Virus record (IMG/VR): IMGVR_UViG_3300021448_000142
Length of the DNA stretch: 64,000 nt
Source of the DNA: a virus
Reading direction: 5' to 3' (one strand)
This document shows, one piece after another, positions 1-64,000 of the stretch. The notes under the pieces were generated by a model that was not told the origin of the DNA, did no database searches, and saw nothing but the letters and a program-made list of their open reading frames with translations. The first letter of the stretch is position 1. Each line of letters opens with the position of its first letter. Position numbers and translations under genes: made by a program.

Positions 1-945
1 CGTCCCGAGACACTGGACGATGTAATTGGGAACAAAACTTCTGTAGAACGAATGAAAGACTTTGTTAGTGATGATTCTGTTCCACACCTCTTACTACAGG
101 GTCCAGCAGGTACAGGAAAAACTGCTTCTGTTGTTGCGTTTGCAAAGGATAAGTATGGTGATGATTGGAAAAGTAATCTTATTCAGATGAATGCAAGCGA
201 TGACCGTGGGATTGATGTTGTTCGTGAAGATATTAAGCGTCATGCACAGCAAAGTCCTGCTGGTCGATATTCGTATAAAATTATCCATTTGGACGAATCA
301 GACGCTCTCACGGATAGCGCTATGAACGCTCTTCGGCGGATTATGGAGAAATATTCTGACCAGACACGCTTTTTTCTAAGTTGTAACTGGGCCTCGCGGC
401 TTATTGACCCAATTCAAAGCCGGTGTATTCCACTTCCATTCAATCGCTTGAATGATTCTGAAATTAAGGAAATTTTGTATAATATTATCGAACAAGAAGG
501 CGTCGAGTATGAAAAAGAAGCAGTGGAACAAATTGTTGATTTTGTTCATGGTGATGCTCGTCGTGCAGTTAATTCTTTGCAATTTTCCATTGAAGATGGG
601 GAAGTTACTGGAGAAACGATTGAGTTAGTAAATTTGCAGGCAGACCCTGAAGAAATTGAAGAAATGATATATCTTGCTGTTAATGGTCAGACTGCGAAAG
701 CAATGCACAAGAATGATAAAGATATTGAACCACAGGTGACCGACCACTCTCAATTTTGTCGAGATTTGATGAATGTTGTTCAGCAAAATGATGATATTCA
801 CGACGATGTACGTTGGTTCATTATGAGTCAAATTGGAGAACTGGAACGGAATATTTTGGAGGGTGCATCGCCTGCTGTACAAACGAAGGCATTCTTGGCA
901 AAGTTACCGGTTGCCCAAAATTCTTCGATTCCCAATTATGATTGA
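1..945 (+). CDS. rfcS: Replication factor C small subunit (clamp loader), 5'-truncated at window edge
   Basis: Frame is open from base 1 (RPETLDDVIG box). Walker A GPAGTGKT, MNASDDRGID, LDESD, SCN and IQSRC are the canonical RFC boxes. Confidence 0.95.
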   Translation, partial: RPETLDDVIGNKTSVERMKDFVSDDSVPHLLLQGPAGTGKTASVVAFAKDKYGDDWKSNLIQMNASDDRGIDVVREDIKRHAQQSPAGRYSYKIIHLDESDALTDSAMNALRRIMEKYSDQTRFFLSCNWASRLIDPIQSRCIPLPFNRLNDSEIKEILYNIIEQEGVEYEKEAVEQIVDFVHGDARRAVNSLQFSIEDGEVTGETIELVNLQADPEEIEEMIYLAVNGQTAKAMHKNDKDIEPQVTDHSQFCRDLMNVVQQNDDIHDDVRWFIMSQIGELERNILEGASPAVQTKAFLAKLPVAQNSSIPNYD

Positions 946-1756
946 GGATGAACACCTCTCGGCAAGTGGGATTAAGAGCTTTGTTCGGTGTCCCCGTCAG
1001 TTTTGGTATAAGTATATATCGGAAATAGAACCGCCGGATGATGGCATGCCGGATTTTTTCGCTGTTGGAAATACTATTCATGAAAGCATCGAAGCAGTTC
1101 TTAATGAATACCCCGAAAATATTGATGATGGAGCGTTTTTGAAGTCCGCGTTTTTGGGTAAAAGTGATAATTTGGACTATGATTATTCGGATGATGATAA
1201 AGTAGATAATTGTTTTGCTACTGCATCGCGCTGGATTTCATCTTTTGTCAGTGAGGTTAAGTGCGTTGAAGAACACTGGGAAATGGAACGCGATGGAATT
1301 ACGTATTTTGGAATGGCTGATTTGGTGGCTGATGTAGAGCAAAATGGGGAGTTGTATGAGAATGCAATTGTTGATTGGAAAAGCGGGCAGGTGATTGATG
1401 AAGACGAAGAATGGAAAGAGCGTGTGCAAGGCGGAATGTATGCTGAAATGTTCTACGAAGAGTATGGGGAGTATCCTGATGCCATTATATTTGTGTACTT
1501 AGATGAAGAACAACAGTCGCTTCATGCTCGAATTCGTGATGGAAAAGTGTATTGGAATGAACACAAAAATGATTACTGGGAAGAAATCGCAAAGTATAAG
1601 AACAAGATTCTCTTATCCGAGTCTAAGGATGATTGGAAAGCAAAACCAGAACAGTCGAAGTGCTATTTTTGCGACTTTAAGCATCATTGTAAATATTCGG
1701 GCGTTGGTGCAGAAGAAGTACAATCAAAACACATCACATTTAATGGGATGATATAG
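938..1756 (+). CDS. Cas4/AddB-like PD-(D/E)XK exonuclease with 4Fe-4S cysteines
   Basis: HLSAS..CP.Q.WY N-terminus, G.AD...IVDWKSG nuclease motif, Q..MY, C-terminal CYFCDFKHHC. ATG at 938 overlaps the rfcS end and is preferred over the ORF-track start at 833. Confidence 0.85.
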   Translation: MIEDEHLSASGIKSFVRCPRQFWYKYISEIEPPDDGMPDFFAVGNTIHESIEAVLNEYPENIDDGAFLKSAFLGKSDNLDYDYSDDDKVDNCFATASRWISSFVSEVKCVEEHWEMERDGITYFGMADLVADVEQNGELYENAIVDWKSGQVIDEDEEWKERVQGGMYAEMFYEEYGEYPDAIIFVYLDEEQQSLHARIRDGKVYWNEHKNDYWEEIAKYKNKILLSESKDDWKAKPEQSKCYFCDFKHHCKYSGVGAEEVQSKHITFNGMI

Positions 1757-1951
1757 ATGGCTAATGCATTTAAATGCGATAGATGTGGGAAATTGGTTGA
1801 GGGAAATTGCGAATTTGGCGTTGTTACGGGAGAATTATCCAAAAAAGATTTTGTTGGCGTTCCCGAAATAAAAGAATACTGTGATGATTGTAAAGAAGCA
1901 TTTGAAAAATTTGAACAAGGTCAAATGAATTTATCAGGAGTGCGGCCATGA
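1757..1951 (+). CDS. Small zinc-ribbon protein
   Basis: CDRCG...CDDC pairs; abuts the neighbouring genes. Confidence 0.7.
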   Translation: MANAFKCDRCGKLVEGNCEFGVVTGELSKKDFVGVPEIKEYCDDCKEAFEKFEQGQMNLSGVRP

Positions 1952-2121
1952 CCGAGAAAGAAATCAGTGCTAACGGTGGTGGTATGGTAGTTGGGGCCGT
2001 GTTGTTTGGACTCATTATTTGGTCGGTATTTCACAAACAAATGCACTTTGCTCAGTTGAATGTTGTTTTATTGACTGCATTGGCGCTGTTTAATCATTTT
2101 ATCAATAGAAAATACCGATGA
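1948..2121 (+). CDS. Small membrane protein (57 aa, read manually)
   Basis: ATGA overlaps with both neighbours; two hydrophobic stretches. Confidence 0.55.
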   Translation: MTEKEISANGGGMVVGAVLFGLIIWSVFHKQMHFAQLNVVLLTALALFNHFINRKYR

Positions 2122-4745
2122 TTGGACGAGTGGTTTGGGCAGATAGCACTCGAATCAGTGGGGAGCTAGTTGCCCGGGTGGGGCTTCGCATGAAAAATGG
2201 CGAGCGGAAAAATTGCTATTTTAAAAACGTTGAACCGTGGGGATATGTGCCGGTTGATGCTGATTTGCCCGAGCGAGAATGGATTGTTGATGTGGAGTGT
2301 GGGTATGAAAGTATCTTTGATGATGAGTTAAAGAAGGTCACAACCACCACTCCCGAGAAAGTTAATACTAATAGAAACGATAATGATGTGCTTGTCGGGT
2401 ATGTTGATGAACATTTTGAAGCGGACATACCGTTTTATCGGAAGATAGCTATGACCGATGGGATTAGTGGGTATATTGAACTGCCTGAAACGCCGTTAGA
2501 AGATGGCGATATAGAAATATACGATTTCAGTGATGTGGATTGCGATGTGGATAGTGATGATATTCCCCCACGGATAATGATGGGCGATATAGAAGTTGCT
2601 GTTTCGGAAGAAGAAACATTTAAAGAAACCAGAGATAATGCCAGTCAGCCTATCAATGTCATTTGTTGTTATGATACATATGAGCAAGATTATCACGTTT
2701 TCTTTTATGATAAATTTGATGGTCTGAACAACCCGAAGCAAATCCGTGAAATTGTGGAAGAACAATTCGATGATGAAGAATGGACAGACTCGCTGAATCT
2801 GGATGATATTGAACTCTATCGCTCCGGCACTGAGCGCGAATTGTTGGTAGATTTTATTGACTATATGGAAGAACGGCAATTTGATTTAACGTCGGGATGG
2901 AATTGGGTTGATTTTGACTATCAGTATCTAATTGACCGCATTGGTTCATTTGATTCACTGACGGCTGACTGGTTATCTCCCTTTGAGGAGTGTAAATATC
3001 GAAACAATCATAAAATGTTGATTCGGGGACTGCCCGCCTTTGATATGCTTGAGGCATTTGATAAAATGACATTCACTAATTATCGCTCTATGTCTCTCGA
3101 TTACATTTCCCGTGAGGAATTGGGGGCGGGTAAAATTGAAAATGTTGATATTAACCAAACGTGGGAAAAGAACGCTGAAAAACTCATCGGATATAACATT
3201 ACTGACGTGGCATTGCTTGTTGCGTTAGATAATTCAAACGATATTCATCCATTCTTTTATGAAATTTCGTCTATTTGCTCTATTCCAATATATGACTGTA
3301 TGTATGAAAAAAGGCAGATTGATGGATATGTGATTTCTCGTCGGGGTACAGATGAAATATTACCAACGGCAGAAGAAAGCGAAGATATTGATAACGCTGG
3401 TGGGTATGTTTCGGACCCTGTAAATGGTTTAAAAGAAAACGTGGGAGTCACAGACCTTGCTTCGCTCTATCCTAGCGCGATTCTCAGTTGGAATTTGAGT
3501 ACAGAGACTGTTTCTGAATCACCTGAACAATTCGATGACTACGTAAAAATCCCCAAAGTTCCCGAACCTAAGGATGTTGTAGGGTCGATTCGAGAAGAAG
3601 ATATTGAGATGGAATGGTTGTATGCTTCAATGGATGAAGAAGGGATTATTCCCCGGACAGCAAAGAAACTGTTCACCAAAAGAAATCGGGAGAAGAAGAA
3701 AAGAGACGAATTTGAAGAGGGGACAACGGAATATGAAAAATGGGACAGAAAACAAGCATCAACAAAGGTGATTCAAAATTCTGTCTACGGGGTTGCTAGC
3801 TCAAAATATTGGCGTCTTTCCAATCAGTATCTTGGAGACGCTGTTACTTCTTGCGCAAGATATGCCCTCTGGAAAGGTAAGCAAACATTAGACCGTCTCG
3901 GATACGAACATGTCTACAGCGATACCGATTCCCACATGTTCATACTTACTGAAGATACTCCTCAAGAGCAAGTTGAAGAGTTGAAGGAAGTTTCCCGTAT
4001 TATGGATAATGATGCTTCCGAGATTGCAACAGATATTGGTCTGGAAGGCAAACACCCATTCTTACATAATTTTGACTCACACGGAGATGAATATGCGTGT
4101 GTTTTATGGGAACCGGAGAAAGTTGGCAGTTTTTTGCAGTTAGGGAAGAAAAAGCGTTATGCTCAAAATCTTAATTGGAAAGAGGGGAATTGGTACTTGG
4201 ATGAACCCGAGATTTCTATTTCAGGATTTGAATTCCGGCGGAGTGATAGTCCCGAAGTCACTGCTGAATTACAGCAGAAAGTCATTAAAATGATACTGAC
4301 TGGTGCTGATTTTGAAAAAGTGTCTTCATACATCCGAGATATTATCGACCAGATTGATGAAGACCACGATGAAGTGCGAAAGTTTGCTTTGCCCGGTTCT
4401 ATCAATAAAGATTTAAAAGACTATCCGAACAGGCAAGTGCCGGGAGCATGTATCTATTCTAATGAATGGTTAGATTATGAATTTTCTGAAGGAGACAACC
4501 CATTCGTCTACTTGGTCAAAGAAACTCCATCAGATTTACCTAATACCGATGTATTGGCCTTAGAATGGAATGAGGAAGTACCGGATGGATTTGTGTTGGA
4601 TAAAGAAGCAATCATTGAACGCGCTGTCCGGAAGCCAATTGTAGATATTGTTGGTGAAATGGGATGGAATTTCAATGAAATCCGTAGTGGAAAAAAGCAA
4701 AAAACACAGGATATGAGTACAGGCGGTTCCAATCCATTTGAATAA
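2118..4745 (+). CDS. polB: Family B DNA polymerase with 3'-5' exonuclease domain
   Basis: Exo I DIEV, Exo II GWN..FD, DLASLYPS, K..QNSVYG, YSDTDS, KKRYA motifs. Confidence 0.98.
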   Translation: MIGRVVWADSTRISGELVARVGLRMKNGERKNCYFKNVEPWGYVPVDADLPEREWIVDVECGYESIFDDELKKVTTTTPEKVNTNRNDNDVLVGYVDEHFEADIPFYRKIAMTDGISGYIELPETPLEDGDIEIYDFSDVDCDVDSDDIPPRIMMGDIEVAVSEEETFKETRDNASQPINVICCYDTYEQDYHVFFYDKFDGLNNPKQIREIVEEQFDDEEWTDSLNLDDIELYRSGTERELLVDFIDYMEERQFDLTSGWNWVDFDYQYLIDRIGSFDSLTADWLSPFEECKYRNNHKMLIRGLPAFDMLEAFDKMTFTNYRSMSLDYISREELGAGKIENVDINQTWEKNAEKLIGYNITDVALLVALDNSNDIHPFFYEISSICSIPIYDCMYEKRQIDGYVISRRGTDEILPTAEESEDIDNAGGYVSDPVNGLKENVGVTDLASLYPSAILSWNLSTETVSESPEQFDDYVKIPKVPEPKDVVGSIREEDIEMEWLYASMDEEGIIPRTAKKLFTKRNREKKKRDEFEEGTTEYEKWDRKQASTKVIQNSVYGVASSKYWRLSNQYLGDAVTSCARYALWKGKQTLDRLGYEHVYSDTDSHMFILTEDTPQEQVEELKEVSRIMDNDASEIATDIGLEGKHPFLHNFDSHGDEYACVLWEPEKVGSFLQLGKKKRYAQNLNWKEGNWYLDEPEISISGFEFRRSDSPEVTAELQQKVIKMILTGADFEKVSSYIRDIIDQIDEDHDEVRKFALPGSINKDLKDYPNRQVPGACIYSNEWLDYEFSEGDNPFVYLVKETPSDLPNTDVLALEWNEEVPDGFVLDKEAIIERAVRKPIVDIVGEMGWNFNEIRSGKKQKTQDMSTGGSNPFE

Positions 4746-4785
4746 AACCGAAGCGGTTTTAAATGGTAATTTGTAATATAAACCG

Positions 4786-6057
4786 ATGAAACAAACTCTT
4801 GTTGAAAAATACCGGCCCGAACACCCCGACGACATTGTTGGTCATCCGTCAGCTATTGATGATATTACAGATTGGGCAAAAGAATGGGAGTCTGGTGATG
4901 TGCCATTGCTTCTTTATGGACCAGCGGGGACAGGAAAAACAAGCACAGCAGAAGCAATTTCAAATTATGTTGATTGGGGATATTTTGAAATCAATGCGTC
5001 AGAAACTCGTACTACTGAAGATATAGAGACACTGACCCAACAGATTCGTTCACAGTCGGGTAACCCCCGTTTGTTTGTTCTTGACGAAATAGATTCGATT
5101 GATGGACGGTCACTCTCGTCTTTGTATAAAATTTTAGAAGATGCCCCTAATCCCATTATTTGCACTGCCAATGAAAAATGGAAAGTTCCAGATGGACTCG
5201 AAAATAAATGTAAGTGTTATAAATACAATCTACAGCAACGTTCTATCAAATCTTTCCTCCGGAACATTGCAGAGAAAGAAGATATTGATATTTCCAACCG
5301 GCAAATAGGACAGTTAGCAACTCGGAATGGGATTCGGGATGCTCTTAATGATTTGCAACATTATATGGAAACCGGGGAAACAGATTGGGACAGTCGTGAA
5401 ACTGATGATTCGCCATTTGCCGTTACTCGACGTGCCATTCTCGGAAAAGACTATTTGGGAGACATGACGCCCGACGATATGGTTGCATTTTTAGCAGAAA
5501 ATGTAACTGACGAATTTGATGGTGTTGAAGAAATGAGAGCATATCAGGCACTTGCTGAAGCGGATAGATGGTTAGGTCACGTTAATAGAACACAAGACTA
5601 TTCGTGGTGGGCTGTAGCTGGTCCAATTGCTGAAGAAGTTGCAAATCTCCGAATCACAGAACCATATAATGACTGGGTGAATGTAAACTATCCCAGCACA
5701 CGATACAATCATACCCCCAAGCCGTCAGATGATTCGCAGGAAGCAATGTTATTCAAAGAAATTAAGGCAGGTGATGGTTATGTTGCCGCATTTGACTATA
5801 ATGAATTCCGTACAGTAGTTTTGCCTCTTCTCACGGATTTGAATAAAAATCAAAAGAAAGATTTTGCCCTCTCATATTCTTTGTCTGATAAAGCAATGCG
5901 AGCATTAGATTTGAGTAAATCGGAATTTGAGGACTGGCAAATGAAAGAAATTCAGAATGATTCTGATGTTGGAAGTAAAGAAACCACGCTTGAAGACTTT
6001 ATTAACGACTCTGCATCTTCGGAAAATGACGAAGAGCGGGGCTTATTCGACTATTAA
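4786..6057 (+). CDS. rfcL: Replication factor C large subunit
   Basis: LVEKYRP, GPAGTGKT, EINASE.R, LDEID motifs; acidic tail with PIP-like KETTLEDF. Confidence 0.92.
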   Translation: MKQTLVEKYRPEHPDDIVGHPSAIDDITDWAKEWESGDVPLLLYGPAGTGKTSTAEAISNYVDWGYFEINASETRTTEDIETLTQQIRSQSGNPRLFVLDEIDSIDGRSLSSLYKILEDAPNPIICTANEKWKVPDGLENKCKCYKYNLQQRSIKSFLRNIAEKEDIDISNRQIGQLATRNGIRDALNDLQHYMETGETDWDSRETDDSPFAVTRRAILGKDYLGDMTPDDMVAFLAENVTDEFDGVEEMRAYQALAEADRWLGHVNRTQDYSWWAVAGPIAEEVANLRITEPYNDWVNVNYPSTRYNHTPKPSDDSQEAMLFKEIKAGDGYVAAFDYNEFRTVVLPLLTDLNKNQKKDFALSYSLSDKAMRALDLSKSEFEDWQMKEIQNDSDVGSKETTLEDFINDSASSENDEERGLFDY

Positions 6058-6058
6058 T

Positions 6059-6097
6059 CGAAACATTTTTAAATGGGGGCAAATAAGAATGTTTAAG
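6059..6097 (+). promoter_or_regulatory. Archaeal BRE/TATA promoter elements
   Basis: CGAAA at 6059-6063 and TTTTTAAAT at 6066-6074; a second TTTAAG at 6092-6097 lies about 27 nt before ATG 6121 (leaderless spacing). Confidence 0.55.
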
Positions 6098-6120
6098 AAG
6101 CGGTCATAAGGTAATAAAAA

Positions 6121-6789
6121 ATGTCAATAAAAGAAGTCTCTCTCGGAATTAATGAACAATCTACAACGTATGGCCCCATTGCTTATGGTTCACAGGCAGG
6201 AACACCCTGTGTAGAACTTGTTGTTTCTAGTAGTGACGAACGGCAAAAGCCCGTGCAATCTATTGAATCTCGTTTTGATAATTGGAGTTGGAAGCGTAAA
6301 ATGCGAACGGGCTTTGCCCGTCTTCGTTTTTCTGGTCGTGGCGTTGTTAATGGAGAGTTTGATGGAGGAATCAGCGATTTATGTCGTTTATTAGATGCCG
6401 CACTCGTAGACTTTGAAATTAAGCCGACAGATATTGAGTCACGTCCATCTCGCACGATTCAGAATTTGGCCGCGAATTACAGTGTTTTTGTTCCCCGCGA
6501 CAATGATTTTGATGAAAATGCGCTTCAGTTTTTTGCAGACCAGTCACAGAAACATGGAAACGTTGATTTCTTGTTCAAAACCGAAAAAACAACCGACGAA
6601 GAATGGGTAAAGGATATTGTTGATGAATACCGGATTTATGATTCGGATGTATGGCTGTATCCAAAGGGAACAATTAGACGGACTGTTGCTGAAAGACAGG
6701 AATTTGCAATTGACATTGCTAAAAGAAATACGTGGAATGTATCTCCCCGGTTGGATATAACAGGAATCCAATCCGAAGACGATGAGTGA
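6121..6789 (+). CDS. QueE-like radical-SAM-fold protein lacking the CxxxCxxC motif
   Basis: Colinear resemblance to QueE (G..AGTPCV, RFSGRG for LTGGEP, FLFK, VWLYPKGT, SPRLDI). The Fe-S cysteine triad is absent. Confidence 0.6.
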   Translation: MSIKEVSLGINEQSTTYGPIAYGSQAGTPCVELVVSSSDERQKPVQSIESRFDNWSWKRKMRTGFARLRFSGRGVVNGEFDGGISDLCRLLDAALVDFEIKPTDIESRPSRTIQNLAANYSVFVPRDNDFDENALQFFADQSQKHGNVDFLFKTEKTTDEEWVKDIVDEYRIYDSDVWLYPKGTIRRTVAERQEFAIDIAKRNTWNVSPRLDITGIQSEDDE

Positions 6790-7003
6790 CGCCCATCAAT
6801 TGTTTGAATGGGAAGGAACTGATGGTTCACGTCGGTGCCTTTTGATTGTGGAACATACCGATAAAGAACCACAGGCAGTGGATAGAAAATCATTAGAATT
6901 GTGTAAATATGATGATTCGAGTGAAGAATGGAAACACTCTGAAATGATTGACTATATCGATGAATCACACTCGTTTGGTATCCCCGAAGATTTGGTTGAT
7001 TAA
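6782..7003 (+). CDS. Hypothetical acidic protein
   Basis: Coupled ORF with typical acidic composition. Confidence 0.65.
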   Translation: MSDAHQLFEWEGTDGSRRCLLIVEHTDKEPQAVDRKSLELCKYDDSSEEWKHSEMIDYIDESHSFGIPEDLVD

Positions 7004-7062
7004 GCTATTGATTTTCGGAACATTTATATTTATTACATTCCTAAAATTGCTGTGTTTAGTCC

Positions 7063-7623
7063 ATGAGCGTTTTGCCGGATAAGACCATACGCGAAAAAAT
7101 TGTCTCAGAACACGAACCATTAGAAGTAGAACCGGTTGACTTAGAAGAACAATTGCAACCGTGTTCATTGGATATTCGTTTGGGACATGAGTTTTCAAAA
7201 TACCGTCCCCGAGGAAATTCTGCCGTGGTCTTGCCTGATGATGATGTTGATGAGAGAATGGTTTCGTGGAATTCGGAGAAAGTAAAGGTCAGTCCCGATG
7301 ATTTCATACTCGCAAACACGATTGAACATTTTTCATTTCCTGATGACATGGGGGCTGAAATTCGGGGGCGTTCTTCGTTGGGCCGGCTGGGAGTTGAAAT
7401 TCATAGTTGTGCTGGTTGGGTGGATGCTGGTTTTGAAGGAGAACTGGTATTAGAAATATCAAATGATTCTGATTGTTCAGTTGAACTTCGCTCGGGAATG
7501 AGAGTAGCACAGGTGGTTTTTTATGAACTGACCGAAGAGGCAAAGGAACCATATGGCGAAAAGGACAATAAGTACCAAAACCAAAGAGGGGCAGTCTCTT
7601 CAAGAATTCATTATGGGGGGTAA
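7063..7623 (+). CDS. dcd: dCTP deaminase
   Basis: LQPCSLDIRLG, GRSSLGRLG, AGWVDAGFEGELVLE, RVAQVVF, KYQNQ.G motifs. Confidence 0.95.
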   Translation: MSVLPDKTIREKIVSEHEPLEVEPVDLEEQLQPCSLDIRLGHEFSKYRPRGNSAVVLPDDDVDERMVSWNSEKVKVSPDDFILANTIEHFSFPDDMGAEIRGRSSLGRLGVEIHSCAGWVDAGFEGELVLEISNDSDCSVELRSGMRVAQVVFYELTEEAKEPYGEKDNKYQNQRGAVSSRIHYGG

Positions 7624-7846
7624 TGCTAAAAAGCCGGTTTTTGCGATTGTCGACAATATTGCTAGTAGCATGAGTATGGAAAGGGTGTGGAGAGAATACG
7701 AGAAAACAAATAGTAAAGCAATACGACAGTTCATCGAAGAAAAACATTTGAATAATTGCAGTGAATGTGGTAATATGGTGATGAGAAATGAAGAAAAACA
7801 ATCGTTCTATTGTCCTACTGGTTGTTTTTCTACTGCCGAACTATGA
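7613..7846 (+). CDS. Small zinc-ribbon protein
   Basis: CSECG...FYCPTGC; ATG at 7613 overlaps the dcd end. Confidence 0.6.
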   Translation: MGGNAKKPVFAIVDNIASSMSMERVWREYEKTNSKAIRQFIEEKHLNNCSECGNMVMRNEEKQSFYCPTGCFSTAEL

Positions 7847-8226
7847 GCTATAAAAAAGGTGCAAGACGAGAGCGAGAGTTGATTGATGAGTTAGAGAAAC
7901 GTGACTATGTAGGATTACGCGCACCTTCTTCTGGAAGCACTACTGATAGAGAGCTACCCGATGTGTTAGTTGGGAAATCTAGTCGCGCTCTTGCCTTTGA
8001 AGTAAAAACGTCCAGTGGTGATGTGAAATATATTGATAAAGAAGAGGTTTATGATTTGCAAAAATTTGCTGAGGCGTTTGGTTGTAGGTGTTATATTGCA
8101 ATGCGTTTTGACCATTGTGATTGGTATTTCTTTATTGCGGGGGATATGCATGAAACACGAAAGAGTTATAGGGTTAGAAAGGAAAACATTGATTGTGGAA
8201 AAACAATTGAGGAAATAACATGGTGA
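7843..8226 (+). CDS. hjc: Archaeal Holliday junction resolvase
   Basis: KKG...EREL, RAPSSGS, PDVLVG, AFEVK motifs; ATG at 7843. Confidence 0.92.
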   Translation: MSYKKGARRERELIDELEKRDYVGLRAPSSGSTTDRELPDVLVGKSSRALAFEVKTSSGDVKYIDKEEVYDLQKFAEAFGCRCYIAMRFDHCDWYFFIAGDMHETRKSYRVRKENIDCGKTIEEITW

Positions 8227-8696
8227 AAAATACGACGTTTGGCTTTCAGGATTCGCAAGAACAAATATATCTTTCCGGTCCCATCCGCAAATCGCCGGAT
8301 AATGGAGTTGGGTGGAGAGAAGATGTTATTGCTGATTATGGCGATGAATACAACTTCCATAATCCACTTGATTTATTCAGTCCCGAAACGCACGACATTC
8401 TCAGCGACCCCATTGATTATGAGGAAAATGCAGAGAATGAACAAGTTCTCCCGTCTGAATATGTCTTACAAGATAAAGTAGCAATTGCTGAGTCAGATTA
8501 TATTTTGGTTGGGCTACCCGAAATTATTGCACGTGGAACAATTTCGGAGTGTATGTGGGGTCATTGTATGCTTGATAAACCATTTTTCGTTTGGGAAAGA
8601 GAGGGACAAAAAGAATCGGGGTGGCTGTATGACCACGCTGAAGTCATGCACGAAGATTTGGATGTTGTTATGAGAGAAATTACAAACCATGAATAG
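8220..8696 (+). CDS. Nucleoside 2-deoxyribosyltransferase-like / nucleotide N-glycosidase
   Basis: IYLSGPI, WRE, NP, D..AI.ESD, GT..E pattern of the NDT/DNPH1 fold. Confidence 0.7.
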   Translation: MVKNTTFGFQDSQEQIYLSGPIRKSPDNGVGWREDVIADYGDEYNFHNPLDLFSPETHDILSDPIDYEENAENEQVLPSEYVLQDKVAIAESDYILVGLPEIIARGTISECMWGHCMLDKPFFVWEREGQKESGWLYDHAEVMHEDLDVVMREITNHE

Positions 8697-9300
8697 TTAC
8701 GAAGGCAACTTTATCGCAGTAGAGGGCATTGATGGATGTGGAACAACTACATTGTGCGAAAATTTACAGGGGGAATTAAATGGAGGCTATATTTGGACTA
8801 AAGAGCCGTCTGAAGGCATCTATGGTCAATTTGTTCGTGAACGTCTCAATGATGATGAAGCAACGCCCGCTGATTTCTTTGCTTTTCTTGCTGATAGGTA
8901 TGAGCATTGTGCTAACGTAATTGAGCCAGCGCTGGAAAACGGAACAAATGTGATTACTGATAGATACGATTTATCAACATATGCGTATCAGTCGCGGATG
9001 CTTGATGAAGAACTGGGCATAATTGACCCGTTTAACTACATTGATGAAATGTCATATCATTTTTCTGTTGAACCTGATATTTATTTTTATATCCAAATCT
9101 CTGTTGATGAGGCGATAGCGCGGATGAATAATATGAATGATAAATATGAAACACGTGAAAGGTTGGAAGAAGCGAAGCGTGTTTATGATTATTTGTCTAA
9201 TGAAAAAGACAATATTCACCGGATTCCGGGAAAATGGTCAAAGAACGATATTACGAGAGAAGCGCTTAGGAAAATTCAGGCAATGAATCATGAGGGATAG
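8689..9300 (+). CDS. tmk: Thymidylate kinase
   Basis: FIAVEGIDGCGTTT P-loop, KEP, VITDRY..STYAYQ motifs. Confidence 0.93.
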   Translation: MNSYEGNFIAVEGIDGCGTTTLCENLQGELNGGYIWTKEPSEGIYGQFVRERLNDDEATPADFFAFLADRYEHCANVIEPALENGTNVITDRYDLSTYAYQSRMLDEELGIIDPFNYIDEMSYHFSVEPDIYFYIQISVDEAIARMNNMNDKYETRERLEEAKRVYDYLSNEKDNIHRIPGKWSKNDITREALRKIQAMNHEG

Positions 9301-9535
9301 AGACGGTACAGTAGTTGTTCGGTTTGGAAAAGGCGATATTCTCAAATTTAATGATATTCCGTGGCAAGTGACTGGTATCCCGGTCGACGGGGAGAAAACG
9401 AAATATCTTGTGAGTCCTGTTAATGGTGCGGGACAGCGTAGGGTATGGAGTGAAGAAGATATTGCTGAACGAATTAATTATAGCAAAGAGTTGCATTTGG
9501 TTCGGGCGGATTACGTGAGTATAATTGACTATTGA
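9290..9535 (+). CDS. Hypothetical protein
   Basis: Coupled ORF. Confidence 0.6.
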   Translation: MRDRDGTVVVRFGKGDILKFNDIPWQVTGIPVDGEKTKYLVSPVNGAGQRRVWSEEDIAERINYSKELHLVRADYVSIIDY

Positions 9536-9576
9536 ATCGGAATAGTTTTATTTGTCTATTCCCATGAACAACTATA

Positions 9577-11211
9577 GTGAATTCAACAGCAACAAATATT
9601 TGGCCCGCTGACCATTTCCGAGAGAAACAACATGGGACATTAAACGCCTGTCTCAATGCATTAGATAATGGATACAAAAATATCGTACTGGATGCACCTG
9701 TGGGTAGTGGGAAGTCCGTTATTATAACGGCCCTGTTGAGATATGCAGATAATGGGTGGTTTACGACCCCACAAAAATCTCTCCGGGAACAGGTTCAGAA
9801 TGACCCAATACTGGAGCCATTTGTAGAAAATTTGCGAGCGCGGCGGGACTATCATTGTACTATTGACAATACGAACTGCAAAGACTGTTCTATATATAAA
9901 TCTGAAGATGGTTCCTGTGCAGAACAGGGATGTAATTATTGGAGGCGGAAACAGGCTGTAATGAATTCTAATATTTCTGTTATTACATTTTCCATGCTTA
10001 TCGTTGATGGGCTAATACCAGAACACATTAACGATATGAAAGTTTCGTTTGGAAACCGAGATATGGTTGCTGTGGATGAGGCACACGGGCTTGTACAACA
10101 AACGAGAGAAATGCACGCGGGGTTTGATATTAATCCACACGGAATGCCACGTCCGATTTTTGATGGTGGAGTGACCGATTCTGTTTCGTGGGATGCAAAC
10201 CGATATGGAGAAGTTAAAAAACCAGTCAATACGGTTCTTCAACGGTGCCTTGATTATGTTCGTGATATTCCAGAAATCGAAATGAGTCCACAGGAAAAAC
10301 GATGCTACCGTCTTGCTGAAAAAATCAAGCGAGTAAATAAAGAGATTGAAAACGGATTTCCGTGGGTTGTTAATGTTGAGGGCAAGAAATATAAAGGGAA
10401 TTATGCAAAGATAATTCAAATTCGTCCGATAAATGTTTCCGGGTTTTTGAAAAACTTCGTTTGGAATCGCGCTGATAAACGCATTGTTTCAACAGCTACA
10501 CTCCGGTATCGAGATAAACCAGACATTTGGTTACAGCAAGTTGGACTTGACCCCAAAAAGACGAAAGTAATTAGTGTTGGTATGACATTCCCGCCGGAAA
10601 ACCGACCGGTTATACTCAACAAGGCGGTTGGTTCGATGAGTAATGGCGGCTGTGACAAATATTGGGACGAAATACTATCAGAAATGAATAGTATTGCTAA
10701 AATGTACTGTGGGAAGCGTGGGATTTGTCATACTGTGAGTTATGACCGAGCGGAGAAAGTACAGAATACGATTACAGAAGAAGAACATCCATATCTCCAC
10801 GACAATATTTTTGTGCATAAACAACAGAAAGACGCTGATGTTGCCCTTGAAAACTGGTTGGCGAGTGATTATGATATGATATTGAGTCCGAGTATGATGG
10901 AAGGTGTAGATTTAGATGGTGATAAAGGCCGGTATAATATCCTGATGAAAGTCCCATATCCTGCTCGTGATGCAGTGACAGAATATTTGCTCGATGAGAA
11001 AAGTTATGGATGGCATGATTACTTTGACCGCGCCGCTGTTCGCGTTGCTCAGGCATATGGTCGGACAATAAGAAGTGAAAGCGATTTTTCAGATTTCTAT
11101 GTGTTAGATGAAGATTATTATAAACTAAAGGAAAAAGCGCAGTTTCCAGAATGGCTTACAGAAGCAGAGGGATACGCCCCTGCCAGCACACGGAGTTTAT
11201 TTGATTATTGA
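9577..11211 (+). CDS. XPD/Rad3/DinG-family SF2 helicase
   Basis: DAPVGSGKS, Cys cluster, VDEAH, SAT, EGVD, QAYGRTIRSESD motifs. Confidence 0.88.
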   Translation: MNSTATNIWPADHFREKQHGTLNACLNALDNGYKNIVLDAPVGSGKSVIITALLRYADNGWFTTPQKSLREQVQNDPILEPFVENLRARRDYHCTIDNTNCKDCSIYKSEDGSCAEQGCNYWRRKQAVMNSNISVITFSMLIVDGLIPEHINDMKVSFGNRDMVAVDEAHGLVQQTREMHAGFDINPHGMPRPIFDGGVTDSVSWDANRYGEVKKPVNTVLQRCLDYVRDIPEIEMSPQEKRCYRLAEKIKRVNKEIENGFPWVVNVEGKKYKGNYAKIIQIRPINVSGFLKNFVWNRADKRIVSTATLRYRDKPDIWLQQVGLDPKKTKVISVGMTFPPENRPVILNKAVGSMSNGGCDKYWDEILSEMNSIAKMYCGKRGICHTVSYDRAEKVQNTITEEEHPYLHDNIFVHKQQKDADVALENWLASDYDMILSPSMMEGVDLDGDKGRYNILMKVPYPARDAVTEYLLDEKSYGWHDYFDRAAVRVAQAYGRTIRSESDFSDFYVLDEDYYKLKEKAQFPEWLTEAEGYAPASTRSLFDY

Positions 11212-11402
11212 TGAATGCTCCACAGTGTAAGAATTGTCGAACAGAAATTGAGTCTGACGAAAGAATTTGTTTATCGTGCGGTTGTCCCCAATGGTATGAA
11301 TGCGACTATTGTGGTTTGACCGCTTCTACTTTGGGAACAATCGCACAACACATGACTTATTGTGAAGAAAAAGAACCAGAAAGGGGACTATTCGACTATT
11401 AA
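11208..11402 (+). CDS. Small double zinc-finger protein
   Basis: CKNC, CLSCGC, CDYCG...H...C; ends in ERGLFDY. Confidence 0.7.
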   Translation: MMNAPQCKNCRTEIESDERICLSCGCPQWYECDYCGLTASTLGTIAQHMTYCEEKEPERGLFDY

Positions 11403-11418
11403 CGAAAGATTTTTATAT
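11403..11418 (+). promoter_or_regulatory. Archaeal BRE/TATA promoter
   Basis: CGAAA(GA)TTTTTATAT about 25 nt before ATG 11439. Confidence 0.6.
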
Positions 11419-11438
11419 TTTCTCTGTGAAATTAAACC

Positions 11439-11633
11439 ATGATTGCTGTGCTTGTTGAAATCGGTTTGGCTTTTTTGTTTGGAACAGGATTCACTCTTGC
11501 TCTTTTGGGTTTAAATCTTTTCTATAAGATATTTTGGGATGCCAATGACTTTCGTTCTACGGCGCTGATAACTTCTATTGCCTTTTTCTTCTTGAGCTTG
11601 GGGGTGTCTTCTATGTATTTTGTCATTATGTGA
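11439..11633 (+). CDS. Small two-TM membrane protein
   Basis: Two long hydrophobic segments. Confidence 0.65.
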   Translation: MIAVLVEIGLAFLFGTGFTLALLGLNLFYKIFWDANDFRSTALITSIAFFFLSLGVSSMYFVIM

Positions 11634-11683
11634 GACATTCGCAAGGTTTTTATCCCTCTATTCCAAACAATGCGTTGTCCCTC

Positions 11684-13741
11684 ATGAATAGTGAAAGTGC
11701 AATTCCTACGGACTTGGATTCAATCAATGAACGGCACCGAGAAGAATCAGTAGATGGCCTGCGTGCAACGCACACGTTTGAGTGGTATCTGAATGAATTG
11801 GGCGCTGACCCGCTTATTGCTCGGAATGCACACCAACGGCTCTCAGATATGTTCCGCTTTTATGGAACGGAATATGATGAGGAACGTGGGGTTGTGGAAT
11901 ATAAAATGGCAACCGAAGACCCGCTAGATAACGGAGAAAACGTTTTTTATGGGCGAGAAGTTCATGAAGCAATCCACGACTTCGTAAATAAGGTTCATTC
12001 GGCCTCTCGTGGACTGGGGCCGGAAAAGCGTATCAAATTGCTTCTCGGCCCCGTAGGTTCCGGTAAGTCTGACTTCGACAGACAAGTCCGCCGCTACTTT
12101 GAGAATTATACCCGTTGTGATGGGGGGCGGATGTACACGTTCAGGTGGACGAATCTTTGCAATGTGATTGATGACCAAGACCCATCTGATGATACTGTTC
12201 GTTCAGCAATCAATCAAGACCCGATTGTACTTCTTCCAGAGAGCCAACGGGAAGAAATATTCGATGCATTGAATGAAGAAATTGATGCAGAATATCAAAT
12301 AGATAATCAACAGTCTCTCGACCCCCGGAGCGAATTCTTCATGCAGGAGTTGCTAGATTATTATGATAATAACCTGCGTACTGTTCTTGAAAACCACATT
12401 GAAGTCATTCGTCTGGTTGCCGATGAAAACCAACGGGAGTGCATCGAGACGTTTGAGCCAAAGGATAAGAAAAATCAGGACGAAACTGAACTTACAGGCG
12501 ATGTGAATTATTCCAAAATTGCTGTCTATGGTGAATCTGACCCACGGGCATTCGATTATTCGGGTGCATTCTGCAACGCTAACCGTGGAATATTTAGCGG
12601 CGAAGAGCTTCTGAAGCTACAGAAGGAATTTCTATATGACTTCCTCCATGCAACACAAGAACAGACTATCAAACCAAAAAACAACCCCCGGATTGATATT
12701 GACCAAGTGATTGTCGGTCGCACAAATATGCCTGAATATCAAGAAAAGTCGGGCAATGAAAAGATGGAAGCGTTCAATGACCGCACCAAGCGTGTTGATT
12801 TTCCGTATGTGCTTGAGTATTCTGAGGAATCTCAAGTATATGATAAGATGCTACGGAATTCATCTGTAGCAGAAGTTCATGTGGAGCCACACACGCTGGA
12901 AATGGCCGCGCTTTTCGGTGTTATGACTCGGTTGGATGAACCCGGCGAGCAAGACATTACCGTCTTGCAGAAATCAAAGGCGTATAATGGAGAAGATTCG
13001 GATGTTGGTGAGATTGACGTTGATAAACTTCAGGAAGAAGCGGAGCAAGAGGGAATGCATGGGATTTCGCCCCGATTCATTGGCGATGAGATAGCGGAAT
13101 CTATTGTTGCTCAACTGCATGATGATTCCAATTCCCTCTCGCCCCTTGCGGTATTTGACCATCTAGAGAAGAATTTAGAGAATCATGGTTCGATAGATTC
13201 CGACCGCTATCCAACGTATCACCGCTATCTTGAAATGGTCCAAGACGAATATGAAGAACGGGCCATTGAGGATGTTCGTCACGCCCTCGCCTACAACACT
13301 GATGAAATTGAACGGCAGGGCGAAAAGTACATGGACAATGTGATGGCGTACATTGAAGATGATACCATTGAAGATGAAGTGACAGGAGAACAGGTTGAAC
13401 CGGACGAACAGTTTATGCGAAGTGTGGAAGAACAGTTGGAAATCACCCGAGACAGAAAGAATAGTTTCAGGCAGGAAATATCCAATTGGGTTAGTCGGAA
13501 AGCCCGGCGGGGGGAGAGCTTCAAGCCACAAGACAATGAGCGACTGCTTCGTGCATTGGAGCGAAAGCTGTGGGAAGACAAGCGCCATAGCATTAACTTC
13601 AGTGCCTTGATTCGGGACAGCGATGATGGGGACCAAAGCGAGTGGGTTGACTCTCTCGTTGACCGTGGTTATTCTGAAGAAGGAGCAAAAGAGGTGCTGG
13701 AATTCGCGGGTGCAATCGTCGCTAAGGAAGAAATGGAATAA
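11684..13741 (+). CDS. prkA: PrkA/YeaG-family AAA+ protein (copy 1)
   Basis: LLGPVGSGKS, KDKKNQDETELTG, DPRAFDYSGAF..ANRG, EELLKL, GISPRF motifs; likely start ATG 11684. Confidence 0.93.
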   Translation: MNSESAIPTDLDSINERHREESVDGLRATHTFEWYLNELGADPLIARNAHQRLSDMFRFYGTEYDEERGVVEYKMATEDPLDNGENVFYGREVHEAIHDFVNKVHSASRGLGPEKRIKLLLGPVGSGKSDFDRQVRRYFENYTRCDGGRMYTFRWTNLCNVIDDQDPSDDTVRSAINQDPIVLLPESQREEIFDALNEEIDAEYQIDNQQSLDPRSEFFMQELLDYYDNNLRTVLENHIEVIRLVADENQRECIETFEPKDKKNQDETELTGDVNYSKIAVYGESDPRAFDYSGAFCNANRGIFSGEELLKLQKEFLYDFLHATQEQTIKPKNNPRIDIDQVIVGRTNMPEYQEKSGNEKMEAFNDRTKRVDFPYVLEYSEESQVYDKMLRNSSVAEVHVEPHTLEMAALFGVMTRLDEPGEQDITVLQKSKAYNGEDSDVGEIDVDKLQEEAEQEGMHGISPRFIGDEIAESIVAQLHDDSNSLSPLAVFDHLEKNLENHGSIDSDRYPTYHRYLEMVQDEYEERAIEDVRHALAYNTDEIERQGEKYMDNVMAYIEDDTIEDEVTGEQVEPDEQFMRSVEEQLEITRDRKNSFRQEISNWVSRKARRGESFKPQDNERLLRALERKLWEDKRHSINFSALIRDSDDGDQSEWVDSLVDRGYSEEGAKEVLEFAGAIVAKEEME

Positions 13742-13742
13742 A

Positions 13743-15893
13743 ATGACAACACAAGAATATATTGAAAGCGCTGACGATGAATTGGCGCTTATCGAGTCGG
13801 ATGCATTGACATTAGATGAATATATCGAGATTGTGCAGAATCAGCCGAGTATTGCATCTCACTCGGTCAAATATATTCTTGAAGCAATAGAATATTATGG
13901 GACTCGGACGGTTTTTGAAGATGGCAAAGAAAAGGAGCGGTATGTGTTCTTCGATGACCCACATGGAAATGCAGAACATGCCATTCTCGGAAACACTGAT
14001 GTGCTGAATGATTTCGTCAATGAATTGCGCCGAATGGCATCAGACAGTGGCAAAAACGAGCGGATAATTTGGTTCTGTGGTCCGACAGCATCGGGAAAGT
14101 CTGAGTTGAAGCGTTGCCTCATTAGTGGCATTGGGGGATATGCACAAACCGAAGAAGGGAGTCGTTATACGTTAGAATGGAGTCTGGATTCGCTGATGAC
14201 TGGTGGAATGACCTATGGGGAGAATTCTACAGATAAGACGTGGTACAAGAGTCCTATCAATATTCATCCTCTGTCTGTCTTTCCCGAAGAGACACGGAGA
14301 GAAGTATTAAATGATATTAATGAAAGTGAAGCCGTCCCAGTTGACGTACAGACAGATATTGACCCATTCAGCCAAGAAGCATTTGAAACACTTTCAGAGG
14401 AATATGATTCATTCAAAGATATTGTATCCTCCGACCACCTCCGGGTAAAAAAGTACATTCCGGAAGTCGGAGACGGTATTGGTGTTCTGCATGCAGAAGA
14501 CGTTGGTAAGCCAAAAGAGAAGTTAATTGGGGGGTGGATGGAAGGAGCGATGGACAATTTTGAATCTCGTGGCCGGAAAAATGCACAGGCATTCTCCTAT
14601 GATGGTGTGTTGTGTCAAGGAAACAGTGGTATTAGTATTATTGAAGACGCGGGGCATCATTCTAACGTGCTGGATAAAATGATGAATGTGTGCGAAGAAA
14701 AAATGATGAAGTTGGACAACAAGATTGCGATGGACTTGGATACACTGTTATTTATTATTTCCAATCCCGATTTGGAAGAGCAACTATCGCAACATTCTGA
14801 TGCTGGACAAGCAGACCCATTGCGGGCGCTTCGACGGCGATTAGACCAGTACGACTTAAATTATCTTACAACTCTTTCGTTGGAAGTTATGTTGATTCGT
14901 CGGTTATTGATGGATTCAAATGAAATGTGGTATGGCGGAGAAGACCGTATGGAGAAAGTCAGAGAGCCATTGGAAATCAACGGGACCGAAATAGCACCGC
15001 ACGTCCTTGAAGCCGTGGGTGTCTATGAGATATCAACCCGTCTTTGCAGTGTCTCATCCAGTATCGACCCCGTTAGTAAGGTAATGTTGTTTGAGCTTGG
15101 TGAATTTGAAAATGAGGAAGGAGAGACGTATAATATCGAACAAATTGATGTTGATGTTCGTTTGGATGGTGACTCGGGTATTCCTGTGACCTATTCTATT
15201 GATGTTATTGTGGATATGGTTCAGGAAAATGATGTTATTTTGCCCGAAGATATGCTGGATGCTTTAGAAGATAATTTAGGCAATGATGCTCTCTTTGTCT
15301 CTGGAGAAATATCACACTTTGCTAACATGGCCTTTGATGTGAAAAAATACATTCTATCAGAACAGGCAGATGATGTTCTCGACGCGATGGTTGGTGATAT
15401 TGAAGTGTCTGAAGAAGACGTACAGGAGTACGTTGATGGAATTTATGCGTGGCAAGACAATGATGAAGAAGAGTTTGACAGTTTCGAGTTGATGGAATTT
15501 GAGACGCGGTATCTCGGCGTTGACAGAGATGAATATGGTGAAAAGGCCACGCCTAGTCCCTATGTGCAAGAATTTCGTGACAACATAGTTTATCCGATAA
15601 ATCAATATTATTGGAATGAACGCGATGAAGGCTTTGAGGTTGATGATGTTCCACTCTCGCAATCCCCAAATCTCCGGCCACTTTTGCAAGAAAATGATTG
15701 GAGTACAGTCAGACGGGTATATCCCGATGTGGACTTTGCACAATGGCGTGACCCACCATCAGATACAGAGACAGAAGAACTAAAGGAAAAAACAATCCGC
15801 CGGATGCAAGAGAACATGGATTACTCGGAGCAATCGGCAGAAACCGCAAGTATCAAAGTGATTGAGACAGTAGCAATGGAGGTAGAAATCTAA
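13743..15893 (+). CDS. prkA: PrkA/YeaG-family AAA+ protein (copy 2, divergent)
   Basis: FFDDP, GPTASGKSELKR, AFSYDGVL.QGN.G, NPD motifs; ATG at 13743. Confidence 0.88.
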   Translation: MTTQEYIESADDELALIESDALTLDEYIEIVQNQPSIASHSVKYILEAIEYYGTRTVFEDGKEKERYVFFDDPHGNAEHAILGNTDVLNDFVNELRRMASDSGKNERIIWFCGPTASGKSELKRCLISGIGGYAQTEEGSRYTLEWSLDSLMTGGMTYGENSTDKTWYKSPINIHPLSVFPEETRREVLNDINESEAVPVDVQTDIDPFSQEAFETLSEEYDSFKDIVSSDHLRVKKYIPEVGDGIGVLHAEDVGKPKEKLIGGWMEGAMDNFESRGRKNAQAFSYDGVLCQGNSGISIIEDAGHHSNVLDKMMNVCEEKMMKLDNKIAMDLDTLLFIISNPDLEEQLSQHSDAGQADPLRALRRRLDQYDLNYLTTLSLEVMLIRRLLMDSNEMWYGGEDRMEKVREPLEINGTEIAPHVLEAVGVYEISTRLCSVSSSIDPVSKVMLFELGEFENEEGETYNIEQIDVDVRLDGDSGIPVTYSIDVIVDMVQENDVILPEDMLDALEDNLGNDALFVSGEISHFANMAFDVKKYILSEQADDVLDAMVGDIEVSEEDVQEYVDGIYAWQDNDEEEFDSFELMEFETRYLGVDRDEYGEKATPSPYVQEFRDNIVYPINQYYWNERDEGFEVDDVPLSQSPNLRPLLQENDWSTVRRVYPDVDFAQWRDPPSDTETEELKEKTIRRMQENMDYSEQSAETASIKVIETVAMEVEI

Positions 15894-17167
15894 TGGGACT
15901 TGAAGAAGACTTAGACAGATTCCGAGACGTGGGTGAACAGAACCGCGAAGACTTAACTGAATTCATCAGTCACGGAAATATCGATGCAGGAGACGGAATA
16001 AAAATCCCCATCAAAATCATTGAACTTCCTGAATTCGAGTATGACCAGTACGATGCCGGTGGAGTTGGACAGGGCAAAGGTGATATTGGAAAGCCCGTTG
16101 ATATGCCCGATGGACAAGAGGGTGAACCCGGAGAAGAAGGTGGCGAACATGGTCATTATGAGATGGACCCGGAAGAATTTGCTGAAGAATTAGACAATGA
16201 ATTGGGACTCGATTTGGAACCCAAAGGAAAGACAGTCAAAGAGACGACAGAGGGCGCTCTAGTAGACTTAGTTCGTTCTGGTCCTGATTCAACGTTGGAC
16301 TTTGAAACGATGTATAAGAAGGGACTGAAGCGGAGTCTCACTATGTATTTCGATGAAGAATATATGCGAGAAGTGTTGAAGGTGCAAGGAATGAACCCCG
16401 AAACAGTTTTTCAGTGGGCGCGAGATAATAATATTCCCGTTTCACAGGGATGGATTGAACGAGAATATGAACAGATTTCTCCGTGCAAACTATCGGCGTA
16501 TGATTCATTAGAAGATATTGATAGAGAGTATCAACATACTCCGTCTGCCAAAGATATTGATAGCGTTCCACTCCGCAATGAAGACAAGCGCCATAAGTAT
16601 CCTGAAATAACGAAAGAATATGAGAAGAATGCTGTTATATTCTTCATCCGTGATGTTTCGGGGAGTATGGGGAAACATACGCGCGATTTAGTTGAGCGGA
16701 TATTTACACCGCTCGATTGGTATTTGACTGGTAAGTATGACAATGCCGAATTTCGGTATATTGCACACGACGCTGAGGCGTGGGAAGTTGAAAGACAAGA
16801 ATTCTTTGGCATTAAATCGGGTGGTGGAACCCGCATTTCGAGTGCTTATGAGTTGGCCCAAGAAAGACTAAAGGCAGAGTATCCGTGGGAAGAATGGAAT
16901 CGCTATGTTTTCGCGGCTGGCGACGGCGAGAATTGGCCGGACGATACAAAAATTCAAGTTGTGCCACTTATGAAAGAAATTAACGCCAACCTTCATGCCT
17001 ATTTGCAGGTGAACAAATCCGATTCATTGCTTGGCAAAGGCGAACATGGACAAATCATAGATGATGAACTGGCGGGCCGTGAGAATGTTGCTGTAGCGTT
17101 TGCTGAAACGGAAGATGATGTAATGAAATGCATTTATTCTATTTTGGCAACGGAGGATTCACAATGA
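15893..17167 (+). CDS. yeaH: YeaH/YhbH (DUF444) vWA-domain protein
   Basis: IKIPIK...PEFEY, GVGQG, DVSGSM, SGGGTRISSAY, WNRYVF.AGDGENW; position after prkA. Confidence 0.92.
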   Translation: MGLEEDLDRFRDVGEQNREDLTEFISHGNIDAGDGIKIPIKIIELPEFEYDQYDAGGVGQGKGDIGKPVDMPDGQEGEPGEEGGEHGHYEMDPEEFAEELDNELGLDLEPKGKTVKETTEGALVDLVRSGPDSTLDFETMYKKGLKRSLTMYFDEEYMREVLKVQGMNPETVFQWARDNNIPVSQGWIEREYEQISPCKLSAYDSLEDIDREYQHTPSAKDIDSVPLRNEDKRHKYPEITKEYEKNAVIFFIRDVSGSMGKHTRDLVERIFTPLDWYLTGKYDNAEFRYIAHDAEAWEVERQEFFGIKSGGGTRISSAYELAQERLKAEYPWEEWNRYVFAAGDGENWPDDTKIQVVPLMKEINANLHAYLQVNKSDSLLGKGEHGQIIDDELAGRENVAVAFAETEDDVMKCIYSILATEDSQ

Positions 17168-19008
17168 TTAGAGAGCGAGAACACCGCAAAGACGAAATCG
17201 CAGATGAGTTACAGCCAATTGTAGAAGAAGCACAAAAACGTATAGAAGAATTGGGACTTAGCCCCCGGCCAGTCCGGTATTGGATTAATCACAACGATGA
17301 AGTAAATCAACTTGCCGCATATGGTGGATTTCAGAAGCGGTATCCACATTGGAGATGGGGGATGAAGTATGATAAGCAACGTAAGCAGGGCGAATATCAA
17401 GGTGGAAAAATATTCGAGATGGTTGTGAATAATGACCCTTGTCATGCGTATTTGCAAATGTCCAACGATGATGTAGACCAGAAGGCAGTAATTACACACG
17501 TTGAAGCACATTCAGATTTCTTTGCGAATAACAAATGGTTCCAAGATAGTCCACAAGCAGTTGAGATGTTATCTCGCCATGCAGAAAAAATCCGCTCGTA
17601 TATGGAAGACCCCGATATTGACCGGGAAGCAGTTGAAAAATGGATAGATAATATTCTCTGCCTGCAAGATACCATTGACCAGTATTCGGAGTATGTATTT
17701 CGGCAGAAAGTTGATGAAACGAGTAACAATGACAAGAGTACAGAAAGAACATTAGAAAATCTGAATATTGATGAAGAGATTGAAGATGCCGTCTTTGAAG
17801 ATGATTTCTTTGAAGAGCCACAAGAATTGGAGTATATTGTTGATACAACAATTGATGATATATTGGGATTTTTGATTAGTGAAGGAAAGCAGTATAATGA
17901 AAAGCGCGGAGAAGCAGTTGAATATGAGGAATGGCAAATTGACATTCTCGATATACTTCGTGAAGAAGCGTACTACTTCGCCCCACAGAAGATGACAAAG
18001 ATAATGAACGAAGGGTTTTCGTCTTATATCGAGAGCTTGATAATGACTGATGAGGTGTTTGCTGAAACAGAAGAAATTGTTGATTATGCAGACCAGCACT
18101 CAAAAGTCATTCAGTCGCGGGGCATTAATCCCTACCGGCTGGGAAAAGCACTGTGGGAACACGTTGAAAATACGGTCAATCGTCGAGAGGTTGTTGATAA
18201 GTTACTCCGTATCGACGGCATTACGCCTAACAACTTCCATCGAGAAATTGATTTTGAGTTTGTTTTTGAGGTGTTGTATGCGGGCAAAGACGATAGTGAT
18301 GTAATTGAACGGAATTATTCACTCACTCGCCCCCACAATAAGGGATTTATTCAGGATATATCGGTTAGTGAGTTGCAGAAAATGAACCGGTATATTGTTG
18401 AACAGGATAGGTACACGTCGTCAGAAGAAGCGTTAGTTGATGTAGACTTCCATAAGGGCTGGGAAGAAATAAAAGAAATCCGCGAAACGCATAATGACGT
18501 GATGTTTATTGACGAATTCTTAACGCAAGAATTTGTTGATGCTGAAGATTACTTTACATATGAATATCGGATTGCTGACGAAGAAAATCAAATTGCAAGT
18601 CGTGACGTAGAAGATGTAAAAAAGAAGCTCCTGCTTCAGTTAACAAACTTCGGAAAACCAAAAGTAGAAGTGGTGACGGGCAACTGGAATAATGCTGGTG
18701 AATTGTTGTTACTTCACCGGTATAATGGCGTTGTAATGGAATATAATAAAATACATTCCGTACTCGAACGGATGTATGAAATGTGGGGACGGCCAGTTAA
18801 CCTTGCAACCGTTGGCAAAGATATTGCAGATGAAGAACTCGATTATGCGTATACGGAAGGAGTCGAACCATTACCGGAAGAAATTCCAGTAATTATTACG
18901 TATGATGGCGAATCAATTGATGAAAAGCGGGTAAAAAATTCGCGCTTGAAAGGAGAATTGCAAGCTGAAGAGATAGATTATGATACAAAACCAGAATCTT
19001 GGCTGTGA
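17164..19008 (+). CDS. spoVR: SpoVR/YcgB family protein
   Basis: RYPHWRWG, IFEMVVNNDPC.AYL, HVEAHSDFF.NN, YF.PQ..TKIMNEG, NPY.LG motifs; ATG at 17164. Confidence 0.95.
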   Translation: MIREREHRKDEIADELQPIVEEAQKRIEELGLSPRPVRYWINHNDEVNQLAAYGGFQKRYPHWRWGMKYDKQRKQGEYQGGKIFEMVVNNDPCHAYLQMSNDDVDQKAVITHVEAHSDFFANNKWFQDSPQAVEMLSRHAEKIRSYMEDPDIDREAVEKWIDNILCLQDTIDQYSEYVFRQKVDETSNNDKSTERTLENLNIDEEIEDAVFEDDFFEEPQELEYIVDTTIDDILGFLISEGKQYNEKRGEAVEYEEWQIDILDILREEAYYFAPQKMTKIMNEGFSSYIESLIMTDEVFAETEEIVDYADQHSKVIQSRGINPYRLGKALWEHVENTVNRREVVDKLLRIDGITPNNFHREIDFEFVFEVLYAGKDDSDVIERNYSLTRPHNKGFIQDISVSELQKMNRYIVEQDRYTSSEEALVDVDFHKGWEEIKEIRETHNDVMFIDEFLTQEFVDAEDYFTYEYRIADEENQIASRDVEDVKKKLLLQLTNFGKPKVEVVTGNWNNAGELLLLHRYNGVVMEYNKIHSVLERMYEMWGRPVNLATVGKDIADEELDYAYTEGVEPLPEEIPVIITYDGESIDEKRVKNSRLKGELQAEEIDYDTKPESWL

Positions 19009-19013
19009 TAATA

Positions 19014-19217
19014 ATGGTGAACATATTCCCCGAAAGCGAAGAACAGTTTACGAAAGCAGAAGTCCGTGAATTGATGAAAGAAGCGTATATGGAAGGATAT
19101 GCATTGGGCGAAGATGTTGAAGAATTGCAAAATGTAGCTATTCGTACAGCAGAAAGCCGGTTTGAGCGTTGGTATGCGTTGAATTACGAGAAGTGCGAAG
19201 AAAAAGGCCCCCTTTAG
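19014..19217 (+). CDS. Hypothetical protein
   Basis: Acidic ORF following spoVR. Confidence 0.6.
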   Translation: MVNIFPESEEQFTKAEVRELMKEAYMEGYALGEDVEELQNVAIRTAESRFERWYALNYEKCEEKGPL

Positions 19218-19281
19218 GGCGGGGGAGGATGTCAAGAGAAATAACGAAACTCTTTTTATTGTTTGTTTCTATTTATTTTCT

Positions 19282-19644
19282 ATGGAGCCTGAAGAAGCAG
19301 TTGAATACTGTCAAACAGACCCAAATCTGGAAAAGTTTGAAAAAGAATTCTCTGTTGGATTTACAAAGGACAGTGACAAAGCCCGAATTCATAGTTCAAT
19401 TGCAAGTCAAATTCGAGGAGCGTTAGTTCATACTGATATTGACATTGAGCGGTTGACTGTGTTTAACAAAGATGAAAAGAAATACTTAGAAATTTCATTA
19501 GAAGATTTCGATGGGCAGGGCGCTATTGTTGGATTTGTTGGAGAAGTCCCTATTGAATCATTGAAAATAAATGGAAATCCCCGAAAGAATTTGAGTTATG
19601 CACAAATCATTTCTAATCAGCAAAAAGTGAATATTGATGATTGA
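19282..19644 (+). CDS. Hypothetical protein
   Basis: Typical composition; coupled to the next ORF. Confidence 0.65.
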   Translation: MEPEEAVEYCQTDPNLEKFEKEFSVGFTKDSDKARIHSSIASQIRGALVHTDIDIERLTVFNKDEKKYLEISLEDFDGQGAIVGFVGEVPIESLKINGNPRKNLSYAQIISNQQKVNIDD

Positions 19645-19807
19645 TGAGAATGAGAAATGCGTTGAGTGCGGCGGAGTAACAGAATACCAAAATTTTCCTG
19701 GCTTCAGAGAATTAGTGTGTATTGAGTGTGGGCAATTGGTAGATAAAGAGTTAGTCGTAGAAGAAGAAACGGAATATGTTGAAGAAGATATTGAAGTCAT
19801 GGAATAG
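19637..19807 (+). CDS. Small zinc-ribbon protein (56 aa, read manually)
   Basis: CVECGG...CIECG; overlaps the upstream stop. Confidence 0.6.
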   Translation: MIDENEKCVECGGVTEYQNFPGFRELVCIECGQLVDKELVVEEETEYVEEDIEVME

Positions 19808-19851
19808 TGGTTTCGCAACACTTTTAATTATTGGTTTCCAAATAAAACTGC

Positions 19852-20055
19852 ATGGCACAAAGAGGTGAACTTGGTGATAACCTTATTCCCGAATGGCGGT
19901 TTGAATGGGAAAATGGAGTGGTCCGAACAACCGAAGAGTTGCCCGAGTGTGAAAATACTGACCAACGTCAAAAATTAATTGATTTAATGGTAGAAGAAGG
20001 CAAAGCCGATGATGAATGCGAAGTAACACTATTGAGCTACGAAATGGGGGGCTGA
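19852..20055 (+). CDS. Hypothetical protein
   Basis: Acidic ORF. Confidence 0.6.
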   Translation: MAQRGELGDNLIPEWRFEWENGVVRTTEELPECENTDQRQKLIDLMVEEGKADDECEVTLLSYEMGG

Positions 20056-20062
20056 CAGAAAT

Positions 20063-20377
20063 ATGAATGACCAATACCCTTACGTTCGGAACATAGAAAT
20101 TGTTAGGTGTGATGGTCGAAAAGACCGAAAAGTCAAGTCGGTTAAAATGACCATTTATACTGCTTATAATTCTGAGGAACCGCATTTAATTACTTTTGTC
20201 GGGTCTACTGATGATGTTGAAGTGAAGTGGCATAATAGAGACTATGGAAAAAGTGTTCCCAGTCAAATTGATGAAATTGTAGACGATGTGAAAACCGCAC
20301 TCGAATTAGCGAGAAAGGAACTACAGGTTTTGCATTTGCATAATATTAAAAAGTGGAAAACTGACGATTATGATTAA
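20063..20377 (+). CDS. Hypothetical protein
   Basis: Coupled ORF. Confidence 0.6.
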   Translation: MNDQYPYVRNIEIVRCDGRKDRKVKSVKMTIYTAYNSEEPHLITFVGSTDDVEVKWHNRDYGKSVPSQIDEIVDDVKTALELARKELQVLHLHNIKKWKTDDYD

Positions 20378-20615
20378 TGTAACAATTCGGGTAAATGGGG
20401 GAAAGTTGCTGGAGTTGTATGTTGTTTATCAAGATAAAGAAGACCCCGCCGGATTTCAAAAGCATAATGTGTATTCTGATGGGAGTTGGGACGAACCCAT
20501 TACAGTCGTATGGCATGACAGAAGTGAGGGGAGAACGGGACTTGTACGGGAAGTTATGGCAAAAATTGACGAAGATGAATTGGTATCAGAGGTGAAGGCC
20601 GGCACGGGTTTCTGA
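20370..20615 (+). CDS. Hypothetical protein
   Basis: Coupled ORF. Confidence 0.6.
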   Translation: MINVTIRVNGGKLLELYVVYQDKEDPAGFQKHNVYSDGSWDEPITVVWHDRSEGRTGLVREVMAKIDEDELVSEVKAGTGF

Positions 20616-20674
20616 AGTGGATAGCACGTAAAGAAAGATTTAAGTTCTTTCTTTGTGAATAGACGAAATGCAGT

Positions 20675-21277
20675 ATGAATTCCAAAACAAAGGGAAGACC
20701 GTGGGGACTAATTCTCGGTGTCGGATTACTGCTTTTAGTAGTGATTGGCATCATCATGTGGATATGGTTTCCGCATGTCTTCATCGGTGAAGAGCGGGAT
20801 GCAGGCCGGGATATTGTAGAGCAAACATACGATTCTGGTAATGCATTAGAGACATATGAAGAATTTCGCCGTTTATATAACGAGATTGAAGCCCAACGGC
20901 AGGAAGTACAGAACTTCTATGCAGAAGAAGAACAGTTCCATGAAACATATGGTAATGACCCAAACGATTGGAGTAGGCAGGCAGAAAGTAGGCATGGCGA
21001 TATTCATACCCGGATTGCCGGCGCTCAAAACCAGTTAGAACAACTGGTTGCTGAGTATAATACGATGACGGATAACGCACATGAAGCTGTGTTCCAATGT
21101 CATTTGCCGTGGAAAGTCGATGAACGGTTTGGAATTAATGGCCCACCGGGTTCAGGTTCCAATGATGAGCCTGTTGATGTTGGACCAGATGGTGGGGCTG
21201 TTGATAGTGATAGTGATATTCCACCCGGAGAACAGTGCGATGGACTTCCAGAAGAAATTCCACAAGGTAACTCATGA
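20675..21277 (+). CDS. Membrane-anchored helical protein
   Basis: N-terminal TM segment, amphipathic/coiled-coil core, Pro/Gly/Asp-rich tail with two Cys. Confidence 0.7.
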   Translation: MNSKTKGRPWGLILGVGLLLLVVIGIIMWIWFPHVFIGEERDAGRDIVEQTYDSGNALETYEEFRRLYNEIEAQRQEVQNFYAEEEQFHETYGNDPNDWSRQAESRHGDIHTRIAGAQNQLEQLVAEYNTMTDNAHEAVFQCHLPWKVDERFGINGPPGSGSNDEPVDVGPDGGAVDSDSDIPPGEQCDGLPEEIPQGNS

Positions 21278-21936
21278 ATAAGAACATGAAACTCATTCTG
21301 ATTGTCGTAGGTATAGCATTCACAGTAGCAATGGCCGGTTGTTTAGACAATTTGGAAAACCAAAACGATGGGCCTGATGGTGGAGAAATTGAATCTCAGA
21401 CAAATGTTAATTTGACTGGTGAAATAGGCGAATCGTATTGGTTTGAAGTGAGAGCAACGGAAAAAAATCAACACGGATTAGTTGAAGCACAGCCCCCGTT
21501 TGAATTGGATTACTCATTGGAAAGGCAAAATTTGATTGAGCGGTATCAGCACTTAAACGACCGAAATAATGTTCATCACGTTTATTTGCTGTCGATGGAC
21601 GGAAAAGTTGTATCGTATTATACTGCGCAAGGTAAGGTTAGTTCCGTCAACAGCAAGCTGACGAACGACCGGCAAATTGTGCATGTTTCCGGATGCGGTT
21701 TTGATGGTGGGAATGGTGCTGGTGGTTCAAAAGGTCCATGTTATAAGACTGTTGAATCTCCGCAGATGGACGGAAGTTATGGGGAAAATGGTGATGCAGT
21801 CTTTTTCTTCACAACTTCCGGGGAATATGTTGAATGGAATGGGTGGTATTTGGTCAGTGAGGAACCCAAAAACATTCAGACACAGGTGACCCTTGTTGAA
21901 GATGTTGGCGAAGATGATTCTGACGAAGACGAATAG
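21274..21936 (+). CDS. Putative lipoprotein
   Basis: Signal peptide ending in a lipobox-like AMAGC; GKVSSVNSKLT and DGSYGENGDAVFFFT...VEWNG resemble a phage lipoprotein family (from memory, not searched). Confidence 0.7.
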   Translation: MNKNMKLILIVVGIAFTVAMAGCLDNLENQNDGPDGGEIESQTNVNLTGEIGESYWFEVRATEKNQHGLVEAQPPFELDYSLERQNLIERYQHLNDRNNVHHVYLLSMDGKVVSYYTAQGKVSSVNSKLTNDRQIVHVSGCGFDGGNGAGGSKGPCYKTVESPQMDGSYGENGDAVFFFTTSGEYVEWNGWYLVSEEPKNIQTQVTLVEDVGEDDSDEDE

Positions 21937-21972
21937 AAACGCTTAAGTTATTTTGTTTTCTATTTTCTTTGT

Positions 21973-22461
21973 ATGGTAACAAGGAGAGAAGCAATTATTG
22001 GAGTTGGAAGTGCATTCGGTGCATTCGGTGTTGTCGGTGGGTATGGAATTGCTTCTAATAATAAGGAGAACCGAGGTGTCCGGGGGAACACACAACAAGA
22101 AAGCATTGATTTGGATAAGACAAATGCTAATGTTCGAGAGCTATATCCCGTTGCTATGGCGTTTGATAAATGGTTTGAAGACAGACCATATGAAGCACAG
22201 GTGCTATTGAAATCTGACTCCGATGAACTTAGTGTTGAATTGTCTAATGTACAGTCAGAAAGTGGAGATACTGTCCGAAAAACAATTGATAATATTGCTA
22301 TTTCGTTTGGCGACATTCTTAAAGAATATGATGTTGAGGCTCCCACTTTGACAGTAATAGTTGGTACGGTCAATGCAATCGTACCTGCTCCGGCGTTGGA
22401 GGCATATTCCAACGGAAACTTAGAAGAAGACGCTCTTACTGAAACAATAGGGATATTATGA
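21973..22461 (+). CDS. Exported/anchored protein with twin-arginine-like N-terminus
   Basis: MVTRREAIIG followed by a hydrophobic helix. Confidence 0.6.
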   Translation: MVTRREAIIGVGSAFGAFGVVGGYGIASNNKENRGVRGNTQQESIDLDKTNANVRELYPVAMAFDKWFEDRPYEAQVLLKSDSDELSVELSNVQSESGDTVRKTIDNIAISFGDILKEYDVEAPTLTVIVGTVNAIVPAPALEAYSNGNLEEDALTETIGIL

Positions 22462-22823
22462 GTTTAACAGCCCAGGAAAAGGCAAGAACGGAAGCGAGAC
22501 AGGTTGATTCTATGGAGACAGTAAGATGTGGGTTCTGTGGCAATGAAACGATGCGAGAGGCAACTGTGGATGTTTTGGCGGGCGAAGAGATTGGAACGTG
22601 GAATAAAGGCGACTTTGAACCACACATAATGGTTGCTGGTATTGATGCTCCATTGCCCGAAAAAGAGCAATGGTGTGTGACATGTGCTGAAAACTGGTTC
22701 GGAGTCTCGAAATCGGCTGGGGAGAGGCAGATTGAACGAGTAAAGACGGTATTGACTGCATCGAATATTAAATCGGCATTGGCTGGGGCAATGTTCATGT
22801 TTATTGTGTTGTTAATTCTATAA
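22458..22823 (+). CDS. Zinc-finger protein with C-terminal TM anchor
   Basis: CGFCG...WCVTC; hydrophobic C-terminus. Confidence 0.65.
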   Translation: MSLTAQEKARTEARQVDSMETVRCGFCGNETMREATVDVLAGEEIGTWNKGDFEPHIMVAGIDAPLPEKEQWCVTCAENWFGVSKSAGERQIERVKTVLTASNIKSALAGAMFMFIVLLIL

Positions 22824-22825
22824 AT

Positions 22826-23185
22826 ATGCAAGATTATGAATATATCTCCGAAATTTTGGAGATGAAGGTTATAAAAATACAAGAAGACCCAACAATGGAA
22901 TTAACAGAAATAAGTGTTTCTTTAGATTTGTGGGAATACCTTTTTGATTCAGGGAAAGGAGAATTAACTGATGATGCTCTTTTTGTTTTCGGGAAAAGAG
23001 CAAAGGTGAGTGCAAATTTTCATACTGGTAGAGAACAATCTGCCCTGCCTTATGACATAGATTGTAGAAAGGATGACCGGCCTGATTTATGTAACGATTG
23101 TCATTCATATCTGTTTTTGAATGAAACCACACAGGAAAAATATTGTCCGAAGTGTTCCTACAGCGGCGGAAGACGACTAAAATAA
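22826..23185 (+). CDS. Hypothetical protein with C-terminal zinc ribbon
   Basis: CNDC...YCPKC. Confidence 0.6.
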   Translation: MQDYEYISEILEMKVIKIQEDPTMELTEISVSLDLWEYLFDSGKGELTDDALFVFGKRAKVSANFHTGREQSALPYDIDCRKDDRPDLCNDCHSYLFLNETTQEKYCPKCSYSGGRRLK

Positions 23186-23550
23186 CGATTCGTGCAGGTT
23201 CCGGTTCCAGAAAAATGGGTGGGAGGGGTCAACCAAATTAAATCGTCAATGATAGGTCTTTTTGCCCGGGAGAAATGATGCACACGTACAGATGAGGCGA
23301 GGTGTTCATTATTTGGAATACTTCATTGGAACTTCAATGGAATGGAGCATAATGGGAGATAATGAATCCAGTGGGGTGTAGCCAAATATAAACAATTGAT
23401 GGGCGTGATGGAATACAACTGAAGGTCAATATCTCTGAGTGCAGTGTAACATAGTACGAAACTTGTGTATAAAGAAGTTTCGAGTAGTGTTATTCCATTT
23501 CTCCGAAACACAATAGTTTTATGTAGCCGTTCCGAACGTGTTAACGTAGT

Positions 23551-24060
23551 ATGACGGAGAAAAATCTTGAACTTGGACAGAAGGTACAGGACCAGATTAG
23601 TGGATTCGCTGGAATCGTGACGCTTATCGGAGAACACATTTCCGGTTGTGAACGAATCGGTGTATATTCCGTGGGAGAAGAGCATTCAGATAGGCGCGGA
23701 GAACAGGAATTCTTCTACGGGGAGCAGTTGGATGTTTTGGAAGCTGAAACAGAATTCACGGAGCGTATGAATCCACGGACGGAAAGCGAAGTGGGTGTTG
23801 GTGATTTGGTGAACGATAAAGTAACGGGGCTCGGTGGAGTTGCTGTTGTCATAAATTATAAACTCTTCAATTGCCCGTCTGTCTGTGTGCAACCGTCTGG
23901 AGATAGTCAGACCGAGAATCCCGATAGTAAGTGGGTTGATGATGTTCGTCTTACTGTTCGTTCTTCACACAATTATAGTTTCGACGGTTTAAATGATGCA
24001 ACAACTGAAGAGACTGGTAGTGTTGGGAGAGATAGAAGTCCACGCGATTATTCCCGGTAA
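23551..24060 (+). CDS. Hypothetical protein with two tandem SH3-like repeats
   Basis: LGQKVQDQISGFAGIV...C and VGDLVNDKVTGLGGVA...C are an internal duplication. Confidence 0.7.
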   Translation: MTEKNLELGQKVQDQISGFAGIVTLIGEHISGCERIGVYSVGEEHSDRRGEQEFFYGEQLDVLEAETEFTERMNPRTESEVGVGDLVNDKVTGLGGVAVVINYKLFNCPSVCVQPSGDSQTENPDSKWVDDVRLTVRSSHNYSFDGLNDATTEETGSVGRDRSPRDYSR

Positions 24061-24077
24061 ATTATAAATAGAGTAAG

Positions 24078-24422
24078 ATGGGGGTTTTGGAATTAATTTT
24101 TACTGAAGTCGGTTGGGCACGGCAAAGTGGGTTTGAATGCGAGAGGATATTGGTTGAACACAATTTTCTTTCTCAGTTGGAATGGGAAATAAAAAACAAT
24201 GCCCATGTAGAAACTGGTGGGGTAGACGAATTTTTTATATTGAACGTGCCGGGGGAGGGCGAGATTTCTGTATGTCCGATTGGTCCGATAATTCCGTCAC
24301 AAACACGGGGTATTATTGGTTCATATCCAATTGAGTTGGGCGCTTTGCATTGTAGAAGGTGCGATTCGCCCCCTTTTGAAACACAAAATGGAGAAATCTA
24401 TTGTCCTGCTTGTGCAAAATAA
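24078..24422 (+). CDS. Hypothetical protein with C-terminal zinc ribbon
   Basis: CRRC...YCPAC. Confidence 0.55.
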   Translation: MGVLELIFTEVGWARQSGFECERILVEHNFLSQLEWEIKNNAHVETGGVDEFFILNVPGEGEISVCPIGPIIPSQTRGIIGSYPIELGALHCRRCDSPPFETQNGEIYCPACAK

Positions 24423-24736
24423 CCTTTTTATTTTGCATTGGTCTTTCGGGAGCAACAATAGAATGAATTCAACCGTCAAAGTATTTTCGGGGGTTCAGAC
24501 CGGAATTTTAGTCGGCGTTTCAGGGCCTCTACCGGCCAATTAGTTTTTGAGGGGCAAAACATTGCTCTAAACCCCCCAAACTTTTCTAAATCACAATGCT
24601 TTTCTGTAACTTTCTCCAATGGATTTTGTATGTTGAGAGTAGATGAACACTTGGCCAAAGTGAATATTGCGCCTCATCTCACGGTGAATGGGCCACAATA
24701 TGAGTTTGAATGCATTTATCGTTGTCAGTGGAAATT

Positions 24737-25495
24737 ATGATGGAAAGAGACGACAGACAGCTTCATTCATTTCTTATTTCGGGCGATAATGAATTGAGTA
24801 CGGGGGCATTGGAAATCCCCAAAATTCGTGCGCATATAGATGAATTACCAGAGACTGCAACGACATTCCGGGTGACTGACGTGCCTGATATAACACCAAG
24901 TCAGATTTCAACAGTCCATATGGAGTTTGTTGGCTCGTGGCCTGTTCCTGAAAGATACCTTAAGCGTGGGCAACGCGCCCGAAGATTCGTCAATCCGTAT
25001 GCGTGCCATGCTTCTTCATATACTGATATTATTGTCTCCTGTGAGTGTGGCGCGACAATGAATCGTATGTATTCTGATGGGGATAGTGTGCTGGACAGTG
25101 AACATGAACATACAGATGGGTGTCTCCCCCAGTATCTTTGTCGCGCCCAAACTCATATACATGAATCCCGGTACGAATTGGTTCAACGGCTATCTGAGTT
25201 GGGACTTCGGGGACCAGAAATCGCGCCACGTTTGGGAATACGAAAGCGAGATATGGGCAGTCTTATTCAGGAGTATAATCTAACGATGACTGCACTTCGC
25301 AAACGGTATCGGGATATCGCTGGTGCAACATATGCATTTCTCGTTCGAGAGCATGGTGAACATGGCCCCACAGTTGCAGATGTGTATGGACATAGCCAGT
25401 CTACACTTTCCAAGTGGGCAACAGCACAATCAGTCTTTGAACCAACACGTGAATTAGTCCAAAATGACCAGACTGGCATATACGAGTGGGCGTAA
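24737..25495 (+). CDS. Putative DNA-binding protein (Cys/His cluster plus two HTH-like segments)
   Basis: CECG..EHEH..GC; GPEIAPRLGIRKRDMGSLI and GPTVADVYGHSQSTLSKW resemble HTH motifs. Start taken at ATG 24737. Confidence 0.55.
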   Translation: MMERDDRQLHSFLISGDNELSTGALEIPKIRAHIDELPETATTFRVTDVPDITPSQISTVHMEFVGSWPVPERYLKRGQRARRFVNPYACHASSYTDIIVSCECGATMNRMYSDGDSVLDSEHEHTDGCLPQYLCRAQTHIHESRYELVQRLSELGLRGPEIAPRLGIRKRDMGSLIQEYNLTMTALRKRYRDIAGATYAFLVREHGEHGPTVADVYGHSQSTLSKWATAQSVFEPTRELVQNDQTGIYEWA

Positions 25496-25499
25496 TACT

Positions 25500-27560
25500 G
25501 ATTACAGTGAAAAAGTATGCAAATCTCTCCGGATATGTGGCCTGGAATGATTGATTGTGAGTGAATAAATGGGGGGTATGGGAATACAAAGGGAAGAAAG
25601 AGGGAACATATTATGGAGAAAACACGTTTGAAAGAAGAAAGATGTATACAAAGATAATGTGGAAACGTAGTATTTGGGGGGAGAAAGATGTACACAAGAC
25701 AGGATGATATGGTATGGATATAATAAAAAGAAATGTGTTCCATCGTGTACAATTGGAATGGTCTTTAGAAAGAACACTGGGGAGAAAAAGTGGTCATAGG
25801 TGCAATGGTCTTGAGGAGAGGGCAATGGTCTTTACAAATGTGTTCGGGGGGAATTTCTTTTACAAAAATATGTATGTGAAAATTGGTGGTGATTTAAGTA
25901 TAATATAACAAGACTTTCTTGCTCGAAAGAATAAAAATCATGATTGGAATTTCAATTGAAAGTTCGGCTTGAACTGTCGATTTAGTTTTTGGATTTATTA
26001 GGCTGGAAGAAAAACAATTGGGCTTTTCTTGGAAAAATTTCTGAAGATTTTCTAAGACTCTCAAGCATGAATTTCTGAAACAAATTTTCAATAGTATGCG
26101 GTATTTTTGAATTTTCTACAGATTTTTCAGACAATTTTGAACACTTGTTTTTCTTCTGAGCTAATTCTATTGAATGTTAATTTGACTGTTTTCGTCCAAT
26201 TGTTCAAACTCTCTCAAATCAACTCAAAGCTTCTCTGATATCATATACACATCTAAGAACCATTATTTGTGAGTCTGATATCACAGCATTATCACACAGG
26301 AATGTGGGCATACGTTCAATATGTAAGTTTATTTCACGATAATTTTACTGAAAAAGGGGCAAGGCTAGGGGATTTGGGCTTTTCCGTCGCTAATATTCCC
26401 AAAAATACCCCAATTATCACCCTTTCACATCAACTAACTAACATATCCCCCACTGAGTACCATAACAATAGGAATGTATAGAAAAACAATTATTTCCAAA
26501 ACAAACAAACAGTGATTATGACTATTTTTGTTCGATTGTCCAAAGAATCGCTCTTTTCCTGTATATCTGTACGTTAAGCGGTTTTAATAGCCTGTATCCC
26601 GGTCCAATACATGAACGGAATGTGATATGGAGGCATATCAGAAAATTGAGTATGGGGTTTGATTCACTATGAAAGAGACTAATTTAATCAGTATGTGTCT
26701 CTGGAAAAAGAATACTGCAAATCCCCATACAGCGCATGGATTCTAGGGCATAGTATCATACTAGTGAAATGGAAGTGCGGTTATTGGGAATCTCCCCGGT
26801 CGAAGTGTGGGGGTGACAGGCAAAAATCCGGATTGTAGAATCCCCATACGGCGGCGCTTTTGACAGAAAATATATGCAAATTACGAATTTCGTAAGCCAT
26901 CAGATTTCCGAGATACCCCCCACATTCCCATGCTAAATTTTTTGATATGGGGCAAACATAACCAGTATGCATAATAGACGCCTATTTGATTTATATCGCG
27001 TATATACGTCGCAGTAATTAAAAAAGGTATGGATATTAACAGACTTATTATTGTGAGTTATAGATTCGCGTGAAAATATTATTTGCCCCCTCCCAAAATA
27101 TGCATTGTGTGTATTATCGACTGTTAAAATATTACTGGTGCTATTGCCAGCCACACCACAAAGTATATATACAAAAAGTCACCCACCTCGCTTACCTTGG
27201 GTAAGTCCCCATTTATTTTAACGCCTGAAATTCAGAAAATAAGAACAAATGTAAAATGCGATTTTTCAGAATTTGCTATATTTGAAAACAAATGTCCACA
27301 AATTGCGCCCAAATATTTCGTATTGTTTTCCAACCCCCAATTAGTTTGTACGCGCAGTCACTTTTGAAAATTATACTAATATTTTTGATGTAAATCACCA
27401 TACTGCGTCGGTGTGGGGTTTGTGTTGCCGGTACCAAAAACCTTTAAGTGAATACCCCGAATTTCCGGTAATACAGATGATGTTTTGAATACTATTTTAT
27501 ACATAGGCGGCTTATATGTGCCTTTTACTGTATTTAAAGATGTGACAGAATTCTTCAGAT
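25500..27560. other. Long AT-rich non-coding region with short repeats (candidate genome terminus/origin region)
   Basis: No credible ORF. AATGGTCTT x3 (25757, 25804, 25824), GAAAGATGTA x2 (25637, 25683), CCCCATAC direct x2 (26723, 26842) and inverted (26650). Confidence 0.5.
27441..27450 (+). promoter_or_regulatory. TATA box
   Basis: A-rich BRE-like run (CCAAAAA) then CCTTTAAGTG. Confidence 0.5.
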
Positions 27561-27563
27561 AGA

Positions 27564-27571
27564 TTTAAGTG
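27564..27571 (+). promoter_or_regulatory. TATA box upstream of the candidate ncRNA
   Basis: TTTAAGTG, the same core as at 27443 and 29508. Confidence 0.5.
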
Positions 27572-27589
27572 ATAATCGCGCGTGTGTTA

Positions 27590-28560
27590 AAACATGGTCT
27601 AACACAGCAGGCCCACACACTCAAAATCCCCTTCCCCCGAGACGCACCTCGGGGGCCACGAAAAATGAACGGGGGCATAACATATCAGTAATCCCACAAG
27701 AGACTGCGAACGGGGCTAACAGCTCCAAGGTCTAGCGAGGGGGCAAAAGACTCTCAAAATCGCATGATGGGCGAGCGATGAAAGCTAGGAGCTAATGACC
27801 GCATGGCAACCTGTTAAAATGGGCACAAACTCAGGGATGATGGCAGCACAAATACTCAAAATCTGATAAGTCTCATACCTAAATGAAAGGGAACGGTCAA
27901 AGTACCTGAAATTTTAAATGTCAAACTATCGGAAACTATCAGACAGTAGATAAATAGCTAACGCTCTCGCTCGCCGGCTGTGAGTCTTTTGGGCATTTGA
28001 GTATCATGTTAAAATCATGATATGAAGCCCAAAACACAATGACCAGTCCCCTGCACACCAATGGGTTTTTAGGCGTGCCGACCGAGAAAATATAATTGTT
28101 TTGACGATGAAATTATGTCACTTGACTGTTGACTGACACAAGCAAAAACCGTTAAAATCCGAAAACGGGATAAGAACATGTCCGAAACGAGAGAATTAGG
28201 ATAACGGGAATTAAGCCCTAAAACCCTCAATATCGGAAAAAAGCGGGAGTATTAATCAACAGTCTGGAAATTTGGAGTGTAGCGTCAAAAACAATGACAA
28301 ATCGGGAATGACAGATTAGTTATCTGTCGTTTAGGTGAAATACTCAAGAGTACCGAGTTAATGTCATTGGGGCTACATGTAACCCAGCTTTAAAGACCAA
28401 AACGGGGACACATACCGTTTTGGGCTACTGGGGCGTAGGTACAAAAAGTGATAAGAAAAATCTGAAACCGCCAAAAACAGCAATAGCGGACCGGGAATCG
28501 GCTTAAACGGAAGATTTGAAAACATAATCCAAATTACATAATCGAGTCAAAACTCGGAAC
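27590..28560 (+). ncRNA. Candidate large structured non-coding RNA (about 1 kb), family unassigned
   Basis: No ORF of 60 aa or more on the + strand. More than 12 perfect helices of 6-9 bp, including long-range pairs, with A-rich linkers. Boundaries approximate. Confidence 0.6.
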
Positions 28561-28626
28561 ATATCGGGAAGCCTCAATAAATGCGAGCGAAAACTCAGAA
28601 AAACTAACCTGTCAAAATATTTTGTT

Positions 28627-28776
28627 ATGGATGACCATAACACCCAGACACGGGGATGGAAGAGCATGAGCGCAGAACCAGCACCGGTTAGCGATTGCAT
28701 TTTTGAGATTGAAAAATTGCGGAAAAAATATGGTGATGTGGTTTTTGAGGCATCAATCGAACAGATATCACAATAA
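28627..28776 (+). CDS. Small hypothetical protein (49 aa, read manually)
   Basis: Open frame with plausible composition. Confidence 0.4.
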   Translation: MDDHNTQTRGWKSMSAEPAPVSDCIFEIEKLRKKYGDVVFEASIEQISQ

Positions 28777-28843
28777 GACCAAGCAAACATCTAATTATTT
28801 TGGCAAGGGTCAAACCCCGAGCCATGCAGAGGTTATCAAAGCC

Positions 28844-28963
28844 ATGAGTCAAAAAAACAACACTGACCTAGCCGCAAAGTTGTCAACCAAAACCCCCTGT
28901 TTTAATTGTGGTAATTATACTGACAGTTACGGCAATTGCCCCAATTGCTCGGCAAGCAACTGA
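28844..28963 (+). CDS. Small zinc-finger protein
   Basis: CFNCG...CPNC; ATG at 28844. Confidence 0.5.
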   Translation: MSQKNNTDLAAKLSTKTPCFNCGNYTDSYGNCPNCSASN

Positions 28964-29051
28964 TTTAATTTAAGAATATATCTACTGAATTTTGGGGATT
29001 GTTAACTCAATCCCCCGACAATCCCCAAAGTCGTTAAAAATAGGTCGAACA

Positions 29052-29360
29052 ATGGCAGAACTAGAAATCCAAGGCAAAAGTATCGAGATGGAAACATATA
29101 CCCACGGCACTAAAGATTTTGTAGCTAAGATTGCATTTAATACCCCCGAGAGTGTCGACAGTGATAAATGTCGAGTTCTATATGATATCCATCTGGGCAA
29201 CGGCAAACGTTCAGAATTTACATTCGACAGAGTAGAGTCTGAAATTAACGAATATCTAAATGAAAACTGGGAAGATATAGAAATTGAGGAATTTTTGAGC
29301 ATTGAGATTTACGAAAAAAAGAAAATCAAAAGAAGACCATACGGCAATTACGAGTATTGA
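29052..29360 (+). CDS. Hypothetical cassette protein
   Basis: ATG follows the hairpin element; acidic. Confidence 0.65.
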   Translation: MAELEIQGKSIEMETYTHGTKDFVAKIAFNTPESVDSDKCRVLYDIHLGNGKRSEFTFDRVESEINEYLNENWEDIEIEEFLSIEIYEKKKIKRRPYGNYEY

Positions 29361-29506
29361 CGAATAATTGACAAAAACTTAATTTTGTAGTGGTTTTACC
29401 ACAAATTGCTACAAATGTCCAAAGATGGGCAAATATGGACAAATGTGATAAATCATGTTTGTCCATGATAAATCATGCAATCCAACCATCAATATCGTCA
29501 TCCCTC

Positions 29507-29522
29507 TTTTAAGTGGGGTATG
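29507..29522 (+). promoter_or_regulatory. TATA box with adjacent GGGGTATG motif
   Basis: TTTTAAGT followed immediately by GGGGTATG. Confidence 0.45.
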
Positions 29523-29715
29523 ATATTCGGCAAGTGGCAAATTCCCGACATATTTCCGGATATATCAAAAAATTAAGAGAAAAAATTTCTTAAAAAATCA
29601 AAAATTGGCCGGGGGATTGCGTAAAATATCCCGCATGGTTTAGGGGATATGGGTTAATTTTCTCAGCATTTAGCTGAGTGAGACTTAAAACTCATAAAAA
29701 TTGAAAGGTTAAACC

Positions 29716-29967
29716 ATGAGCATGACAGAAAAAGAAAACGAAAGCGAAAAACGCAAGGAATTGTCAGACAAACTTATTTATTCGGAGAAAAGAATTATTG
29801 TTAATTACGACTTGAATAAATTTAATAATTTTAAAGTCTTGTGTGGTGATGAATATGGAGCGTTTCATATTTCCGATTGGGAAATTGAAATTATCGAAAG
29901 GAGAACAAGTAAAAGTCTTTCGGAAATAAATTGGATTCCTGACGGATTTGTTGTAAAGTTCGATTGA
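29716..29967 (+). CDS. Hypothetical cassette protein
   Basis: ORF track; typical composition. Confidence 0.6.
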   Translation: MSMTEKENESEKRKELSDKLIYSEKRIIVNYDLNKFNNFKVLCGDEYGAFHISDWEIEIIERRTSKSLSEINWIPDGFVVKFD

Positions 29968-30013
29968 TTGAAAATATCAATATTTTGTAGGGGCCTTAGG
30001 CCCCGATGATAAA

Positions 30014-30283
30014 ATGACAAAATCAGAAATTGAATACCACATAATGATGGATAAATTAGAAGAACTACCAGAGGTAAAAAATGTTAAACAAGCTAGAAAT
30101 GAAATTGAGGTTTCAATCGAACCTAAAAACCCCGATTGGGGTATGCCCAACAATCTAGAAAATTTGTTGAAGAATGAAGATATTACCGACGAAAGGTGGG
30201 CAATTGTCGATTTTAGTGGGATGAATACCGATTTAGAAGAATCCAACAAATTCCGAATTACGCTTTATATCAAAACCTTTTAA
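30014..30283 (+). CDS. Hypothetical cassette protein
   Basis: ATG 9 nt after the hairpin. Confidence 0.65.
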   Translation: MTKSEIEYHIMMDKLEELPEVKNVKQARNEIEVSIEPKNPDWGMPNNLENLLKNEDITDERWAIVDFSGMNTDLEESNKFRITLYIKTF

Positions 30284-30360
30284 TTTCTTGTCGAAATTTT
30301 GGCCCCGGTAGGGGTATGTGTGACAAATGACATATACCCCTGCGGGGCTTGAGGCAAACC

Positions 30361-30515
30361 ATGAACATGAGAGATGAAAAGCGGCAAATGCCACACAACA
30401 ACCCCGAACAGCTAGATGTCTATTGTCAGACTGACGATACTGTGACGTTCACTGACAATAAAACGACAATCATCGCAGAAAGCAAGTTTGTCTTTAATCT
30501 CAGTGATGTGAGATA
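30361..30515 (+). CDS. Small hypothetical cassette protein (51 aa)
   Basis: ATG 12 nt after the long hairpin; read manually. Confidence 0.5.
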
Positions 30516-30701
30516 AAAAATGTCACTCAGAACACCATTAGGAAACAGTAGCATCGTGGACCAAAAACCTACTCTATATGATAAGTCTCGGTTTGGAACA
30601 AATGAATTTTATGGAAAATTAGCTGAAAGGTTAGACAATTCTAAACAATAGTATCCTCTACCTGATATTTTAGAACGGACATAGGTCCGTTCGAGTTGAC
30701 A

Positions 30702-31055
30702 ATGACAATGGACAAACAGTTTGAAGCGCGTCGAAACGCCTACAAAAATGTCAAAGAAGCTAATAGTTTGGCCGAAACAGAATTTTCAGAGTTGTTTCAT
30801 GTTGCTCGAACAACTAGTCCAGACAACATGAGAACCAACGGATACAGTAGTGTGTCAATCCCCGTATGCTTCAAAGAAAGCGGGGAATATGAAGTGGGCG
30901 AACCTGTCAAAACACGGTCAGGCGTACACTTTCATGTTAGAAATAGTAACAAATGGAATACGGTTATTTCACTTCCTGTCCGTCCCTTTATGGAAACGCA
31001 AGTGGCAAAAGACGAATTGCTTTGGAAAATTAGCGGTCCGTTTAGAATGAGTTAA
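30702..31055 (+). CDS. Hypothetical cassette protein
   Basis: ATG 9 nt after the hairpin. Confidence 0.65.
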   Translation: MTMDKQFEARRNAYKNVKEANSLAETEFSELFHVARTTSPDNMRTNGYSSVSIPVCFKESGEYEVGEPVKTRSGVHFHVRNSNKWNTVISLPVRPFMETQVAKDELLWKISGPFRMS

Positions 31056-31105
31056 ACCCAATTTTCTGATATTTTGTTATGGGGTTATCCCATAACACGC
31101 GTGAT

Positions 31106-31318
31106 ATGATGGACAATCAAACAGTCGAACGGAAAATAGTTGAAAAGTACGGTGAACATATCATATCAACAAAAGTTTATGAAGAAAATAATATAATTAG
31201 GCTGAAATTTGCGAATCAGAAAAAAGTCATGTGGCTTAAAAAAGAAATATGTCGGGAATTTGACCTAAAAGTACAGCAACACTTAAACTCAAAAATCTAT
31301 TGGTTTGAACCGGCATAA
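31106..31318 (+). CDS. Hypothetical cassette protein
   Basis: ATG 8 nt after the hairpin. Confidence 0.6.
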   Translation: MMDNQTVERKIVEKYGEHIISTKVYEENNIIRLKFANQKKVMWLKKEICREFDLKVQQHLNSKIYWFEPA

Positions 31319-31374
31319 AATAACAATATCAATATTTTGTCGTGGGATTGAACTCCCGCGATAGCAGGTGAAAA

Positions 31375-31713
31375 ATGTCAGAAATAGAAATAACACCGCA
31401 AGAAAGAGAACAGTTTTGTAAAATGGCTTACACATATGGATACGAATATTTCGGGGAGTCATATATCGAATATGACAGCATGGAAGAAATTCGTATCTTA
31501 TGTGATGAATCACGAAACAAAAAATCCAAAAAGGCAATAATCCGCAAAGTCGAAGACTACTTTGGCTTTGAAAGAGAAATCCATGACTGGGATAACTTTG
31601 GGATTTTTGGATTAATCGAGGATATAACCGTGTGTTATGAAGCTGGGGCAAGAAATGGTTTAGATGATGAAAATTATAATCCCGAACGGATTAGCCATAT
31701 GTGGGAATATTGA
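31375..31713 (+). CDS. Hypothetical cassette protein
   Basis: GGTGA SD-like motif; ATG 12 nt after the hairpin. Confidence 0.7.
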   Translation: MSEIEITPQEREQFCKMAYTYGYEYFGESYIEYDSMEEIRILCDESRNKKSKKAIIRKVEDYFGFEREIHDWDNFGIFGLIEDITVCYEAGARNGLDDENYNPERISHMWEY

Positions 31714-31788
31714 ATATTTCAACAACTTTTTCTTATGGGTTTCCCATAAGCGTTTAAACACTTCCCGTAAAAGTGTTTGTGTAATAAA

Positions 31789-31938
31789 ATGACACACTTC
31801 AGCGATAATAAATGTCCAAAATGCGGCAAAGAAAGCGTATGGGTTGAGGAATATACGGATGACGGAGAAATCCACGGGTTATCTGTTGGTTGTGATACGA
31901 TGAATTGCTATTTTTCTGAACAAATAATGTTCGATTAA
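31789..31938 (+). CDS. Small CPxCG-type zinc-finger protein (49 aa)
   Basis: CPKCG...CDTMNC; read manually. Confidence 0.6.
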   Translation: MTHFSDNKCPKCGKESVWVEEYTDDGEIHGLSVGCDTMNCYFSEQIMFD

Positions 31939-32016
31939 AATATTTAATATTTTCTCATACCTCGGGGTATGTGTCAATTCCCAAAGACATACACCAATAG
32001 GGGTATAGTGTCAACT

Positions 32017-32229
32017 ATGCAAATCAAAACGAGAGAACGGAAAAATCAGATAGAAGAAAAGATACGTGAAAATACTGATAGTATCGATAAATTTATCAAA
32101 CCTGGCGACTTGAGGAATCAAAACATTGATAGCTGGGATGATGTTAATGTCAATGAGCTAGAAAAAGAAATAATAGTTCATTCGCTCTTTTATTTCCAGC
32201 CAGGTGAAAACCTGGTGGTAATAACATGA
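32017..32229 (+). CDS. Hypothetical cassette protein
   Basis: In-frame ATG at 32017. Confidence 0.55.
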   Translation: MQIKTRERKNQIEEKIRENTDSIDKFIKPGDLRNQNIDSWDDVNVNELEKEIIVHSLFYFQPGENLVVIT

Positions 32230-32495
32230 AAGAAACAAAAAACATAACCGATAGTGAAAAAGATAAAGTACTTGAAAAGCTATCCAAACGGTACAATTTT
32301 GTCAGTATAGGAACAATAGAAAAGTATTCACCATACAGATATTATTTTGTGACACTTTATTTCGAGGATAAAAACTTCACAATAAGTAATCGTTTTAATG
32401 TTTCTATTGATGATAATCTCTATAATTTTACTATATCCAATATCGCAAAAGTATCAAATGAGACAAATGTAACAATCAGAATCACCAAACAGTAA
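32226..32495 (+). CDS. Hypothetical protein
   Basis: ATGA coupling with the upstream ORF. Confidence 0.6.
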   Translation: MKETKNITDSEKDKVLEKLSKRYNFVSIGTIEKYSPYRYYFVTLYFEDKNFTISNRFNVSIDDNLYNFTISNIAKVSNETNVTIRITKQ

Positions 32496-32728
32496 CCGAG
32501 AATATTCTCTTATTTTGTCATACATTTTGATAGGTTAGCCTATTCGTCAAATCGACGTAAAACCAAGAACCATGCTAGTCAAAGCAACAGTTAACGGTAT
32601 GTCAGTCGAAAAGAACGTAAACAATTTGTCGGAATTTGTAGATTATGTCAAAGGTACTATGGGATTTGAACTTTCAGATATTCAAAACATCCAGCGAATA
32701 GACTGATAAAACTTCTTACTTTTTTGTT

Positions 32729-32902
32729 ATGGAAAACCATAGCATTCCTGATACCAGCGCAAGGGTAAATGTACACAATTTTACTTTTTGCCCGCATTGT
32801 GGCGAAAAAGTAAGAAAAGAAGAAATACAAATATCCAAATACAAATCGAATCAAGAAGTTATTTGCGATAATTGTAATCTTGTTTTGCTGAATAAGCGGT
32901 AA
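32729..32902 (+). CDS. Small CPxCG-type zinc-finger protein (57 aa)
   Basis: FCPHCG...CDNC; the only in-frame ATG lies inside the hairpin left arm. Confidence 0.55.
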   Translation: MENHSIPDTSARVNVHNFTFCPHCGEKVRKEEIQISKYKSNQEVICDNCNLVLLNKR

Positions 32903-32969
32903 ACATCCGTTTAGAAGAATTTCATTTATTTATTATTTTGGTATGGTCTTACCATACCAGTGAGACAAA

Positions 32970-33293
32970 ATGAAAGCTAAAAATGTTCAAACTCGTACAG
33001 ACTATTATCAGTATATTGATGAAAAGGTGGATTACATTGAACACGAATTGCGAAGGGGAATGTCTGCGAATAAACATCGAATCGTTCAAGAACATATAGA
33101 TGGTGATAGAATTATCATAAATTTTAGAAATTGCATTCATGTTCTAGAACTATCAGAAAATGAACCGGAAGAACGGAAGAATTATATTACTGACAATTCT
33201 AACTATAGAGAAGTCATTCGCGCTATGGCATATTCAGTATTCCGGCGAGATATTTATGATGAGATAGCCGACAGAGATATTGATTTAGAATAG
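32970..33293 (+). CDS. Hypothetical cassette protein
   Basis: ATG 10 nt after a perfect 9-bp hairpin. Confidence 0.7.
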   Translation: MKAKNVQTRTDYYQYIDEKVDYIEHELRRGMSANKHRIVQEHIDGDRIIINFRNCIHVLELSENEPEERKNYITDNSNYREVIRAMAYSVFRRDIYDEIADRDIDLE

Positions 33294-33341
33294 TCAGATA
33301 AACAATACGATTTTTGCTAGGGTTGTCCCTAGCTGATAATT

Positions 33342-33467
33342 TTGCTAAAACAGAAACCTAAAGCAAAAGATAAGTGCGACCACTGTAATAGTCACATATC
33401 AGACACATATAACGGTCTGTTTGTCTGTCAAATGTGTTACTATCATTATGGGTATGATGAAATCTAA
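33342..33467 (+). CDS. Small zinc-finger protein (TTG start)
   Basis: CDHC...CQMC; TTG 8 nt after the hairpin. Confidence 0.5.
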   Translation: MLKQKPKAKDKCDHCNSHISDTYNGLFVCQMCYYHYGYDEI

Positions 33468-34060
33468 ATTATCTTAGCGGCATTACATATAACTGATGTG
33501 GTTTAAAATCGCTTTGAGATAGTAGCACAATTTTGATACGGGGTAGCCCATATCAGTGATATAACATTAACTGTAAAATGTAAATACTGCAACTAAAATA
33601 TCTCCCCTAAATTTCCCCGAGTAAATAACTCGGGTGATAACAAATTTCTAACAATTACACAAAACTGGGTAATTGTCAAAATACACACATAATGCGAAAG
33701 ACGGGGGTCCGCTTCTAAAACTATACTTAAGACTTTTCATAGTTTCGAGTGAAGACAGTTACTTCAAAATAACCAAATACTTATAAGCAGGTATCAAAAA
33801 CAAACCAGATGCCCGATAAAAAATGCACTTAAACCTTTCGCTATTTTACCCCTTTATCCCACATAAATGCACCGATAGTTACCACACATATGCCTACCGA
33901 TGGCCAGTAGTAATAAACAACCTATACAGTTATATGTCAAAATGTAAATCGGCAAAATTAGCGAAAAATTTATGAGAACCACGGGGATTGAACCTATAAT
34001 CCCGCATGATTTGAACGGGCGGGGTGACTTTTGGAAAAGCAACAGCTTTTCCGTGATACA

Positions 34061-34267
34061 ATGAACATTGAGAAACTTGAAGAAAAAGATATTGAACAGT
34101 TAGTAATGAAAATGGAATCTCACCGAATACTCATTCTTTTCACAACTGTTCATCTTCTCCATGAATTTATGCTGGATGAAATGGAATTTCGGGAAAAGAA
34201 TGAAGTAAAGATAGAATCAACCAGCCAACTCAATAGAATGAGAGAAATTCTCAAAGAAAACCGATAA
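34061..34267 (+). CDS. Hypothetical cassette protein
   Basis: ATG 8 nt after a perfect 8-bp hairpin. Confidence 0.6.
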   Translation: MNIEKLEEKDIEQLVMKMESHRILILFTTVHLLHEFMLDEMEFREKNEVKIESTSQLNRMREILKENR

Positions 34268-34312
34268 ACTCAATATACAATTTTTCCCGCACAGTGTGCG
34301 GGTGTTCAAACA

Positions 34313-34610
34313 ATGACACAAAAAGAAGAATTCATTGAAGCAATTGAGAACGACGAGTATTGTGTTTGGCAACTCTCCGAAAACATTTACCTTGAAACTG
34401 ATAATCAATTTGATGGGACTTTTCATTCCGTGGCTGTGCGTGAGAGACGAATCACTAACAGAACAGGAAATTGACGATATAATGATGAAAAATAATGTGA
34501 ATGAAGTGTTTAGTTGGTACAAACTTGAAAAATCAAACCAAGAACACCTTTGGGATATTTGTGGTGTTGAAAGCGAGCATGAACAAATAGACCATTCTGT
34601 TTGGGAATAA
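34313..34610 (+). pseudogene. Frameshifted cassette ORF
   Basis: MTQKEEF...HSVAVRE continues as DESLTEQEIDD...HSVWE in another frame; a single-base indel near 34445 would join them. Confidence 0.5.
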
Positions 34611-34808
34611 AATAGTTCTCTCAATTTTTCTATGCTACTACGCATAGTGAACAAATTCCAACATGAACTTACATAAATATATTTTGAAATAAAGCACTCA
34701 CAAGCAAATGGGGGCCGGGGGTCCGAAATATGATAACCGATGGGGGGTACTGGGGATTGAATTGCAAATCTCACATTATTTTGTAGGGCATAGCCCTGCT
34801 GATTCACA

Positions 34809-35057
34809 ATGAACGAAATAGAAAACCTAAGCAATTTGAAAAGAGCAGAACGAATTACACTCGAACTGAAAGACAATTCGGTATTTTGTCATATTCTGTG
34901 TGCAAACGAAAAGAGGGCAATTCTGAATCATGAATACAGCAAAGAAATATATCACGTTCAGGATTCACAGGAAAACGGAATATTTATTGCTTATCTCGAA
35001 GACATAGAAAACAATTCAGCAACGTTTCTGGAAGAAAACATCACTTTGAGATATTAA
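34809..35057 (+). CDS. Hypothetical cassette protein
   Basis: ATG 9 nt after the hairpin. Confidence 0.65.
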   Translation: MNEIENLSNLKRAERITLELKDNSVFCHILCANEKRAILNHEYSKEIYHVQDSQENGIFIAYLEDIENNSATFLEENITLRY

Positions 35058-35102
35058 TTCAACTCACATATTTTGTGGTGGATTTCCGCCACAGATAACA
35101 CG

Positions 35103-35324
35103 ATGCCAAGAAACCAAAATCAAAAAGAAGTTGTCTTTGAATCACTTGAAGGAACTAAACGAATCTATGCTATCAGTGTTGAATGGAAAGATAATCACTT
35201 GTCCATTAGACATTATCCAAATAAAAACGAAAGAAAATTTCTGCAAGAAGACGAAATTATCCTCTGCAATATAGAAACAAAAGAAATCCCACTTTCAAAA
35301 GTGTTTGAAGTGAACAGTATTTAA
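35103..35324 (+). CDS. Hypothetical cassette protein
   Basis: ATG 9 nt after the hairpin. Confidence 0.65.
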   Translation: MPRNQNQKEVVFESLEGTKRIYAISVEWKDNHLSIRHYPNKNERKFLQEDEIILCNIETKEIPLSKVFEVNSI

Positions 35325-35381
35325 TCTGAACAATTTTTGTGGGGGAATTTTTGTGGGGGAATTATCCCCTACAGTTTCAAC

Positions 35382-35801
35382 ATGGAACCTGAATATCACA
35401 ACCGTATCGGTACTGTTTCAATCGGTGAAAAGTATGAATCAGTGACAATTGAACAGGGAACAATTAGTCTTGGGGACATTCTTGCGTGCGAAGGCCCCGA
35501 TAACAGATATCATCGTGAAAGGGTGACAAGCTCTATTTATGTTGCTCCAGTTGAAGCAATTTACCGTTTCACTGGTAAAATGTCAACCCGAGAAGCACAG
35601 TTAGAATTTGGTATTCCGGCACCAATTGGCCGGATTGATATGGAAAATATTCTTGCAATTTCTGGAAAAGAGATTCATTACTATCAAGACGGACGAAGAT
35701 GTGATATGAAGTCCATTAAACGGTTTATCGGTTCTGATTATGATAGATATATGCACATAGAATGGGTGCCCTGTGGAAATTTCCGTGTGAGCGGCGAATA
35801 A
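35382..35801 (+). CDS. Hypothetical cassette protein
   Basis: ATG 8 nt after the hairpin. Confidence 0.7.
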   Translation: MEPEYHNRIGTVSIGEKYESVTIEQGTISLGDILACEGPDNRYHRERVTSSIYVAPVEAIYRFTGKMSTREAQLEFGIPAPIGRIDMENILAISGKEIHYYQDGRRCDMKSIKRFIGSDYDRYMHIEWVPCGNFRVSGE

Positions 35802-35902
35802 GCAGACCACTCCTAATTATTTTTCGTTGCCATTGTGCAACGGTGACTGCTAATGAAAAACACAACTAACACGTTCGACTTTAACGAGGTAGAAGTATAA
35901 CA

Positions 35903-36091
35903 ATGTGTGGTTTTTACTATGGGAATTGTGAAATCTGCAAAGCCACAATTCGCAAAGAAGAACACGAGTCGTACCACCGCTGTTTTGCGTGTTTTGAGTG
36001 GTATGATGAACCCGGCGGAGCGGAGCTAGACCCGGAAGAACGCCCCCCATCAAGCATCCCGAACCACCCAAGCGATTACGATGGTGAGTAA
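35903..36091 (+). CDS. Small zinc-finger protein
   Basis: CEIC...CFAC. Confidence 0.6.
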   Translation: MCGFYYGNCEICKATIRKEEHESYHRCFACFEWYDEPGGAELDPEERPPSSIPNHPSDYDGE

Positions 36092-36094
36092 AAA

Positions 36095-36460
36095 ATGAGA
36101 CACGAAATCAACACTGAAACGAACAGCCCCATTGAAAGCAGTATCGACCGAACGTGGGACCACTATGCTTATGTCGATGATGGTGAATATGCGGTTGTAG
36201 TTGGCGTTTCGTGGGCAGAAATTGATAAAAGCGACGAGCATTGGGATGGGCATAGAGATACAGACACACCAACGGTTAAATACAAAGTTTATGTCTGTGA
36301 GGCTGGCCTTGTCGATGAATTGCGAACTGCTGTGAATACCCACAGAACCGAAAATCCTAACAATTTGGCCGACGTGGCCGTGGAAATCATGGAAATGCTT
36401 ATCGAAGAAGACGACCGAACGCCCATCCAAGCCGCGAAAGATTACTGGGACGACAAATAA
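36095..36460 (+). CDS. Hypothetical acidic protein
   Basis: GGTGA SD-like motif before the ATG; typical composition. Confidence 0.7.
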   Translation: MRHEINTETNSPIESSIDRTWDHYAYVDDGEYAVVVGVSWAEIDKSDEHWDGHRDTDTPTVKYKVYVCEAGLVDELRTAVNTHRTENPNNLADVAVEIMEMLIEEDDRTPIQAAKDYWDDK

Positions 36461-36537
36461 TTAAAGCGCATTGGTTAAGAATAGAGTCTCAAATTCGCGT
36501 ATTTTCTGTGGGGAGTGCGCCCCCACAGTGGTTCAAA

Positions 36538-36918
36538 ATGTCAAACGAAAAACAAGCCATAGATGAAGAACAGATTGCAAGTGGAATTGTGTTTGATATT
36601 GAACACTATAGACAGGGTGAACCGTTCGACCGTGTTGCTATAGGGATTCATGAATGGGAAAATCGAATAACCAAATATATCTACGATTTGGACAAAGAAA
36701 GTGCAGAAACAGTCTTGCGTATTCATGCCAAATATTATCTTAATAGAGAAATCGCGGAAAAACGCCGGAACTTGGAAAAGTATCATGTTGAAGATGGTTG
36801 TGTTCATCACGCTGGAACAGAACACGAATTAGAACAGTTTATTGAAGATAACTTTTATGTAGACCCTGTAATATCAATCACCGACGAATTTGAAAGCGTA
36901 GTTGATGAATTGAACTAA
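36538..36918 (+). CDS. Hypothetical cassette protein
   Basis: ATG 9 nt after a perfect 8-bp hairpin. Confidence 0.7.
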   Translation: MSNEKQAIDEEQIASGIVFDIEHYRQGEPFDRVAIGIHEWENRITKYIYDLDKESAETVLRIHAKYYLNREIAEKRRNLEKYHVEDGCVHHAGTEHELEQFIEDNFYVDPVISITDEFESVVDELN

Positions 36919-36970
36919 AGTTTAATTCTTTTATATTTTGGTGGGGTATGCCCCCACCTGTGATTCAAAA

Positions 36971-37249
36971 ATGACACTTGATGTACCCAATTGGCAACAC
37001 AAATCAGGATACAGCATAAAAGCAGACGGTCAACAAATTATATATGAACATACTGAAATGCCGTGGAAAGCGGTGATTGAGGGTGTTCTTGCCGAAAACG
37101 AAGAACCACCATTTGATTTTCAGTATTATGTTGCAATATTCGATAAATCTACAAACTTCCCCACGAAAACAATTGAAGCACATGAATTCTTTGCCGAAAA
37201 AGAAAATGCTATAGAAGACTTGGAATCGAAAATGAAGAAACACAGTTAG
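36971..37249 (+). CDS. Hypothetical cassette protein
   Basis: ATG 12 nt after the hairpin. Confidence 0.65.
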   Translation: MTLDVPNWQHKSGYSIKADGQQIIYEHTEMPWKAVIEGVLAENEEPPFDFQYYVAIFDKSTNFPTKTIEAHEFFAEKENAIEDLESKMKKHS

Positions 37250-37304
37250 AATCTCTTATTCTTTTCTTGGGGAATTATCTCCCAAGCACTCAAGGTAGAA
37301 TATT

Positions 37305-37495
37305 ATGGTGAAAATAGAAATTGACACTGAACGCAAATCAAGTAGTATAGACCAAAAAAAATGTCAGAATTATCAACAAATCAACTGCTTGAATTATATG
37401 ATTTCTTAAAAACCAATTCTAACGCAGAATTGGTAAGTTCTGAATTGATGTTCCGAGCAAGAACAAAAGAAAAATATCGTATGAAGAACAAATAA
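37305..37495 (+). pseudogene. Cassette ORF possibly split at an A8 run
   Basis: ATG 37305 frame and ATG 37361 frame would fuse with one extra A in the A8 run at 37354-37361. Confidence 0.3.
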
Positions 37496-37573
37496 ACGAA
37501 ATTGAGCGCAGGCTCTAGGTAACACTTATAAATATTTTGGATAAGCTAGGTATGCTTATCCGGTGAACACAAT

Positions 37574-37777
37574 ATGTCACGAATTGGAGAATTCCGGTAC
37601 ACCGGCAATGGAAAGCTTCTGAACAACGACGAGACATATACCATCTTCGACATTGGAAATTCTTATGAAGCATATCCTGAAGGTGGAACGGAACCCATTA
37701 AGATTAATCGGGGAACCTTTGTGTCTCTCCGGCGTGGAAATCTCGAACAGACTGAAGGCGCAACTCCGATGGGATAA
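37574..37777 (+). CDS. Hypothetical cassette protein
   Basis: GGTGA motif; ATG 12 nt after the hairpin. Confidence 0.65.
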   Translation: MSRIGEFRYTGNGKLLNNDETYTIFDIGNSYEAYPEGGTEPIKINRGTFVSLRRGNLEQTEGATPMG

Positions 37778-38270
37778 TAATCTAATCCAATATAGTCTAA
37801 CCCGAAATAGTCTACCCAGCCAAATACCCATTTTTGCTGTGGGGTTTCCCACACGCAAACTACTATGAAAATTGAGATAAAAAATGGCAAAATGATTATA
37901 ATCACCGCGTATAAAGAAAAATTCATTCCACGCGCAGAACAACTTTAGGAAAATATTTAACTCCGAAATAATAGAGGTAAAACAATGCCAATCGTCTCTA
38001 AGAAAACATTAGAACATAAGAAAACGGAAACAAAGCTAAAAGATGGTAGATGAACCGCACAATTGCGGTTCTGGAACCTGTGTAATTTGCGAAATACAAG
38101 CGGCTGTTCGTGAATACTGTGAAAATTGTACTGAAAATGAAAAGTGTTCTGCGTGTCAAGAAGCTGAAAAATAGGACGGCTAGTTGCAGGCTTGCAGGAC
38201 TAGGGGATTGCTTTCTTAACCCCGCATCATTTTGGAGGGGAAGATAATTTCTCTCCAGTCAAAATGACAA

Positions 38271-38564
38271 ATGACAATAGATAATTCAGCAATCACAAAA
38301 ATCTACAAAGTTGCACAAGCATTTGAAAAGGATTTCAACCCGGATAACTTCGATATTATCGGATTGTATCATGAGTATGACGACCACGAACATTCAGATT
38401 TGCCCCAATATAGAGTTTGTGTTGTAGTTGAAGACATAGGGAATTTTTCAACGTTTGTCTTCCCCATTGCCGAATTCGGACGAAAGCAGGGATTATTCTT
38501 ATTTGATACTGTGAGCAATTGGGAAGATGAGACGGTGAAACTCCGATTCGGCTACAAAGCATAG
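38271..38564 (+). CDS. Hypothetical cassette protein
   Basis: ATG 13 nt after the hairpin. Confidence 0.65.
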   Translation: MTIDNSAITKIYKVAQAFEKDFNPDNFDIIGLYHEYDDHEHSDLPQYRVCVVVEDIGNFSTFVFPIAEFGRKQGLFLFDTVSNWEDETVKLRFGYKA

Positions 38565-38657
38565 GAACTTATACTTCTTGTACTATTTGTCACCTATATC
38601 TTGACAAAACGCACACAAACTATAACATTTTGTGGGGGTTTGCCCCCGCCAATCAGC

Positions 38658-38996
38658 ATGAAAGACCACTATGCATACTTGGTAACTGGTCGAAACGACT
38701 TAGAAGAAAATCTTGTGTATCAATCTGCGGGTGTTGAACGGATTATTCCAAAATTGTGCGAAGGCGACAAACTGCGTTTGCAACGTGAAGGCAAAAGCTA
38801 TCCGCAAATTTTTGTTCAAGTATTAGAAAATCATGGTGAATTTGTTGTTGTAGAAGACGAAAACAATAACCATTATAAACTGTGGGGAAGATGGTACCCG
38901 GAGAATTCAAGAGCGACGGCGCAGGCATGGTTGCGAACAGATACCAACACTTCAGCAGGGCGGGTAACTAGTTTGACGATTCTGAACCTCACATAG
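38658..38996 (+). CDS. Hypothetical cassette protein
   Basis: ATG 8 nt after the hairpin. Confidence 0.65.
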   Translation: MKDHYAYLVTGRNDLEENLVYQSAGVERIIPKLCEGDKLRLQREGKSYPQIFVQVLENHGEFVVVEDENNNHYKLWGRWYPENSRATAQAWLRTDTNTSAGRVTSLTILNLT

Positions 38997-39048
38997 GTAT
39001 CTTTTTATTTCCCCATGCACAAACATGGGGTGAATCGAGACTTAAATC

Positions 39049-39201
39049 ATGATTAAAAAACCACAACAAACTGGCTGTAAGAGCATCGAACTGCTAAACG
39101 AAGGCGTAGCGAACGGCATTCTTAGCATGCTTATCGCCTCCTATCCCGTTGAGTACGATGAAGAAAAAGACGTGTATAAAGTGGGTGAAAGAGATGACTG
39201 A
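39049..39201 (+). CDS. Small hypothetical cassette protein (50 aa)
   Basis: Read manually; overlaps the next ORF. Confidence 0.45.
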   Translation: MIKKPQQTGCKSIELLNEGVANGILSMLIASYPVEYDEEKDVYKVGERDD

Positions 39202-39415
39202 CTCAAAAGAAATTAATAAAAATCGTACCAGAGAAGTAGGGGACGGTATGATGGCTATAGTCAAATATGTGAAACCGAAAGTCGGGCTTCGCGGCAAATA
39301 CAGACCAATCTATGAGGGTAAGATTTATTTCCACGATAATTTCATACAACTGGCTGAACATGAAGACAATCGGAGAATTCCCTACAGTCGAATCTACTAT
39401 ATCGACAACCAATAA
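39194..39415 (+). CDS. Hypothetical protein (Sm-like beta pattern possible)
   Basis: In-frame ATG at 39194 overlapping the upstream stop. Confidence 0.55.
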   Translation: MTDSKEINKNRTREVGDGMMAIVKYVKPKVGLRGKYRPIYEGKIYFHDNFIQLAEHEDNRRIPYSRIYYIDNQ

Positions 39416-39499
39416 CCGAGTACAATTCTGTCTTCCCATAGTTAAAGTTCTTGTCGGAACAATTTTTTTCTGTGGGATTGTCCACAGGTGACTTCCAAA

Positions 39500-39679
39500 A
39501 TGACAGATGAAGAAACCGAACACGTATTGGAACGGCTGGAACAAATTGATGAAGATATTTCAGCACTCCGAGAACATCCAATGGTTGATGGATTCCGGGC
39601 AGGAGAAGCACTCGATATGGCACGAGAGTATGTTGAAGTAGCGAAGCGAGATATTGAAGGCACAAAAACCGACGAATAA
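39500..39679 (+). CDS. Small helical cassette protein
   Basis: GGTGA motif; ATG 12 nt after the hairpin. Confidence 0.65.
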   Translation: MTDEETEHVLERLEQIDEDISALREHPMVDGFRAGEALDMAREYVEVAKRDIEGTKTDE

Positions 39680-39743
39680 CCAAAGAAAATTTTATATAGT
39701 GCCCCCGCTAAACTATTTTCGTGTCAATTAATGACACAGGAGT

Positions 39744-40265
39744 ATGCGCATGGGAATAGATGATAACCCCACAATCAAAGGCAAGATTGACTTAACAAAT
39801 GAACAAACAATTGACGAAGCTCCCCATTGGCAAAACGAGGGAGAAACAATAGATGTAGCAGACAACCAAGATGGTGGCAAAGACAACACATCATTTTGGC
39901 CGGATGAAATTGAAAACCCAAATGATTTAACAGATTTGCAACGGTCAGTTGTTTATCATTCTGTTATCAATCAGCAACACAATAGTAGCCAAATTGCAGA
40001 GAAGATAGATAAAAGAGGTGGATATGTTCGAGCAACATTAAAACGGGTCTGTCCAGACTGGTATGAGGATGTATTTAAGCCCGCGACAAATAAAGGCTCG
40101 TATGACGGGAATGAAGTATTAAAGAATATGACAACAGAGTGCGATAAATGTGGGTGTGAAATAATTCTTCATGAACCACTCAACGGCAATCTAAAACTCC
40201 GGTGTCGCTGTACAAAAGTTCCTATTCGAGCTATGCTCCCACCGGATTGGTTAAGAGACTTTTAA
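39744..40265 (+). CDS. Putative HTH plus zinc-ribbon protein
   Basis: LTDLQRSVV...SSQIAEKIDKRGGYVRATLKR (HTH-like); CDKCG...CRC. Confidence 0.6.
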   Translation: MRMGIDDNPTIKGKIDLTNEQTIDEAPHWQNEGETIDVADNQDGGKDNTSFWPDEIENPNDLTDLQRSVVYHSVINQQHNSSQIAEKIDKRGGYVRATLKRVCPDWYEDVFKPATNKGSYDGNEVLKNMTTECDKCGCEIILHEPLNGNLKLRCRCTKVPIRAMLPPDWLRDF

Positions 40266-40325
40266 TTCACCGCATAAAACCGAAACTTATTTCTGTGGTA
40301 CTGAATAATGTGCCACTGTCTCATA

Positions 40326-40625
40326 ATGGCCTGCAAAAACTGTGGCGAAGACTTACTATACAATAAGCGAACTGGTAAACGCTGTGCTGGTTGCGGGAGT
40401 ATGTCTCAACCCAAAACGGGACTCATCGAAGAACGTCCCACGAAACCACATGATGCGTCCTGTGGTGAATTACTGGATAATATGCCAAACCATGACCCTG
40501 CACTTCCGCGCATGATACAACAGATGTGTGTGGATGGAAGTCATTGTCAGTTTAACCCAACAACAATGAGACAGACAGAAAACGGACGGTGGATTGCAGT
40601 GTGTACTATCCATAACAATGAATAA
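40326..40625 (+). CDS. Cys-rich zinc-finger protein
   Basis: CKNCG, CAGCG and further Cys/His residues; ATG 9 nt after the hairpin. Confidence 0.6.
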   Translation: MACKNCGEDLLYNKRTGKRCAGCGSMSQPKTGLIEERPTKPHDASCGELLDNMPNHDPALPRMIQQMCVDGSHCQFNPTTMRQTENGRWIAVCTIHNNE

Positions 40626-40812
40626 ATCAAAAATAGAAAAGCCCACGCCCCAATATCATCCCGGAGATATAGTTGATGTGCCGGTTCGACGGTGCAAGGG
40701 CGAAATCGTTGAACGGATGTATAATGATGAAAACGATTCGTGGTTATATCGTGTCTATCGTGCAGATGGAGATAGACAAATCGGTATTTATCAGGAAAAG
40801 AATATAGAGTAA
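40618..40812 (+). CDS. Small SH3-like protein
   Basis: YHPGDIVDV...GEIVE...WLYRV pattern. Confidence 0.6.
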   Translation: MNKSKIEKPTPQYHPGDIVDVPVRRCKGEIVERMYNDENDSWLYRVYRADGDRQIGIYQEKNIE

Positions 40813-41047
40813 ACCAACTCTCTATTTTGGTGGAAAAAAGCCTGTTTCCGACCGACAAAGTTAAGTTCTTGTAAAACTTACGTATGCACGGGGAGTTAGT
40901 TATACCCCTGGTCGTGGCTGGCATGATTGTTCTCAAGGACAGATGCCAGTCAGAGTATTTTTTCTTCTCTTTATTTCGGGAGTAAAGTCATGCAATTGAA
41001 ACCCGGCTTCCAGTTCTATTTTGTGGTCACAAAGACCACGGATACCG

Positions 41048-41317
41048 ATGAAATACTACAAATTCAAACTCCGACTTGGGTCCGTATTCCGTAAAGTCGT
41101 CATTAGGGGAGAAGATAAAGAACATTGCCGGGTTCTTGCAGAACGCATGGTTTCCAAATACCGAGAACAGGTGGTGACTTCGCAAAATGTAACAAAGACA
41201 TTTAAACGGACAGACAACGAAACAGCACTAATGAAAGTCGGGGCGGATTTCTTGCTTGTTCCAGGTGAATTCACTGAACTACCCAAACAAGTTCACAATC
41301 CGAAAGCTCGCATATAA
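41048..41317 (+). CDS. Hypothetical cassette protein
   Basis: ATG 8 nt after the hairpin. Confidence 0.6.
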   Translation: MKYYKFKLRLGSVFRKVVIRGEDKEHCRVLAERMVSKYREQVVTSQNVTKTFKRTDNETALMKVGADFLLVPGEFTELPKQVHNPKARI

Positions 41318-41395
41318 ATCTCCAAATCAATTTTTTTCTCATAGTGAAAAAGCCGTAGTAAACGGCGGGGATTAACCTCTCAACCCCGCATGATT

Positions 41396-41965
41396 TTACT
41401 GGCCGGGAGACGGTGCTTCTCGTTCCATTTCCCCTTTCAATTTCTGCCCCTCAATGAAGCCGCTCTGGAAAGACGTAAAAGCCGATTCCCTGTCAATATC
41501 ATTTTCAAGCGCTGTGCGAATTCCCATGCGAAACACTTTATGCCACACTTCATCTTCCGGTGGCATAACTTCAGACCCGGCAGGCGACATTTCCACGTCG
41601 TAAGTATCGTTCACAACATTATCCCCATCGCTGTCCTCATCGCTGTTGTTGGGTTCGGTCGGAATGTTTGATTCATCGAGAATATCTTGCGGGACGTAGT
41701 GACTCCGCAAAACATTCCGAATGTGGGAACCGGAATATCCATCATCTAATTCTTCCTGAGAGGTTTGGGTAAGTTCCTTGATGGAAACCGGCCAATGTTC
41801 ATTAACCAATTCCACAATATCTTTCGCGCCGCGCGTCCCCGCTTCTTTTACCTGAATCAACTGGTCGGGATACGGCGAATAAATATACGGTGGTTCTCCC
41901 AGTTCGGTCCAGTTTTGTTCGGTTGCAATCTCTATGTTGTCGTTTGCCATTTTAAATTCCTCCAT
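41396..41965 (-). CDS. Hypothetical protein, possible HTH regulator (only leftward gene in the block)
   Basis: Acidic composition on the - strand; SIKELTQ...SGSHIRNVLRSH is HTH-like. Confidence 0.65.
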   Translation of the reverse strand: MEEFKMANDNIEIATEQNWTELGEPPYIYSPYPDQLIQVKEAGTRGAKDIVELVNEHWPVSIKELTQTSQEELDDGYSGSHIRNVLRSHYVPQDILDESNIPTEPNNSDEDSDGDNVVNDTYDVEMSPAGSEVMPPEDEVWHKVFRMGIRTALENDIDRESAFTSFQSGFIEGQKLKGEMEREAPSPGQ

Positions 41966-42293
41966 TTACACCTATGGGATGTGTCCCCCTTTGTTATACT
42001 GTTAGTTATCCAACTCAAGGGGTGCCTGATATATTATTCGTAGTTATGTTGATTGAGTAACTATAACATAAAACTATTTATCCCCCTCCCACGTATGGAG
42101 TAATGCACCATGATGTGCAATGACACAGGGGAGAATTGTAACTGCCCACAAATAACCCGCAAGCAAGACACGATTAACGTCGATGGAGAGCTAATTGATT
42201 TTGAGGTCTGCATATCCTGCTATAGTATCTTAGCGTAGTGGTGTGGGGGCGGTGGGGATAATTTCGTGTGGATAACCACACGGTGACAAAACT

Positions 42294-43367
42294 ATGAGTC
42301 AAAGCAACATCGAAATCGGCAGTCGTGAAATCGGGGCATTGGCTAGTGATGACGACAACCCAGACAAATACATTGGGCATCTGGTTTTCTCGACAACCGG
42401 CATGGTCCATGTGGCACGCAAATGGTTAGAAGAACAGTGGGGTTCGCATAATCTCCCGGAAGAATTGTTTCCGCGTGAGATTAGCAATTGGAGCGCGTAC
42501 CGGAGAGCAATCAATCAAATACAAGAAGACGAAGAACTACTGAATTATACAGTGTATAACGACGCATACGAACAAGCATTTAACTGTCATTTTGAAATTG
42601 AAAAGAGTGGAGAAGAAGGAACAAACGTGTATATTGTGTATGCCCGCACATTCCTCCCGGAAGAAGTTAATGGGCAAAAAGGCGGTAATTGGTCGGAACA
42701 ACGAGTAGGATACTTCGATTTCTATAAGGGAGAAGATGATGATTTGCCGGGTGCGTTAGTGACGTTTGCGGAAATTGATGATGAAAATATTCACCATTCT
42801 CACCTCATGGACCTTTTCGATTCAGCCCGCGAAAAAGAAGAAAAAATGCGAACACATCACAACTACAACGACCTGCAAGGCATTCTCGATGAATTCCGAA
42901 CAAAGGCACAAGCCGTTGAGATTCGCCGGTCTGTATATTTCTTCCCTGCCCATGCTGAAGAAGAACTAGAAGGAATGGCCGAAATATGGGATGGACTAAA
43001 CGCATGGAAAGAAAACGGGGAATTGGTTCGCATCGAGAAAACCCCTGTGGTTGACATGGCAGAACAACGGAAAATCGTCGCTACTCGTGTGCGAGAAAAG
43101 GTAGAGCAAGCAGTCGGGGATATTACAGGTGAAATCATTGAAGAATTCCGCGAGACTGAAGAACAAACCGCCGATGAAGCCGCTCGCAAACTGATGAATC
43201 AATTAAACGAATCAGAAGAAATGGCTGGAACATATAATCAGTTGCTCGGCATTCGGCTATCCATCCAAGATATTTTGGATGAACGTCGGGAAGACTTAGA
43301 GGATGAGGCAGATGAAATCATCGAAAACGTTATCAACCAACAGACGTTTAATGAGGTTGAAGCATGA
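42294..43367 (+). CDS. Conserved helical protein (DUF6744/DUF3150-like)
   Basis: GHLVFST, LP.ELFP...SAYRRA, RRSVYFFP motifs recalled from this family; located upstream of the AAA+/vWA pair. Confidence 0.55.
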   Translation: MSQSNIEIGSREIGALASDDDNPDKYIGHLVFSTTGMVHVARKWLEEQWGSHNLPEELFPREISNWSAYRRAINQIQEDEELLNYTVYNDAYEQAFNCHFEIEKSGEEGTNVYIVYARTFLPEEVNGQKGGNWSEQRVGYFDFYKGEDDDLPGALVTFAEIDDENIHHSHLMDLFDSAREKEEKMRTHHNYNDLQGILDEFRTKAQAVEIRRSVYFFPAHAEEELEGMAEIWDGLNAWKENGELVRIEKTPVVDMAEQRKIVATRVREKVEQAVGDITGEIIEEFRETEEQTADEAARKLMNQLNESEEMAGTYNQLLGIRLSIQDILDERREDLEDEADEIIENVINQQTFNEVEA

Positions 43368-43391
43368 AGTTCGCTAATTGGGAGATGTTTA

Positions 43392-43700
43392 TTGATGGAT
43401 ATTAGAGGCTTCTTGAACCCATTGAAAAGAAAATGGTGGAAAAAAGATGAATGGCATGTTGTTGATGAATCCATCATTGGCTATGAAGTAGTAGAAACAT
43501 ATGAATGTCCAGCGTGGGATGCAAAACGATATGTTTTATCAAAGTATAGAAATAAGAATACGTGTGAAATTCGCTACCGCAAACGGAAAAAACCATTGAA
43601 AAATCCCCGGACAAAAACAGTCTGGTCGGAACAAACTTTAGAAAAATTGAACATCATCGGTGAAGACATTGAAGTGTACGATGGAGGAAGATATGAGTAG
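43392..43700 (+). CDS. Hypothetical basic protein
   Basis: ORF track. Confidence 0.55.
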   Translation: MMDIRGFLNPLKRKWWKKDEWHVVDESIIGYEVVETYECPAWDAKRYVLSKYRNKNTCEIRYRKRKKPLKNPRTKTVWSEQTLEKLNIIGEDIEVYDGGRYE

Positions 43701-43795
43701 ATGTGTGATAGTATTTGTCTCATCTCGTTAGGACGAATCCCACTGAATGTACTGAAAAACTACGTCGAAGACCAACGAACACGAACCACAAACCC

Positions 43796-43984
43796 ATGAA
43801 AGCAAGCGAGAAATGTGAAAACTGTGGAAGTATTGTAACTAACCAATTCGCAAAGGTCTTCGGGGACCAAAACGATACCATCCACCATTGCCCTGATTGT
43901 TTGAAAGATATGGGTATCAACCGGCAAATGATGCAAAATGGTGCAGGTGCCGTCACTGACTTAGAAAATACTCCCCGGCAGTAG
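43796..43984 (+). CDS. Haloarchaeal-type small zinc-finger protein
   Basis: CENCGSIVTNQFAKVFG...CPDC; ATG at 43796. Confidence 0.7.
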   Translation: MKASEKCENCGSIVTNQFAKVFGDQNDTIHHCPDCLKDMGINRQMMQNGAGAVTDLENTPRQ

Positions 43985-44035
43985 TTCAACCGAAACATTT
44001 TTATTTGGGTGGAAATAATTTTCCACCGGATGCAA

Positions 44036-45097
44036 ATGACTACCACAGGATACAATACTGAAACGCTGGAAATGGAATCCGGCGAACCCACGGGCGAACA
44101 CGTCACATACGAATTTGATGGACTGTCCAAAGAAATCGAATTGGCACTGCCAAAACTAGAAGATGTGGGGCACCCCAAAGTACCCGAAGTTAACCAAGAT
44201 TATATTCCCCGGCAAATCTATGGAGAACTGGATTTGAAGGTTCTTTCACACACGATAGAAGACCCCGATTTCTTTGCCATGATGGAAGGTGAGGCAGGTG
44301 TCGGGAAGAATATGAGCGCAGAGTGGTTGCTATCTCAAGCCAATTGGCCCCGAGAGCGAGTAAACTTCTCCATCAGCACATCTTATGAGGGTCTGGTTGG
44401 GAGATTTGTGCCAAAGGATAGTGCAGAAGGCGAAGACATTAATACTATTCTTTCAGCACTTATTAATGCTGAAACCCCCACAGAACGTAAAGAAATTATT
44501 AATGAATATAATATTCAGTCTGATTCAAATTTCAAATGGGTTGATGGACTGCTGACGCGATGTGTCAAAAATGGTTGGGCTTTTATTGCAGATGAAATCA
44601 ATGCCGCTGATGATGAAGCTATCATGCCGTTCAATGGACTAACAGAAGATAGAGATTCGCGCTACCTCACCATCGAAGAACTAAGTACGGTTATTGAACC
44701 TCACCCTCGTTTTCGTCTTATCGCTACCCGAAACCCCGAAGATTATGCAGGAGTTGGGCATATGAATTCAGCACTCGAATCTCGTGCCTATATTCTCTCT
44801 TATGACTACCACGAAAAAGAAGCGCTTTATCAAATTCTCCAAAACCGAACAAATATTATCGAAAATTCAAGCGAGGAAGCAATGAAAAATCTCGTGAGAA
44901 TGGTACAAGACATTCGCAAACAAGAGCAAGCTGGAACGCAATTCATGACCAAAATTAGTACGCGAGACTTAATTAAAATGGGGCGTCTAACGGATATTAT
45001 GTCAATTGAAAATGCGGCCCGAACGGTAATTATGGGTGTCGCAGACCCGACCGATGAAAACGCTTTAGAGAACGAAATCAACACAACGAACTTCTAA
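44036..45097 (+). CDS. MoxR/CbbQ/NirQ-type AAA+ ATPase
   Basis: GEAGVGKN, LVGRF, WVDGLLT, DEINAA, HPRFRLIATRNP.DYAG, ALESR motifs; ATG 8 nt after the hairpin. Confidence 0.9.
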   Translation: MTTTGYNTETLEMESGEPTGEHVTYEFDGLSKEIELALPKLEDVGHPKVPEVNQDYIPRQIYGELDLKVLSHTIEDPDFFAMMEGEAGVGKNMSAEWLLSQANWPRERVNFSISTSYEGLVGRFVPKDSAEGEDINTILSALINAETPTERKEIINEYNIQSDSNFKWVDGLLTRCVKNGWAFIADEINAADDEAIMPFNGLTEDRDSRYLTIEELSTVIEPHPRFRLIATRNPEDYAGVGHMNSALESRAYILSYDYHEKEALYQILQNRTNIIENSSEEAMKNLVRMVQDIRKQEQAGTQFMTKISTRDLIKMGRLTDIMSIENAARTVIMGVADPTDENALENEINTTNF

Positions 45098-45099
45098 CT

Positions 45100-46992
45100 A
45101 TGCAAAACATCACAGCGCAAAGCAATGTTGAGGATACGCTGAAACGAATTGGGGTGGGAGTTGGTGAAAAGTTGCGGGAGTCGGAAAAACGTCGCACAAC
45201 ACTCGAAAAGTTTGCCCAACTCCGGTCACGAAGCCCCCAAACAAGTCTGAATATCCGTAATGCTCCGACTGCATATGTCACACTGGATGATGACGGAATT
45301 GATGAATTTACTAATATCGTCATTCCAAAGCGGCAGTTCGACCAAAACATGTACAATTTCCCCGAAGAATATCACGACTATCTTATTCAGAAAGGCATGA
45401 CAATCCACGAAGTCGGGCATATCCTTTATTCATCTTATCCCGCATTGAAAGAATATACCAGAAAAGTTAGTGAACAAGAAGACTACGATGAACAAATTTA
45501 TGTTACACTTTTTCAAAACATCTATAATATTCTGGAAGATGGAGCCATTGAAAAGTTCCTATCGGAAAATTATCGCGTGGATGAGGAGTTATATTATATG
45601 CGGTCTGTATTGCATGACGATACATACATGGGTGAAAAAATTGAGCTAAACGAAAAGACGCAATATCAGTATCCATTTATCTTCGCTCTCATGACTGCAT
45701 TGCTCAATATTGCAGTCTATGATAATCACGAATTAGAAAAATTGATGGATGTAAATAACGACAAGCACGTATTTGCAATTGAAGGGCAAAAACAAATGCG
45801 TAAGAACCTAGAAAAGTGCCTGCCAAAAATCCGTGAATATGCTCCCCAAATCCAGAGGGAAAAAGATGCACAAATACGGACACGCCTTTCATATAAATTG
45901 TGGAAAGAACTCCGTGTATATCTTGATAGGTCAGAGACACCGGGTAAACGGGAAATGCAACGGAGACAAAAAATGCAAATAGAAAGTGATTCCTATGGAA
46001 AAGGTGTCCCATCCAATCTCTCCGAAGCATACGATGAACAGCAAAGAGAGCCATCTGGTGGTGGGGATAGCGACGAGAACGCCGGAGCATCTACGATTGG
46101 CGATAAGCGGCGGCAAATGCGCGAACAAAGCGAAAATATAGATATAGGAGAAAAGGCACGCAAAGAAGTACGACAAGAGTCAATGGAACAAGCCGGGGAC
46201 ATTGAGCATGAAATAGAAGAAATTATTGATTCATTGGGCGCGGGTGATGGAACAGAAGAAATTTATATTCCGGAAGATGGGGAAGTTGACACCTTCCGAA
46301 AAAATGAAGCAGAGCGACACGGGGAAAGATGTGCAAAGATATTTAAGAACCGGCTGAAACAAGAACGTCGAGATAAAACCATTAAGAAAAAGAAGCGGGG
46401 AGAATGGGATAGCAGTCGTATGATTGCGGCATCCCGTGGCTCTCCACGAATATTTAAGCAAATTAAAGAAGGCGAGAAAAAGAATTACTCATGTATGATT
46501 GTCTGCGATAGGTCTAGTTCGATGAGTAACCGGATTGATGAAGTTGAATTGGCCGCTGGTGCAGTTGCATACGGACTGGAAGCTGTTGGCGTTGATTCTT
46601 CGATTCTCGAAACATACCAATCAAAAACAGCAATTGCAAAGCCATTCGGCGGGAAAATTGATAATTTCCGCGAAAAGGTCTTTGCGGGAAGATGTAGTGG
46701 CGGAACCCCACTCCAGTATACTTTGCAATTTGCCCGCGAACGAATTAATAGGGGGCATGGGGATGTTCCCTTTATGATTGTCATAACCGATGGGCGACCA
46801 AAAGAACCCGGCATTGTCAAGGAGGAGATACGGAATGCACAATTCCCCGTACTGGGGATGTATCTCACCAATAACGAAGATAAGGAACGGGTCAAAGAAC
46901 AAATGGAATTGTACGACAGAGCGATTGCAGTAAACACCGATGAAAGTGTTAGTCATTATCTCCTGAATCTCATCAAATCAGTATTCTTCTAA
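45100..46992 (+). CDS. CobT-like vWA-domain protein with N-terminal HExxH motif
   Basis: IHEVGH...NILEDG.IE at the N-terminus; MIDAS CDRSSSM, GGTP, ITDG at the C-terminus. Confidence 0.88.
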   Translation: MQNITAQSNVEDTLKRIGVGVGEKLRESEKRRTTLEKFAQLRSRSPQTSLNIRNAPTAYVTLDDDGIDEFTNIVIPKRQFDQNMYNFPEEYHDYLIQKGMTIHEVGHILYSSYPALKEYTRKVSEQEDYDEQIYVTLFQNIYNILEDGAIEKFLSENYRVDEELYYMRSVLHDDTYMGEKIELNEKTQYQYPFIFALMTALLNIAVYDNHELEKLMDVNNDKHVFAIEGQKQMRKNLEKCLPKIREYAPQIQREKDAQIRTRLSYKLWKELRVYLDRSETPGKREMQRRQKMQIESDSYGKGVPSNLSEAYDEQQREPSGGGDSDENAGASTIGDKRRQMREQSENIDIGEKARKEVRQESMEQAGDIEHEIEEIIDSLGAGDGTEEIYIPEDGEVDTFRKNEAERHGERCAKIFKNRLKQERRDKTIKKKKRGEWDSSRMIAASRGSPRIFKQIKEGEKKNYSCMIVCDRSSSMSNRIDEVELAAGAVAYGLEAVGVDSSILETYQSKTAIAKPFGGKIDNFREKVFAGRCSGGTPLQYTLQFARERINRGHGDVPFMIVITDGRPKEPGIVKEEIRNAQFPVLGMYLTNNEDKERVKEQMELYDRAIAVNTDESVSHYLLNLIKSVFF

Positions 46993-47002
46993 CATCTTAT
47001 CT

Positions 47003-47428
47003 ATGAAACGAGTACGTATCGCAACGGATGCATCTTATCGGGCCGATGATGGTATAGGTATGGGATATGTAGCGAATATTTCACACTCTTTTCGCAACCG
47101 GGAGGAAATTACCGGGCAAAAATTTGTCGGGGAAAAATGCTCATCAACTCAAGCAGAAATGAAAGCGGCGGCATGGGCAGTTGGGGATGTTGCCGGGAAG
47201 ATTAATAAAAACAAAGAGGAATACGAACTAGTTCTAAAAACAGACTGTCAAGATATTGTAGAAAAGTATCAGAATGGAGATTGCAAAAAAGAGCCAATGC
47301 AAGAATTACAAGACTACAGTGACCAATTTGGACACGCGCTTTTCCTGTGGATTCCACGGGAGAATAATCAAAAAGCAGATGCTATTGCCCGAGAAATGTT
47401 ACGAAAAGGAGCAAGCGGAGAAGCATGA
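47003..47428 (+). CDS. rnhA: Ribonuclease HI (archaeal type)
   Basis: TDAS, AE..A, TDC, WIPRENNQKAD acidic tetrad. Confidence 0.88.
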   Translation: MKRVRIATDASYRADDGIGMGYVANISHSFRNREEITGQKFVGEKCSSTQAEMKAAAWAVGDVAGKINKNKEEYELVLKTDCQDIVEKYQNGDCKKEPMQELQDYSDQFGHALFLWIPRENNQKADAIAREMLRKGASGEA

Positions 47429-47817
47429 CAGATTACCATACTGACTTTACATTTAGTCCGGCAACTGAACCGGAAGAAATTGTTGAATATGTATTGGGAC
47501 AAGTCAGAAATCCCATATACATCAACGAAACCACGGTCTATAACTTCTCAACACATACAGTTGACATGGATGCATTAGAACAAGCAGTTGACCAGAAACT
47601 CAAACACAACCTCTATCAGATTCCATTGCAAGTTCAAACAGGTGCTATATTCGTACAAGAGTTATTGCCAAATTCAATCAAAAACGCGGAAGTATTGATG
47701 TACCGTCCCGAAGAAGAAGATTATTATGCCTATCACAATTACATCCGTGATGTGCCAATTGAAAGTAGGGAGAAAACCCGACAAGAAATAGCACAAATCA
47801 TTCAAAACCATGAGTAA
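47425..47817 (+). CDS. Hypothetical protein
   Basis: ATGA coupling. Confidence 0.65.
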   Translation: MTDYHTDFTFSPATEPEEIVEYVLGQVRNPIYINETTVYNFSTHTVDMDALEQAVDQKLKHNLYQIPLQVQTGAIFVQELLPNSIKNAEVLMYRPEEEDYYAYHNYIRDVPIESREKTRQEIAQIIQNHE

Positions 47818-48067
47818 AATACATCAGGAACATTGGTTTGAACAAGCACAAAAACAAGTCCAAATTGAAGATGATGAACAAGTCGCTATAGATAGATTCG
47901 GAGAAATATTCCATAAGAATAAATGGGACCATTACTTGGGGAAAATGGAATTATGGAATGTTGAAGATGCTGTCTATGGAACACCCCGTCCATGTTCCCG
48001 GTGCTTTCCCACACTCTATTCCTTTTACCAAACACAACGGCGAATGGAGCTACAAAATGGATTTTGA
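47810..48067 (+). CDS. Hypothetical protein
   Basis: Coupled ORF; PCSRC motif. Confidence 0.6.
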   Translation: MSKIHQEHWFEQAQKQVQIEDDEQVAIDRFGEIFHKNKWDHYLGKMELWNVEDAVYGTPRPCSRCFPTLYSFYQTQRRMELQNGF

Positions 48068-48287
48068 TGGATGTCTTTTTGTGTATTTGCTTAATGTTAT
48101 TATCCTTAGCTGTTTGGTAATACTATCAACAACCGAAGAATTAACAACTTTCGGAGAAATGCTTCTCTTATTGAGTTCTGGTTTTGCAATCATCGGAGCA
48201 ATAATTATCTCAAAAAAGTTAACAAATGCAACTGTCAGTCTTAGAATCAAGATTACTCCATGCATTACCAGAAGAGTATCACGATAA
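48057..48287 (+). CDS. Small membrane protein
   Basis: Two hydrophobic helices; ATG at 48057. Confidence 0.45.
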   Translation: MDFDGCLFVYLLNVIILSCLVILSTTEELTTFGEMLLLLSSGFAIIGAIIISKKLTNATVSLRIKITPCITRRVSR

Positions 48288-48606
48288 GATACAAAAACAA
48301 TTCGCTCGTTTCGAGACGGGAACGTCTCGGGTATCCGATAAACACGATAAGATTGGACAAGCTACACTCACAAAACGAGAAATCGAACGTGCGACAACGA
48401 CAAATCAAAATGGAGATTATGGATATACAATTATTGAATTGCAATGTATTAAGGGGGCCGCGCTCAAATACGGAATTGACGATTGGTTGTCTTACGTAGA
48501 CCCCGAAATAACATACGAAGAAAATATAGGCATACTAAAAGAAAAAGGCAATCCGACCAATAAACAAATCAGCGCCCAACGCAAATCCAAACAACGATGG
48601 AAATAA
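48226..48606 (+). CDS. Hypothetical protein
   Basis: Typical composition; coupled to the next ORF. Confidence 0.6.
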   Translation: MQLSVLESRLLHALPEEYHDKIQKQFARFETGTSRVSDKHDKIGQATLTKREIERATTTNQNGDYGYTIIELQCIKGAALKYGIDDWLSYVDPEITYEENIGILKEKGNPTNKQISAQRKSKQRWK

Positions 48607-48974
48607 TAAAAAAGAACGAAATGAACCAGAGTGGAATAATTATCCAGCTATCGGCAGACGATATTCACCAATTATATAATGATTCTTCAATACATACGGT
48701 TAGAATACCCTACCATAACGTAGAAATTCAACTAAAACAAACTCCTCTTTTTGAGATAGAAGAATTAGATACTTTTTGGGAAGACAGAGAAACATACGAT
48801 GAATTATTGCAGGCCACACAAGTATTGGAGCGGGCATGGAGAAGTCTCAACAGAAAACTGCAAGCAGGACAATCACCGCTCCACACATATGATAGAATTT
48901 GTCGGAAATTTCCCATTGAAAAAGCACTCCGCTCATACCACTACTATGGATATGTCCGTAACCAGTACGGATAA
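48597..48974 (+). CDS. Hypothetical protein
   Basis: Coupled ORF. Confidence 0.6.
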   Translation: MEIIKKNEMNQSGIIIQLSADDIHQLYNDSSIHTVRIPYHNVEIQLKQTPLFEIEELDTFWEDRETYDELLQATQVLERAWRSLNRKLQAGQSPLHTYDRICRKFPIEKALRSYHYYGYVRNQYG

Positions 48975-49011
48975 CGAAATGCTTTTATTCTACTCTACTT
49001 AACACAAATGT

Positions 49012-49209
49012 ATGTCAATGCGTGATGAAACAGTAATTCAAGAAGAGATGAAGAGTGCAAAGAAAAAAGCCGAAGAATTAGATGAAAGTGGGGAACACAT
49101 GAACGCCATCATGGCAATGTCGGTATATCATACATTGCAATGGGTCACTGGCGAAGGTTCAGATGACATTGACGAAGAACTGCTCAAACTAAGCGAAATG
49201 GGAGAATAA
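49012..49209 (+). CDS. Small acidic helical protein
   Basis: ORF track. Confidence 0.6.
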   Translation: MSMRDETVIQEEMKSAKKKAEELDESGEHMNAIMAMSVYHTLQWVTGEGSDDIDEELLKLSEMGE

Positions 49210-49583
49210 TGAAAGAAATTCCATTCATCAATAAATATGTCAATCCGATACTGGCGGGTGAGAAATGGCTTACAGTCCGATATGACTGGGAAGAGTATCC
49301 CGATGAAGGCGAAGAAGTGTGGTTAATTGATAGTACAAAAGATGAAAAAATTGTACGAGCAATAGTCCAATGGAAAACGAAAATCACAATCAAAGAATTT
49401 GTAGATAAAGAGTGGGCGGGTCACGAAAATTATGTGGATGCTGAACACATGACAAGGGCATTAAAGCATTTTTATCCGAATGCTGATTTTGATGCTGACA
49501 CTGAAGTAACACTTTTGGGCTTTCAAACCTCCGACGGTGCTATCCGTGACAAATACCATAACAATGCAAATCGACCTGCTTGA
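49209..49583 (+). CDS. ASCH (PUA-like) domain protein
   Basis: F...Y..PILAGEKWLTVR, G....L...FYP pattern. Confidence 0.75.
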   Translation: MKEIPFINKYVNPILAGEKWLTVRYDWEEYPDEGEEVWLIDSTKDEKIVRAIVQWKTKITIKEFVDKEWAGHENYVDAEHMTRALKHFYPNADFDADTEVTLLGFQTSDGAIRDKYHNNANRPA

Positions 49584-50259
49584 AGCAACACCGAATCCTG
49601 CAATTACAGTTTGTAAAGCCGCAAGAAACGACTACCTAGATGGGTGGATTGGTGAAATGTCATATGTGGAAGTAATGGATGATGTTGATGGGGAAGAAAT
49701 GGCTGATAAAGAAGAAAACCTGCTACGGAAACTCATCAAACAACAGCACTACGGACCATTTGAACATGTCCATGCTTCATTCCAAATAAAAGGAATATCT
49801 CGCGTGGTTATGGCACAAGCAACAAGACATAGGCATCTTTCGTGGGATATTCAGTCACAAAGATATGTAGATTTCTCTGACCCCGATTACACCACCCCAC
49901 CTGCGTTTACAGAAGAAGAACATGTCACACGTGATGACGGAGTAGTCAAAGATAAAAGAGATTGGTTAAACGATTTCAAGAACACAGTTGAAGATGCTTC
50001 GGAGATGTATGGGTTCATGGTTGATGATGGTGTTCCAAAAGAAGATGCGCGGTATGTTCTTCCCACAGCAATGAACATCAATGCTGTTATGAGTGGCAAC
50101 CTCAGAGCATTGATGCACGTTATAAATATGCGAACAAAGGCAAACGTTCAACCCGAAACCCGAGAATTTGCCAATAAAGCCTCGGATGAAATAGCCGAAT
50201 GGAGTCCGACAATCCATGAAATATTTGATGAGCAAATGCCCATGAAATTGGGGTTGTAA
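49564..50259 (+). CDS. thyX: Flavin-dependent thymidylate synthase
   Basis: HYGPFEH, SR.VMAQ.TRHRHLSWDIQSQRYV, EDARYVLP, NLRALMH motifs; ATG at 49564. Confidence 0.96.
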   Translation: MQIDLLEATPNPAITVCKAARNDYLDGWIGEMSYVEVMDDVDGEEMADKEENLLRKLIKQQHYGPFEHVHASFQIKGISRVVMAQATRHRHLSWDIQSQRYVDFSDPDYTTPPAFTEEEHVTRDDGVVKDKRDWLNDFKNTVEDASEMYGFMVDDGVPKEDARYVLPTAMNINAVMSGNLRALMHVINMRTKANVQPETREFANKASDEIAEWSPTIHEIFDEQMPMKLGL

Positions 50260-50343
50260 AGGAAGAACAATATTACTTCTCCAGAATGCAGATTATAAAC
50301 TCATATCAAAACTTTTTTATATAAAGAGTGCATCATTTAAATT

Positions 50344-50685
50344 ATGACTGGCGAAAAAGAGAAGACTAATATTTTAATCAACAATATTCCTGCTGATGAA
50401 AAGGAAGAATTTGCACGGGGAACAAAGAACATGGCGGGAAAATTACGGAACATGATATACGCTCACAACCGAATAATCAATGATGAATACGAAGTCAATG
50501 ATGAAATGGAGCGTATCGCTCTAATTACGCTAAAAACCTACCGGAACGCCATAGAACAAAACATACAAGTGCTAAAAAACCAAAGAGACAAGCTGGATGA
50601 GCGAATCGAAGAATTTGAGAGCGACGATGACCAAGACGAAATCCTCATCACCATTGATTTAGAGGTTGAATCCAAGAACATATGA
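50344..50685 (+). CDS. Hypothetical protein (possible ribbon-helix-helix plus coiled coil)
   Basis: N-terminal beta-helix-helix pattern, heptad C-terminus; TATA-like TTTTTATA upstream. Confidence 0.55.
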   Translation: MTGEKEKTNILINNIPADEKEEFARGTKNMAGKLRNMIYAHNRIINDEYEVNDEMERIALITLKTYRNAIEQNIQVLKNQRDKLDERIEEFESDDDQDEILITIDLEVESKNI

Positions 50686-51398
50686 GTCAAAAAGAAAAGG
50701 TTGAAGTCGTCATTGACTCAAACGAAGCGTCAATGAAACCCGACGTAGTTGAGTTAATTGCTCTCCATGAAGATGTTTCAGATTACCGAATAAAACCACT
50801 TTCTGAGGGAGACATACAAATTGACGAAAGTTGTCTATTTGAACGAAAAACTCCGACAGATTTTGCTTCTTCCCTAGAAGAAGGCCGATTGCGTGACCAA
50901 GTAGAGCGAATGGGCGGGCGCGAGCAAAACTGTTATATTCTCATTGAGGGGGATATGGAAGACTACGAAAACTTAACTCATACCAACATCTCACCCAAAT
51001 CCCTCCGGGGGATGGAGGCCTCTATCGAGATGAATAATCGGATTGGTGTCAAGCATTGTTCTAATATATCCAACTTAGTGGATATTACTGTCCGTCTCGG
51101 TCGAAAAGCAAAAGAAGATGTATCGGTTGAAGCGAGACAGACAGAAGCACTGAAAGACGTATCGTTTATTGAAAAAGTATTTCTTGCAATTGATGGTGTC
51201 GGTGTTGAAACAGCGGAGAACTTAGGCAGTCGATTTAAAACCCTCTCAGATGCATTAAATGCCGCTGAAAAAGACTTGCAAGAAGTTGAGGGGGTTGGGC
51301 CGGAACGAAGCAAAGAAGTTCACACAGCCCTACACAGTCGCTATGAATCGGAACAGAAAACGAACAGCAGTCGAAAGCAGAAAGTCTACAATATATGA
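50682..51398 (+). CDS. ERCC4/XPF-family nuclease with HhH motifs
   Basis: IDSNE, GD....FERKT..DFASS...GRL..Q, IEG; IDGVG and VEGVG HhH motifs. Confidence 0.9.
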   Translation: MSQKEKVEVVIDSNEASMKPDVVELIALHEDVSDYRIKPLSEGDIQIDESCLFERKTPTDFASSLEEGRLRDQVERMGGREQNCYILIEGDMEDYENLTHTNISPKSLRGMEASIEMNNRIGVKHCSNISNLVDITVRLGRKAKEDVSVEARQTEALKDVSFIEKVFLAIDGVGVETAENLGSRFKTLSDALNAAEKDLQEVEGVGPERSKEVHTALHSRYESEQKTNSSRKQKVYNI

Positions 51399-51739
51399 CC
51401 GACAATAACGACAGCGAAAACGAGAACGAAGAACAGAACGAAGAAAAACCGAAATTCGATATCGGAATTATCCGCAACCTGCTTATTGATGAGCATGGAA
51501 AAACGTACATCACTGCCGCCCAAGGAAAAGACACAATCCGAATTAAAGCCGAAAATATTGAAGGGTTGAACATTATTGAAGACGCGGATGTTGAGTATGA
51601 CATTGACCAAATAGAATGGATTACTAATCGCGGTTCTCCACGCATCTCAGCAGACCTTGAAGAAATTGAAGATGATACTATGGGCATTCGCTCAGTTAGC
51701 TTCGTCATCGAAAGAGGCGGCTTGGGAATATTTGACTAA
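51395..51739 (+). CDS. Hypothetical acidic protein
   Basis: ATGA coupling; ends in GLGIFD. Confidence 0.65.
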   Translation: MTDNNDSENENEEQNEEKPKFDIGIIRNLLIDEHGKTYITAAQGKDTIRIKAENIEGLNIIEDADVEYDIDQIEWITNRGSPRISADLEEIEDDTMGIRSVSFVIERGGLGIFD

Positions 51740-51951
51740 TGACTTCGTAACCACTCTGACCCACAATCTGCACACCGGTACAACGTAAAAGCCCGAGCAT
51801 CATTTGAAACGGTTTCTTGTGGCGTTCCGAGTGAATCTTTGCAGTCGGGACAACGGGCTGATTGGTGAATCTTTGCAGTCGGGACAACGGGCTGATTGGT
51901 GAATCTTTGCAGTCGGGACAACGGGCTGATTGGTGAATTTTTTTTGTTCAT
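51736..51951 (-). CDS. TFIIS/RPA12-like zinc-ribbon protein interrupted by a tandem repeat
   Basis: CPDC...FTLYRCADCGSEW; N-terminus runs through three 34-bp repeats. Confidence 0.5.
   Translation of the reverse strand: MNKKNSPISPLSRLQRFTNQPVVPTAKIHQSARCPDCKDSLGTPQETVSNDARAFTLYRCADCGSEWLRSH
51831..51938. repeat. Exact 34-bp tandem repeat x3 plus a 6-bp partial copy
   Basis: GTGAATCTTTGCAGTCGGGACAACGGGCTGATTG at 51831, 51865 and 51899; GTGAAT at 51933. Confidence 0.97.
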
Positions 51952-51973
51952 TAACATCAGATAAATTATACAC

Positions 51974-52210
51974 TTATTTCTCAGTTTCTTCAAACGAATA
52001 CATAAATTCAATACTCATGCGTAATTCCAGTCCCATTTTTTCGTAAGCATCAGATTCATTGATTCGGCGGAGAATGGAATCAATTTTTTCTTCGTACTCA
52101 TCCGAGACATTCCCCATTTCTTCAGCCAACTCCTCTAACTCCTCAATATCGGATTCATTTAAATCCACAAAATCTTCACTATCCCATGCAAACTGTTCGT
52201 TATCTATCAT
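51974..52210 (-). CDS. Acidic hypothetical protein
   Basis: Very acidic ORF. Confidence 0.65.
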   Translation of the reverse strand: MIDNEQFAWDSEDFVDLNESDIEELEELAEEMGNVSDEYEEKIDSILRRINESDAYEKMGLELRMSIEFMYSFEETEK

Positions 52211-52653
52211 AATTTTTCGTAAAATTATTACAATTATTCACATATGTTCGATACGTACAATGGAATCGCGGCAACGTCAACCATCCCATTAGCAAAGAGT
52301 ATTATTTTTAAACGTTCTTAACGGGGGTGGCTTATTTTCTGACTTTCTTTTCATTATTGTACTGAGATAGGACTGTGGCAATTCGGACAACAGATTCCAT
52401 CGTCTGGTATCCATTTGTTACATTTTCCACACTCCCGCTTTCCGCGTAATTGTCTCGGAATAGCTGTTGGATGCATCATCATAATCGTTGGTCTTTGCAT
52501 TGACACTCTTCAGAACAAATTTCTCGTTCTACCGAATAATGAAATATTGGAAAGCGTGTGGGAAGAAAATACAAAAATAGAATCAATCTCCAACCATGAC
52601 GGTTTTTCCCACACGCCATTTTGTTATGAGAAGAGGAAAACACTTAAATCTTT

Positions 52654-53097
52654 TCAATCTCCACTATACATTTCAAAGTCGTCTTTTGTTAGGTCAATGT
52701 CTTCTTCGTCAGATAAACGAGTAATGACTTCATCCAGTTGCCCCTCTATCATTTGGAATTGCCTTTGGCGCGTATCCGACTCAACATCCATTTTTTGACA
52801 AATTTCCTCTAACTTCTCATCAATCTGGTCAAATCTTTCATCGGTTTCCATTAAATATCCCGGCGCTGTATCATCAGCATCAATGCCGAAAATCCGATTC
52901 CATACTGTGTTTATCGTTTTCTTCAACTTATTAATCCTGGTATCATTTTCCTCAATATCTTGTTCCAAGTGATTCAATTGCCTTTGCAACAAACTATATG
53001 CTCCAACATTAAACATCAGAATAATGCCCATAAGTATTTCCAACAGGTGCTTCTGAAACGCTGGAGCCAGCTGAACCAATATATCAAACAGTATCAT
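52654..53097 (-). CDS. Membrane-anchored coiled-coil protein (possibly lysis-related)
   Basis: N-terminal TM segment followed by heptads; last gene of the tail operon. Confidence 0.6.
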   Translation of the reverse strand: MILFDILVQLAPAFQKHLLEILMGIILMFNVGAYSLLQRQLNHLEQDIEENDTRINKLKKTINTVWNRIFGIDADDTAPGYLMETDERFDQIDEKLEEICQKMDVESDTRQRQFQMIEGQLDEVITRLSDEEDIDLTKDDFEMYSGD

Positions 53098-53102
53098 ACA
53101 TT

Positions 53103-55835
53103 TTACTTTGTATCGGTTATTTCCGATTGTTTTTCTCCGCGGTCCAAACTGATTATTTTCTTCGCAAACGACTGCGTTTTTCCGGCATCAATATTAGTAC
53201 GGCGTTTTGAATAACTTGCCTTCTCAATATGTGTTCTTTTCCCGTGGGAAAATATACTATCGGGCAACTCCTCACCAACCGGAACGCGGGTGGGAAGAGT
53301 TGTAATAGAACCAGAATATTCAATAGAAGAATGGCTTCGCAAGAAATCCATTGCCCGTCGATTGGCATCTTCTTTGTTTTTAATATCCCGCTCGCGCAAT
53401 TCTTTATGTTTATCAATAAAGTCGGGGGCATCATCCGCCTGAACAATACCACTGGTTACTCCATTTTGTCCAATTACTTCAACAGAAGCATATACATCTT
53501 CAATATCAACAGACGATGTTACGCTTTCTTCAACTAATTCAACATCAGTCTGTTTACTGCCCCGTGTAAATATTCGACATAAGTTTCCCTCAAAACGAAA
53601 GAATAAATTAGAATCATCAGCCAACGAAGAAATTATAGAGAGGCGATTATCGGTGAAATCTTGGTCGAGAAAGACAGATAAATCATTCGTGTCAGCCAAA
53701 ACATCATAGGAATTAATTTCATGATTATTGACTCCCTGCAAGGGAGAGGTATTCATTGTTGAGCCATAATTCCCAATTTTAAATCTCGGTCTGACCCTCC
53801 GGGTTGGGAATTCTGCCGATGCTGTAATACTATCCGTGTTATTTTCTGTTCCATCATCAGGCTTCCAATTTGTCAAATCATATCCAAACGCAACTTGAAT
53901 TCCCTGAGAACCCCCTGTATCATTAATATCAACATCAACCTGTGCAGATTCAACGTTCTCGGAAGAAATAGAATCGCCCATTTCCACATAAAAGTCATTG
54001 GGATACGGCTCCGGATATTTTAATCGTGGGGGATAGTCTTCGGGGTCATTATCAAAATCGCTTGGGTAATTATGATACCTTGTATCATAAATAACAACAG
54101 TATCTAAAATCATCCCATCCCCGGAGTTAGTGGAAGTTGCATCCTCAGTCAAATAGCAATCAAATGAATATGATGTTCCTTCTTGCAAATCAATAGAAGA
54201 AAAGCCTTCATTTGTTATCCATGCATAAGAATCGTTGGGCCACGCATCCGCCAACTCACTAAAGAAATCTTCATTGTCATCAAAAATTTTCACCACTTGT
54301 ACCCCAGTCACATTGTCTCCTTCTTGACCACGAACAGCCACGCCAACATATTCTGACGGAATTGTATAATCCGGATTAATGGAAGAAACATTTATATTTT
54401 GACTATCATCAGCAATATTTGCGGCTTTTTCTCCTTCAGTATTTTGTGGCGGTGCAATAGTAGTAGCAGAAACAGTAAGTGTTTCTGTACTCCCCCCGCC
54501 ATCATGGTCATTAGCTACTGTAATATCTTCATTGGTAAAATGGTTATCGGAATCTCGAACTTGTAATGCATCTCCATGTCCGTTGCCATCTGCTGTCGCT
54601 GGGTCTAAGTTACCATTTGTCCAACCCGTACTAGCGTCAAATGTTCCGACAGCCTCAAAAGTATAAAAGCCGCCTTTCTCAACGTATTCATAAATATCAA
54701 TTTTCCCACTTTCTAACGATTCAGTTTTCACAGAAACATCTTCATCAAATGTTACATTTTGGAATTCATTATTCCCTGGACTCTGCGATTCATATGGAGG
54801 ACCGAGAGAGAAATAACTGCTCCCGACCAGCCCACCATCAGACTCATTTCTCATCCACGAAGACTGTTGAGCAATTAGTTTTCCGCTGTTAATGGTTCCG
54901 GGTTTGTCTGTTAAATTCGTTTCAACTGAATCTTTCCACTCCTCTTGTGTAGAAATATTATCTGCCGATAAATCTTTCGAGAGCGATTCTATTTGTACGC
55001 CCTCAACTTTTCGTTCTATTTCAACATTGGAAACCGCAATCCAATCATAAAAAACAGTATCGCTTCCGTTTAATTCAAAATTGATTTCATCACTGTGAGC
55101 ATCCGCACCAGTCTCCCACTTTCTCCATTTGCCATATTGTGTTGAGTCGGCATCGTGAAATTCTTTGGATAAATCAGCACCGCCATCCCCACCAGTGACA
55201 GTGACTTTAATATAATCATCAATCGTAGATTTAAAATAGATAATTTCGGGGGGTGTATCAGATTCTTTCATTTCAGAAACATTATACGTGAGACTACCGG
55301 AATCTCCATCGGGTTTACGAATAGAATCTCCGACTTTTAGAATATTAGAAAGCGTTTCTTTGTCCGTCGAAGCTAACTCTCTATATTCTCCAAAAACATC
55401 ATTATGTCCATCAACAGTTTTCGCAATATAATCGCGGGTCGCCTGCTTTGTGACAGTTTCATCAACAGTCGTATTCTTCAATTTACGGCCAGGCGAATGA
55501 GCCTTTATCTGATAATATTCACCTCCTTCCTGGCTGGTTTCGAGAGAGACAATATTCCCTGCAAAAAAGATATCTCCATCAACAAAAACATCAACAGTTC
55601 CATCTAAGAAGTCGGTCCCCTCTAATTCCGTCCGGGGTTCAACGTCGAGCGTGATGGAAGGCGCACTATTGACTTCAGGATTATATGAAATACTATCGAC
55701 CTGTGAATTAATCACATCTCCATCTCTATCCTCAATCCTGACACGATATTCATTCTTTTGTCCATAGAATAAATCATCATCTATTGCTATGCTATCCCAT
55801 TCCTGATTAATCTGACTGTCAATGTATTCAGACAT
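53103..55835 (-). CDS. Tail hub / baseplate-like protein with a large beta-rich central region
   Basis: Immediately after the tape measure gene; hub-like N- and C-termini (VYASVEVIG, A...L...S..EYSGSITT). Confidence 0.7.
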   Translation of the reverse strand: MSEYIDSQINQEWDSIAIDDDLFYGQKNEYRVRIEDRDGDVINSQVDSISYNPEVNSAPSITLDVEPRTELEGTDFLDGTVDVFVDGDIFFAGNIVSLETSQEGGEYYQIKAHSPGRKLKNTTVDETVTKQATRDYIAKTVDGHNDVFGEYRELASTDKETLSNILKVGDSIRKPDGDSGSLTYNVSEMKESDTPPEIIYFKSTIDDYIKVTVTGGDGGADLSKEFHDADSTQYGKWRKWETGADAHSDEINFELNGSDTVFYDWIAVSNVEIERKVEGVQIESLSKDLSADNISTQEEWKDSVETNLTDKPGTINSGKLIAQQSSWMRNESDGGLVGSSYFSLGPPYESQSPGNNEFQNVTFDEDVSVKTESLESGKIDIYEYVEKGGFYTFEAVGTFDASTGWTNGNLDPATADGNGHGDALQVRDSDNHFTNEDITVANDHDGGGSTETLTVSATTIAPPQNTEGEKAANIADDSQNINVSSINPDYTIPSEYVGVAVRGQEGDNVTGVQVVKIFDDNEDFFSELADAWPNDSYAWITNEGFSSIDLQEGTSYSFDCYLTEDATSTNSGDGMILDTVVIYDTRYHNYPSDFDNDPEDYPPRLKYPEPYPNDFYVEMGDSISSENVESAQVDVDINDTGGSQGIQVAFGYDLTNWKPDDGTENNTDSITASAEFPTRRVRPRFKIGNYGSTMNTSPLQGVNNHEINSYDVLADTNDLSVFLDQDFTDNRLSIISSLADDSNLFFRFEGNLCRIFTRGSKQTDVELVEESVTSSVDIEDVYASVEVIGQNGVTSGIVQADDAPDFIDKHKELRERDIKNKEDANRRAMDFLRSHSSIEYSGSITTLPTRVPVGEELPDSIFSHGKRTHIEKASYSKRRTNIDAGKTQSFAKKIISLDRGEKQSEITDTK

Positions 55836-55836
55836 A

Positions 55837-58800
55837 TTACCTCACATCTCCACTGTCTCCGCCAGTAGACTCAATCCTATCAACAATTTCATTCATCGCT
55901 CCGTCAACTTCTTTCCGAACTTTTTGTGGCAATTCTTCATCCGAAACGCCTTGGAATGCACCCTCTTCAAAGTACACTGCCTTTTCTGAGACATTGGCTT
56001 CAGTGTCATCAGAACCACCACCGCCTATATTACTTGATGTAACAGAACTACCCCCAGTTTCAGGGGTGGCAGTGGGTTCTTGCACGTTCATAGCATCACT
56101 TACAGCCGATTCAATGACCGGACTCCGCATAAGAATACCAGCGGCCATATCATTCATCAATGCTTCACCGGATTCTTTTGGTGGTTTTCCACTCTTACTA
56201 AGCGGCCCTTTTTCTGCCGGAGAACTAGGCAGGAATTTCGCCAATGCTCCAGCGGCATCATGAATTGCATCTTTGATTGCATCTTCAGCATTGCGGATGC
56301 CCTCTGCGATTTGTTCAACCAGACTTTTGCCCCATTGTTTAGCGTCTTCCATCGAAATCGGCATCAAGTCAGCAAACGTAGAGAATACTGCTTCGATTCC
56401 ATCTTTGACTTTGCCCGCAATATCTTTCCCAACTTCTTTAATTTTCTCAGCACTGGGAAGAGCTTGAGAGATTTTGGTAGCAATATTCGCGTACCAACCA
56501 ACAATATCGCTAAACTTATCAACAATCCACCCAGCAATGTCACCCCCAATATCTTTAAATGCCTCACCGCCCGGAATTTTGTCGAGGATTTTGCTGGCAA
56601 GGTCAATGTACCAATCAATAATATCAGTATACGTATCAACAATATTACCAACAATCTCCCGGAACTTCTCATATACGGTACTAAAGGCCCCCGAGACAGC
56701 TTCAACAATTTTACCGGGGAGACTCGTGAATAGCGAAATAATATCATCAATAAGGTCGGGGAAAACAGAATTGCCAATGAGGGGGTCAAAGAAAATAGAC
56801 TTAAAAAAGCCGACAATATCAGATACCGATGGAAGAACCGACTTTATACGTCCCCAAACATCTCCCAATATATCAGTAATACCACCGAGAATGTCCCCAA
56901 AGACCAAAAGAACATTTCCAAAAGCAGTTAAAATAAGCCTCATTACCAATTGTCCAAGACCTTTGAAAAATTGAACAACAGAACGCCCTAATGATTCCAA
57001 AGCGTCAGCAAAGGCCTCTGAGGCTCCTTCGACATCGCCACCCGTTAAAAATGCAAACACAACTTCAAAGGCCCGAATAATAGCCCGGATAATATTAATA
57101 ACAATACGGATAGCCCCGGAAATTGTGTTTGCCATTCCTTTAATGTAATATATGAAACTCAAAATAAATACTTCAACAGCTTTACTTTCCGAAAGGAAAT
57201 CAATAAACCAAGTAATCAACCACTCTATATAACCCCCCAATAGAATAACAGCACCAATAACGTCATTTATAGTCGGGGCCAAACTGTCAGCAATACTACC
57301 TCCCACATCTTTCACAACTTCAATAAGGGGTTCCAGCTTTGAACGAATTCCACCGAAATCAGTAATCCAAGCGGCGGCTAATGCCGCCACTGCGGCGGCA
57401 ATGAGAGTTATGGGACCACCCAATAGCGAAATAACACTGCCCAAACCAGCAACAGCGCCTTTAGCACTAGCAAGCCCCACAAGCGCAGAACCAAGAACAA
57501 TAATGCCTTCAATAATGGGAGCAATTACAGGCACTAAACCAGCAAATATTCCAGCCATAACAAGAATCTCTGCAATAAGGTCACTATTTTCTGAGACAAA
57601 ATTAGCAATATTAACAACTAAATCATTTAGCTCGCTCGCTAGACTTACAGCTTTATCTTCTAAGAAACTGAGAATTTCTTTTACGTCTTCAGATTGGGCA
57701 AATTCTATAAGAGAATTGACTACTTCAATAATAGCTTTCTTCATCTCCATCGCCGCGGGTTTTACTTCATTGAGAATCTTATCCGCAAATTCTTCTAAGC
57801 GGGGAATCCCCTTTTCAACAACAAACCCAGCGAAGTTTTGAATGGCCGGAATGACTTCATTGATTAATCCACTGGTCAAAAAGCCCACAAATTTTGAAAC
57901 AGTGTCACTATTTTCTTGTAAGAATGTACCCACAGTAGAAAATGCCTGCCCCACAGAAGACGCAAACGAGAAAATAATAGATTCACCTTCGCCCGTTTCC
58001 TGTGAAATACCATCAAAGACTGCTTGGATGACAGATAAGACACCAACAGCAAAGTCTTCCATTCCGGGCAGAACTTCTTGAATGAATGCGTCTCGTAACG
58101 TAAGGACAAAATTGATTAATCTACCCAAAAGACTTTGCATATCAGTGAACATTGAACCAGCACTTTCGCCATCAGAAGCCGCTTTTTCAAATCCTAACGA
58201 AAGGCCGCCAATTGCAACAGCAAGTGTTCCTACTAGCGGGATAAGTCCCACGCCAAGACTTTGTGCAATAAGCCCTAATTGCCCGGCGAAAAATAGGAGT
58301 GGACCAAGCACTAATCCGATTGCAAGACCAAGTACAGTAAATTCAGAAATTTGCTCTTGGACTGTTTGTTCCAGTGAATTAATTTTATCAACAGCAGTAG
58401 TAATTGCATCCGCAAAGTTCTCTAATGCATCAATTACATCTTCTTTGAAAATTCTTCCAAGGTCAGAAACGGCTTGTTTCAATTTAGACTGAGCATCACG
58501 GAGGTCTTGGGTAGGACCACGAACCTCTTCCATGAGTCCTTCCATATTCTGCATTTCTTCAATTGCATTTTTCACATCCTTCTGAGACATATCGTCCAAC
58601 TCGCTCGCCAAATCCGCAATTTGTTCTTGTGTTAAATCGCCTTGATTTTCCATCAAAGTAAATATTTCTTTCAACTGCTGTCCATCTTCACCGACAAGAG
58701 CAAGTGCCCCCTGAAGGGCACGAGTACGGGGGAATAGTTCATCAAATGCCATATTATTTTCATTCGCCCGCTTTCGCAATTGCACTAACGTGTCAACAAG

Positions 58801-59982
58801 ACCTTGTTGTTCCAAAACAAGAGAGCCAAGCCCATCTTCCAAATCACCAGCCATAGCAACATTATTTTTGAAGTCTTCCTTCAATTTATTAATCGCCTCT
58901 TGATGCTTCTCGGCTTGAATTCGAGATTCTTCTTCTTGAATCCGTGCCTCATTTAACTTTAGACGATAACTCTCGATTTGGGTTTCTAATTGCTCAACTG
59001 TATTATTCTGAGCAAGACGTTTCGTTTGCAGGTCTTCTAATTGGCTAATCCTATCTTGTTCTATCGCTTGGATTGCCAGTCGTGCGCGTTGAATCCCCAA
59101 CGAAAGTTCGCTCTGTTCTCGACGTAACGATGCCTGTGCCTCTTCTAATTCTTGTACTGCTGTCTTTGTCTCTTTGTATGCAGTAACAACATCCGGAAGT
59201 TCAGTCTGAGATTGGCGTTGCCACTGACTTGCAATTTGGTCATTTTCTAATGCAATTTGCTCCAGAATATTCTTCATGGATTCGGACGGACGCATGAATG
59301 AGCGCATAATATTCCGAAGACCAGTTGCGGCAATTCGCGCTGAAAACCCAGTCCGAGTTAGAACAGCCATTGAAGCGCCAAGTTGTTCAATACTAACACC
59401 AACATCCGAACCAAGCGCGGCAACTCTTCCCATCACAGGAGCCAGTTCTTCCATCCGAACCTTACCGAATTGAACTGTACTGAACAGAGTTCGAGAAACA
59501 TCATCTGCCTTACTTGCATTCATATTATATGTATTCAGTACAGTTGAAAGAATATCAACAGTCTCAGCAAGGTCAACACGACCAACAGCGGCTAACTGGG
59601 CGGCAGACTCCAAAAACGCTCGTTGTGATTCTGCTCCCTCAGTAATACCTGCCGAGACAGACTGATAAAGCCCTTCAATAACATCAAGTCGATTTGCTTG
59701 TAAACCAAATTGCGTGTTAATGTCTTTAACTAATTCACCATATTCTGCCTGCGCATCTGCAACGGAACGTGAAATTGTATCCACTTCACGGAATGCTTCA
59801 GCAACACGACCAGCACGTTTTGATAATCCAACCAGCGCCGCGCCAACCGCTACCGAAGCACCAGTCATCACTAAACCGAGATTTCTGACTGCTGAACTTA
59901 GACCAGTAACTATACCTCTAAAAGTACCGGTAATATTACCGGCGCTCGCCATTGACTTCTGATAGTCATCTATATCTGTCAA
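55837..59982 (-). CDS. Tail tape measure protein
   Basis: 1381 aa, helical Ala/Gly/Ile-rich; TP901-type core (GKVRMEELAPVMGRVAALG..VGVSIEQLGASMAVLT); periodic aromatic repeats. Alternative ATG at 59952. Confidence 0.95.
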   Translation of the reverse strand: MTDIDDYQKSMASAGNITGTFRGIVTGLSSAVRNLGLVMTGASVAVGAALVGLSKRAGRVAEAFREVDTISRSVADAQAEYGELVKDINTQFGLQANRLDVIEGLYQSVSAGITEGAESQRAFLESAAQLAAVGRVDLAETVDILSTVLNTYNMNASKADDVSRTLFSTVQFGKVRMEELAPVMGRVAALGSDVGVSIEQLGASMAVLTRTGFSARIAATGLRNIMRSFMRPSESMKNILEQIALENDQIASQWQRQSQTELPDVVTAYKETKTAVQELEEAQASLRREQSELSLGIQRARLAIQAIEQDRISQLEDLQTKRLAQNNTVEQLETQIESYRLKLNEARIQEEESRIQAEKHQEAINKLKEDFKNNVAMAGDLEDGLGSLVLEQQGLVDTLVQLRKRANENNMAFDELFPRTRALQGALALVGEDGQQLKEIFTLMENQGDLTQEQIADLASELDDMSQKDVKNAIEEMQNMEGLMEEVRGPTQDLRDAQSKLKQAVSDLGRIFKEDVIDALENFADAITTAVDKINSLEQTVQEQISEFTVLGLAIGLVLGPLLFFAGQLGLIAQSLGVGLIPLVGTLAVAIGGLSLGFEKAASDGESAGSMFTDMQSLLGRLINFVLTLRDAFIQEVLPGMEDFAVGVLSVIQAVFDGISQETGEGESIIFSFASSVGQAFSTVGTFLQENSDTVSKFVGFLTSGLINEVIPAIQNFAGFVVEKGIPRLEEFADKILNEVKPAAMEMKKAIIEVVNSLIEFAQSEDVKEILSFLEDKAVSLASELNDLVVNIANFVSENSDLIAEILVMAGIFAGLVPVIAPIIEGIIVLGSALVGLASAKGAVAGLGSVISLLGGPITLIAAAVAALAAAWITDFGGIRSKLEPLIEVVKDVGGSIADSLAPTINDVIGAVILLGGYIEWLITWFIDFLSESKAVEVFILSFIYYIKGMANTISGAIRIVINIIRAIIRAFEVVFAFLTGGDVEGASEAFADALESLGRSVVQFFKGLGQLVMRLILTAFGNVLLVFGDILGGITDILGDVWGRIKSVLPSVSDIVGFFKSIFFDPLIGNSVFPDLIDDIISLFTSLPGKIVEAVSGAFSTVYEKFREIVGNIVDTYTDIIDWYIDLASKILDKIPGGEAFKDIGGDIAGWIVDKFSDIVGWYANIATKISQALPSAEKIKEVGKDIAGKVKDGIEAVFSTFADLMPISMEDAKQWGKSLVEQIAEGIRNAEDAIKDAIHDAAGALAKFLPSSPAEKGPLSKSGKPPKESGEALMNDMAAGILMRSPVIESAVSDAMNVQEPTATPETGGSSVTSSNIGGGGSDDTEANVSEKAVYFEEGAFQGVSDEELPQKVRKEVDGAMNEIVDRIESTGGDSGDVR

Positions 59983-60344
59983 TTTATTGACAATGGGCTT
60001 ACTCAGAAGAGCGGGTCTGTGCCTTCATTCTTTTCAGCCCATTGTCATGCTTTGAGGGCCACACCGATGTCGCCCACTGGAGACAAGCTCATATAATCAC
60101 CTCGCTAAATTTAATTTAATTGTATTTATAGTGCTATCTGCCCTTGACAACAGATTTTACACTCATTCAACAACTATACAATTGATTTTTTCCTCTGACA
60201 ATAGCCAGTGATTTTCAACTCCAAAATCTCACTGACTCTTATACGCCAATCGCCGTGTTCTATATGTTCCGGTAAGTCTGTTTCTTTCAACAACGGTATA
60301 ATGTTCTGCATCACCTTTGGGCGTGACGCCCACACACTTCCAAA

Positions 60345-61709
60345 TCACCATATTTCTTTCGTAATAAAGTCGTATCGTATTAAGTCTTCAGTGGTACTTT
60401 GATGTTTGGCAATAGCCACAAGATAATTATGCTCATTAATTCGTTCTGATTGCTGGGATTTGGACGGAACCGACCTTCCACCGACGTTTGACTGCCCATC
60501 ATATTCAACAGCAACACTTTGCTCTCCCCGAACTTCACCATCTTCATTAATCGTCACATCACCCGGAGCCATAGCAGTCAATTCCCGCATAGCTGTCTCT
60601 CGTTCTCGTAATTTTTCGGGCGCTCCCCAATTAGCATCATCTGTTTCATTTATTGTACCAAAATCAAGATAATTTGGGTGTACTTCACGTAATTCAACTC
60701 GCCCGTTCGTTTGCGCTTTTGCCCCAACACGAAACGAGACAGGAACCTGTAGATTATCCGGGTCTTTTTTATAGACAGCAATAACCGTTCCCGCCGTATC
60801 GCCAAACGTAGCATCTACATTTAAATTTCTTTTAGTAGATATTTTGCGCCGGAACGGAAGTGCGGAGTTGGTATTGTTATAATATTGGAGTGGGCCAATT
60901 GAAAACGTAAAACTGTCGGCGCTCGTATCTACGTCCACAAGAACCGAATTAAATAAATTAAATTCATTCAGCGCCGGGTTTTCATCATCGCCGGTTTCAG
61001 CAACTTTCATATACTTTTCTTCGCCAGTATCAACATCCCTCAATTTGAAATGCAAGTTCTGCGAACCAGAACCATAGAGATTGCCCTCAATCCTCTTTAC
61101 AGCAAACTTTTCAATATCATATTGATAGTCGTCGGACGCAAACGGATTAAAAACCCATTCTCCTTCAGTCAACCGCTTTTGATTTTGTAAGTTCCCGTCA
61201 CGATATAACCCCATTGTCACTTCGTTTGGTTCTATAACCAAAGCCGTCCCCTGCTTCGTTCCAGCATTCTGTTGTGCAGAATCAGTTAGTGTTCCCGAAA
61301 GATAATTGCCAAGACCGAGAACAATCTTCACTCCATCTGCAACATATTGGCCGTCCGGACCACTATTATTAAATTGACTTGCAAACCCCGATACATAATC
61401 CGTTCCGGGCAAATAAGGATTGCGTTCTTTTCCCTGAACAATATATGTATCACCGGGTTGAACAGTCATTTCATATAATGGTTTATTAACAGTTACTATA
61501 GAGTCAAATTCATCCGGCGTTTTATAATCGCCATTGACAAACAGAGAAAACCTGCTATTCTTTGTATGTACTGTGTTCGATGACTCAAATATTTTTTTCT
61601 GAGCCACCTTAAGCTCATTCCACGATGTAGAATTCTTCTCATTTCTCTCGGCAATCTCATATGTATTCGCACCTGCCCGCTCCGGATGGGAAATATTTTC
61701 AACACTCAT
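60345..61709 (-). CDS. Putative virion protein with lectin-like beta-sandwich
   Basis: Beta-rich; YLPG and NLYGSG motifs; lies in the structural block. Confidence 0.55.
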   Translation of the reverse strand: MSVENISHPERAGANTYEIAERNEKNSTSWNELKVAQKKIFESSNTVHTKNSRFSLFVNGDYKTPDEFDSIVTVNKPLYEMTVQPGDTYIVQGKERNPYLPGTDYVSGFASQFNNSGPDGQYVADGVKIVLGLGNYLSGTLTDSAQQNAGTKQGTALVIEPNEVTMGLYRDGNLQNQKRLTEGEWVFNPFASDDYQYDIEKFAVKRIEGNLYGSGSQNLHFKLRDVDTGEEKYMKVAETGDDENPALNEFNLFNSVLVDVDTSADSFTFSIGPLQYYNNTNSALPFRRKISTKRNLNVDATFGDTAGTVIAVYKKDPDNLQVPVSFRVGAKAQTNGRVELREVHPNYLDFGTINETDDANWGAPEKLRERETAMRELTAMAPGDVTINEDGEVRGEQSVAVEYDGQSNVGGRSVPSKSQQSERINEHNYLVAIAKHQSTTEDLIRYDFITKEIW

Positions 61710-61735
61710 AAAAGAACAATATCATGTTTCATCTT

Positions 61736-62044
61736 TCAGTTATTAAGGTCATCTGCCATCTGACTCGCATCTTCTACCGACTGCTTTACTTCGTCACTAT
61801 CATAAATATCCATAAATGCAACATATACCATCCACCCGACAAACCCCATTACGCCATACGCAATGATATCAATGGGAATTGTACCAACGACATTAATCTC
61901 TGTACTAATATCAACATCAGTATCAACTGCTCCAGTAGCTACTGCTCCAATCAAGACAGAAACAAGTGCCAAAATAACAATCAGAATTGTGCCAACAATC
62001 CATTTACTTACACTTCTCGTTCCGTTATCCATTCCATTGCTCAT
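61736..62044 (-). CDS. Two-TM membrane protein (holin-like)
   Basis: Two TM helices and a charged C-terminus. Confidence 0.6.
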   Translation of the reverse strand: MSNGMDNGTRSVSKWIVGTILIVILALVSVLIGAVATGAVDTDVDISTEINVVGTIPIDIIAYGVMGFVGWMVYVAFMDIYDSDEVKQSVEDASQMADDLNN

Positions 62045-62237
62045 ATTTTTGCACGATAATAAATGTTAGCAACGCCGAACCAATCAAATAATGTGGTTCC
62101 TTGCTAAATTCTTTTTGTAATGTTTTACTTCGCCCGAGTATAAAACCAACCGCCGCGCCCACAATCGCCATATGCCATTCTTTTATATACGAAAATAGAG
62201 CATTATACTCGGTGTCAGATTCTTTGGTTGGCATCAT
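62025..62237 (-). CDS. Small membrane protein (holin-like)
   Basis: Two short hydrophobic segments. Confidence 0.55.
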   Translation of the reverse strand: MMPTKESDTEYNALFSYIKEWHMAIVGAAVGFILGRSKTLQKEFSKEPHYLIGSALLTFIIVQKYEQWNG

Positions 62238-62974
62238 GTTGTAGAAGCACCAGATTTAGAAGAAATCGTTGCGACTCCACCATCATCATACTTAATTTTC
62301 AATGATTCATCGCCACCATCATAATAGACAATTGCTTTACCGTCACTCGGGGCATTTGGTTCGGTTTGTGCATTATAAATTAAACCACCATCTCTGATTT
62401 CAACATTCCTATTGTTGAGAACAATCGAATCGCCGCTAGTTCCCGAAAGTATTATTTGTGTGTCTCCACCACTCGATACTTCGACTGTACCCGAGTCACC
62501 ATCTTCAATAAAAACACCCGAATCATATTTAATGATGGTATTACTATCTTTCTGAATTCCCGCTCTTGTTGCAGTAAAATTAATCAAAGCAGTGGTAGGA
62601 ACACTACTAACATCATCGGTAATTTCAACATTCTGCCCGTTCCCAACATCCATATCATTATCTACTGTGACTTTGGAATCGAATGTATGAGAGCCATCCC
62701 ACGTTACCGAACTGACGCCCGACCCGTAGGCGATTTCAGTCCATCCATTATTCGAGTCATTTCGATAGATAATATCTTCATCAGTTGCTTCATACCACGC
62801 ATCATCTGGAGCATCATTTGCTGACGGGCGATTGCCAATCGGTCCAGTCATTTTCAAATTTGCATCAACTTTGTCAACAAAATCATAATAATCGTGGTCC
62901 CATCCGTCTTTCTCGTAAGCAGGCTTTGTAATTGTGTGATACGGTGTGTCTTCGTCTTGCTGTTTATCTGTCAT
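62234..62974 (-). CDS. Tail fibre/spike-like protein
   Basis: GPIGNRPSA..WYEATD motif typical of fibre junctions; Gly/Ser/Thr/Asp-rich beta repeats. Confidence 0.6.
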   Translation of the reverse strand: MTDKQQDEDTPYHTITKPAYEKDGWDHDYYDFVDKVDANLKMTGPIGNRPSANDAPDDAWYEATDEDIIYRNDSNNGWTEIAYGSGVSSVTWDGSHTFDSKVTVDNDMDVGNGQNVEITDDVSSVPTTALINFTATRAGIQKDSNTIIKYDSGVFIEDGDSGTVEVSSGGDTQIILSGTSGDSIVLNNRNVEIRDGGLIYNAQTEPNAPSDGKAIVYYDGGDESLKIKYDDGGVATISSKSGASTT

Positions 62975-63436
62975 TTATGTATTTCCCCCAAAACCTCTGC
63001 CAAATATCCGCCCAAACGGTCCTTCGCTTGGCTCTTCTCTCGGACGGCTTTGTTCGGAAAGTGTTTTCGGCCACGGAAGATACAATGCTGTAATTGTTCC
63101 TTGCATAAAATTATCTTCTGAACCCGATTGGCCGAGCGAAACGTCATTCACGGCCAAATACCCAATATATTCATTAAATACAAAATCATTCAAATTCTTT
63201 GCGCGATTGGCAATGCGTTTTAACTCGTCACGTTGGTCTTCTACATTTGGAAATTCATCGGTTGGATACAGCGTAAAAGAGATTGTAATTTCTGCAATTT
63301 CGTTTTCTTCTTCAAAAACAAAATTGTGCGACTCCTCATTAATATCCAATTCATCGTATACTTTGGAATCAGAAAGTTCTACCGACGAAATAGATGGAAT
63401 CTCAACATTGCCAATATAGTAAACCATCTTACACAA
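62975..63436 (-). CDS. Putative tail (distal-tail-like) protein
   Basis: Beta-rich ORF in the structural block. Confidence 0.55.
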   Translation of the reverse strand: MCKMVYYIGNVEIPSISSVELSDSKVYDELDINEESHNFVFEEENEIAEITISFTLYPTDEFPNVEDQRDELKRIANRAKNLNDFVFNEYIGYLAVNDVSLGQSGSEDNFMQGTITALYLPWPKTLSEQSRPREEPSEGPFGRIFGRGFGGNT

Positions 63437-64000
63437 CAGTCAACTCTGGTTTGCCTTCTAACGTAATTTCTTTTCCGTCAACCTGCACACCAGGGTCTTC
63501 TGTTGTATAAACAGTACCAGATTCGCTATTTTTGGGAATAATAACACCGAATTGTACCATAAGCGTCCCCACATTTGAAGTCTCGTCGCCAGCATACAAA
63601 ACAGCATCCGGAAACGCCCCCGTCATATCCGCGCCAACAGAATTGCCATCAATTGATGCACCGAGAAATTCCGTCTTCTCAAAGTTATTGTCAAACTTGA
63701 CACCATAATCTGCCGTCTGACTGACTTCTTCAATCGGTATTTCAGCGGTCAACTGAACTTGTTCACCGGGCTTCGCCTTGTTCCGCCCAAAATAATGTTT
63801 CGCAACTGAATTTTCAGGCGGGTCGCCTTTCACACTATCTTCGATGATGTTAACAGAAACCGAATGGGAATACGTACCCGGGGAAAGACCCTCAGTTTGA
63901 ATTCCATCAAAACTCACGGGCCATGTATCCCCAGGGCTGAGTGTATTTGTCACCTCACGATTGGAAATGGTATGATTCTCATCGCCAAATGCAAAGATTG
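63429..64000 (-). CDS. Structural protein with Ig/cohesin-like domains, truncated at window edge
   Basis: The frame stays open upstream of 63953 to the window end; beta-sandwich pattern. Confidence 0.6.
   Translation of the reverse strand, partial: IFAFGDENHTISNREVTNTLSPGDTWPVSFDGIQTEGLSPGTYSHSVSVNIIEDSVKGDPPENSVAKHYFGRNKAKPGEQVQLTAEIPIEEVSQTADYGVKFDNNFEKTEFLGASIDGNSVGADMTGAFPDAVLYAGDETSNVGTLMVQFGVIIPKNSESGTVYTTEDPGVQVDGKEITLEGKPELTVV

What the first reader, a model, noticed from the sequence alone, without database searches (positions are those of the whole stretch)
27590..28560. Candidate ~1 kb structured non-coding RNA at the head of the cassette array
Seen: no ORF of 60 aa or more on the + strand, a TTTAAGTG TATA at 27564, and visibly more G/C than the 26-27.5 kb flank. 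Local helices: CCCCCGAG/CTCGGGGG 27634-27655, TATCATG/CATGATA 28002-28022, TTTTGGGC/GCCCAAAA 27987-28034, GACAGAT/ATCTGTC 28310-28328, CCAAAACGG/CCGTTTTGG 28397-28423. Long-range helices: AGCTC 27721/GAGCT 27789, CTAGC 27732/GCTAG 27784, AAAAGACTC 27745/GAGTCTTTT 27982, ATACTCAAA 27852/TTTGAGTAT 27996, TCTGATA 27862/TATCAGA 27937, TGACCG 27796/CGGTCA 27894, TTTTGACG 28099/CGTCAAAA 28283 enclosing GACTGTTGA 28124/TCAACAGTC 28256, and CAATGACA 28292/TGTCATTG 28362. Some pairs cross (pseudoknots) or are mutually exclusive (alternative conformers), and linkers are A-rich with several GAAA motifs. Established: phages carry large ornate ncRNAs of several hundred nt (GOLLD and ROOL classes). Inference: this could be an archaeal-virus large ncRNA of a new class. 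I could not recognise RNase P, SRP, tmRNA or group I/II intron signatures.
Basis: partly seen in the sequence, partly recalled or inferred. Interest (0 to 1): 0.88.

Follow-up and report, generated by a model that had tools for sequence, protein, structure and literature searches.

The report
New large structured RNA in halophilic-archaeal viruses
The 1 kb gene-free stretch is one member of a previously undescribed family of roughly 0.9-1.1 kb folded non-coding RNAs that low-GC viruses from salt habitats carry at the head of their block of small genes; its function is unknown.

Summary
Window 27,590-28,620 (+) has no ORF, no codon periodicity and no Rfam match. From the single sequence the case is weak. 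The fold z is -2.9, and the excess of complementary words comes mostly from A-run/T-run words.

The decisive evidence is comparative. I found nine homologous stretches in related uncultured viruses from hypersaline metagenomes. All sit in the same place: after a TTTAAGTG-type TATA box and before the first hairpin-headed small gene.
- Two homologs at 70% identity give a consensus fold energy of -178.6 against -82.9+-6.3 for column shuffles (z -15), with 45 compensatory pairs against 17+-4.
- Six homologs give z -12.6 for the 3' domain.
- The + strand scores better than the - strand in all three family-level tests.
- Models built without the window hit it once each: the 5' domain at 27,621-27,741 (E 1e-10) and a 3' block at 28,502-28,547 (E 2e-7).
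- Eight of ten members, folded independently, form the same long interrupted closing stem from different sequences.

The window's copy is a divergent member, and its interior structure is unresolved. There is no expression data and no known function.

The parts
27560..27571 (+). Promoter-like element: TAGA + TTTAAGTG TATA box
   Evidence: TTTAAGTG is at 27,564. The same motif sits at the same distance upstream of the homologous element in G001, G003, L128, L139 and L056; L133 has TATAAGTA. The promoter role is inferred, not measured.
27582..27592 (+). Conserved GTGTGT/GTATGTG box and inferred transcription start, about 20-27 nt after the TATA box
   Evidence: This box is aligned in six members. 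The start site is inferred from archaeal promoter geometry (my own knowledge). No 5'-end data exist.
27588..28623 (+). The candidate RNA, about 1,030 nt
   Evidence: No ORF and no 3-periodicity. Bounded by family-conserved 5' and 3' elements. The + strand composition is A 36%, T 20%; in the stretch from just after the TATA box to the 3' block it holds one T5+ run against seven A5+ runs.
27627..27675 (+). 5' domain: outer helix 27,627-27,631 / 27,671-27,675 enclosing hairpin 27,634-27,641 / 27,648-27,655
   Evidence: Covariance model R1, built from G001 and L128 only, hits window 27,621-27,741 at 47 bits, E 1e-10. Pair counts on the model alignment: 95.7% of cells paired, and 9 pairs with changes on both sides against 4.3+-1.4 (0 of 500 shuffles reach this). 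The hairpin stem reads CCCCCGAG here, CCCCATGG in G001 and CCCCAGAG/CTTTGGGG in L133, which includes a G.U pair that exists only on the + strand.
27686..27705 (+). Conserved single-stranded motif CAGTAATCCCACAAGAGACT
   Evidence: Near-identical to CAGTAACCCACTAAGAGACT in G001 and L128.
28071..28118 (+). 5' strands of the long closing stem of the 3' domain: 28,071-74, 28,078-81, 28,082-85, 28,098-105, 28,113-118
   Evidence: These pair with 28,571-74, 28,564-67, 28,554-57, 28,546-53 and 28,536-41 in the window's own MFE fold. The same architecture, with 3' arms at the same offsets from the conserved block, appears in the independent folds of G001, L128, L133, L139, L056, L137 and L060, each from different sequences.
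28157..28171 (+). Small hairpin ATCC/GGAT in an A-rich motif shared with G003 and L135
   Evidence: The stem is ATCC/GGAT here, ACCC/GGGA in G003 and ACCG/CGGT in L135.
28269..28276 (+). AATTTGGA, the partner of TCCAAATT (28,528-28,535) inside the conserved 3' block
   Evidence: Subgroup A has AATTGTAG/CTACAATT at the same offset (+10). That amounts to four changes on both sides relative to the window. By eye, G003 has AACTTTGG/CCAAAGTT.
28306..28332 (+). 11-bp hairpin just upstream of the motif AATACTCAAGAGTACC
   Evidence: Pairing probability is 0.99. In subgroup A a hairpin of different sequence sits directly before the matching motif GAATAGTTCTAAAGCCC. The positional homology is inferred from alignment by eye.
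28502..28547 (+). Conserved 3' block; core GAAAACATAAT starts at 28,518
   Evidence: Sequence-only model R3, built from nine other members without the window, has its only significant hit in the 64 kb window here: 27.5 bits, E 1.8e-7.
28536..28574 (+). 3' strands of the closing stem
   Evidence: See the 5' strands above. With arm offsets taken from the family, exact colinear complements for three arms occur in 0 of 5,000 dinucleotide shuffles of the upstream region.
28620..28623 (+). TTTT run: candidate 3' end, directly before the first T-tract+hairpin unit (28,620-28,642) of the small-gene array
   Evidence: In 7 of 10 members, this window included, a T4-T6 run lies 82-108 nt after the block. 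In several of them a hairpin that covaries between members comes just before it: ACGTA/TACGT, GGG/CCC, AGG/CCT. L137 has a comparable hairpin (AACCCAT/ATGGGTT) followed only by a shorter T-rich stretch, below the T4 cutoff. In the window the preceding hairpin is weak. Termination here is inferred.

Best explanation
Window ~27,588-28,623 (+) encodes a member of a previously undescribed family of ~0.9-1.1 kb structured non-coding RNAs. The family is carried by a clade of low-GC (33-41%) uncultured tailed viruses from hypersaline habitats. Their PolB is 52-65% identical to this virus's PolB and about 39% identical to those of haloarchaeal viruses HCTV-5 and HVTV-1.

Shown:
- The element is conserved in position.
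- It has a conserved 5' hairpin domain.
- It has a 3' domain of ~450-500 nt closed by a long interrupted stem whose arms differ in sequence between members but stay complementary.
- It has a conserved single-stranded 3' block.
- It has no coding signal.

Inferred:
- Host RNA polymerase transcribes it rightward from the conserved TTTAAGTG TATA box.
- The transcript ends at a hairpin plus T-run just before the first small gene. It is therefore a discrete RNA made at the head of the block of small, presumably early, genes.

Most likely mode of action (inference, about 35-40%): it acts in trans as a compact folded scaffold or decoy that binds a host or viral protein during takeover, as is suspected for the large ornate phage RNAs, rather than acting by base-pairing to a target.

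The confidence figure given applies to the claim that this is a conserved structured RNA element of a new family; the trans-acting mode of action is less certain, as stated.
For: Homologs and synteny:
- G003 and G001 have an ORF-free gap ~24-25 kb after PolB, as in the window, with TTTAAGTG and then ~1 kb before the first hairpin-headed gene.
- Further members are L128, L133, L135, L139, L056, L137 and L060.

Structure:
- G001/L128 pair: alifold energy -178.6 against column shuffles -82.9+-6.3 (z -15.3). Compensatory pairs 45 against 17.3+-4.0, maximum 25 in 100 shuffles.
- Long-range helices in that pair carry 3-4 changes on both sides.
- Six-member 3' domain: z -12.6, with 29 covarying pairs against 2.3+-1.9.
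- Window + G003 + L135: z -5.8, with 68 covarying pairs against 46.6+-7.
- 5' domain pair counts: 0 of 500 shuffles reach the observed value.
- The same closing stem appears in 8 of 10 independent single-sequence folds.

Membership of the window:
- R1 E 1e-10.
- R3 E 1.8e-7.
- Three closing-stem arms colinear and exact in 0 of 5,000 shuffles.

Strand:
- The + strand z beats the - strand z in all three family-level tests: -15.3 against -10.1, -12.6 against -7.1, and -5.8 against -4.4.
- In the window's subgroup, covariation exceeds shuffles only on +.
- T5+ runs are nearly absent inside the element, while A5+ runs are common.

Non-coding:
-.
- G001/L128 mismatches by position mod 3 are 90/91/99, and only 1 of 12 indels is a multiple of 3.

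No known family.
Against: - There is no transcript evidence. No RNA run was listed for this stretch, and the one read-laying run showed only DNA contigs.
- The window's copy is the most divergent member (42-47% identity). Its global pairwise alignments give weak structure scores: z 0 to -3.4 on +, and -4.8 on - against G001.
- Model R2, for an interior sub-domain of subgroup A, does not hit the window, G003 or L135. A sequence-only alignment of all ten members yields only one consensus helix. The interior fold of this copy is therefore unresolved.
- The single-sequence statistics are modest.
- Closing-duplex energies do not discriminate between strands.
- Column-shuffle nulls ignore phylogeny, and with 2-6 sequences the covariation statistics are not R-scape grade.
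- The trans-acting scaffold/decoy function is pure inference.
Confidence: 0.67

Rival explanations
1. It is not a free RNA. It is a ~1 kb structured 5' leader of the early polycistronic transcript, acting in cis. It could protect the message from 5' exonucleases, time or gate expression of the downstream small genes, or hold a transcription or translation control switch.
For: It lies between the only conserved promoter-like motif and the first small genes on the same strand in every member. In the window the hairpin before the T-run is weak, and the T-run is only TTTT followed by GTT, so read-through is plausible. The T-tract+hairpin unit that follows it is the same as those that precede the other genes in the array.
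Against: Most members carry a covarying hairpin plus a T4-T6 run at the 3' end, which looks like a terminator. The first downstream gene differs between members: the conserved 117-121 aa gene of G001, G003 and L128 is absent from the window. The RNA is therefore not tied to one regulated gene. A 1 kb leader with a closed multi-helix domain has no clear archaeal precedent (my own knowledge).
Confidence: 0.22
2. It is a DNA-level element, such as a replication origin, packaging signal or genome-end structure. The inverted repeats would act in double- or single-stranded DNA, not in RNA.
For: It lies in a 3 kb ORF-free gap where the cumulative GC skew flattens. The left part of that gap has conserved sequence and AT-rich low-complexity DNA in relatives. 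Both strands fold better than shuffles.
Against: Pairing is maintained by compensatory change while the sequence drifts, in nested helices up to 480 nt apart. Protein-binding DNA sites conserve sequence, and cruciforms do not span hundreds of bases with internal domains. The + strand scores better in all three family-level tests. There are G.U pairs that exist only on the + strand. There are no iterons or direct repeats. A conserved TATA box lies at a fixed distance upstream. T-runs are avoided on one strand only.
Confidence: 0.06
3. It is a self-splicing intron, a ribozyme-bearing mobile element, or the RNA of a retroelement.
For: The size and the multi-domain fold are in the range of group I and II introns. 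Inteins in the PolB genes of relatives show that selfish elements do circulate in this clade.
Against: No intron, ribozyme or other Rfam model matches, even at E<=10 in the window or E<=1 in five homologs. No flanking gene is interrupted. No reverse transcriptase or homing endonuclease ORF lies inside. The position is the same in all members, which does not fit a mobile element.
Confidence: 0.03
4. It is a decayed gene or neutral spacer, and its apparent structure is chance.
For: Single-sequence evidence is weak once A/T-run words are removed. The local fold z-scores are ordinary.
Against: The stretch is conserved in nine other contigs that differ strongly in their flanking genes. Covariation is far above column shuffles. 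No periodicity or frame-preserving indels are present.
Confidence: 0.02

Closest known systems
GOLLD and ROOL RNAs (large ornate non-coding RNAs often found in phages and prophages)
   Same: Several hundred to about a thousand nucleotides long. Multi-domain folds supported by covariation. Carried by viruses of prokaryotes. No coding capacity. Function not understood. Recent cryo-EM work reports that they form RNA-only multimers (10.1101/2024.12.08.627333, seen in the listing).
   Different: No match to their Rfam models. Found in archaeal-type viruses from hypersaline habitats. Not seen next to tRNA genes: no tRNA is present in the window. It has a fixed place after a TATA promoter at the head of a small-gene array. 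Multimer formation is untested.
phi29 pRNA (packaging RNA of a PolB-encoding phage)
   Same: A structured virus-encoded RNA transcribed from an early promoter near one edge of the genome map, acting as a folded RNA rather than by base-pairing (my own knowledge).
   Different: About six times larger. No Rfam match. The virus here has RFC- and helicase-type replication genes. No link to packaging genes is seen nearby.
Long structured 5' leaders and exonuclease-resistant RNAs (xrRNA) of viruses
   Same: Position between a promoter and the first genes, and strong conserved structure.
   Different: Those elements are tens to a few hundred nucleotides long and are known from eukaryotic RNA viruses (PMC6299227, listing). 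This element is about 1 kb, with a terminator-like end in most members.
OLE RNA (ornate, large, extremophilic; bacterial)
   Same: A large ornate RNA of extremophiles that works as a ribonucleoprotein scaffold (PMC3413148, listing).
   Different: OLE is bacterial and chromosomal, with dedicated partner-protein genes next to it. There is no Rfam match here and no conserved adjacent protein gene across members.

Membership tests
New family defined here (hypersaline low-GC virus ~1 kb RNA) | 5' hairpin domain: outer helix plus inner hairpin with a GAAACAC-like loop, followed by the CAGTAAYCCCAC..AAGAGACT motif | tested here: met
   R1, built without the window, hits 27,621-27,741 at E 1e-10. Covariation beats 500 of 500 shuffles.
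New family defined here (hypersaline low-GC virus ~1 kb RNA) | Conserved 3' block TTGAAAACAYAAY...TTAC | tested here: met
   R3, built from nine other members, has a single significant hit at 28,502-28,547, E 1.8e-7.
New family defined here (hypersaline low-GC virus ~1 kb RNA) | Long interrupted stem closing the 3' domain, with 3' arms at about +10, +19, +28 and +36 to +53 nt from the block | tested here: met
   Present in the window's own MFE fold and in 7 other members. Exact colinear arms occur in 0 of 5,000 shuffles.
New family defined here (hypersaline low-GC virus ~1 kb RNA) | Context: TTTAAGTG-type TATA box upstream; T-tract+hairpin small genes downstream on the same strand; ~21-25 kb after PolB | tested here: met
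New family defined here (hypersaline low-GC virus ~1 kb RNA) | Shared interior architecture of the 3' domain | tested here: inconclusive
   R2, an interior sub-domain model for subgroup A, does not hit the window, G003 or L135. The window shares a different interior motif with G003 and L135. Whole-length alignments are too diverged to settle this.
New family defined here (hypersaline low-GC virus ~1 kb RNA) | Expressed as a discrete RNA | not testable with these tools
GOLLD / ROOL / HEARO / OLE and other large Rfam RNAs | Match to the family covariance model | tested here: not met
   No hit at gathering score in 64 kb. None at E<=10 within 25.5-30 kb overlapping the element. None at E<=1 within the elements of five homologs.
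Group I / group II introns, RNase P, SRP, tmRNA | Covariance model match; for introns, an interrupted host gene | tested here: not met
   No Rfam hit. No tmRNA or tRNA. No split gene flanks the element.
Replication origin / iteron region | Repeated binding sites and an AT-rich unwinding element inside the stretch | tested here: not met
   No tandem or dispersed direct repeats apart from three CTCAAAATC copies. GC is 43.5%, higher than the flanks.

The most novel reading that the evidence does not exclude
The RNA is an archaeal-virus counterpart of the self-assembling ornate RNAs, forming an RNA-only multimer or cage, or it is a new ribozyme class. In either case it would do biochemical work of its own during host takeover in salt-saturated cytoplasm. 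The high intracellular salt would favour very large RNA folds.
Probability: 0.12. Interest if true: 0.95.

Novelty: new variant of a known kind. Interest (0 to 1): 0.82.

Why it matters
Large, intricately folded non-coding RNAs of unknown function are rare, and almost all known examples come from bacteria and their phages. As far as my Rfam and literature searches show, this would be the first such class tied to viruses of halophilic archaea. The hosts are possibly Nanohaloarchaea, judging from the low GC content; that is inference only, following 10.1101/029934.

The element sits at a fixed, promoter-proximal place at the head of a block of small genes, which points to a role at the start of infection. 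Ten diverged members are already in hand, so the family can be modelled, searched for more widely, synthesised and probed. High-salt cytoplasm is an interesting setting for RNA folding. The finding also gives a concrete annotation for a conserved 1 kb 'empty' region in a whole clade of ~95-107 kb viral genomes.

Tried and rejected
- Alternative genetic codes do not open the region.
- blastn against phage and plasmid collections: no match.
- Exact 5'-hairpin pattern in IMG/VR: nothing.
- Single-protein searches of IMG/VR with the neighbouring gene and with PolB: nothing.
- The neighbouring 261-aa gene has only three distant relatives, and their contigs lack the gap.
- blastn of the element against five related IMG/VR records: chance-level matches only.
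- No whole genome is held for this window, and metagenome loci could not be searched as whole records.
- DNA runs hold the same virus. One run has a ~97% variant, but only over 27,424-27,643.
- No RNA run was listed.
- The 3'-block pattern gave 5 off-target hits in IMG/VR, 75 in metagenomes and 38 in species genomes. These match only the short core. They include two contigs of a Nanoarchaeota MAG that match at 16% local GC and have no 5' domain.
- RNAalifold on a plain MAFFT alignment of all ten 3' domains finds a single helix. Sequence alignment is not adequate at 43% column identity.
- The alifold structure of window + G003 + L135 is noisy and I do not rely on its individual helices.
- Model R2 does not reach the window's subgroup.
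- R1 and R3 find nothing in the cultured haloviruses HVTV-1, HCTV-1 and HCTV-5.
- L136 and L140 are 50% GC relatives that carry the downstream gene family.
- Duplex energies do not tell the strands apart.

Full report
**Observation.** The stretch is as described.
- All fourteen complementary word pairs exist.
- There is no + strand ORF of 60 aa or more, and no single stop-codon reassignment opens the region.
- There is no three-base periodicity anywhere in 25.4-28.7 kb, unlike the flanking genes.
- TTTAAGTG lies at 27,564, with a second copy at 27,443.
- GC is 43.5%, with 36% A and 20% T on the + strand.

Taken alone, however, the sequence makes a weak case.
- The whole-region fold z is -2.9 on + and -4.0 on -.
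- 200-nt windows are no more structured than spots inside the downstream gene array.
- The striking excess of reverse-complement words (k=7, 58 against 23.5+-6.2) shrinks to 23 against 14.2+-4.9 once words with AAA or TTT are left out. Fourteen of 200 shuffles reach that value. A handful of T-runs pair promiscuously with many A-runs.

**Context.**
- The window is 64 kb of a 95,068-bp contig from halite metagenomes, at 40% GC.
- It encodes PolB, an AAA+ ATPase of clamp-loader (RFC/Rad17) type, a helicase, and PrkA and SpoVR proteins.
- Its PolB is 39% identical to those of haloarchaeal tailed viruses HCTV-5 and HVTV-1.
- Genes run rightward to 25.5 kb. A 3 kb ORF-free gap follows. From 28.6 kb comes a long run of small genes, most preceded by a T-tract and a tight hairpin.
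- Rfam finds nothing at gathering score, and nothing in the element even at E<=10. No tRNA is present.

**Finding relatives.**
- Direct DNA searches failed.
- A protein search with PolB revealed a clade of uncultured relatives at 52-65% identity, several on long contigs.
- An alignment-based scan then put five of them in reach.
- The complete 106-kb genome G003 and the 56-kb contig G001 both have an ORF-free gap 24-25 kb downstream of PolB, as in the window. In both, a TTTAAGTG motif is followed by about 1 kb without ORFs and then by the first hairpin-headed small gene.
- Aligning the three stretches exposed a conserved 5' part and a conserved 3' block.
- The 3' block, used as a pattern, recovered L128, L056 and L060 from metagenomes.
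- A small gene family that follows the element in G001, G003 and L128 led to L133, L135, L137 and L139.
- That makes ten members, all from low-GC (33-41%) contigs. The two metagenome sources that are named in the records fit a salt habitat: a brine sample (L060) and NCBI WGS set LFFM01 (L128), which I take from memory to be the Salar Grande halite metagenome.

**Structure.** G001 and L128 are 70% identical and align reliably.
- Their consensus fold energy is -178.6 kcal/mol against -82.9+-6.3 for column-shuffled alignments (z -15.3). It holds 45 pairs with changes on both sides against 17.3+-4.0, with a maximum of 25 in 100 shuffles. The reverse strand gives z -10.1.
- The covarying helices include long-range ones: 7 bp with 4 double changes spanning 417 columns, and 6 bp with 3 double changes spanning 364 columns.
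- For the 3' domain of six members the consensus energy is -20.4 against -2.1+-1.5 (z -12.6; reverse strand -7.1). It has 29 covarying pairs against 2.3+-1.9.
- For the window with its two nearest relatives (G003, L135) z is -5.8 on + and -4.4 on -. Covarying pairs exceed every shuffle only on the + strand: 68 against 46.6+-7.0, maximum 60.
- When each sequence is folded alone, eight of ten give the same series of long-range helices. Their 3' arms lie at about +10, +19, +28 and +40 to +46 nt from the conserved block, built from unrelated sequences. At +28, for example: GTTTTGAC/GTCAAAAC in the window, GTAAGTC/GACTTAC in G001, GTAGGTT/AACCTGC in L139 and CTAAGAT/ATCTTAG in L056.

**Is the window's copy a member?** Two models built without it say yes.
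- The covariance model of the 5' domain (G001 + L128) hits 27,621-27,741 at 47 bits, E 1e-10.
- On the resulting alignment 95.7% of cells pair. Nine pairs have double changes against 4.3+-1.4 (0 of 500 shuffles reach this), and slid controls fall to zero.
- A sequence model of the 3' block from nine other members has its only significant hit in the whole window at 28,502-28,547, E 1.8e-7.
- With arm offsets taken from the family, exact colinear complements for three closing-stem arms are found in the window and in 0 of 5,000 dinucleotide shuffles of its upstream region.

The window is nevertheless the most divergent member.
- Global pairwise alignments at 42-47% identity give weak or no structure signal.
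- A model of an interior sub-domain of subgroup A misses it.
- A plain alignment of all ten members supports only one consensus helix.
- Its interior fold is therefore open.

**Strand, ends, coding.**
- The + strand is favoured by the z-scores above, and by G.U pairs that would be A.C on the other strand.
- It is also favoured by the conserved TATA box and GTATGTG-like box upstream.
- T5+ runs are nearly absent inside the element (0-1 per member) while A5+ runs number 1-7. Seven of ten members have a T4-T6 run 82-108 nt after the block, and in several a covarying hairpin precedes it.
- Mismatches between G001 and L128 fall evenly on the three codon positions (90/91/99). Only 1 of 12 indels is a multiple of three.
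- No expression data could be obtained.

**What it does.** Nothing here measures function.
- The fixed place directly after a conserved promoter at the head of the small-gene block, the terminator-like end, and the lack of any one conserved neighbouring gene together make a discrete trans-acting folded RNA the best reading. It would be made early and would work as a protein-binding scaffold or decoy.
- A cis-acting structured leader of the early transcript is the main rival.
- A DNA-level role is unlikely, given nested compensatory helices hundreds of bases apart.
- The AT-rich, partly conserved left half of the gap is a better candidate for an origin or packaging region.

**Comparison with what is known.**
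- The nearest analogues are GOLLD and ROOL, the large ornate RNAs often carried by phages. They are analogues in kind only: no Rfam model matches the window or five homologs.
- Literature searches found no description of a large structured RNA in haloarchaeal or nanohaloarchaeal viruses.
- The halite virome paper assigns low-GC halite viruses to Nanohaloarchaea (10.1101/029934). That is a plausible but untested host for this clade.
- The cultured relatives HVTV-1, HCTV-1 and HCTV-5 show no match to either model.
- Species-representative prokaryote genomes gave only core-pattern chance hits.

**Earlier notes of this scan.** All are on this same window; the scan holds no note of this element on other DNA. 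The layout note (gap, RNA, hairpin-headed genes) and the array note agree with what I see in relatives.

Noticed in passing
window 25,860-25,945; G003 (L035) ~75,950-76,040; G001 (L040) ~51,400-51,480: The left edge of the 3 kb gap carries a sequence-conserved element (…TTGCTCGAA…ATCATGATT). In all three viruses a T-rich stretch and then an AT-rich low-complexity stretch follow it. This is a better candidate for an origin or packaging site than the RNA region.
   Followed up: partly
window 29,360-29,660 and 30,220-30,520: These are the strongest local folding signals of the neighbourhood (z -4.85 and -5.39, 100 shuffles each). They consist of long perfect hairpins in intergenic spots of the small-gene array.
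   Followed up: partly
window 28,620-41,050 (+); G001 54,900-56,300; L128: Most small genes are preceded by a T-tract and a tight GC-rich hairpin. The unit before the first gene covaries between G001 and L128 (CCCAAAA/TTTTGGG against CCTGATT/AATCAGG), so the pairing rather than the sequence is conserved.
   Followed up: partly
window 27,443-27,450: A second TTTAAGTG lies 121 nt upstream of the one at 27,564, possibly a tandem promoter. L056 likewise has a TATAAGTG 366 nt upstream of its TTTAAGTG.
   Followed up: no
window 27,620, 27,753, 27,855: Three copies of CTCAAAATC fall within 240 nt, out of 6 in the whole window against 1.3 expected. Their role is unknown.
   Followed up: no
relatives P0011, P0012, P0024, P0027, P0031, P0032 (PolB): Several PolB genes of the clade are 1,250-1,310 aa long and carry intein or LAGLIDADG domains. 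The window's PolB (875 aa) has none.
   Followed up: no
window 29,052-29,360; G001 55,927-56,230: A ~100-aa protein (MAELEIQGKS… / MATLEIQGES…) is conserved just downstream of the RNA in the window and in G001. A different 117-121 aa gene (…CGKRAY.YE) follows the RNA in G001, G003 and L128 but is absent from the window.
   Followed up: partly
window 11,630-19,008: Two PrkA genes and a SpoVR gene give strong Pfam matches, with a 424-aa ORF (15,893-17,167) between them that I did not scan. This is an unusual stress-kinase operon for a virus.
   Followed up: no

Follow-up and report, generated by a model that had tools for sequence, protein, structure and literature searches.

A strand-specific array of T-tract and variable-hairpin units before small ORFan genes of a haloarchaeal tailed virus: a candidate archaeal analogue of promoter-early stem-loops

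The window analysed here, a stretch of 64,000 nucleotides, comes from an uncultivated, low-GC tailed virus of Halobacteria in a halite (salt crust) metagenome, whose PolB is 39% identical to those of the Haloarcula viruses HCTV-5 and HVTV-1 and whose PrkA is ~70% identical to Halobacteriales proteins. One block of it carries a serial arrangement of small genes, each typically preceded by a T-run and a hairpin, as follows.

28990-44030, + strand, whole array, ~36 units, each before a small + strand gene, mostly ORFans
28620-28641, +, further unit shortly before the reported range, T-run 28620-28623 (TTTT), hairpin 28624-28641 with 7-bp stem (strict scan)
28993-29027, +, unit 1 hairpin, core stem 28994-29015, dG -15.0 (scan, fold)
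29662-29678, +, unit 2 hairpin (scan, fold)
29990-30004, +, unit 3 hairpin (scan, fold)
30301-30349, +, unit 4 hairpin, long, 49 nt, dG -36.3, T-run and ATG spacing to hairpin base retained
30673-30692, +, unit 5 hairpin (scan, fold)
31075-31097, +, unit 6 hairpin (scan, fold)
31338-31363, +, unit 7 hairpin, one G.T (fold)
31732-31750, +, unit 8 hairpin (scan, fold)
31957-32006, +, unit 9 hairpin, long, 50 nt, small core 31956-31971; core GGGGTATGTGT common to units 4 and 9
32725-32744, +, unit 10 hairpin, one G.T (fold)
32939-32959, +, unit 11 hairpin (scan, fold)
33316-33333, +, unit 12 hairpin (scan, fold)
33534-33555, +, unit 13 hairpin, no gene behind (fold)
33614-33637, +, unit 14 hairpin, no gene behind (scan, fold)
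34033-34052, +, unit 15 hairpin (scan, fold)
34286-34302, +, unit 16 hairpin, with a different stem in all six orthologues of its gene (fold)
34630-34647, +, unit 17 hairpin, only a micro-ORF behind (fold)
34783-34799, +, unit 18 hairpin (fold)
35072-35095, +, unit 19 hairpin, one G.T (fold)
35332-35373, +, unit 20, hairpin 35352-35373, its T-run and 5' arm repeated in tandem ahead of it (fold)
35825-35842, +, unit 21 hairpin, 15-codon ORF behind (fold)
36506-36528, +, unit 22 hairpin (scan, fold)
36940-36958, +, unit 23 hairpin (scan, fold)
37266-37286, +, unit 24 hairpin (scan, fold)
37539-37561, +, unit 25 hairpin (scan, fold, orthologue comparison)
37835-37857, +, unit 26 hairpin, short ORF behind (fold)
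38233-38257, +, unit 27 hairpin, two G.T, a motif-2 copy immediately before it (fold)
38632-38649, +, unit 28 hairpin (fold)
39011-39030, +, unit 29 hairpin (scan, fold)
39470-39487, +, unit 30 hairpin (scan, fold)
39721-39737, +, unit 31 hairpin (scan, fold)
40295-40316, +, unit 32 hairpin, one G.T (fold)
40827-40855, +, unit 33 hairpin, weak or doubtful, with bulge, dG -8.3 (fold)
41020-41042, +, unit 34 hairpin (scan, fold)
42265-42282, +, unit 35 hairpin, before the DUF6744 gene at 42294-43367 (scan, fold, orthologue comparison)
43991-44030, +, unit 36, canonical BRE/TATA CGAAAC..TTTTTATT at 43991-44005, then hairpin 44005-44030, before the AAA_5 gene; orthologous hairpins covary

The initial annotation had described these elements as T-tracts followed by hairpins of variable sequence, each heading a short gene. 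That array exists and far exceeds chance expectation: each of the 36 sites listed folds into a hairpin that starts at most 3 nt from the T-run (RNAfold dG -5.6 to -36 kcal/mol), and a strict scan of 28901-44100 (T3+, an offset of 0-3 nt, a perfect stem of at least 6 bp, a loop of 3-10) found 30 sites against 2.19±1.43 expected (maximum 6) from 100 dinucleotide-preserving shuffles. These 30 perfect sites lie exclusively on the + strand, nearly all in intergenic gaps. Along the window, 28 of the 36 + strand scan matches fall within 28-40 kb and the minus-strand matches (n=23) are evenly spread; the replication and tail blocks, from which the unit had been reported absent, hold ~6 + strand matches, the chance level. 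The assignment of a short gene to each unit holds for most of them but not for ~7, which have no gene or only a micro-ORF behind, and the site at 40827-40855 is weak.

The same array is present in five syntenic relatives at ~66-70% nucleotide identity, and in the one that is a complete 106-kb genome it is kept to one block, 38 of 60 + strand matches falling in 80-95 kb. It was not found in unrelated viral contigs, low-GC ones included, nor in the first 50 kb of HVTV-1. A Pfam search with 20 array proteins gave no match for 17 and weak, sub-threshold matches only for the remaining three. The array region is a hyperplastic, ORFan-rich and probably early region of a haloarchaeal tailed virus.

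A second element, motif 2, is a conserved hairpin (GGGATT/AATCCC) followed by CGCA and a T-run, of which each of the six genomes has 3-6 copies in its array; it could be a marker of operon starts or ends. Its copies in the window are listed below.

29611-29641, +, motif 2, copy 1, conserved hairpin, CGCA and T-run
33982-34012, +, motif 2, copy 2, conserved hairpin, CGCA and T-run
38202-38232, +, motif 2, copy 3, adjoins unit 27
41366-41396, +, motif 2, copy 4, adjoins the 3' end of the minus-strand ORF 41396-41965

In a logo of 111 units pooled from the six genomes, the order is an A/T box ending in TTTT, the hairpin, a short TGA motif and the start codon. Upstream of the hairpin, conservation is limited to a box of 9 bp, all of them A/T, at -9 to -1, which ends in T4-5 and touches the hairpin; none was seen at -45 to -10, and the CGAAA BRE of the virus's canonical promoters is absent from most units. 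Hairpin length is restricted to 15-23 nt, apart from the two long hairpins of 49-50 nt, with stems of 6-9 bp and loops of 3-6 nt. Loops are 78% A/T, 100 of the 111 units open their stem with G or C, the 5' arm is 40% G and the 3' arm 40% C, and the second base from the loop in the 5' arm is G in 83 of 111, an orientation bias. Directly 3' of the hairpin stands (G)TGA(T), separated by 4-8 nt from the ATG, and the regular spacing reported earlier for start codon and T-tract is borne out by distances to ATG of 6-12 nt from the hairpin end (mode 9) and 22-33 nt from its start (mode 29-30). An SD-like motif spaced 4-8 nt from the ATG occurs in 56% of array units versus 19% in shuffles (matches of at least 5 nt, 22% versus 3.6%), and is not enriched at non-array genes (10/44). 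Conserved sequence amounts to only ~13 nt per unit, and beyond TTTT and TGA the units have no sequence in common.

Pairing in these hairpins is under selection, as follows from the 30 sites found against 2.2 expected, from orthologous hairpins whose stems have changed completely between genomes with pairing retained, and from covariation in the unit of the AAA_5 gene, where 6 of 8 pairs are compensatory and 90% of cells pair, a value matched by 0 of 500 shuffles. The folding is strand-specific: the earlier remark that imperfect pairs are mostly G-T agrees with 10 G.T, 2 A.C and 3 other stem mismatches in the window and with 11 G.T versus 2 A.C among one-mismatch stems of the six genomes, and this asymmetry indicates the coding strand and a single-stranded fold, as had been proposed, rather than a double-stranded palindrome.

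Three canonical promoters of the virus, CGAAAC-NN-TTTTTAWW at 11403, 19245 and 48975 (CGAAAC-TTTTTATT), have the ATG 21-22 nt after the box, a geometry which, judged by spacing, is that of leaderless transcripts and which we used as calibration. Together with the hairpin start-to-ATG mode, it places the predicted transcription start on (G)TGA, 1-5 nt past the hairpin, so that the hairpin, of 15-23 nt and hence the size of the TATA-to-start spacer, would fill that spacer, with the loop centre ~10-11 nt before the predicted start.

Based on these sequence features, we propose that the unit is a composite of an oligo-T terminator/TATA box, an RNA hairpin attenuator and a short leader, one per ORFan gene, and thereby an archaeal analogue of the promoter-early stem-loops (PeSLs) of T4-type phages; we would give this reading about even chances. 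Each unit would then serve one small gene as a compact cassette for both boundary and expression, in line with the initial view, which we retain, of an expression module heading one-gene cassettes. The A/T box would serve as TATA box of the downstream gene and, as a T-stretch that runs into G or C on the coding strand, perhaps also terminate the upstream gene in the manner of archaeal oligo-T terminators. Transcription might start on the TGA motif, giving a leader of ~8 nt and placing the A/T-rich loop near -10/-11, while in transcripts reading through the T-stretch from the upstream gene the hairpin would act as RNA, attenuating or insulating the read-through RNA and possibly protecting its ends, with TGA(T)/GGTGA doubling as Shine-Dalgarno site. 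The outcome might be the expression of ~35 serial same-direction genes as separate, individually dosed units. The order of T-tract before hairpin fits a bacterial intrinsic terminator on neither strand, as had been pointed out, and we know of no established mechanism by which a hairpin after a U-tract would stop archaeal RNAP. Termination in Haloferax volcanii reaches 95% of transcripts at a T5C stretch and 59% at a hairpin alone (PMC7237163). The earlier model of a U-tract terminator with a stabilising hairpin survives in part within this composite; a 5'-terminal hairpin would require cutting of the transcripts at the U-tract.

Unit 36, in which a full canonical BRE/TATA abuts the hairpin, counts for the composite reading. 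Several points count against it: the CGAAA BRE is missing from most units, for an archaeal terminator to be efficient T4 is a short run, haloarchaeal transcripts do not usually have a leader of ~8 nt as predicted here, and the two 49-50-nt hairpins break the TATA-to-start geometry though their flank spacing is retained. In addition, the SD-like motif of the array could serve only in RNA that extends upstream of the predicted start, and this fits a polycistronic arrangement as well.

The main rival, possible though rather unlikely in our estimate, takes the unit as a purely post-transcriptional intercistronic element. A few long polycistronic array RNAs would arise from canonical promoters or motif-2 sites; U-tract, hairpin and GGUGA would form a boundary at which RNA is cleaved, terminated or degraded, with the hairpin protecting the new 5' or 3' end and presenting a Shine-Dalgarno site for the internal cistron, and the A/T box would be no promoter. 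The SD-like motif enriched in the units and not at non-array genes, the coding-strand G.T asymmetry pointing to RNA, the many units without BRE and the flanks kept at the base of both long hairpins all agree with this, motif 2 could supply the operon boundaries, and HF2 makes very long transcripts (PMC8707807). However, a role in RNA alone leaves unexplained a box of nine A/T-only base pairs rather than just U's, the 15-23 nt limit on the hairpin, and a box-to-ATG distance matching the genome's own calibrated TATA geometry; nor does it account for the canonical promoter set directly on the hairpin of unit 36 or for the persistence of gene-less units, and an archaeal nuclease with such a site preference is not established.

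We regard as improbable a structure-dependent promoter, in which a hairpin or cruciform extruded in DNA would itself be needed for initiation, whether the enzyme were a viral polymerase or the host RNAP aided by a viral factor, as at early promoters of phage N4. This idea, raised at the outset, draws on promoter geometry that does hold, namely the short stem, small loop and position of the loop centre, and is also consistent with selected pairing over free stem sequence, the units without BRE and the orientation bias of the 5' arm. In N4 early promoters, however, the hairpin is on the template strand, where the coding-strand G.T wobbles seen here would become A.C mismatches. A host-type A/T box is present in every unit, and a T7/N4-type RNAP domain was not found in the complete relative, in a domain search whose control was uninformative; RNAP genes are not known from archaeal viruses (PMC5569661).

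It is very improbable that the units mainly move one-gene cassettes, either as attC-like structure-defined recombination sites, as had been suggested, or as PeSL-like recombination hot spots. Array genes do turn over strongly, with homologues in the relatives' sampled array parts for only 6 of ~30 window array genes, and two gene families change position between genomes while the flanking block is collinear, although the identity of all relatives, no more than 66-70%, allows no breakpoint to be placed; there are also units without a gene and a tandem duplication of one half-unit. Against this stand the fixed register of the unit with the downstream ATG, not with the upstream gene end, the lack of a conserved recombination core, and a search of the complete relative that found no tyrosine recombinase (search control positive in 14/14 genomes); with only TTTT and TGA common to units there is little homology for PeSL-type exchange, and no joints or deleted forms of the array were seen in three metagenome runs. 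The reading of the palindromes as double-stranded operators for a dimeric DNA-binding regulator is already disfavoured and most improbable, since, although a position between TATA box and start site is common for repressor sites, the stems bear no sequence relation to one another, whether units or orthologues are compared, and the G.T versus A.C asymmetry is unexpected for a duplex site.

Among known systems, phage N4 has three hairpin promoters, read by the virion RNAP on the template strand. Our units share with them a short stem, a small loop at about -11 and the precedence of structure over stem sequence, but number ~36 per genome, have wobbles favouring the coding strand and a TATA-like box, and come without a detected T7-type RNAP. 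Integron attC sites are likewise imperfect palindromes between one-gene cassettes, conserved in structure and not sequence; here, in contrast, neither an integrase nor an R/L core was found, the unit goes with the start codon downstream of it, and each cassette seems to bring a promoter of its own. Another haloarchaeal tailed virus, halovirus HF2, has class I (58 bp) and class II (29 bp) repeats between genes that carry promoters, again with BRE/TATA/INR geometry (PMC8707807), but these repeats are sequence-conserved, few (~9) and without covarying hairpin, and motif 2 is closer to them than the hairpin units are. Shared early-promoter sequences marking anti-defence genes in Sulfolobales viruses similarly put one promoter-proximal signature on many small early/ORFan genes, as sequence-conserved BRE/TATA contexts without hairpins (PMC11065993). 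The oligo-T terminators of H. volcanii also have a T-stretch followed by C or G in the intergenic gap, and hairpins can terminate there too, but those hairpins lie upstream of the 3' end, whereas ours follow the T-run, mostly of only 4-5 T (PMC7237163). The closest likeness is to the PeSLs of RB49/phi1, PST and nt-1 (PMC2839356, PMC4122927), on account of which the initial label of an undescribed system does not wholly hold for the kind of cassette. There, dense arrays of small ORFan genes occupy a hyperplastic region whose gene content turns over between relatives, and a host-type promoter, predicted in our case, heads each gene, with the stem-loop inside it between -35 and -10 and the SD and ATG at its 3' end; the PeSL stem-loop is a terminator with polyG then polyC tracts (PMC2839356), as ours is G-rich then C-rich. 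Promoter activity, terminator activity and mini-circles belong to PeSLs, the first two being predicted for the units here. The signals here are archaeal, an A/T box or TATA and no -35/-10, and the stems are not sequence-conserved; with ~13 nt conserved per unit versus ~100 bp in PeSLs, homologous exchange is unlikely. The unit may represent the PeSL cassette logic of T4-type phages rebuilt with archaeal signals.

The repeated elements ahead of the small genes form a real array. Each site listed in the initial annotation folds as a hairpin that starts no more than 3 nt from the T-run, and a strict scan (T3+ followed by a perfect stem of at least 6 bp) of 28.9-44.1 kb yields 30 sites, whereas dinucleotide shuffles give 2.19±1.43 (maximum 6). 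The suggestion that the elements are concentrated here, not spread as background, holds as well: 28 of the 36 plus-strand matches of the window fall within 28-40 kb, with an even distribution on the minus strand, and 38 of the 60 plus-strand matches of a complete relative fall within 80-95 kb, the array being limited to one block in both. About 36 units, each an A/T box ending in TTTT followed by a hairpin and (G)TGA, lie on the plus strand within 15 kb (28990-44030), ahead of small genes that are mostly ORFans; 17 of 20 array proteins compared with Pfam had no match and 3 had weak matches only. As had been argued at the outset, this order fits no bacterial intrinsic terminator, the T-run preceding the hairpin on the plus strand and the minus strand reading as a hairpin followed by an A-run. 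Chance is ruled out by the scan against shuffles. An artefact of low GC is ruled out too, as unrelated viral contigs with a GC of 31-57% have, like the Haloarcula tailed virus HVTV-1, only 0-4 such units.

The unit logo, built from 111 units of six genomes, has a single conserved upstream element, an A/T-only box at -9 to -1 that ends in TTTT, with T at -4 to -2 in 91-95% of units; from -45 to -10 upstream of the hairpin there is no conservation, and the logo also lacks any further A/T box 25-35 nt ahead of the hairpin, from which the hairpin would come to lie at the RNA 5' end; such a box precedes the DUF6744 gene alone, in four relatives. The hairpin starts 0-3 nt after the A/T box and spans 15-23 nt in all, with a stem of 6-9 bp that begins with G or C in all but 11 of the units (100 of 111), and a loop of 3-6 nt that is 78% A/T. 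Directly 3' of it stands (G)TGA(T), a motif that in 56% of units matches the anti-16S sequence GGAGGTGAT at SD spacing, then 4-8 nt, then ATG. The unit keeps a fixed register with this downstream ATG, which lies 6-12 nt (mode 9) from the hairpin end and 29-30 nt (mode) from the hairpin start. Between copies only the A/T box and the TGA are conserved, and the stems are unrelated. The arms are also oriented, the 5' arm being 40% G and the 3' arm 40% C, a bias that hairpin stability alone does not explain, and 83 of the 111 units have G as the second base from the loop on that 5' side.

Selection acts on the pairing of these stems. In every ortholog group with units, orthologous stems are wholly different between genomes with their flanks kept. 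The unit before the AAA_5 gene (unit 36, 43991-44030; alignment A3) has both sides changed in 6 of 8 pairs, with 90% of cells pairing; slid registers are only 40-70% paired, and none of 500 shuffles reached the observed covariation. Imperfect stem positions are mainly G.T, as first reported (10 G.T versus 2 A.C), and the same ratio is 11:2 in the one-mismatch stems of the six genomes. Given this excess of G.T over A.C, what folds is the coding strand or its RNA, and not a symmetrical duplex site.

The large ORFs of the window encode a family-B DNA polymerase (39% identical to those of the Haloarcula tailed viruses HCTV-5 and HVTV-1), an RFC-like clamp loader and an XPD-type helicase, beside a PrkA/PrkA/DUF444/SpoVR block, ThyX, an ERCC4 nuclease, a MoxR-type AAA_5 ATPase with a vWA partner and a tape-measure protein. 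A nucleotide search of a phage collection with the window gave no match, nor did Rfam and tRNA scans over it; halite metagenome runs contain its DNA. Judged by its genes, the window (GC ~40%) comes from an uncultivated tailed virus of low GC that infects Halobacteria, so archaeal transcription rules apply. This GC contrasts with the PrkA encoded at 11684-19008, whose ~70% identity is to proteins of Halobacteriales with high GC; the host may be either Haloquadratum-like or a high-GC organism with a strongly AT-shifted virus.

Homologues of the DUF6744 protein, at 42-57% identity, lie on four syntenic viral contigs (L003, L005, L007 and L008), and a further syntenic locus (L009), found via an AAA_5 alignment, belongs to a complete genome of 106,233 bp with direct terminal repeats. 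The array recurs in all relatives, each ~19-21 kb locus having 12-21 units whose ATG follows within 16 nt, at a nucleotide identity among genomes of only 66-70%; locus L001 has the same sequence as the window, L004 as L003 and L006 as L005, so that these three add no variation. Array gene content turns over strongly between genomes, and two gene families occupy different positions with the flanking block staying collinear. Neither single-protein searches of IMG/VR nor the AAA_5 alignment against metagenome contigs gave closer relatives, and the contigs of three halite DNA runs over 28-46 kb yielded, at low depth, neither joints nor informative variants. The first 50 kb of the isolate HVTV-1, a family-level relative, hold no unit, and its small genes overlap instead.

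Several stretches of the array deserve separate mention. The non-coding stretches 33470-34030 and 34650-34780 hold intact units, and no gene or only a micro-ORF stands behind the units at 33534, 33616 and 34630, and likewise 35825 and 37835. Two unusually long hairpins of 49-50 nt (30301-30349 and 31957-32006) have a GGGGTATGTGT core in common and may represent a small sequence inserted or duplicated within two units. At 35332-35359, ahead of unit 20, a half-unit of 14 nt, made up of T-run and 5' arm, is duplicated in tandem, and a divergent metagenome contig aligns there with many indels.

The array holds a second element, motif 2, which is conserved in sequence as rGGGATTR-N9-10-CYCGCA-YNNTTT(T), that is, a hairpin, then CGCA, then a T-run.

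Copies of motif 2 in the window
29611-29641, plus strand, conserved pattern of motif 2
33982-34012, plus strand, conserved pattern of motif 2
38202-38232, plus strand, conserved pattern of motif 2
41366-41396, plus strand, conserved pattern of motif 2

Each array of the six genomes (the window, G001, L003, L005, L007 and L008) has 3-6 copies, nearly all on the plus strand and often abutting a hairpin unit; the three minus-strand matches of the pattern and the one at 59208 of the window are degenerate and fall within none of the arrays. The motif 2 stem also covaries, from GGGATT/AATCCC to GAGATT/AATCTC. Motif 2 has the order of hairpin and then T-run, and it may be a true terminator or a repeat promoter like those of HF2. 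One copy lies at the 3' end of a single minus-strand ORF of 189 aa (41396-41965) inside the otherwise plus-strand array, and a comparable ORF, 164-181 aa long and also on the minus strand, stands just upstream of DUF6744 in L005, L007 and L008.

Canonical haloarchaeal promoters, CGAAA(C/G)-NN-TTTTTAWW, occur at 6059, 11403, 19245, 43991 and 48975. At 11403, 19245 and 48975 (CGAAAC-NN-TTTTTAWW) the ATG of ORFs 11439, 19282 and 49012 lies 21-22 nt after the box, a spacing that implies putative leaderless mRNAs, and the TATA and BRE positions mapped in HF2 agree with this geometry (PMC8707807). These three promoters of the same genome served as an internal ruler, by which the A/T box of the units sits at TATA distance and the start would fall 1-5 nt after the hairpin, on (G)TGA and ~8 nt before the ATG. 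This would make the hairpin the filling of the TATA-to-start spacer and might explain its narrow size range. A haloarchaeal core promoter (BRE-TATA-WW-INR) would have its A/T box ~22-30 nt before a purine start, and the position of the box in the units agrees with this; the clearest case is unit 36, where a full CGAAAC..TTTTTATT box abuts the very hairpin that covaries. Haloarchaeal promoters have an A/T element near -10/-11; the A/T-rich loops lie near -10/-11 of the predicted start, and the G or A of TGA at the start itself. RNA from such a promoter would be without the hairpin, so that, with selection on coding-strand pairing, the hairpin would act in upstream read-through RNA or in DNA. 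Upstream of DUF6744 in L003, L005, L007 and L008, a conserved CATTTTTAT box lies ~21 nt before the hairpin without touching it; transcription directed by that box would begin at the base of the hairpin, and this single mRNA would carry the hairpin at its 5' end.

We propose, expecting about equally to be right or wrong, that each unit combines an oligo-T terminator doubling as TATA box, a hairpin attenuator and a start region, one such unit per gene. The A/T box would be TATA for the downstream gene and oligo-T terminator at once, the hairpin would attenuate transcription coming from the upstream gene, and transcription would start on (G)TGA just after the hairpin, with one promoter for each small gene. 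What we say of starts, termination and hairpin action is drawn from geometry, covariation and analogy. The predicted signature of an oligo-T terminator is present, an intergenic T-stretch followed by C/G downstream of the stop codon; in Haloferax volcanii, termination reaches 95% of transcripts at a T-stretch with C behind it and 59% at a hairpin on its own (PMC7237163). Some features, however, do not fit: four to five Ts are short for a strong terminator, most units have no BRE, and the two 49-50-nt hairpins keep both base flanks but break the spacer rule.

The main rival, possible though we think it rather unlikely, is that the genes are instead read as long polycistronic RNAs, in which U-tract, hairpin and SD would form an intercistronic element of processing, stability or translation. 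An SD-like match (at least 4 nt, at 4-8 nt spacing) occurs in 56% of units versus 19% of shuffles, with no SD enrichment among genes outside the array (10 of 44), and this favours or at least allows such a scenario because an SD is useful only in RNA begun upstream of it. It and the combined terminator and promoter are not mutually exclusive. Very improbable, to our mind, is a new class of archaeal promoter with the hairpin as an obligatory structural element. In it, a cruciform or a hairpin of the coding strand would occupy the spacer between TATA and start, its A/T loop at -10/-11, and promoter opening or recognition would depend on it; the host RNAP would read it in high salt, perhaps together with a factor that the virus encodes, and pairing, not sequence, would define ~35 early promoters per genome. 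Against an N4-like form of this promoter stand the wobble pairs, which are on the wrong strand (the coding strand, whereas an N4-type hairpin forms on the template strand; G.T:A.C of 10:2 and 11:2), and the presence of a host-type box; a search for PF00940 (T7-type RNAP) gave no match in the complete relative, and its control likewise matched nothing anywhere. Integron-like (attC) recombination sites that move cassettes are poorly supported: the strong turnover and the two moved gene families beside a collinear block would suit recombination, but the complete 106-kb relative has no match to the tyrosine recombinase PF00589 (control positive in 14 of 14 genomes), there is no conserved R''/L''-L'/R' core, the stem bases being merely G/C-biased, metagenome contigs have no joints, and an attC site is part of the 3' end of a cassette that lacks a promoter, whereas the unit here is in register with the downstream ATG. 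A dsDNA operator fits neither the unrelated stems nor the G.T asymmetry and was rejected.

The literature searched contained no account of intergenic cassettes with hairpins in archaeal viruses. The six genomes give ~150 natural variants of the structure between the putative TATA box and start site, a ready test set for the effects of RNA or DNA structure on archaeal initiation, read-through and termination, which are poorly understood. The signature marks a probable early or anti-defence gene set of this uncultivated virus clade and offers a search rule for hypersaline metagenomes: A/T box, 15-23-nt hairpin, TGA, 4-8 nt and ATG.

By analogy, the closest precedent for the units would be the PeSLs, the promoter-early stem-loop cassettes of T4-type phages. 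Strong early promoters, PeSLs contain a stem-loop that is in many cases polyG followed by polyC and lies mostly between -35 and -10, and they have SD and ATG at their 3' end; they precede ORFans in hyperplastic regions, and the stem-loop is a terminator or attenuator of upstream transcription (PMC2839356, PMC4122927). The units resemble them as repeated intergenic elements before small, mostly ORFan genes in a variable block, with an SD-like motif and start codon at the 3' end and, in geometry only, with a hairpin between the A/T box and the predicted start. Unlike the units, PeSLs have ~100 bp conserved between copies, which allows homologous recombination. As to indels and exchanges of the PeSL type, the nearest relative is at ~70% nucleotide identity, the metagenome contigs are without joints, and two gene families are reordered. 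If the units are terminator/promoter/insulator modules, T4-type phages and haloarchaeal tailed viruses would have reached the same design, one that, with unrelated transcription machineries, would serve the expression and exchange of many small accessory genes.
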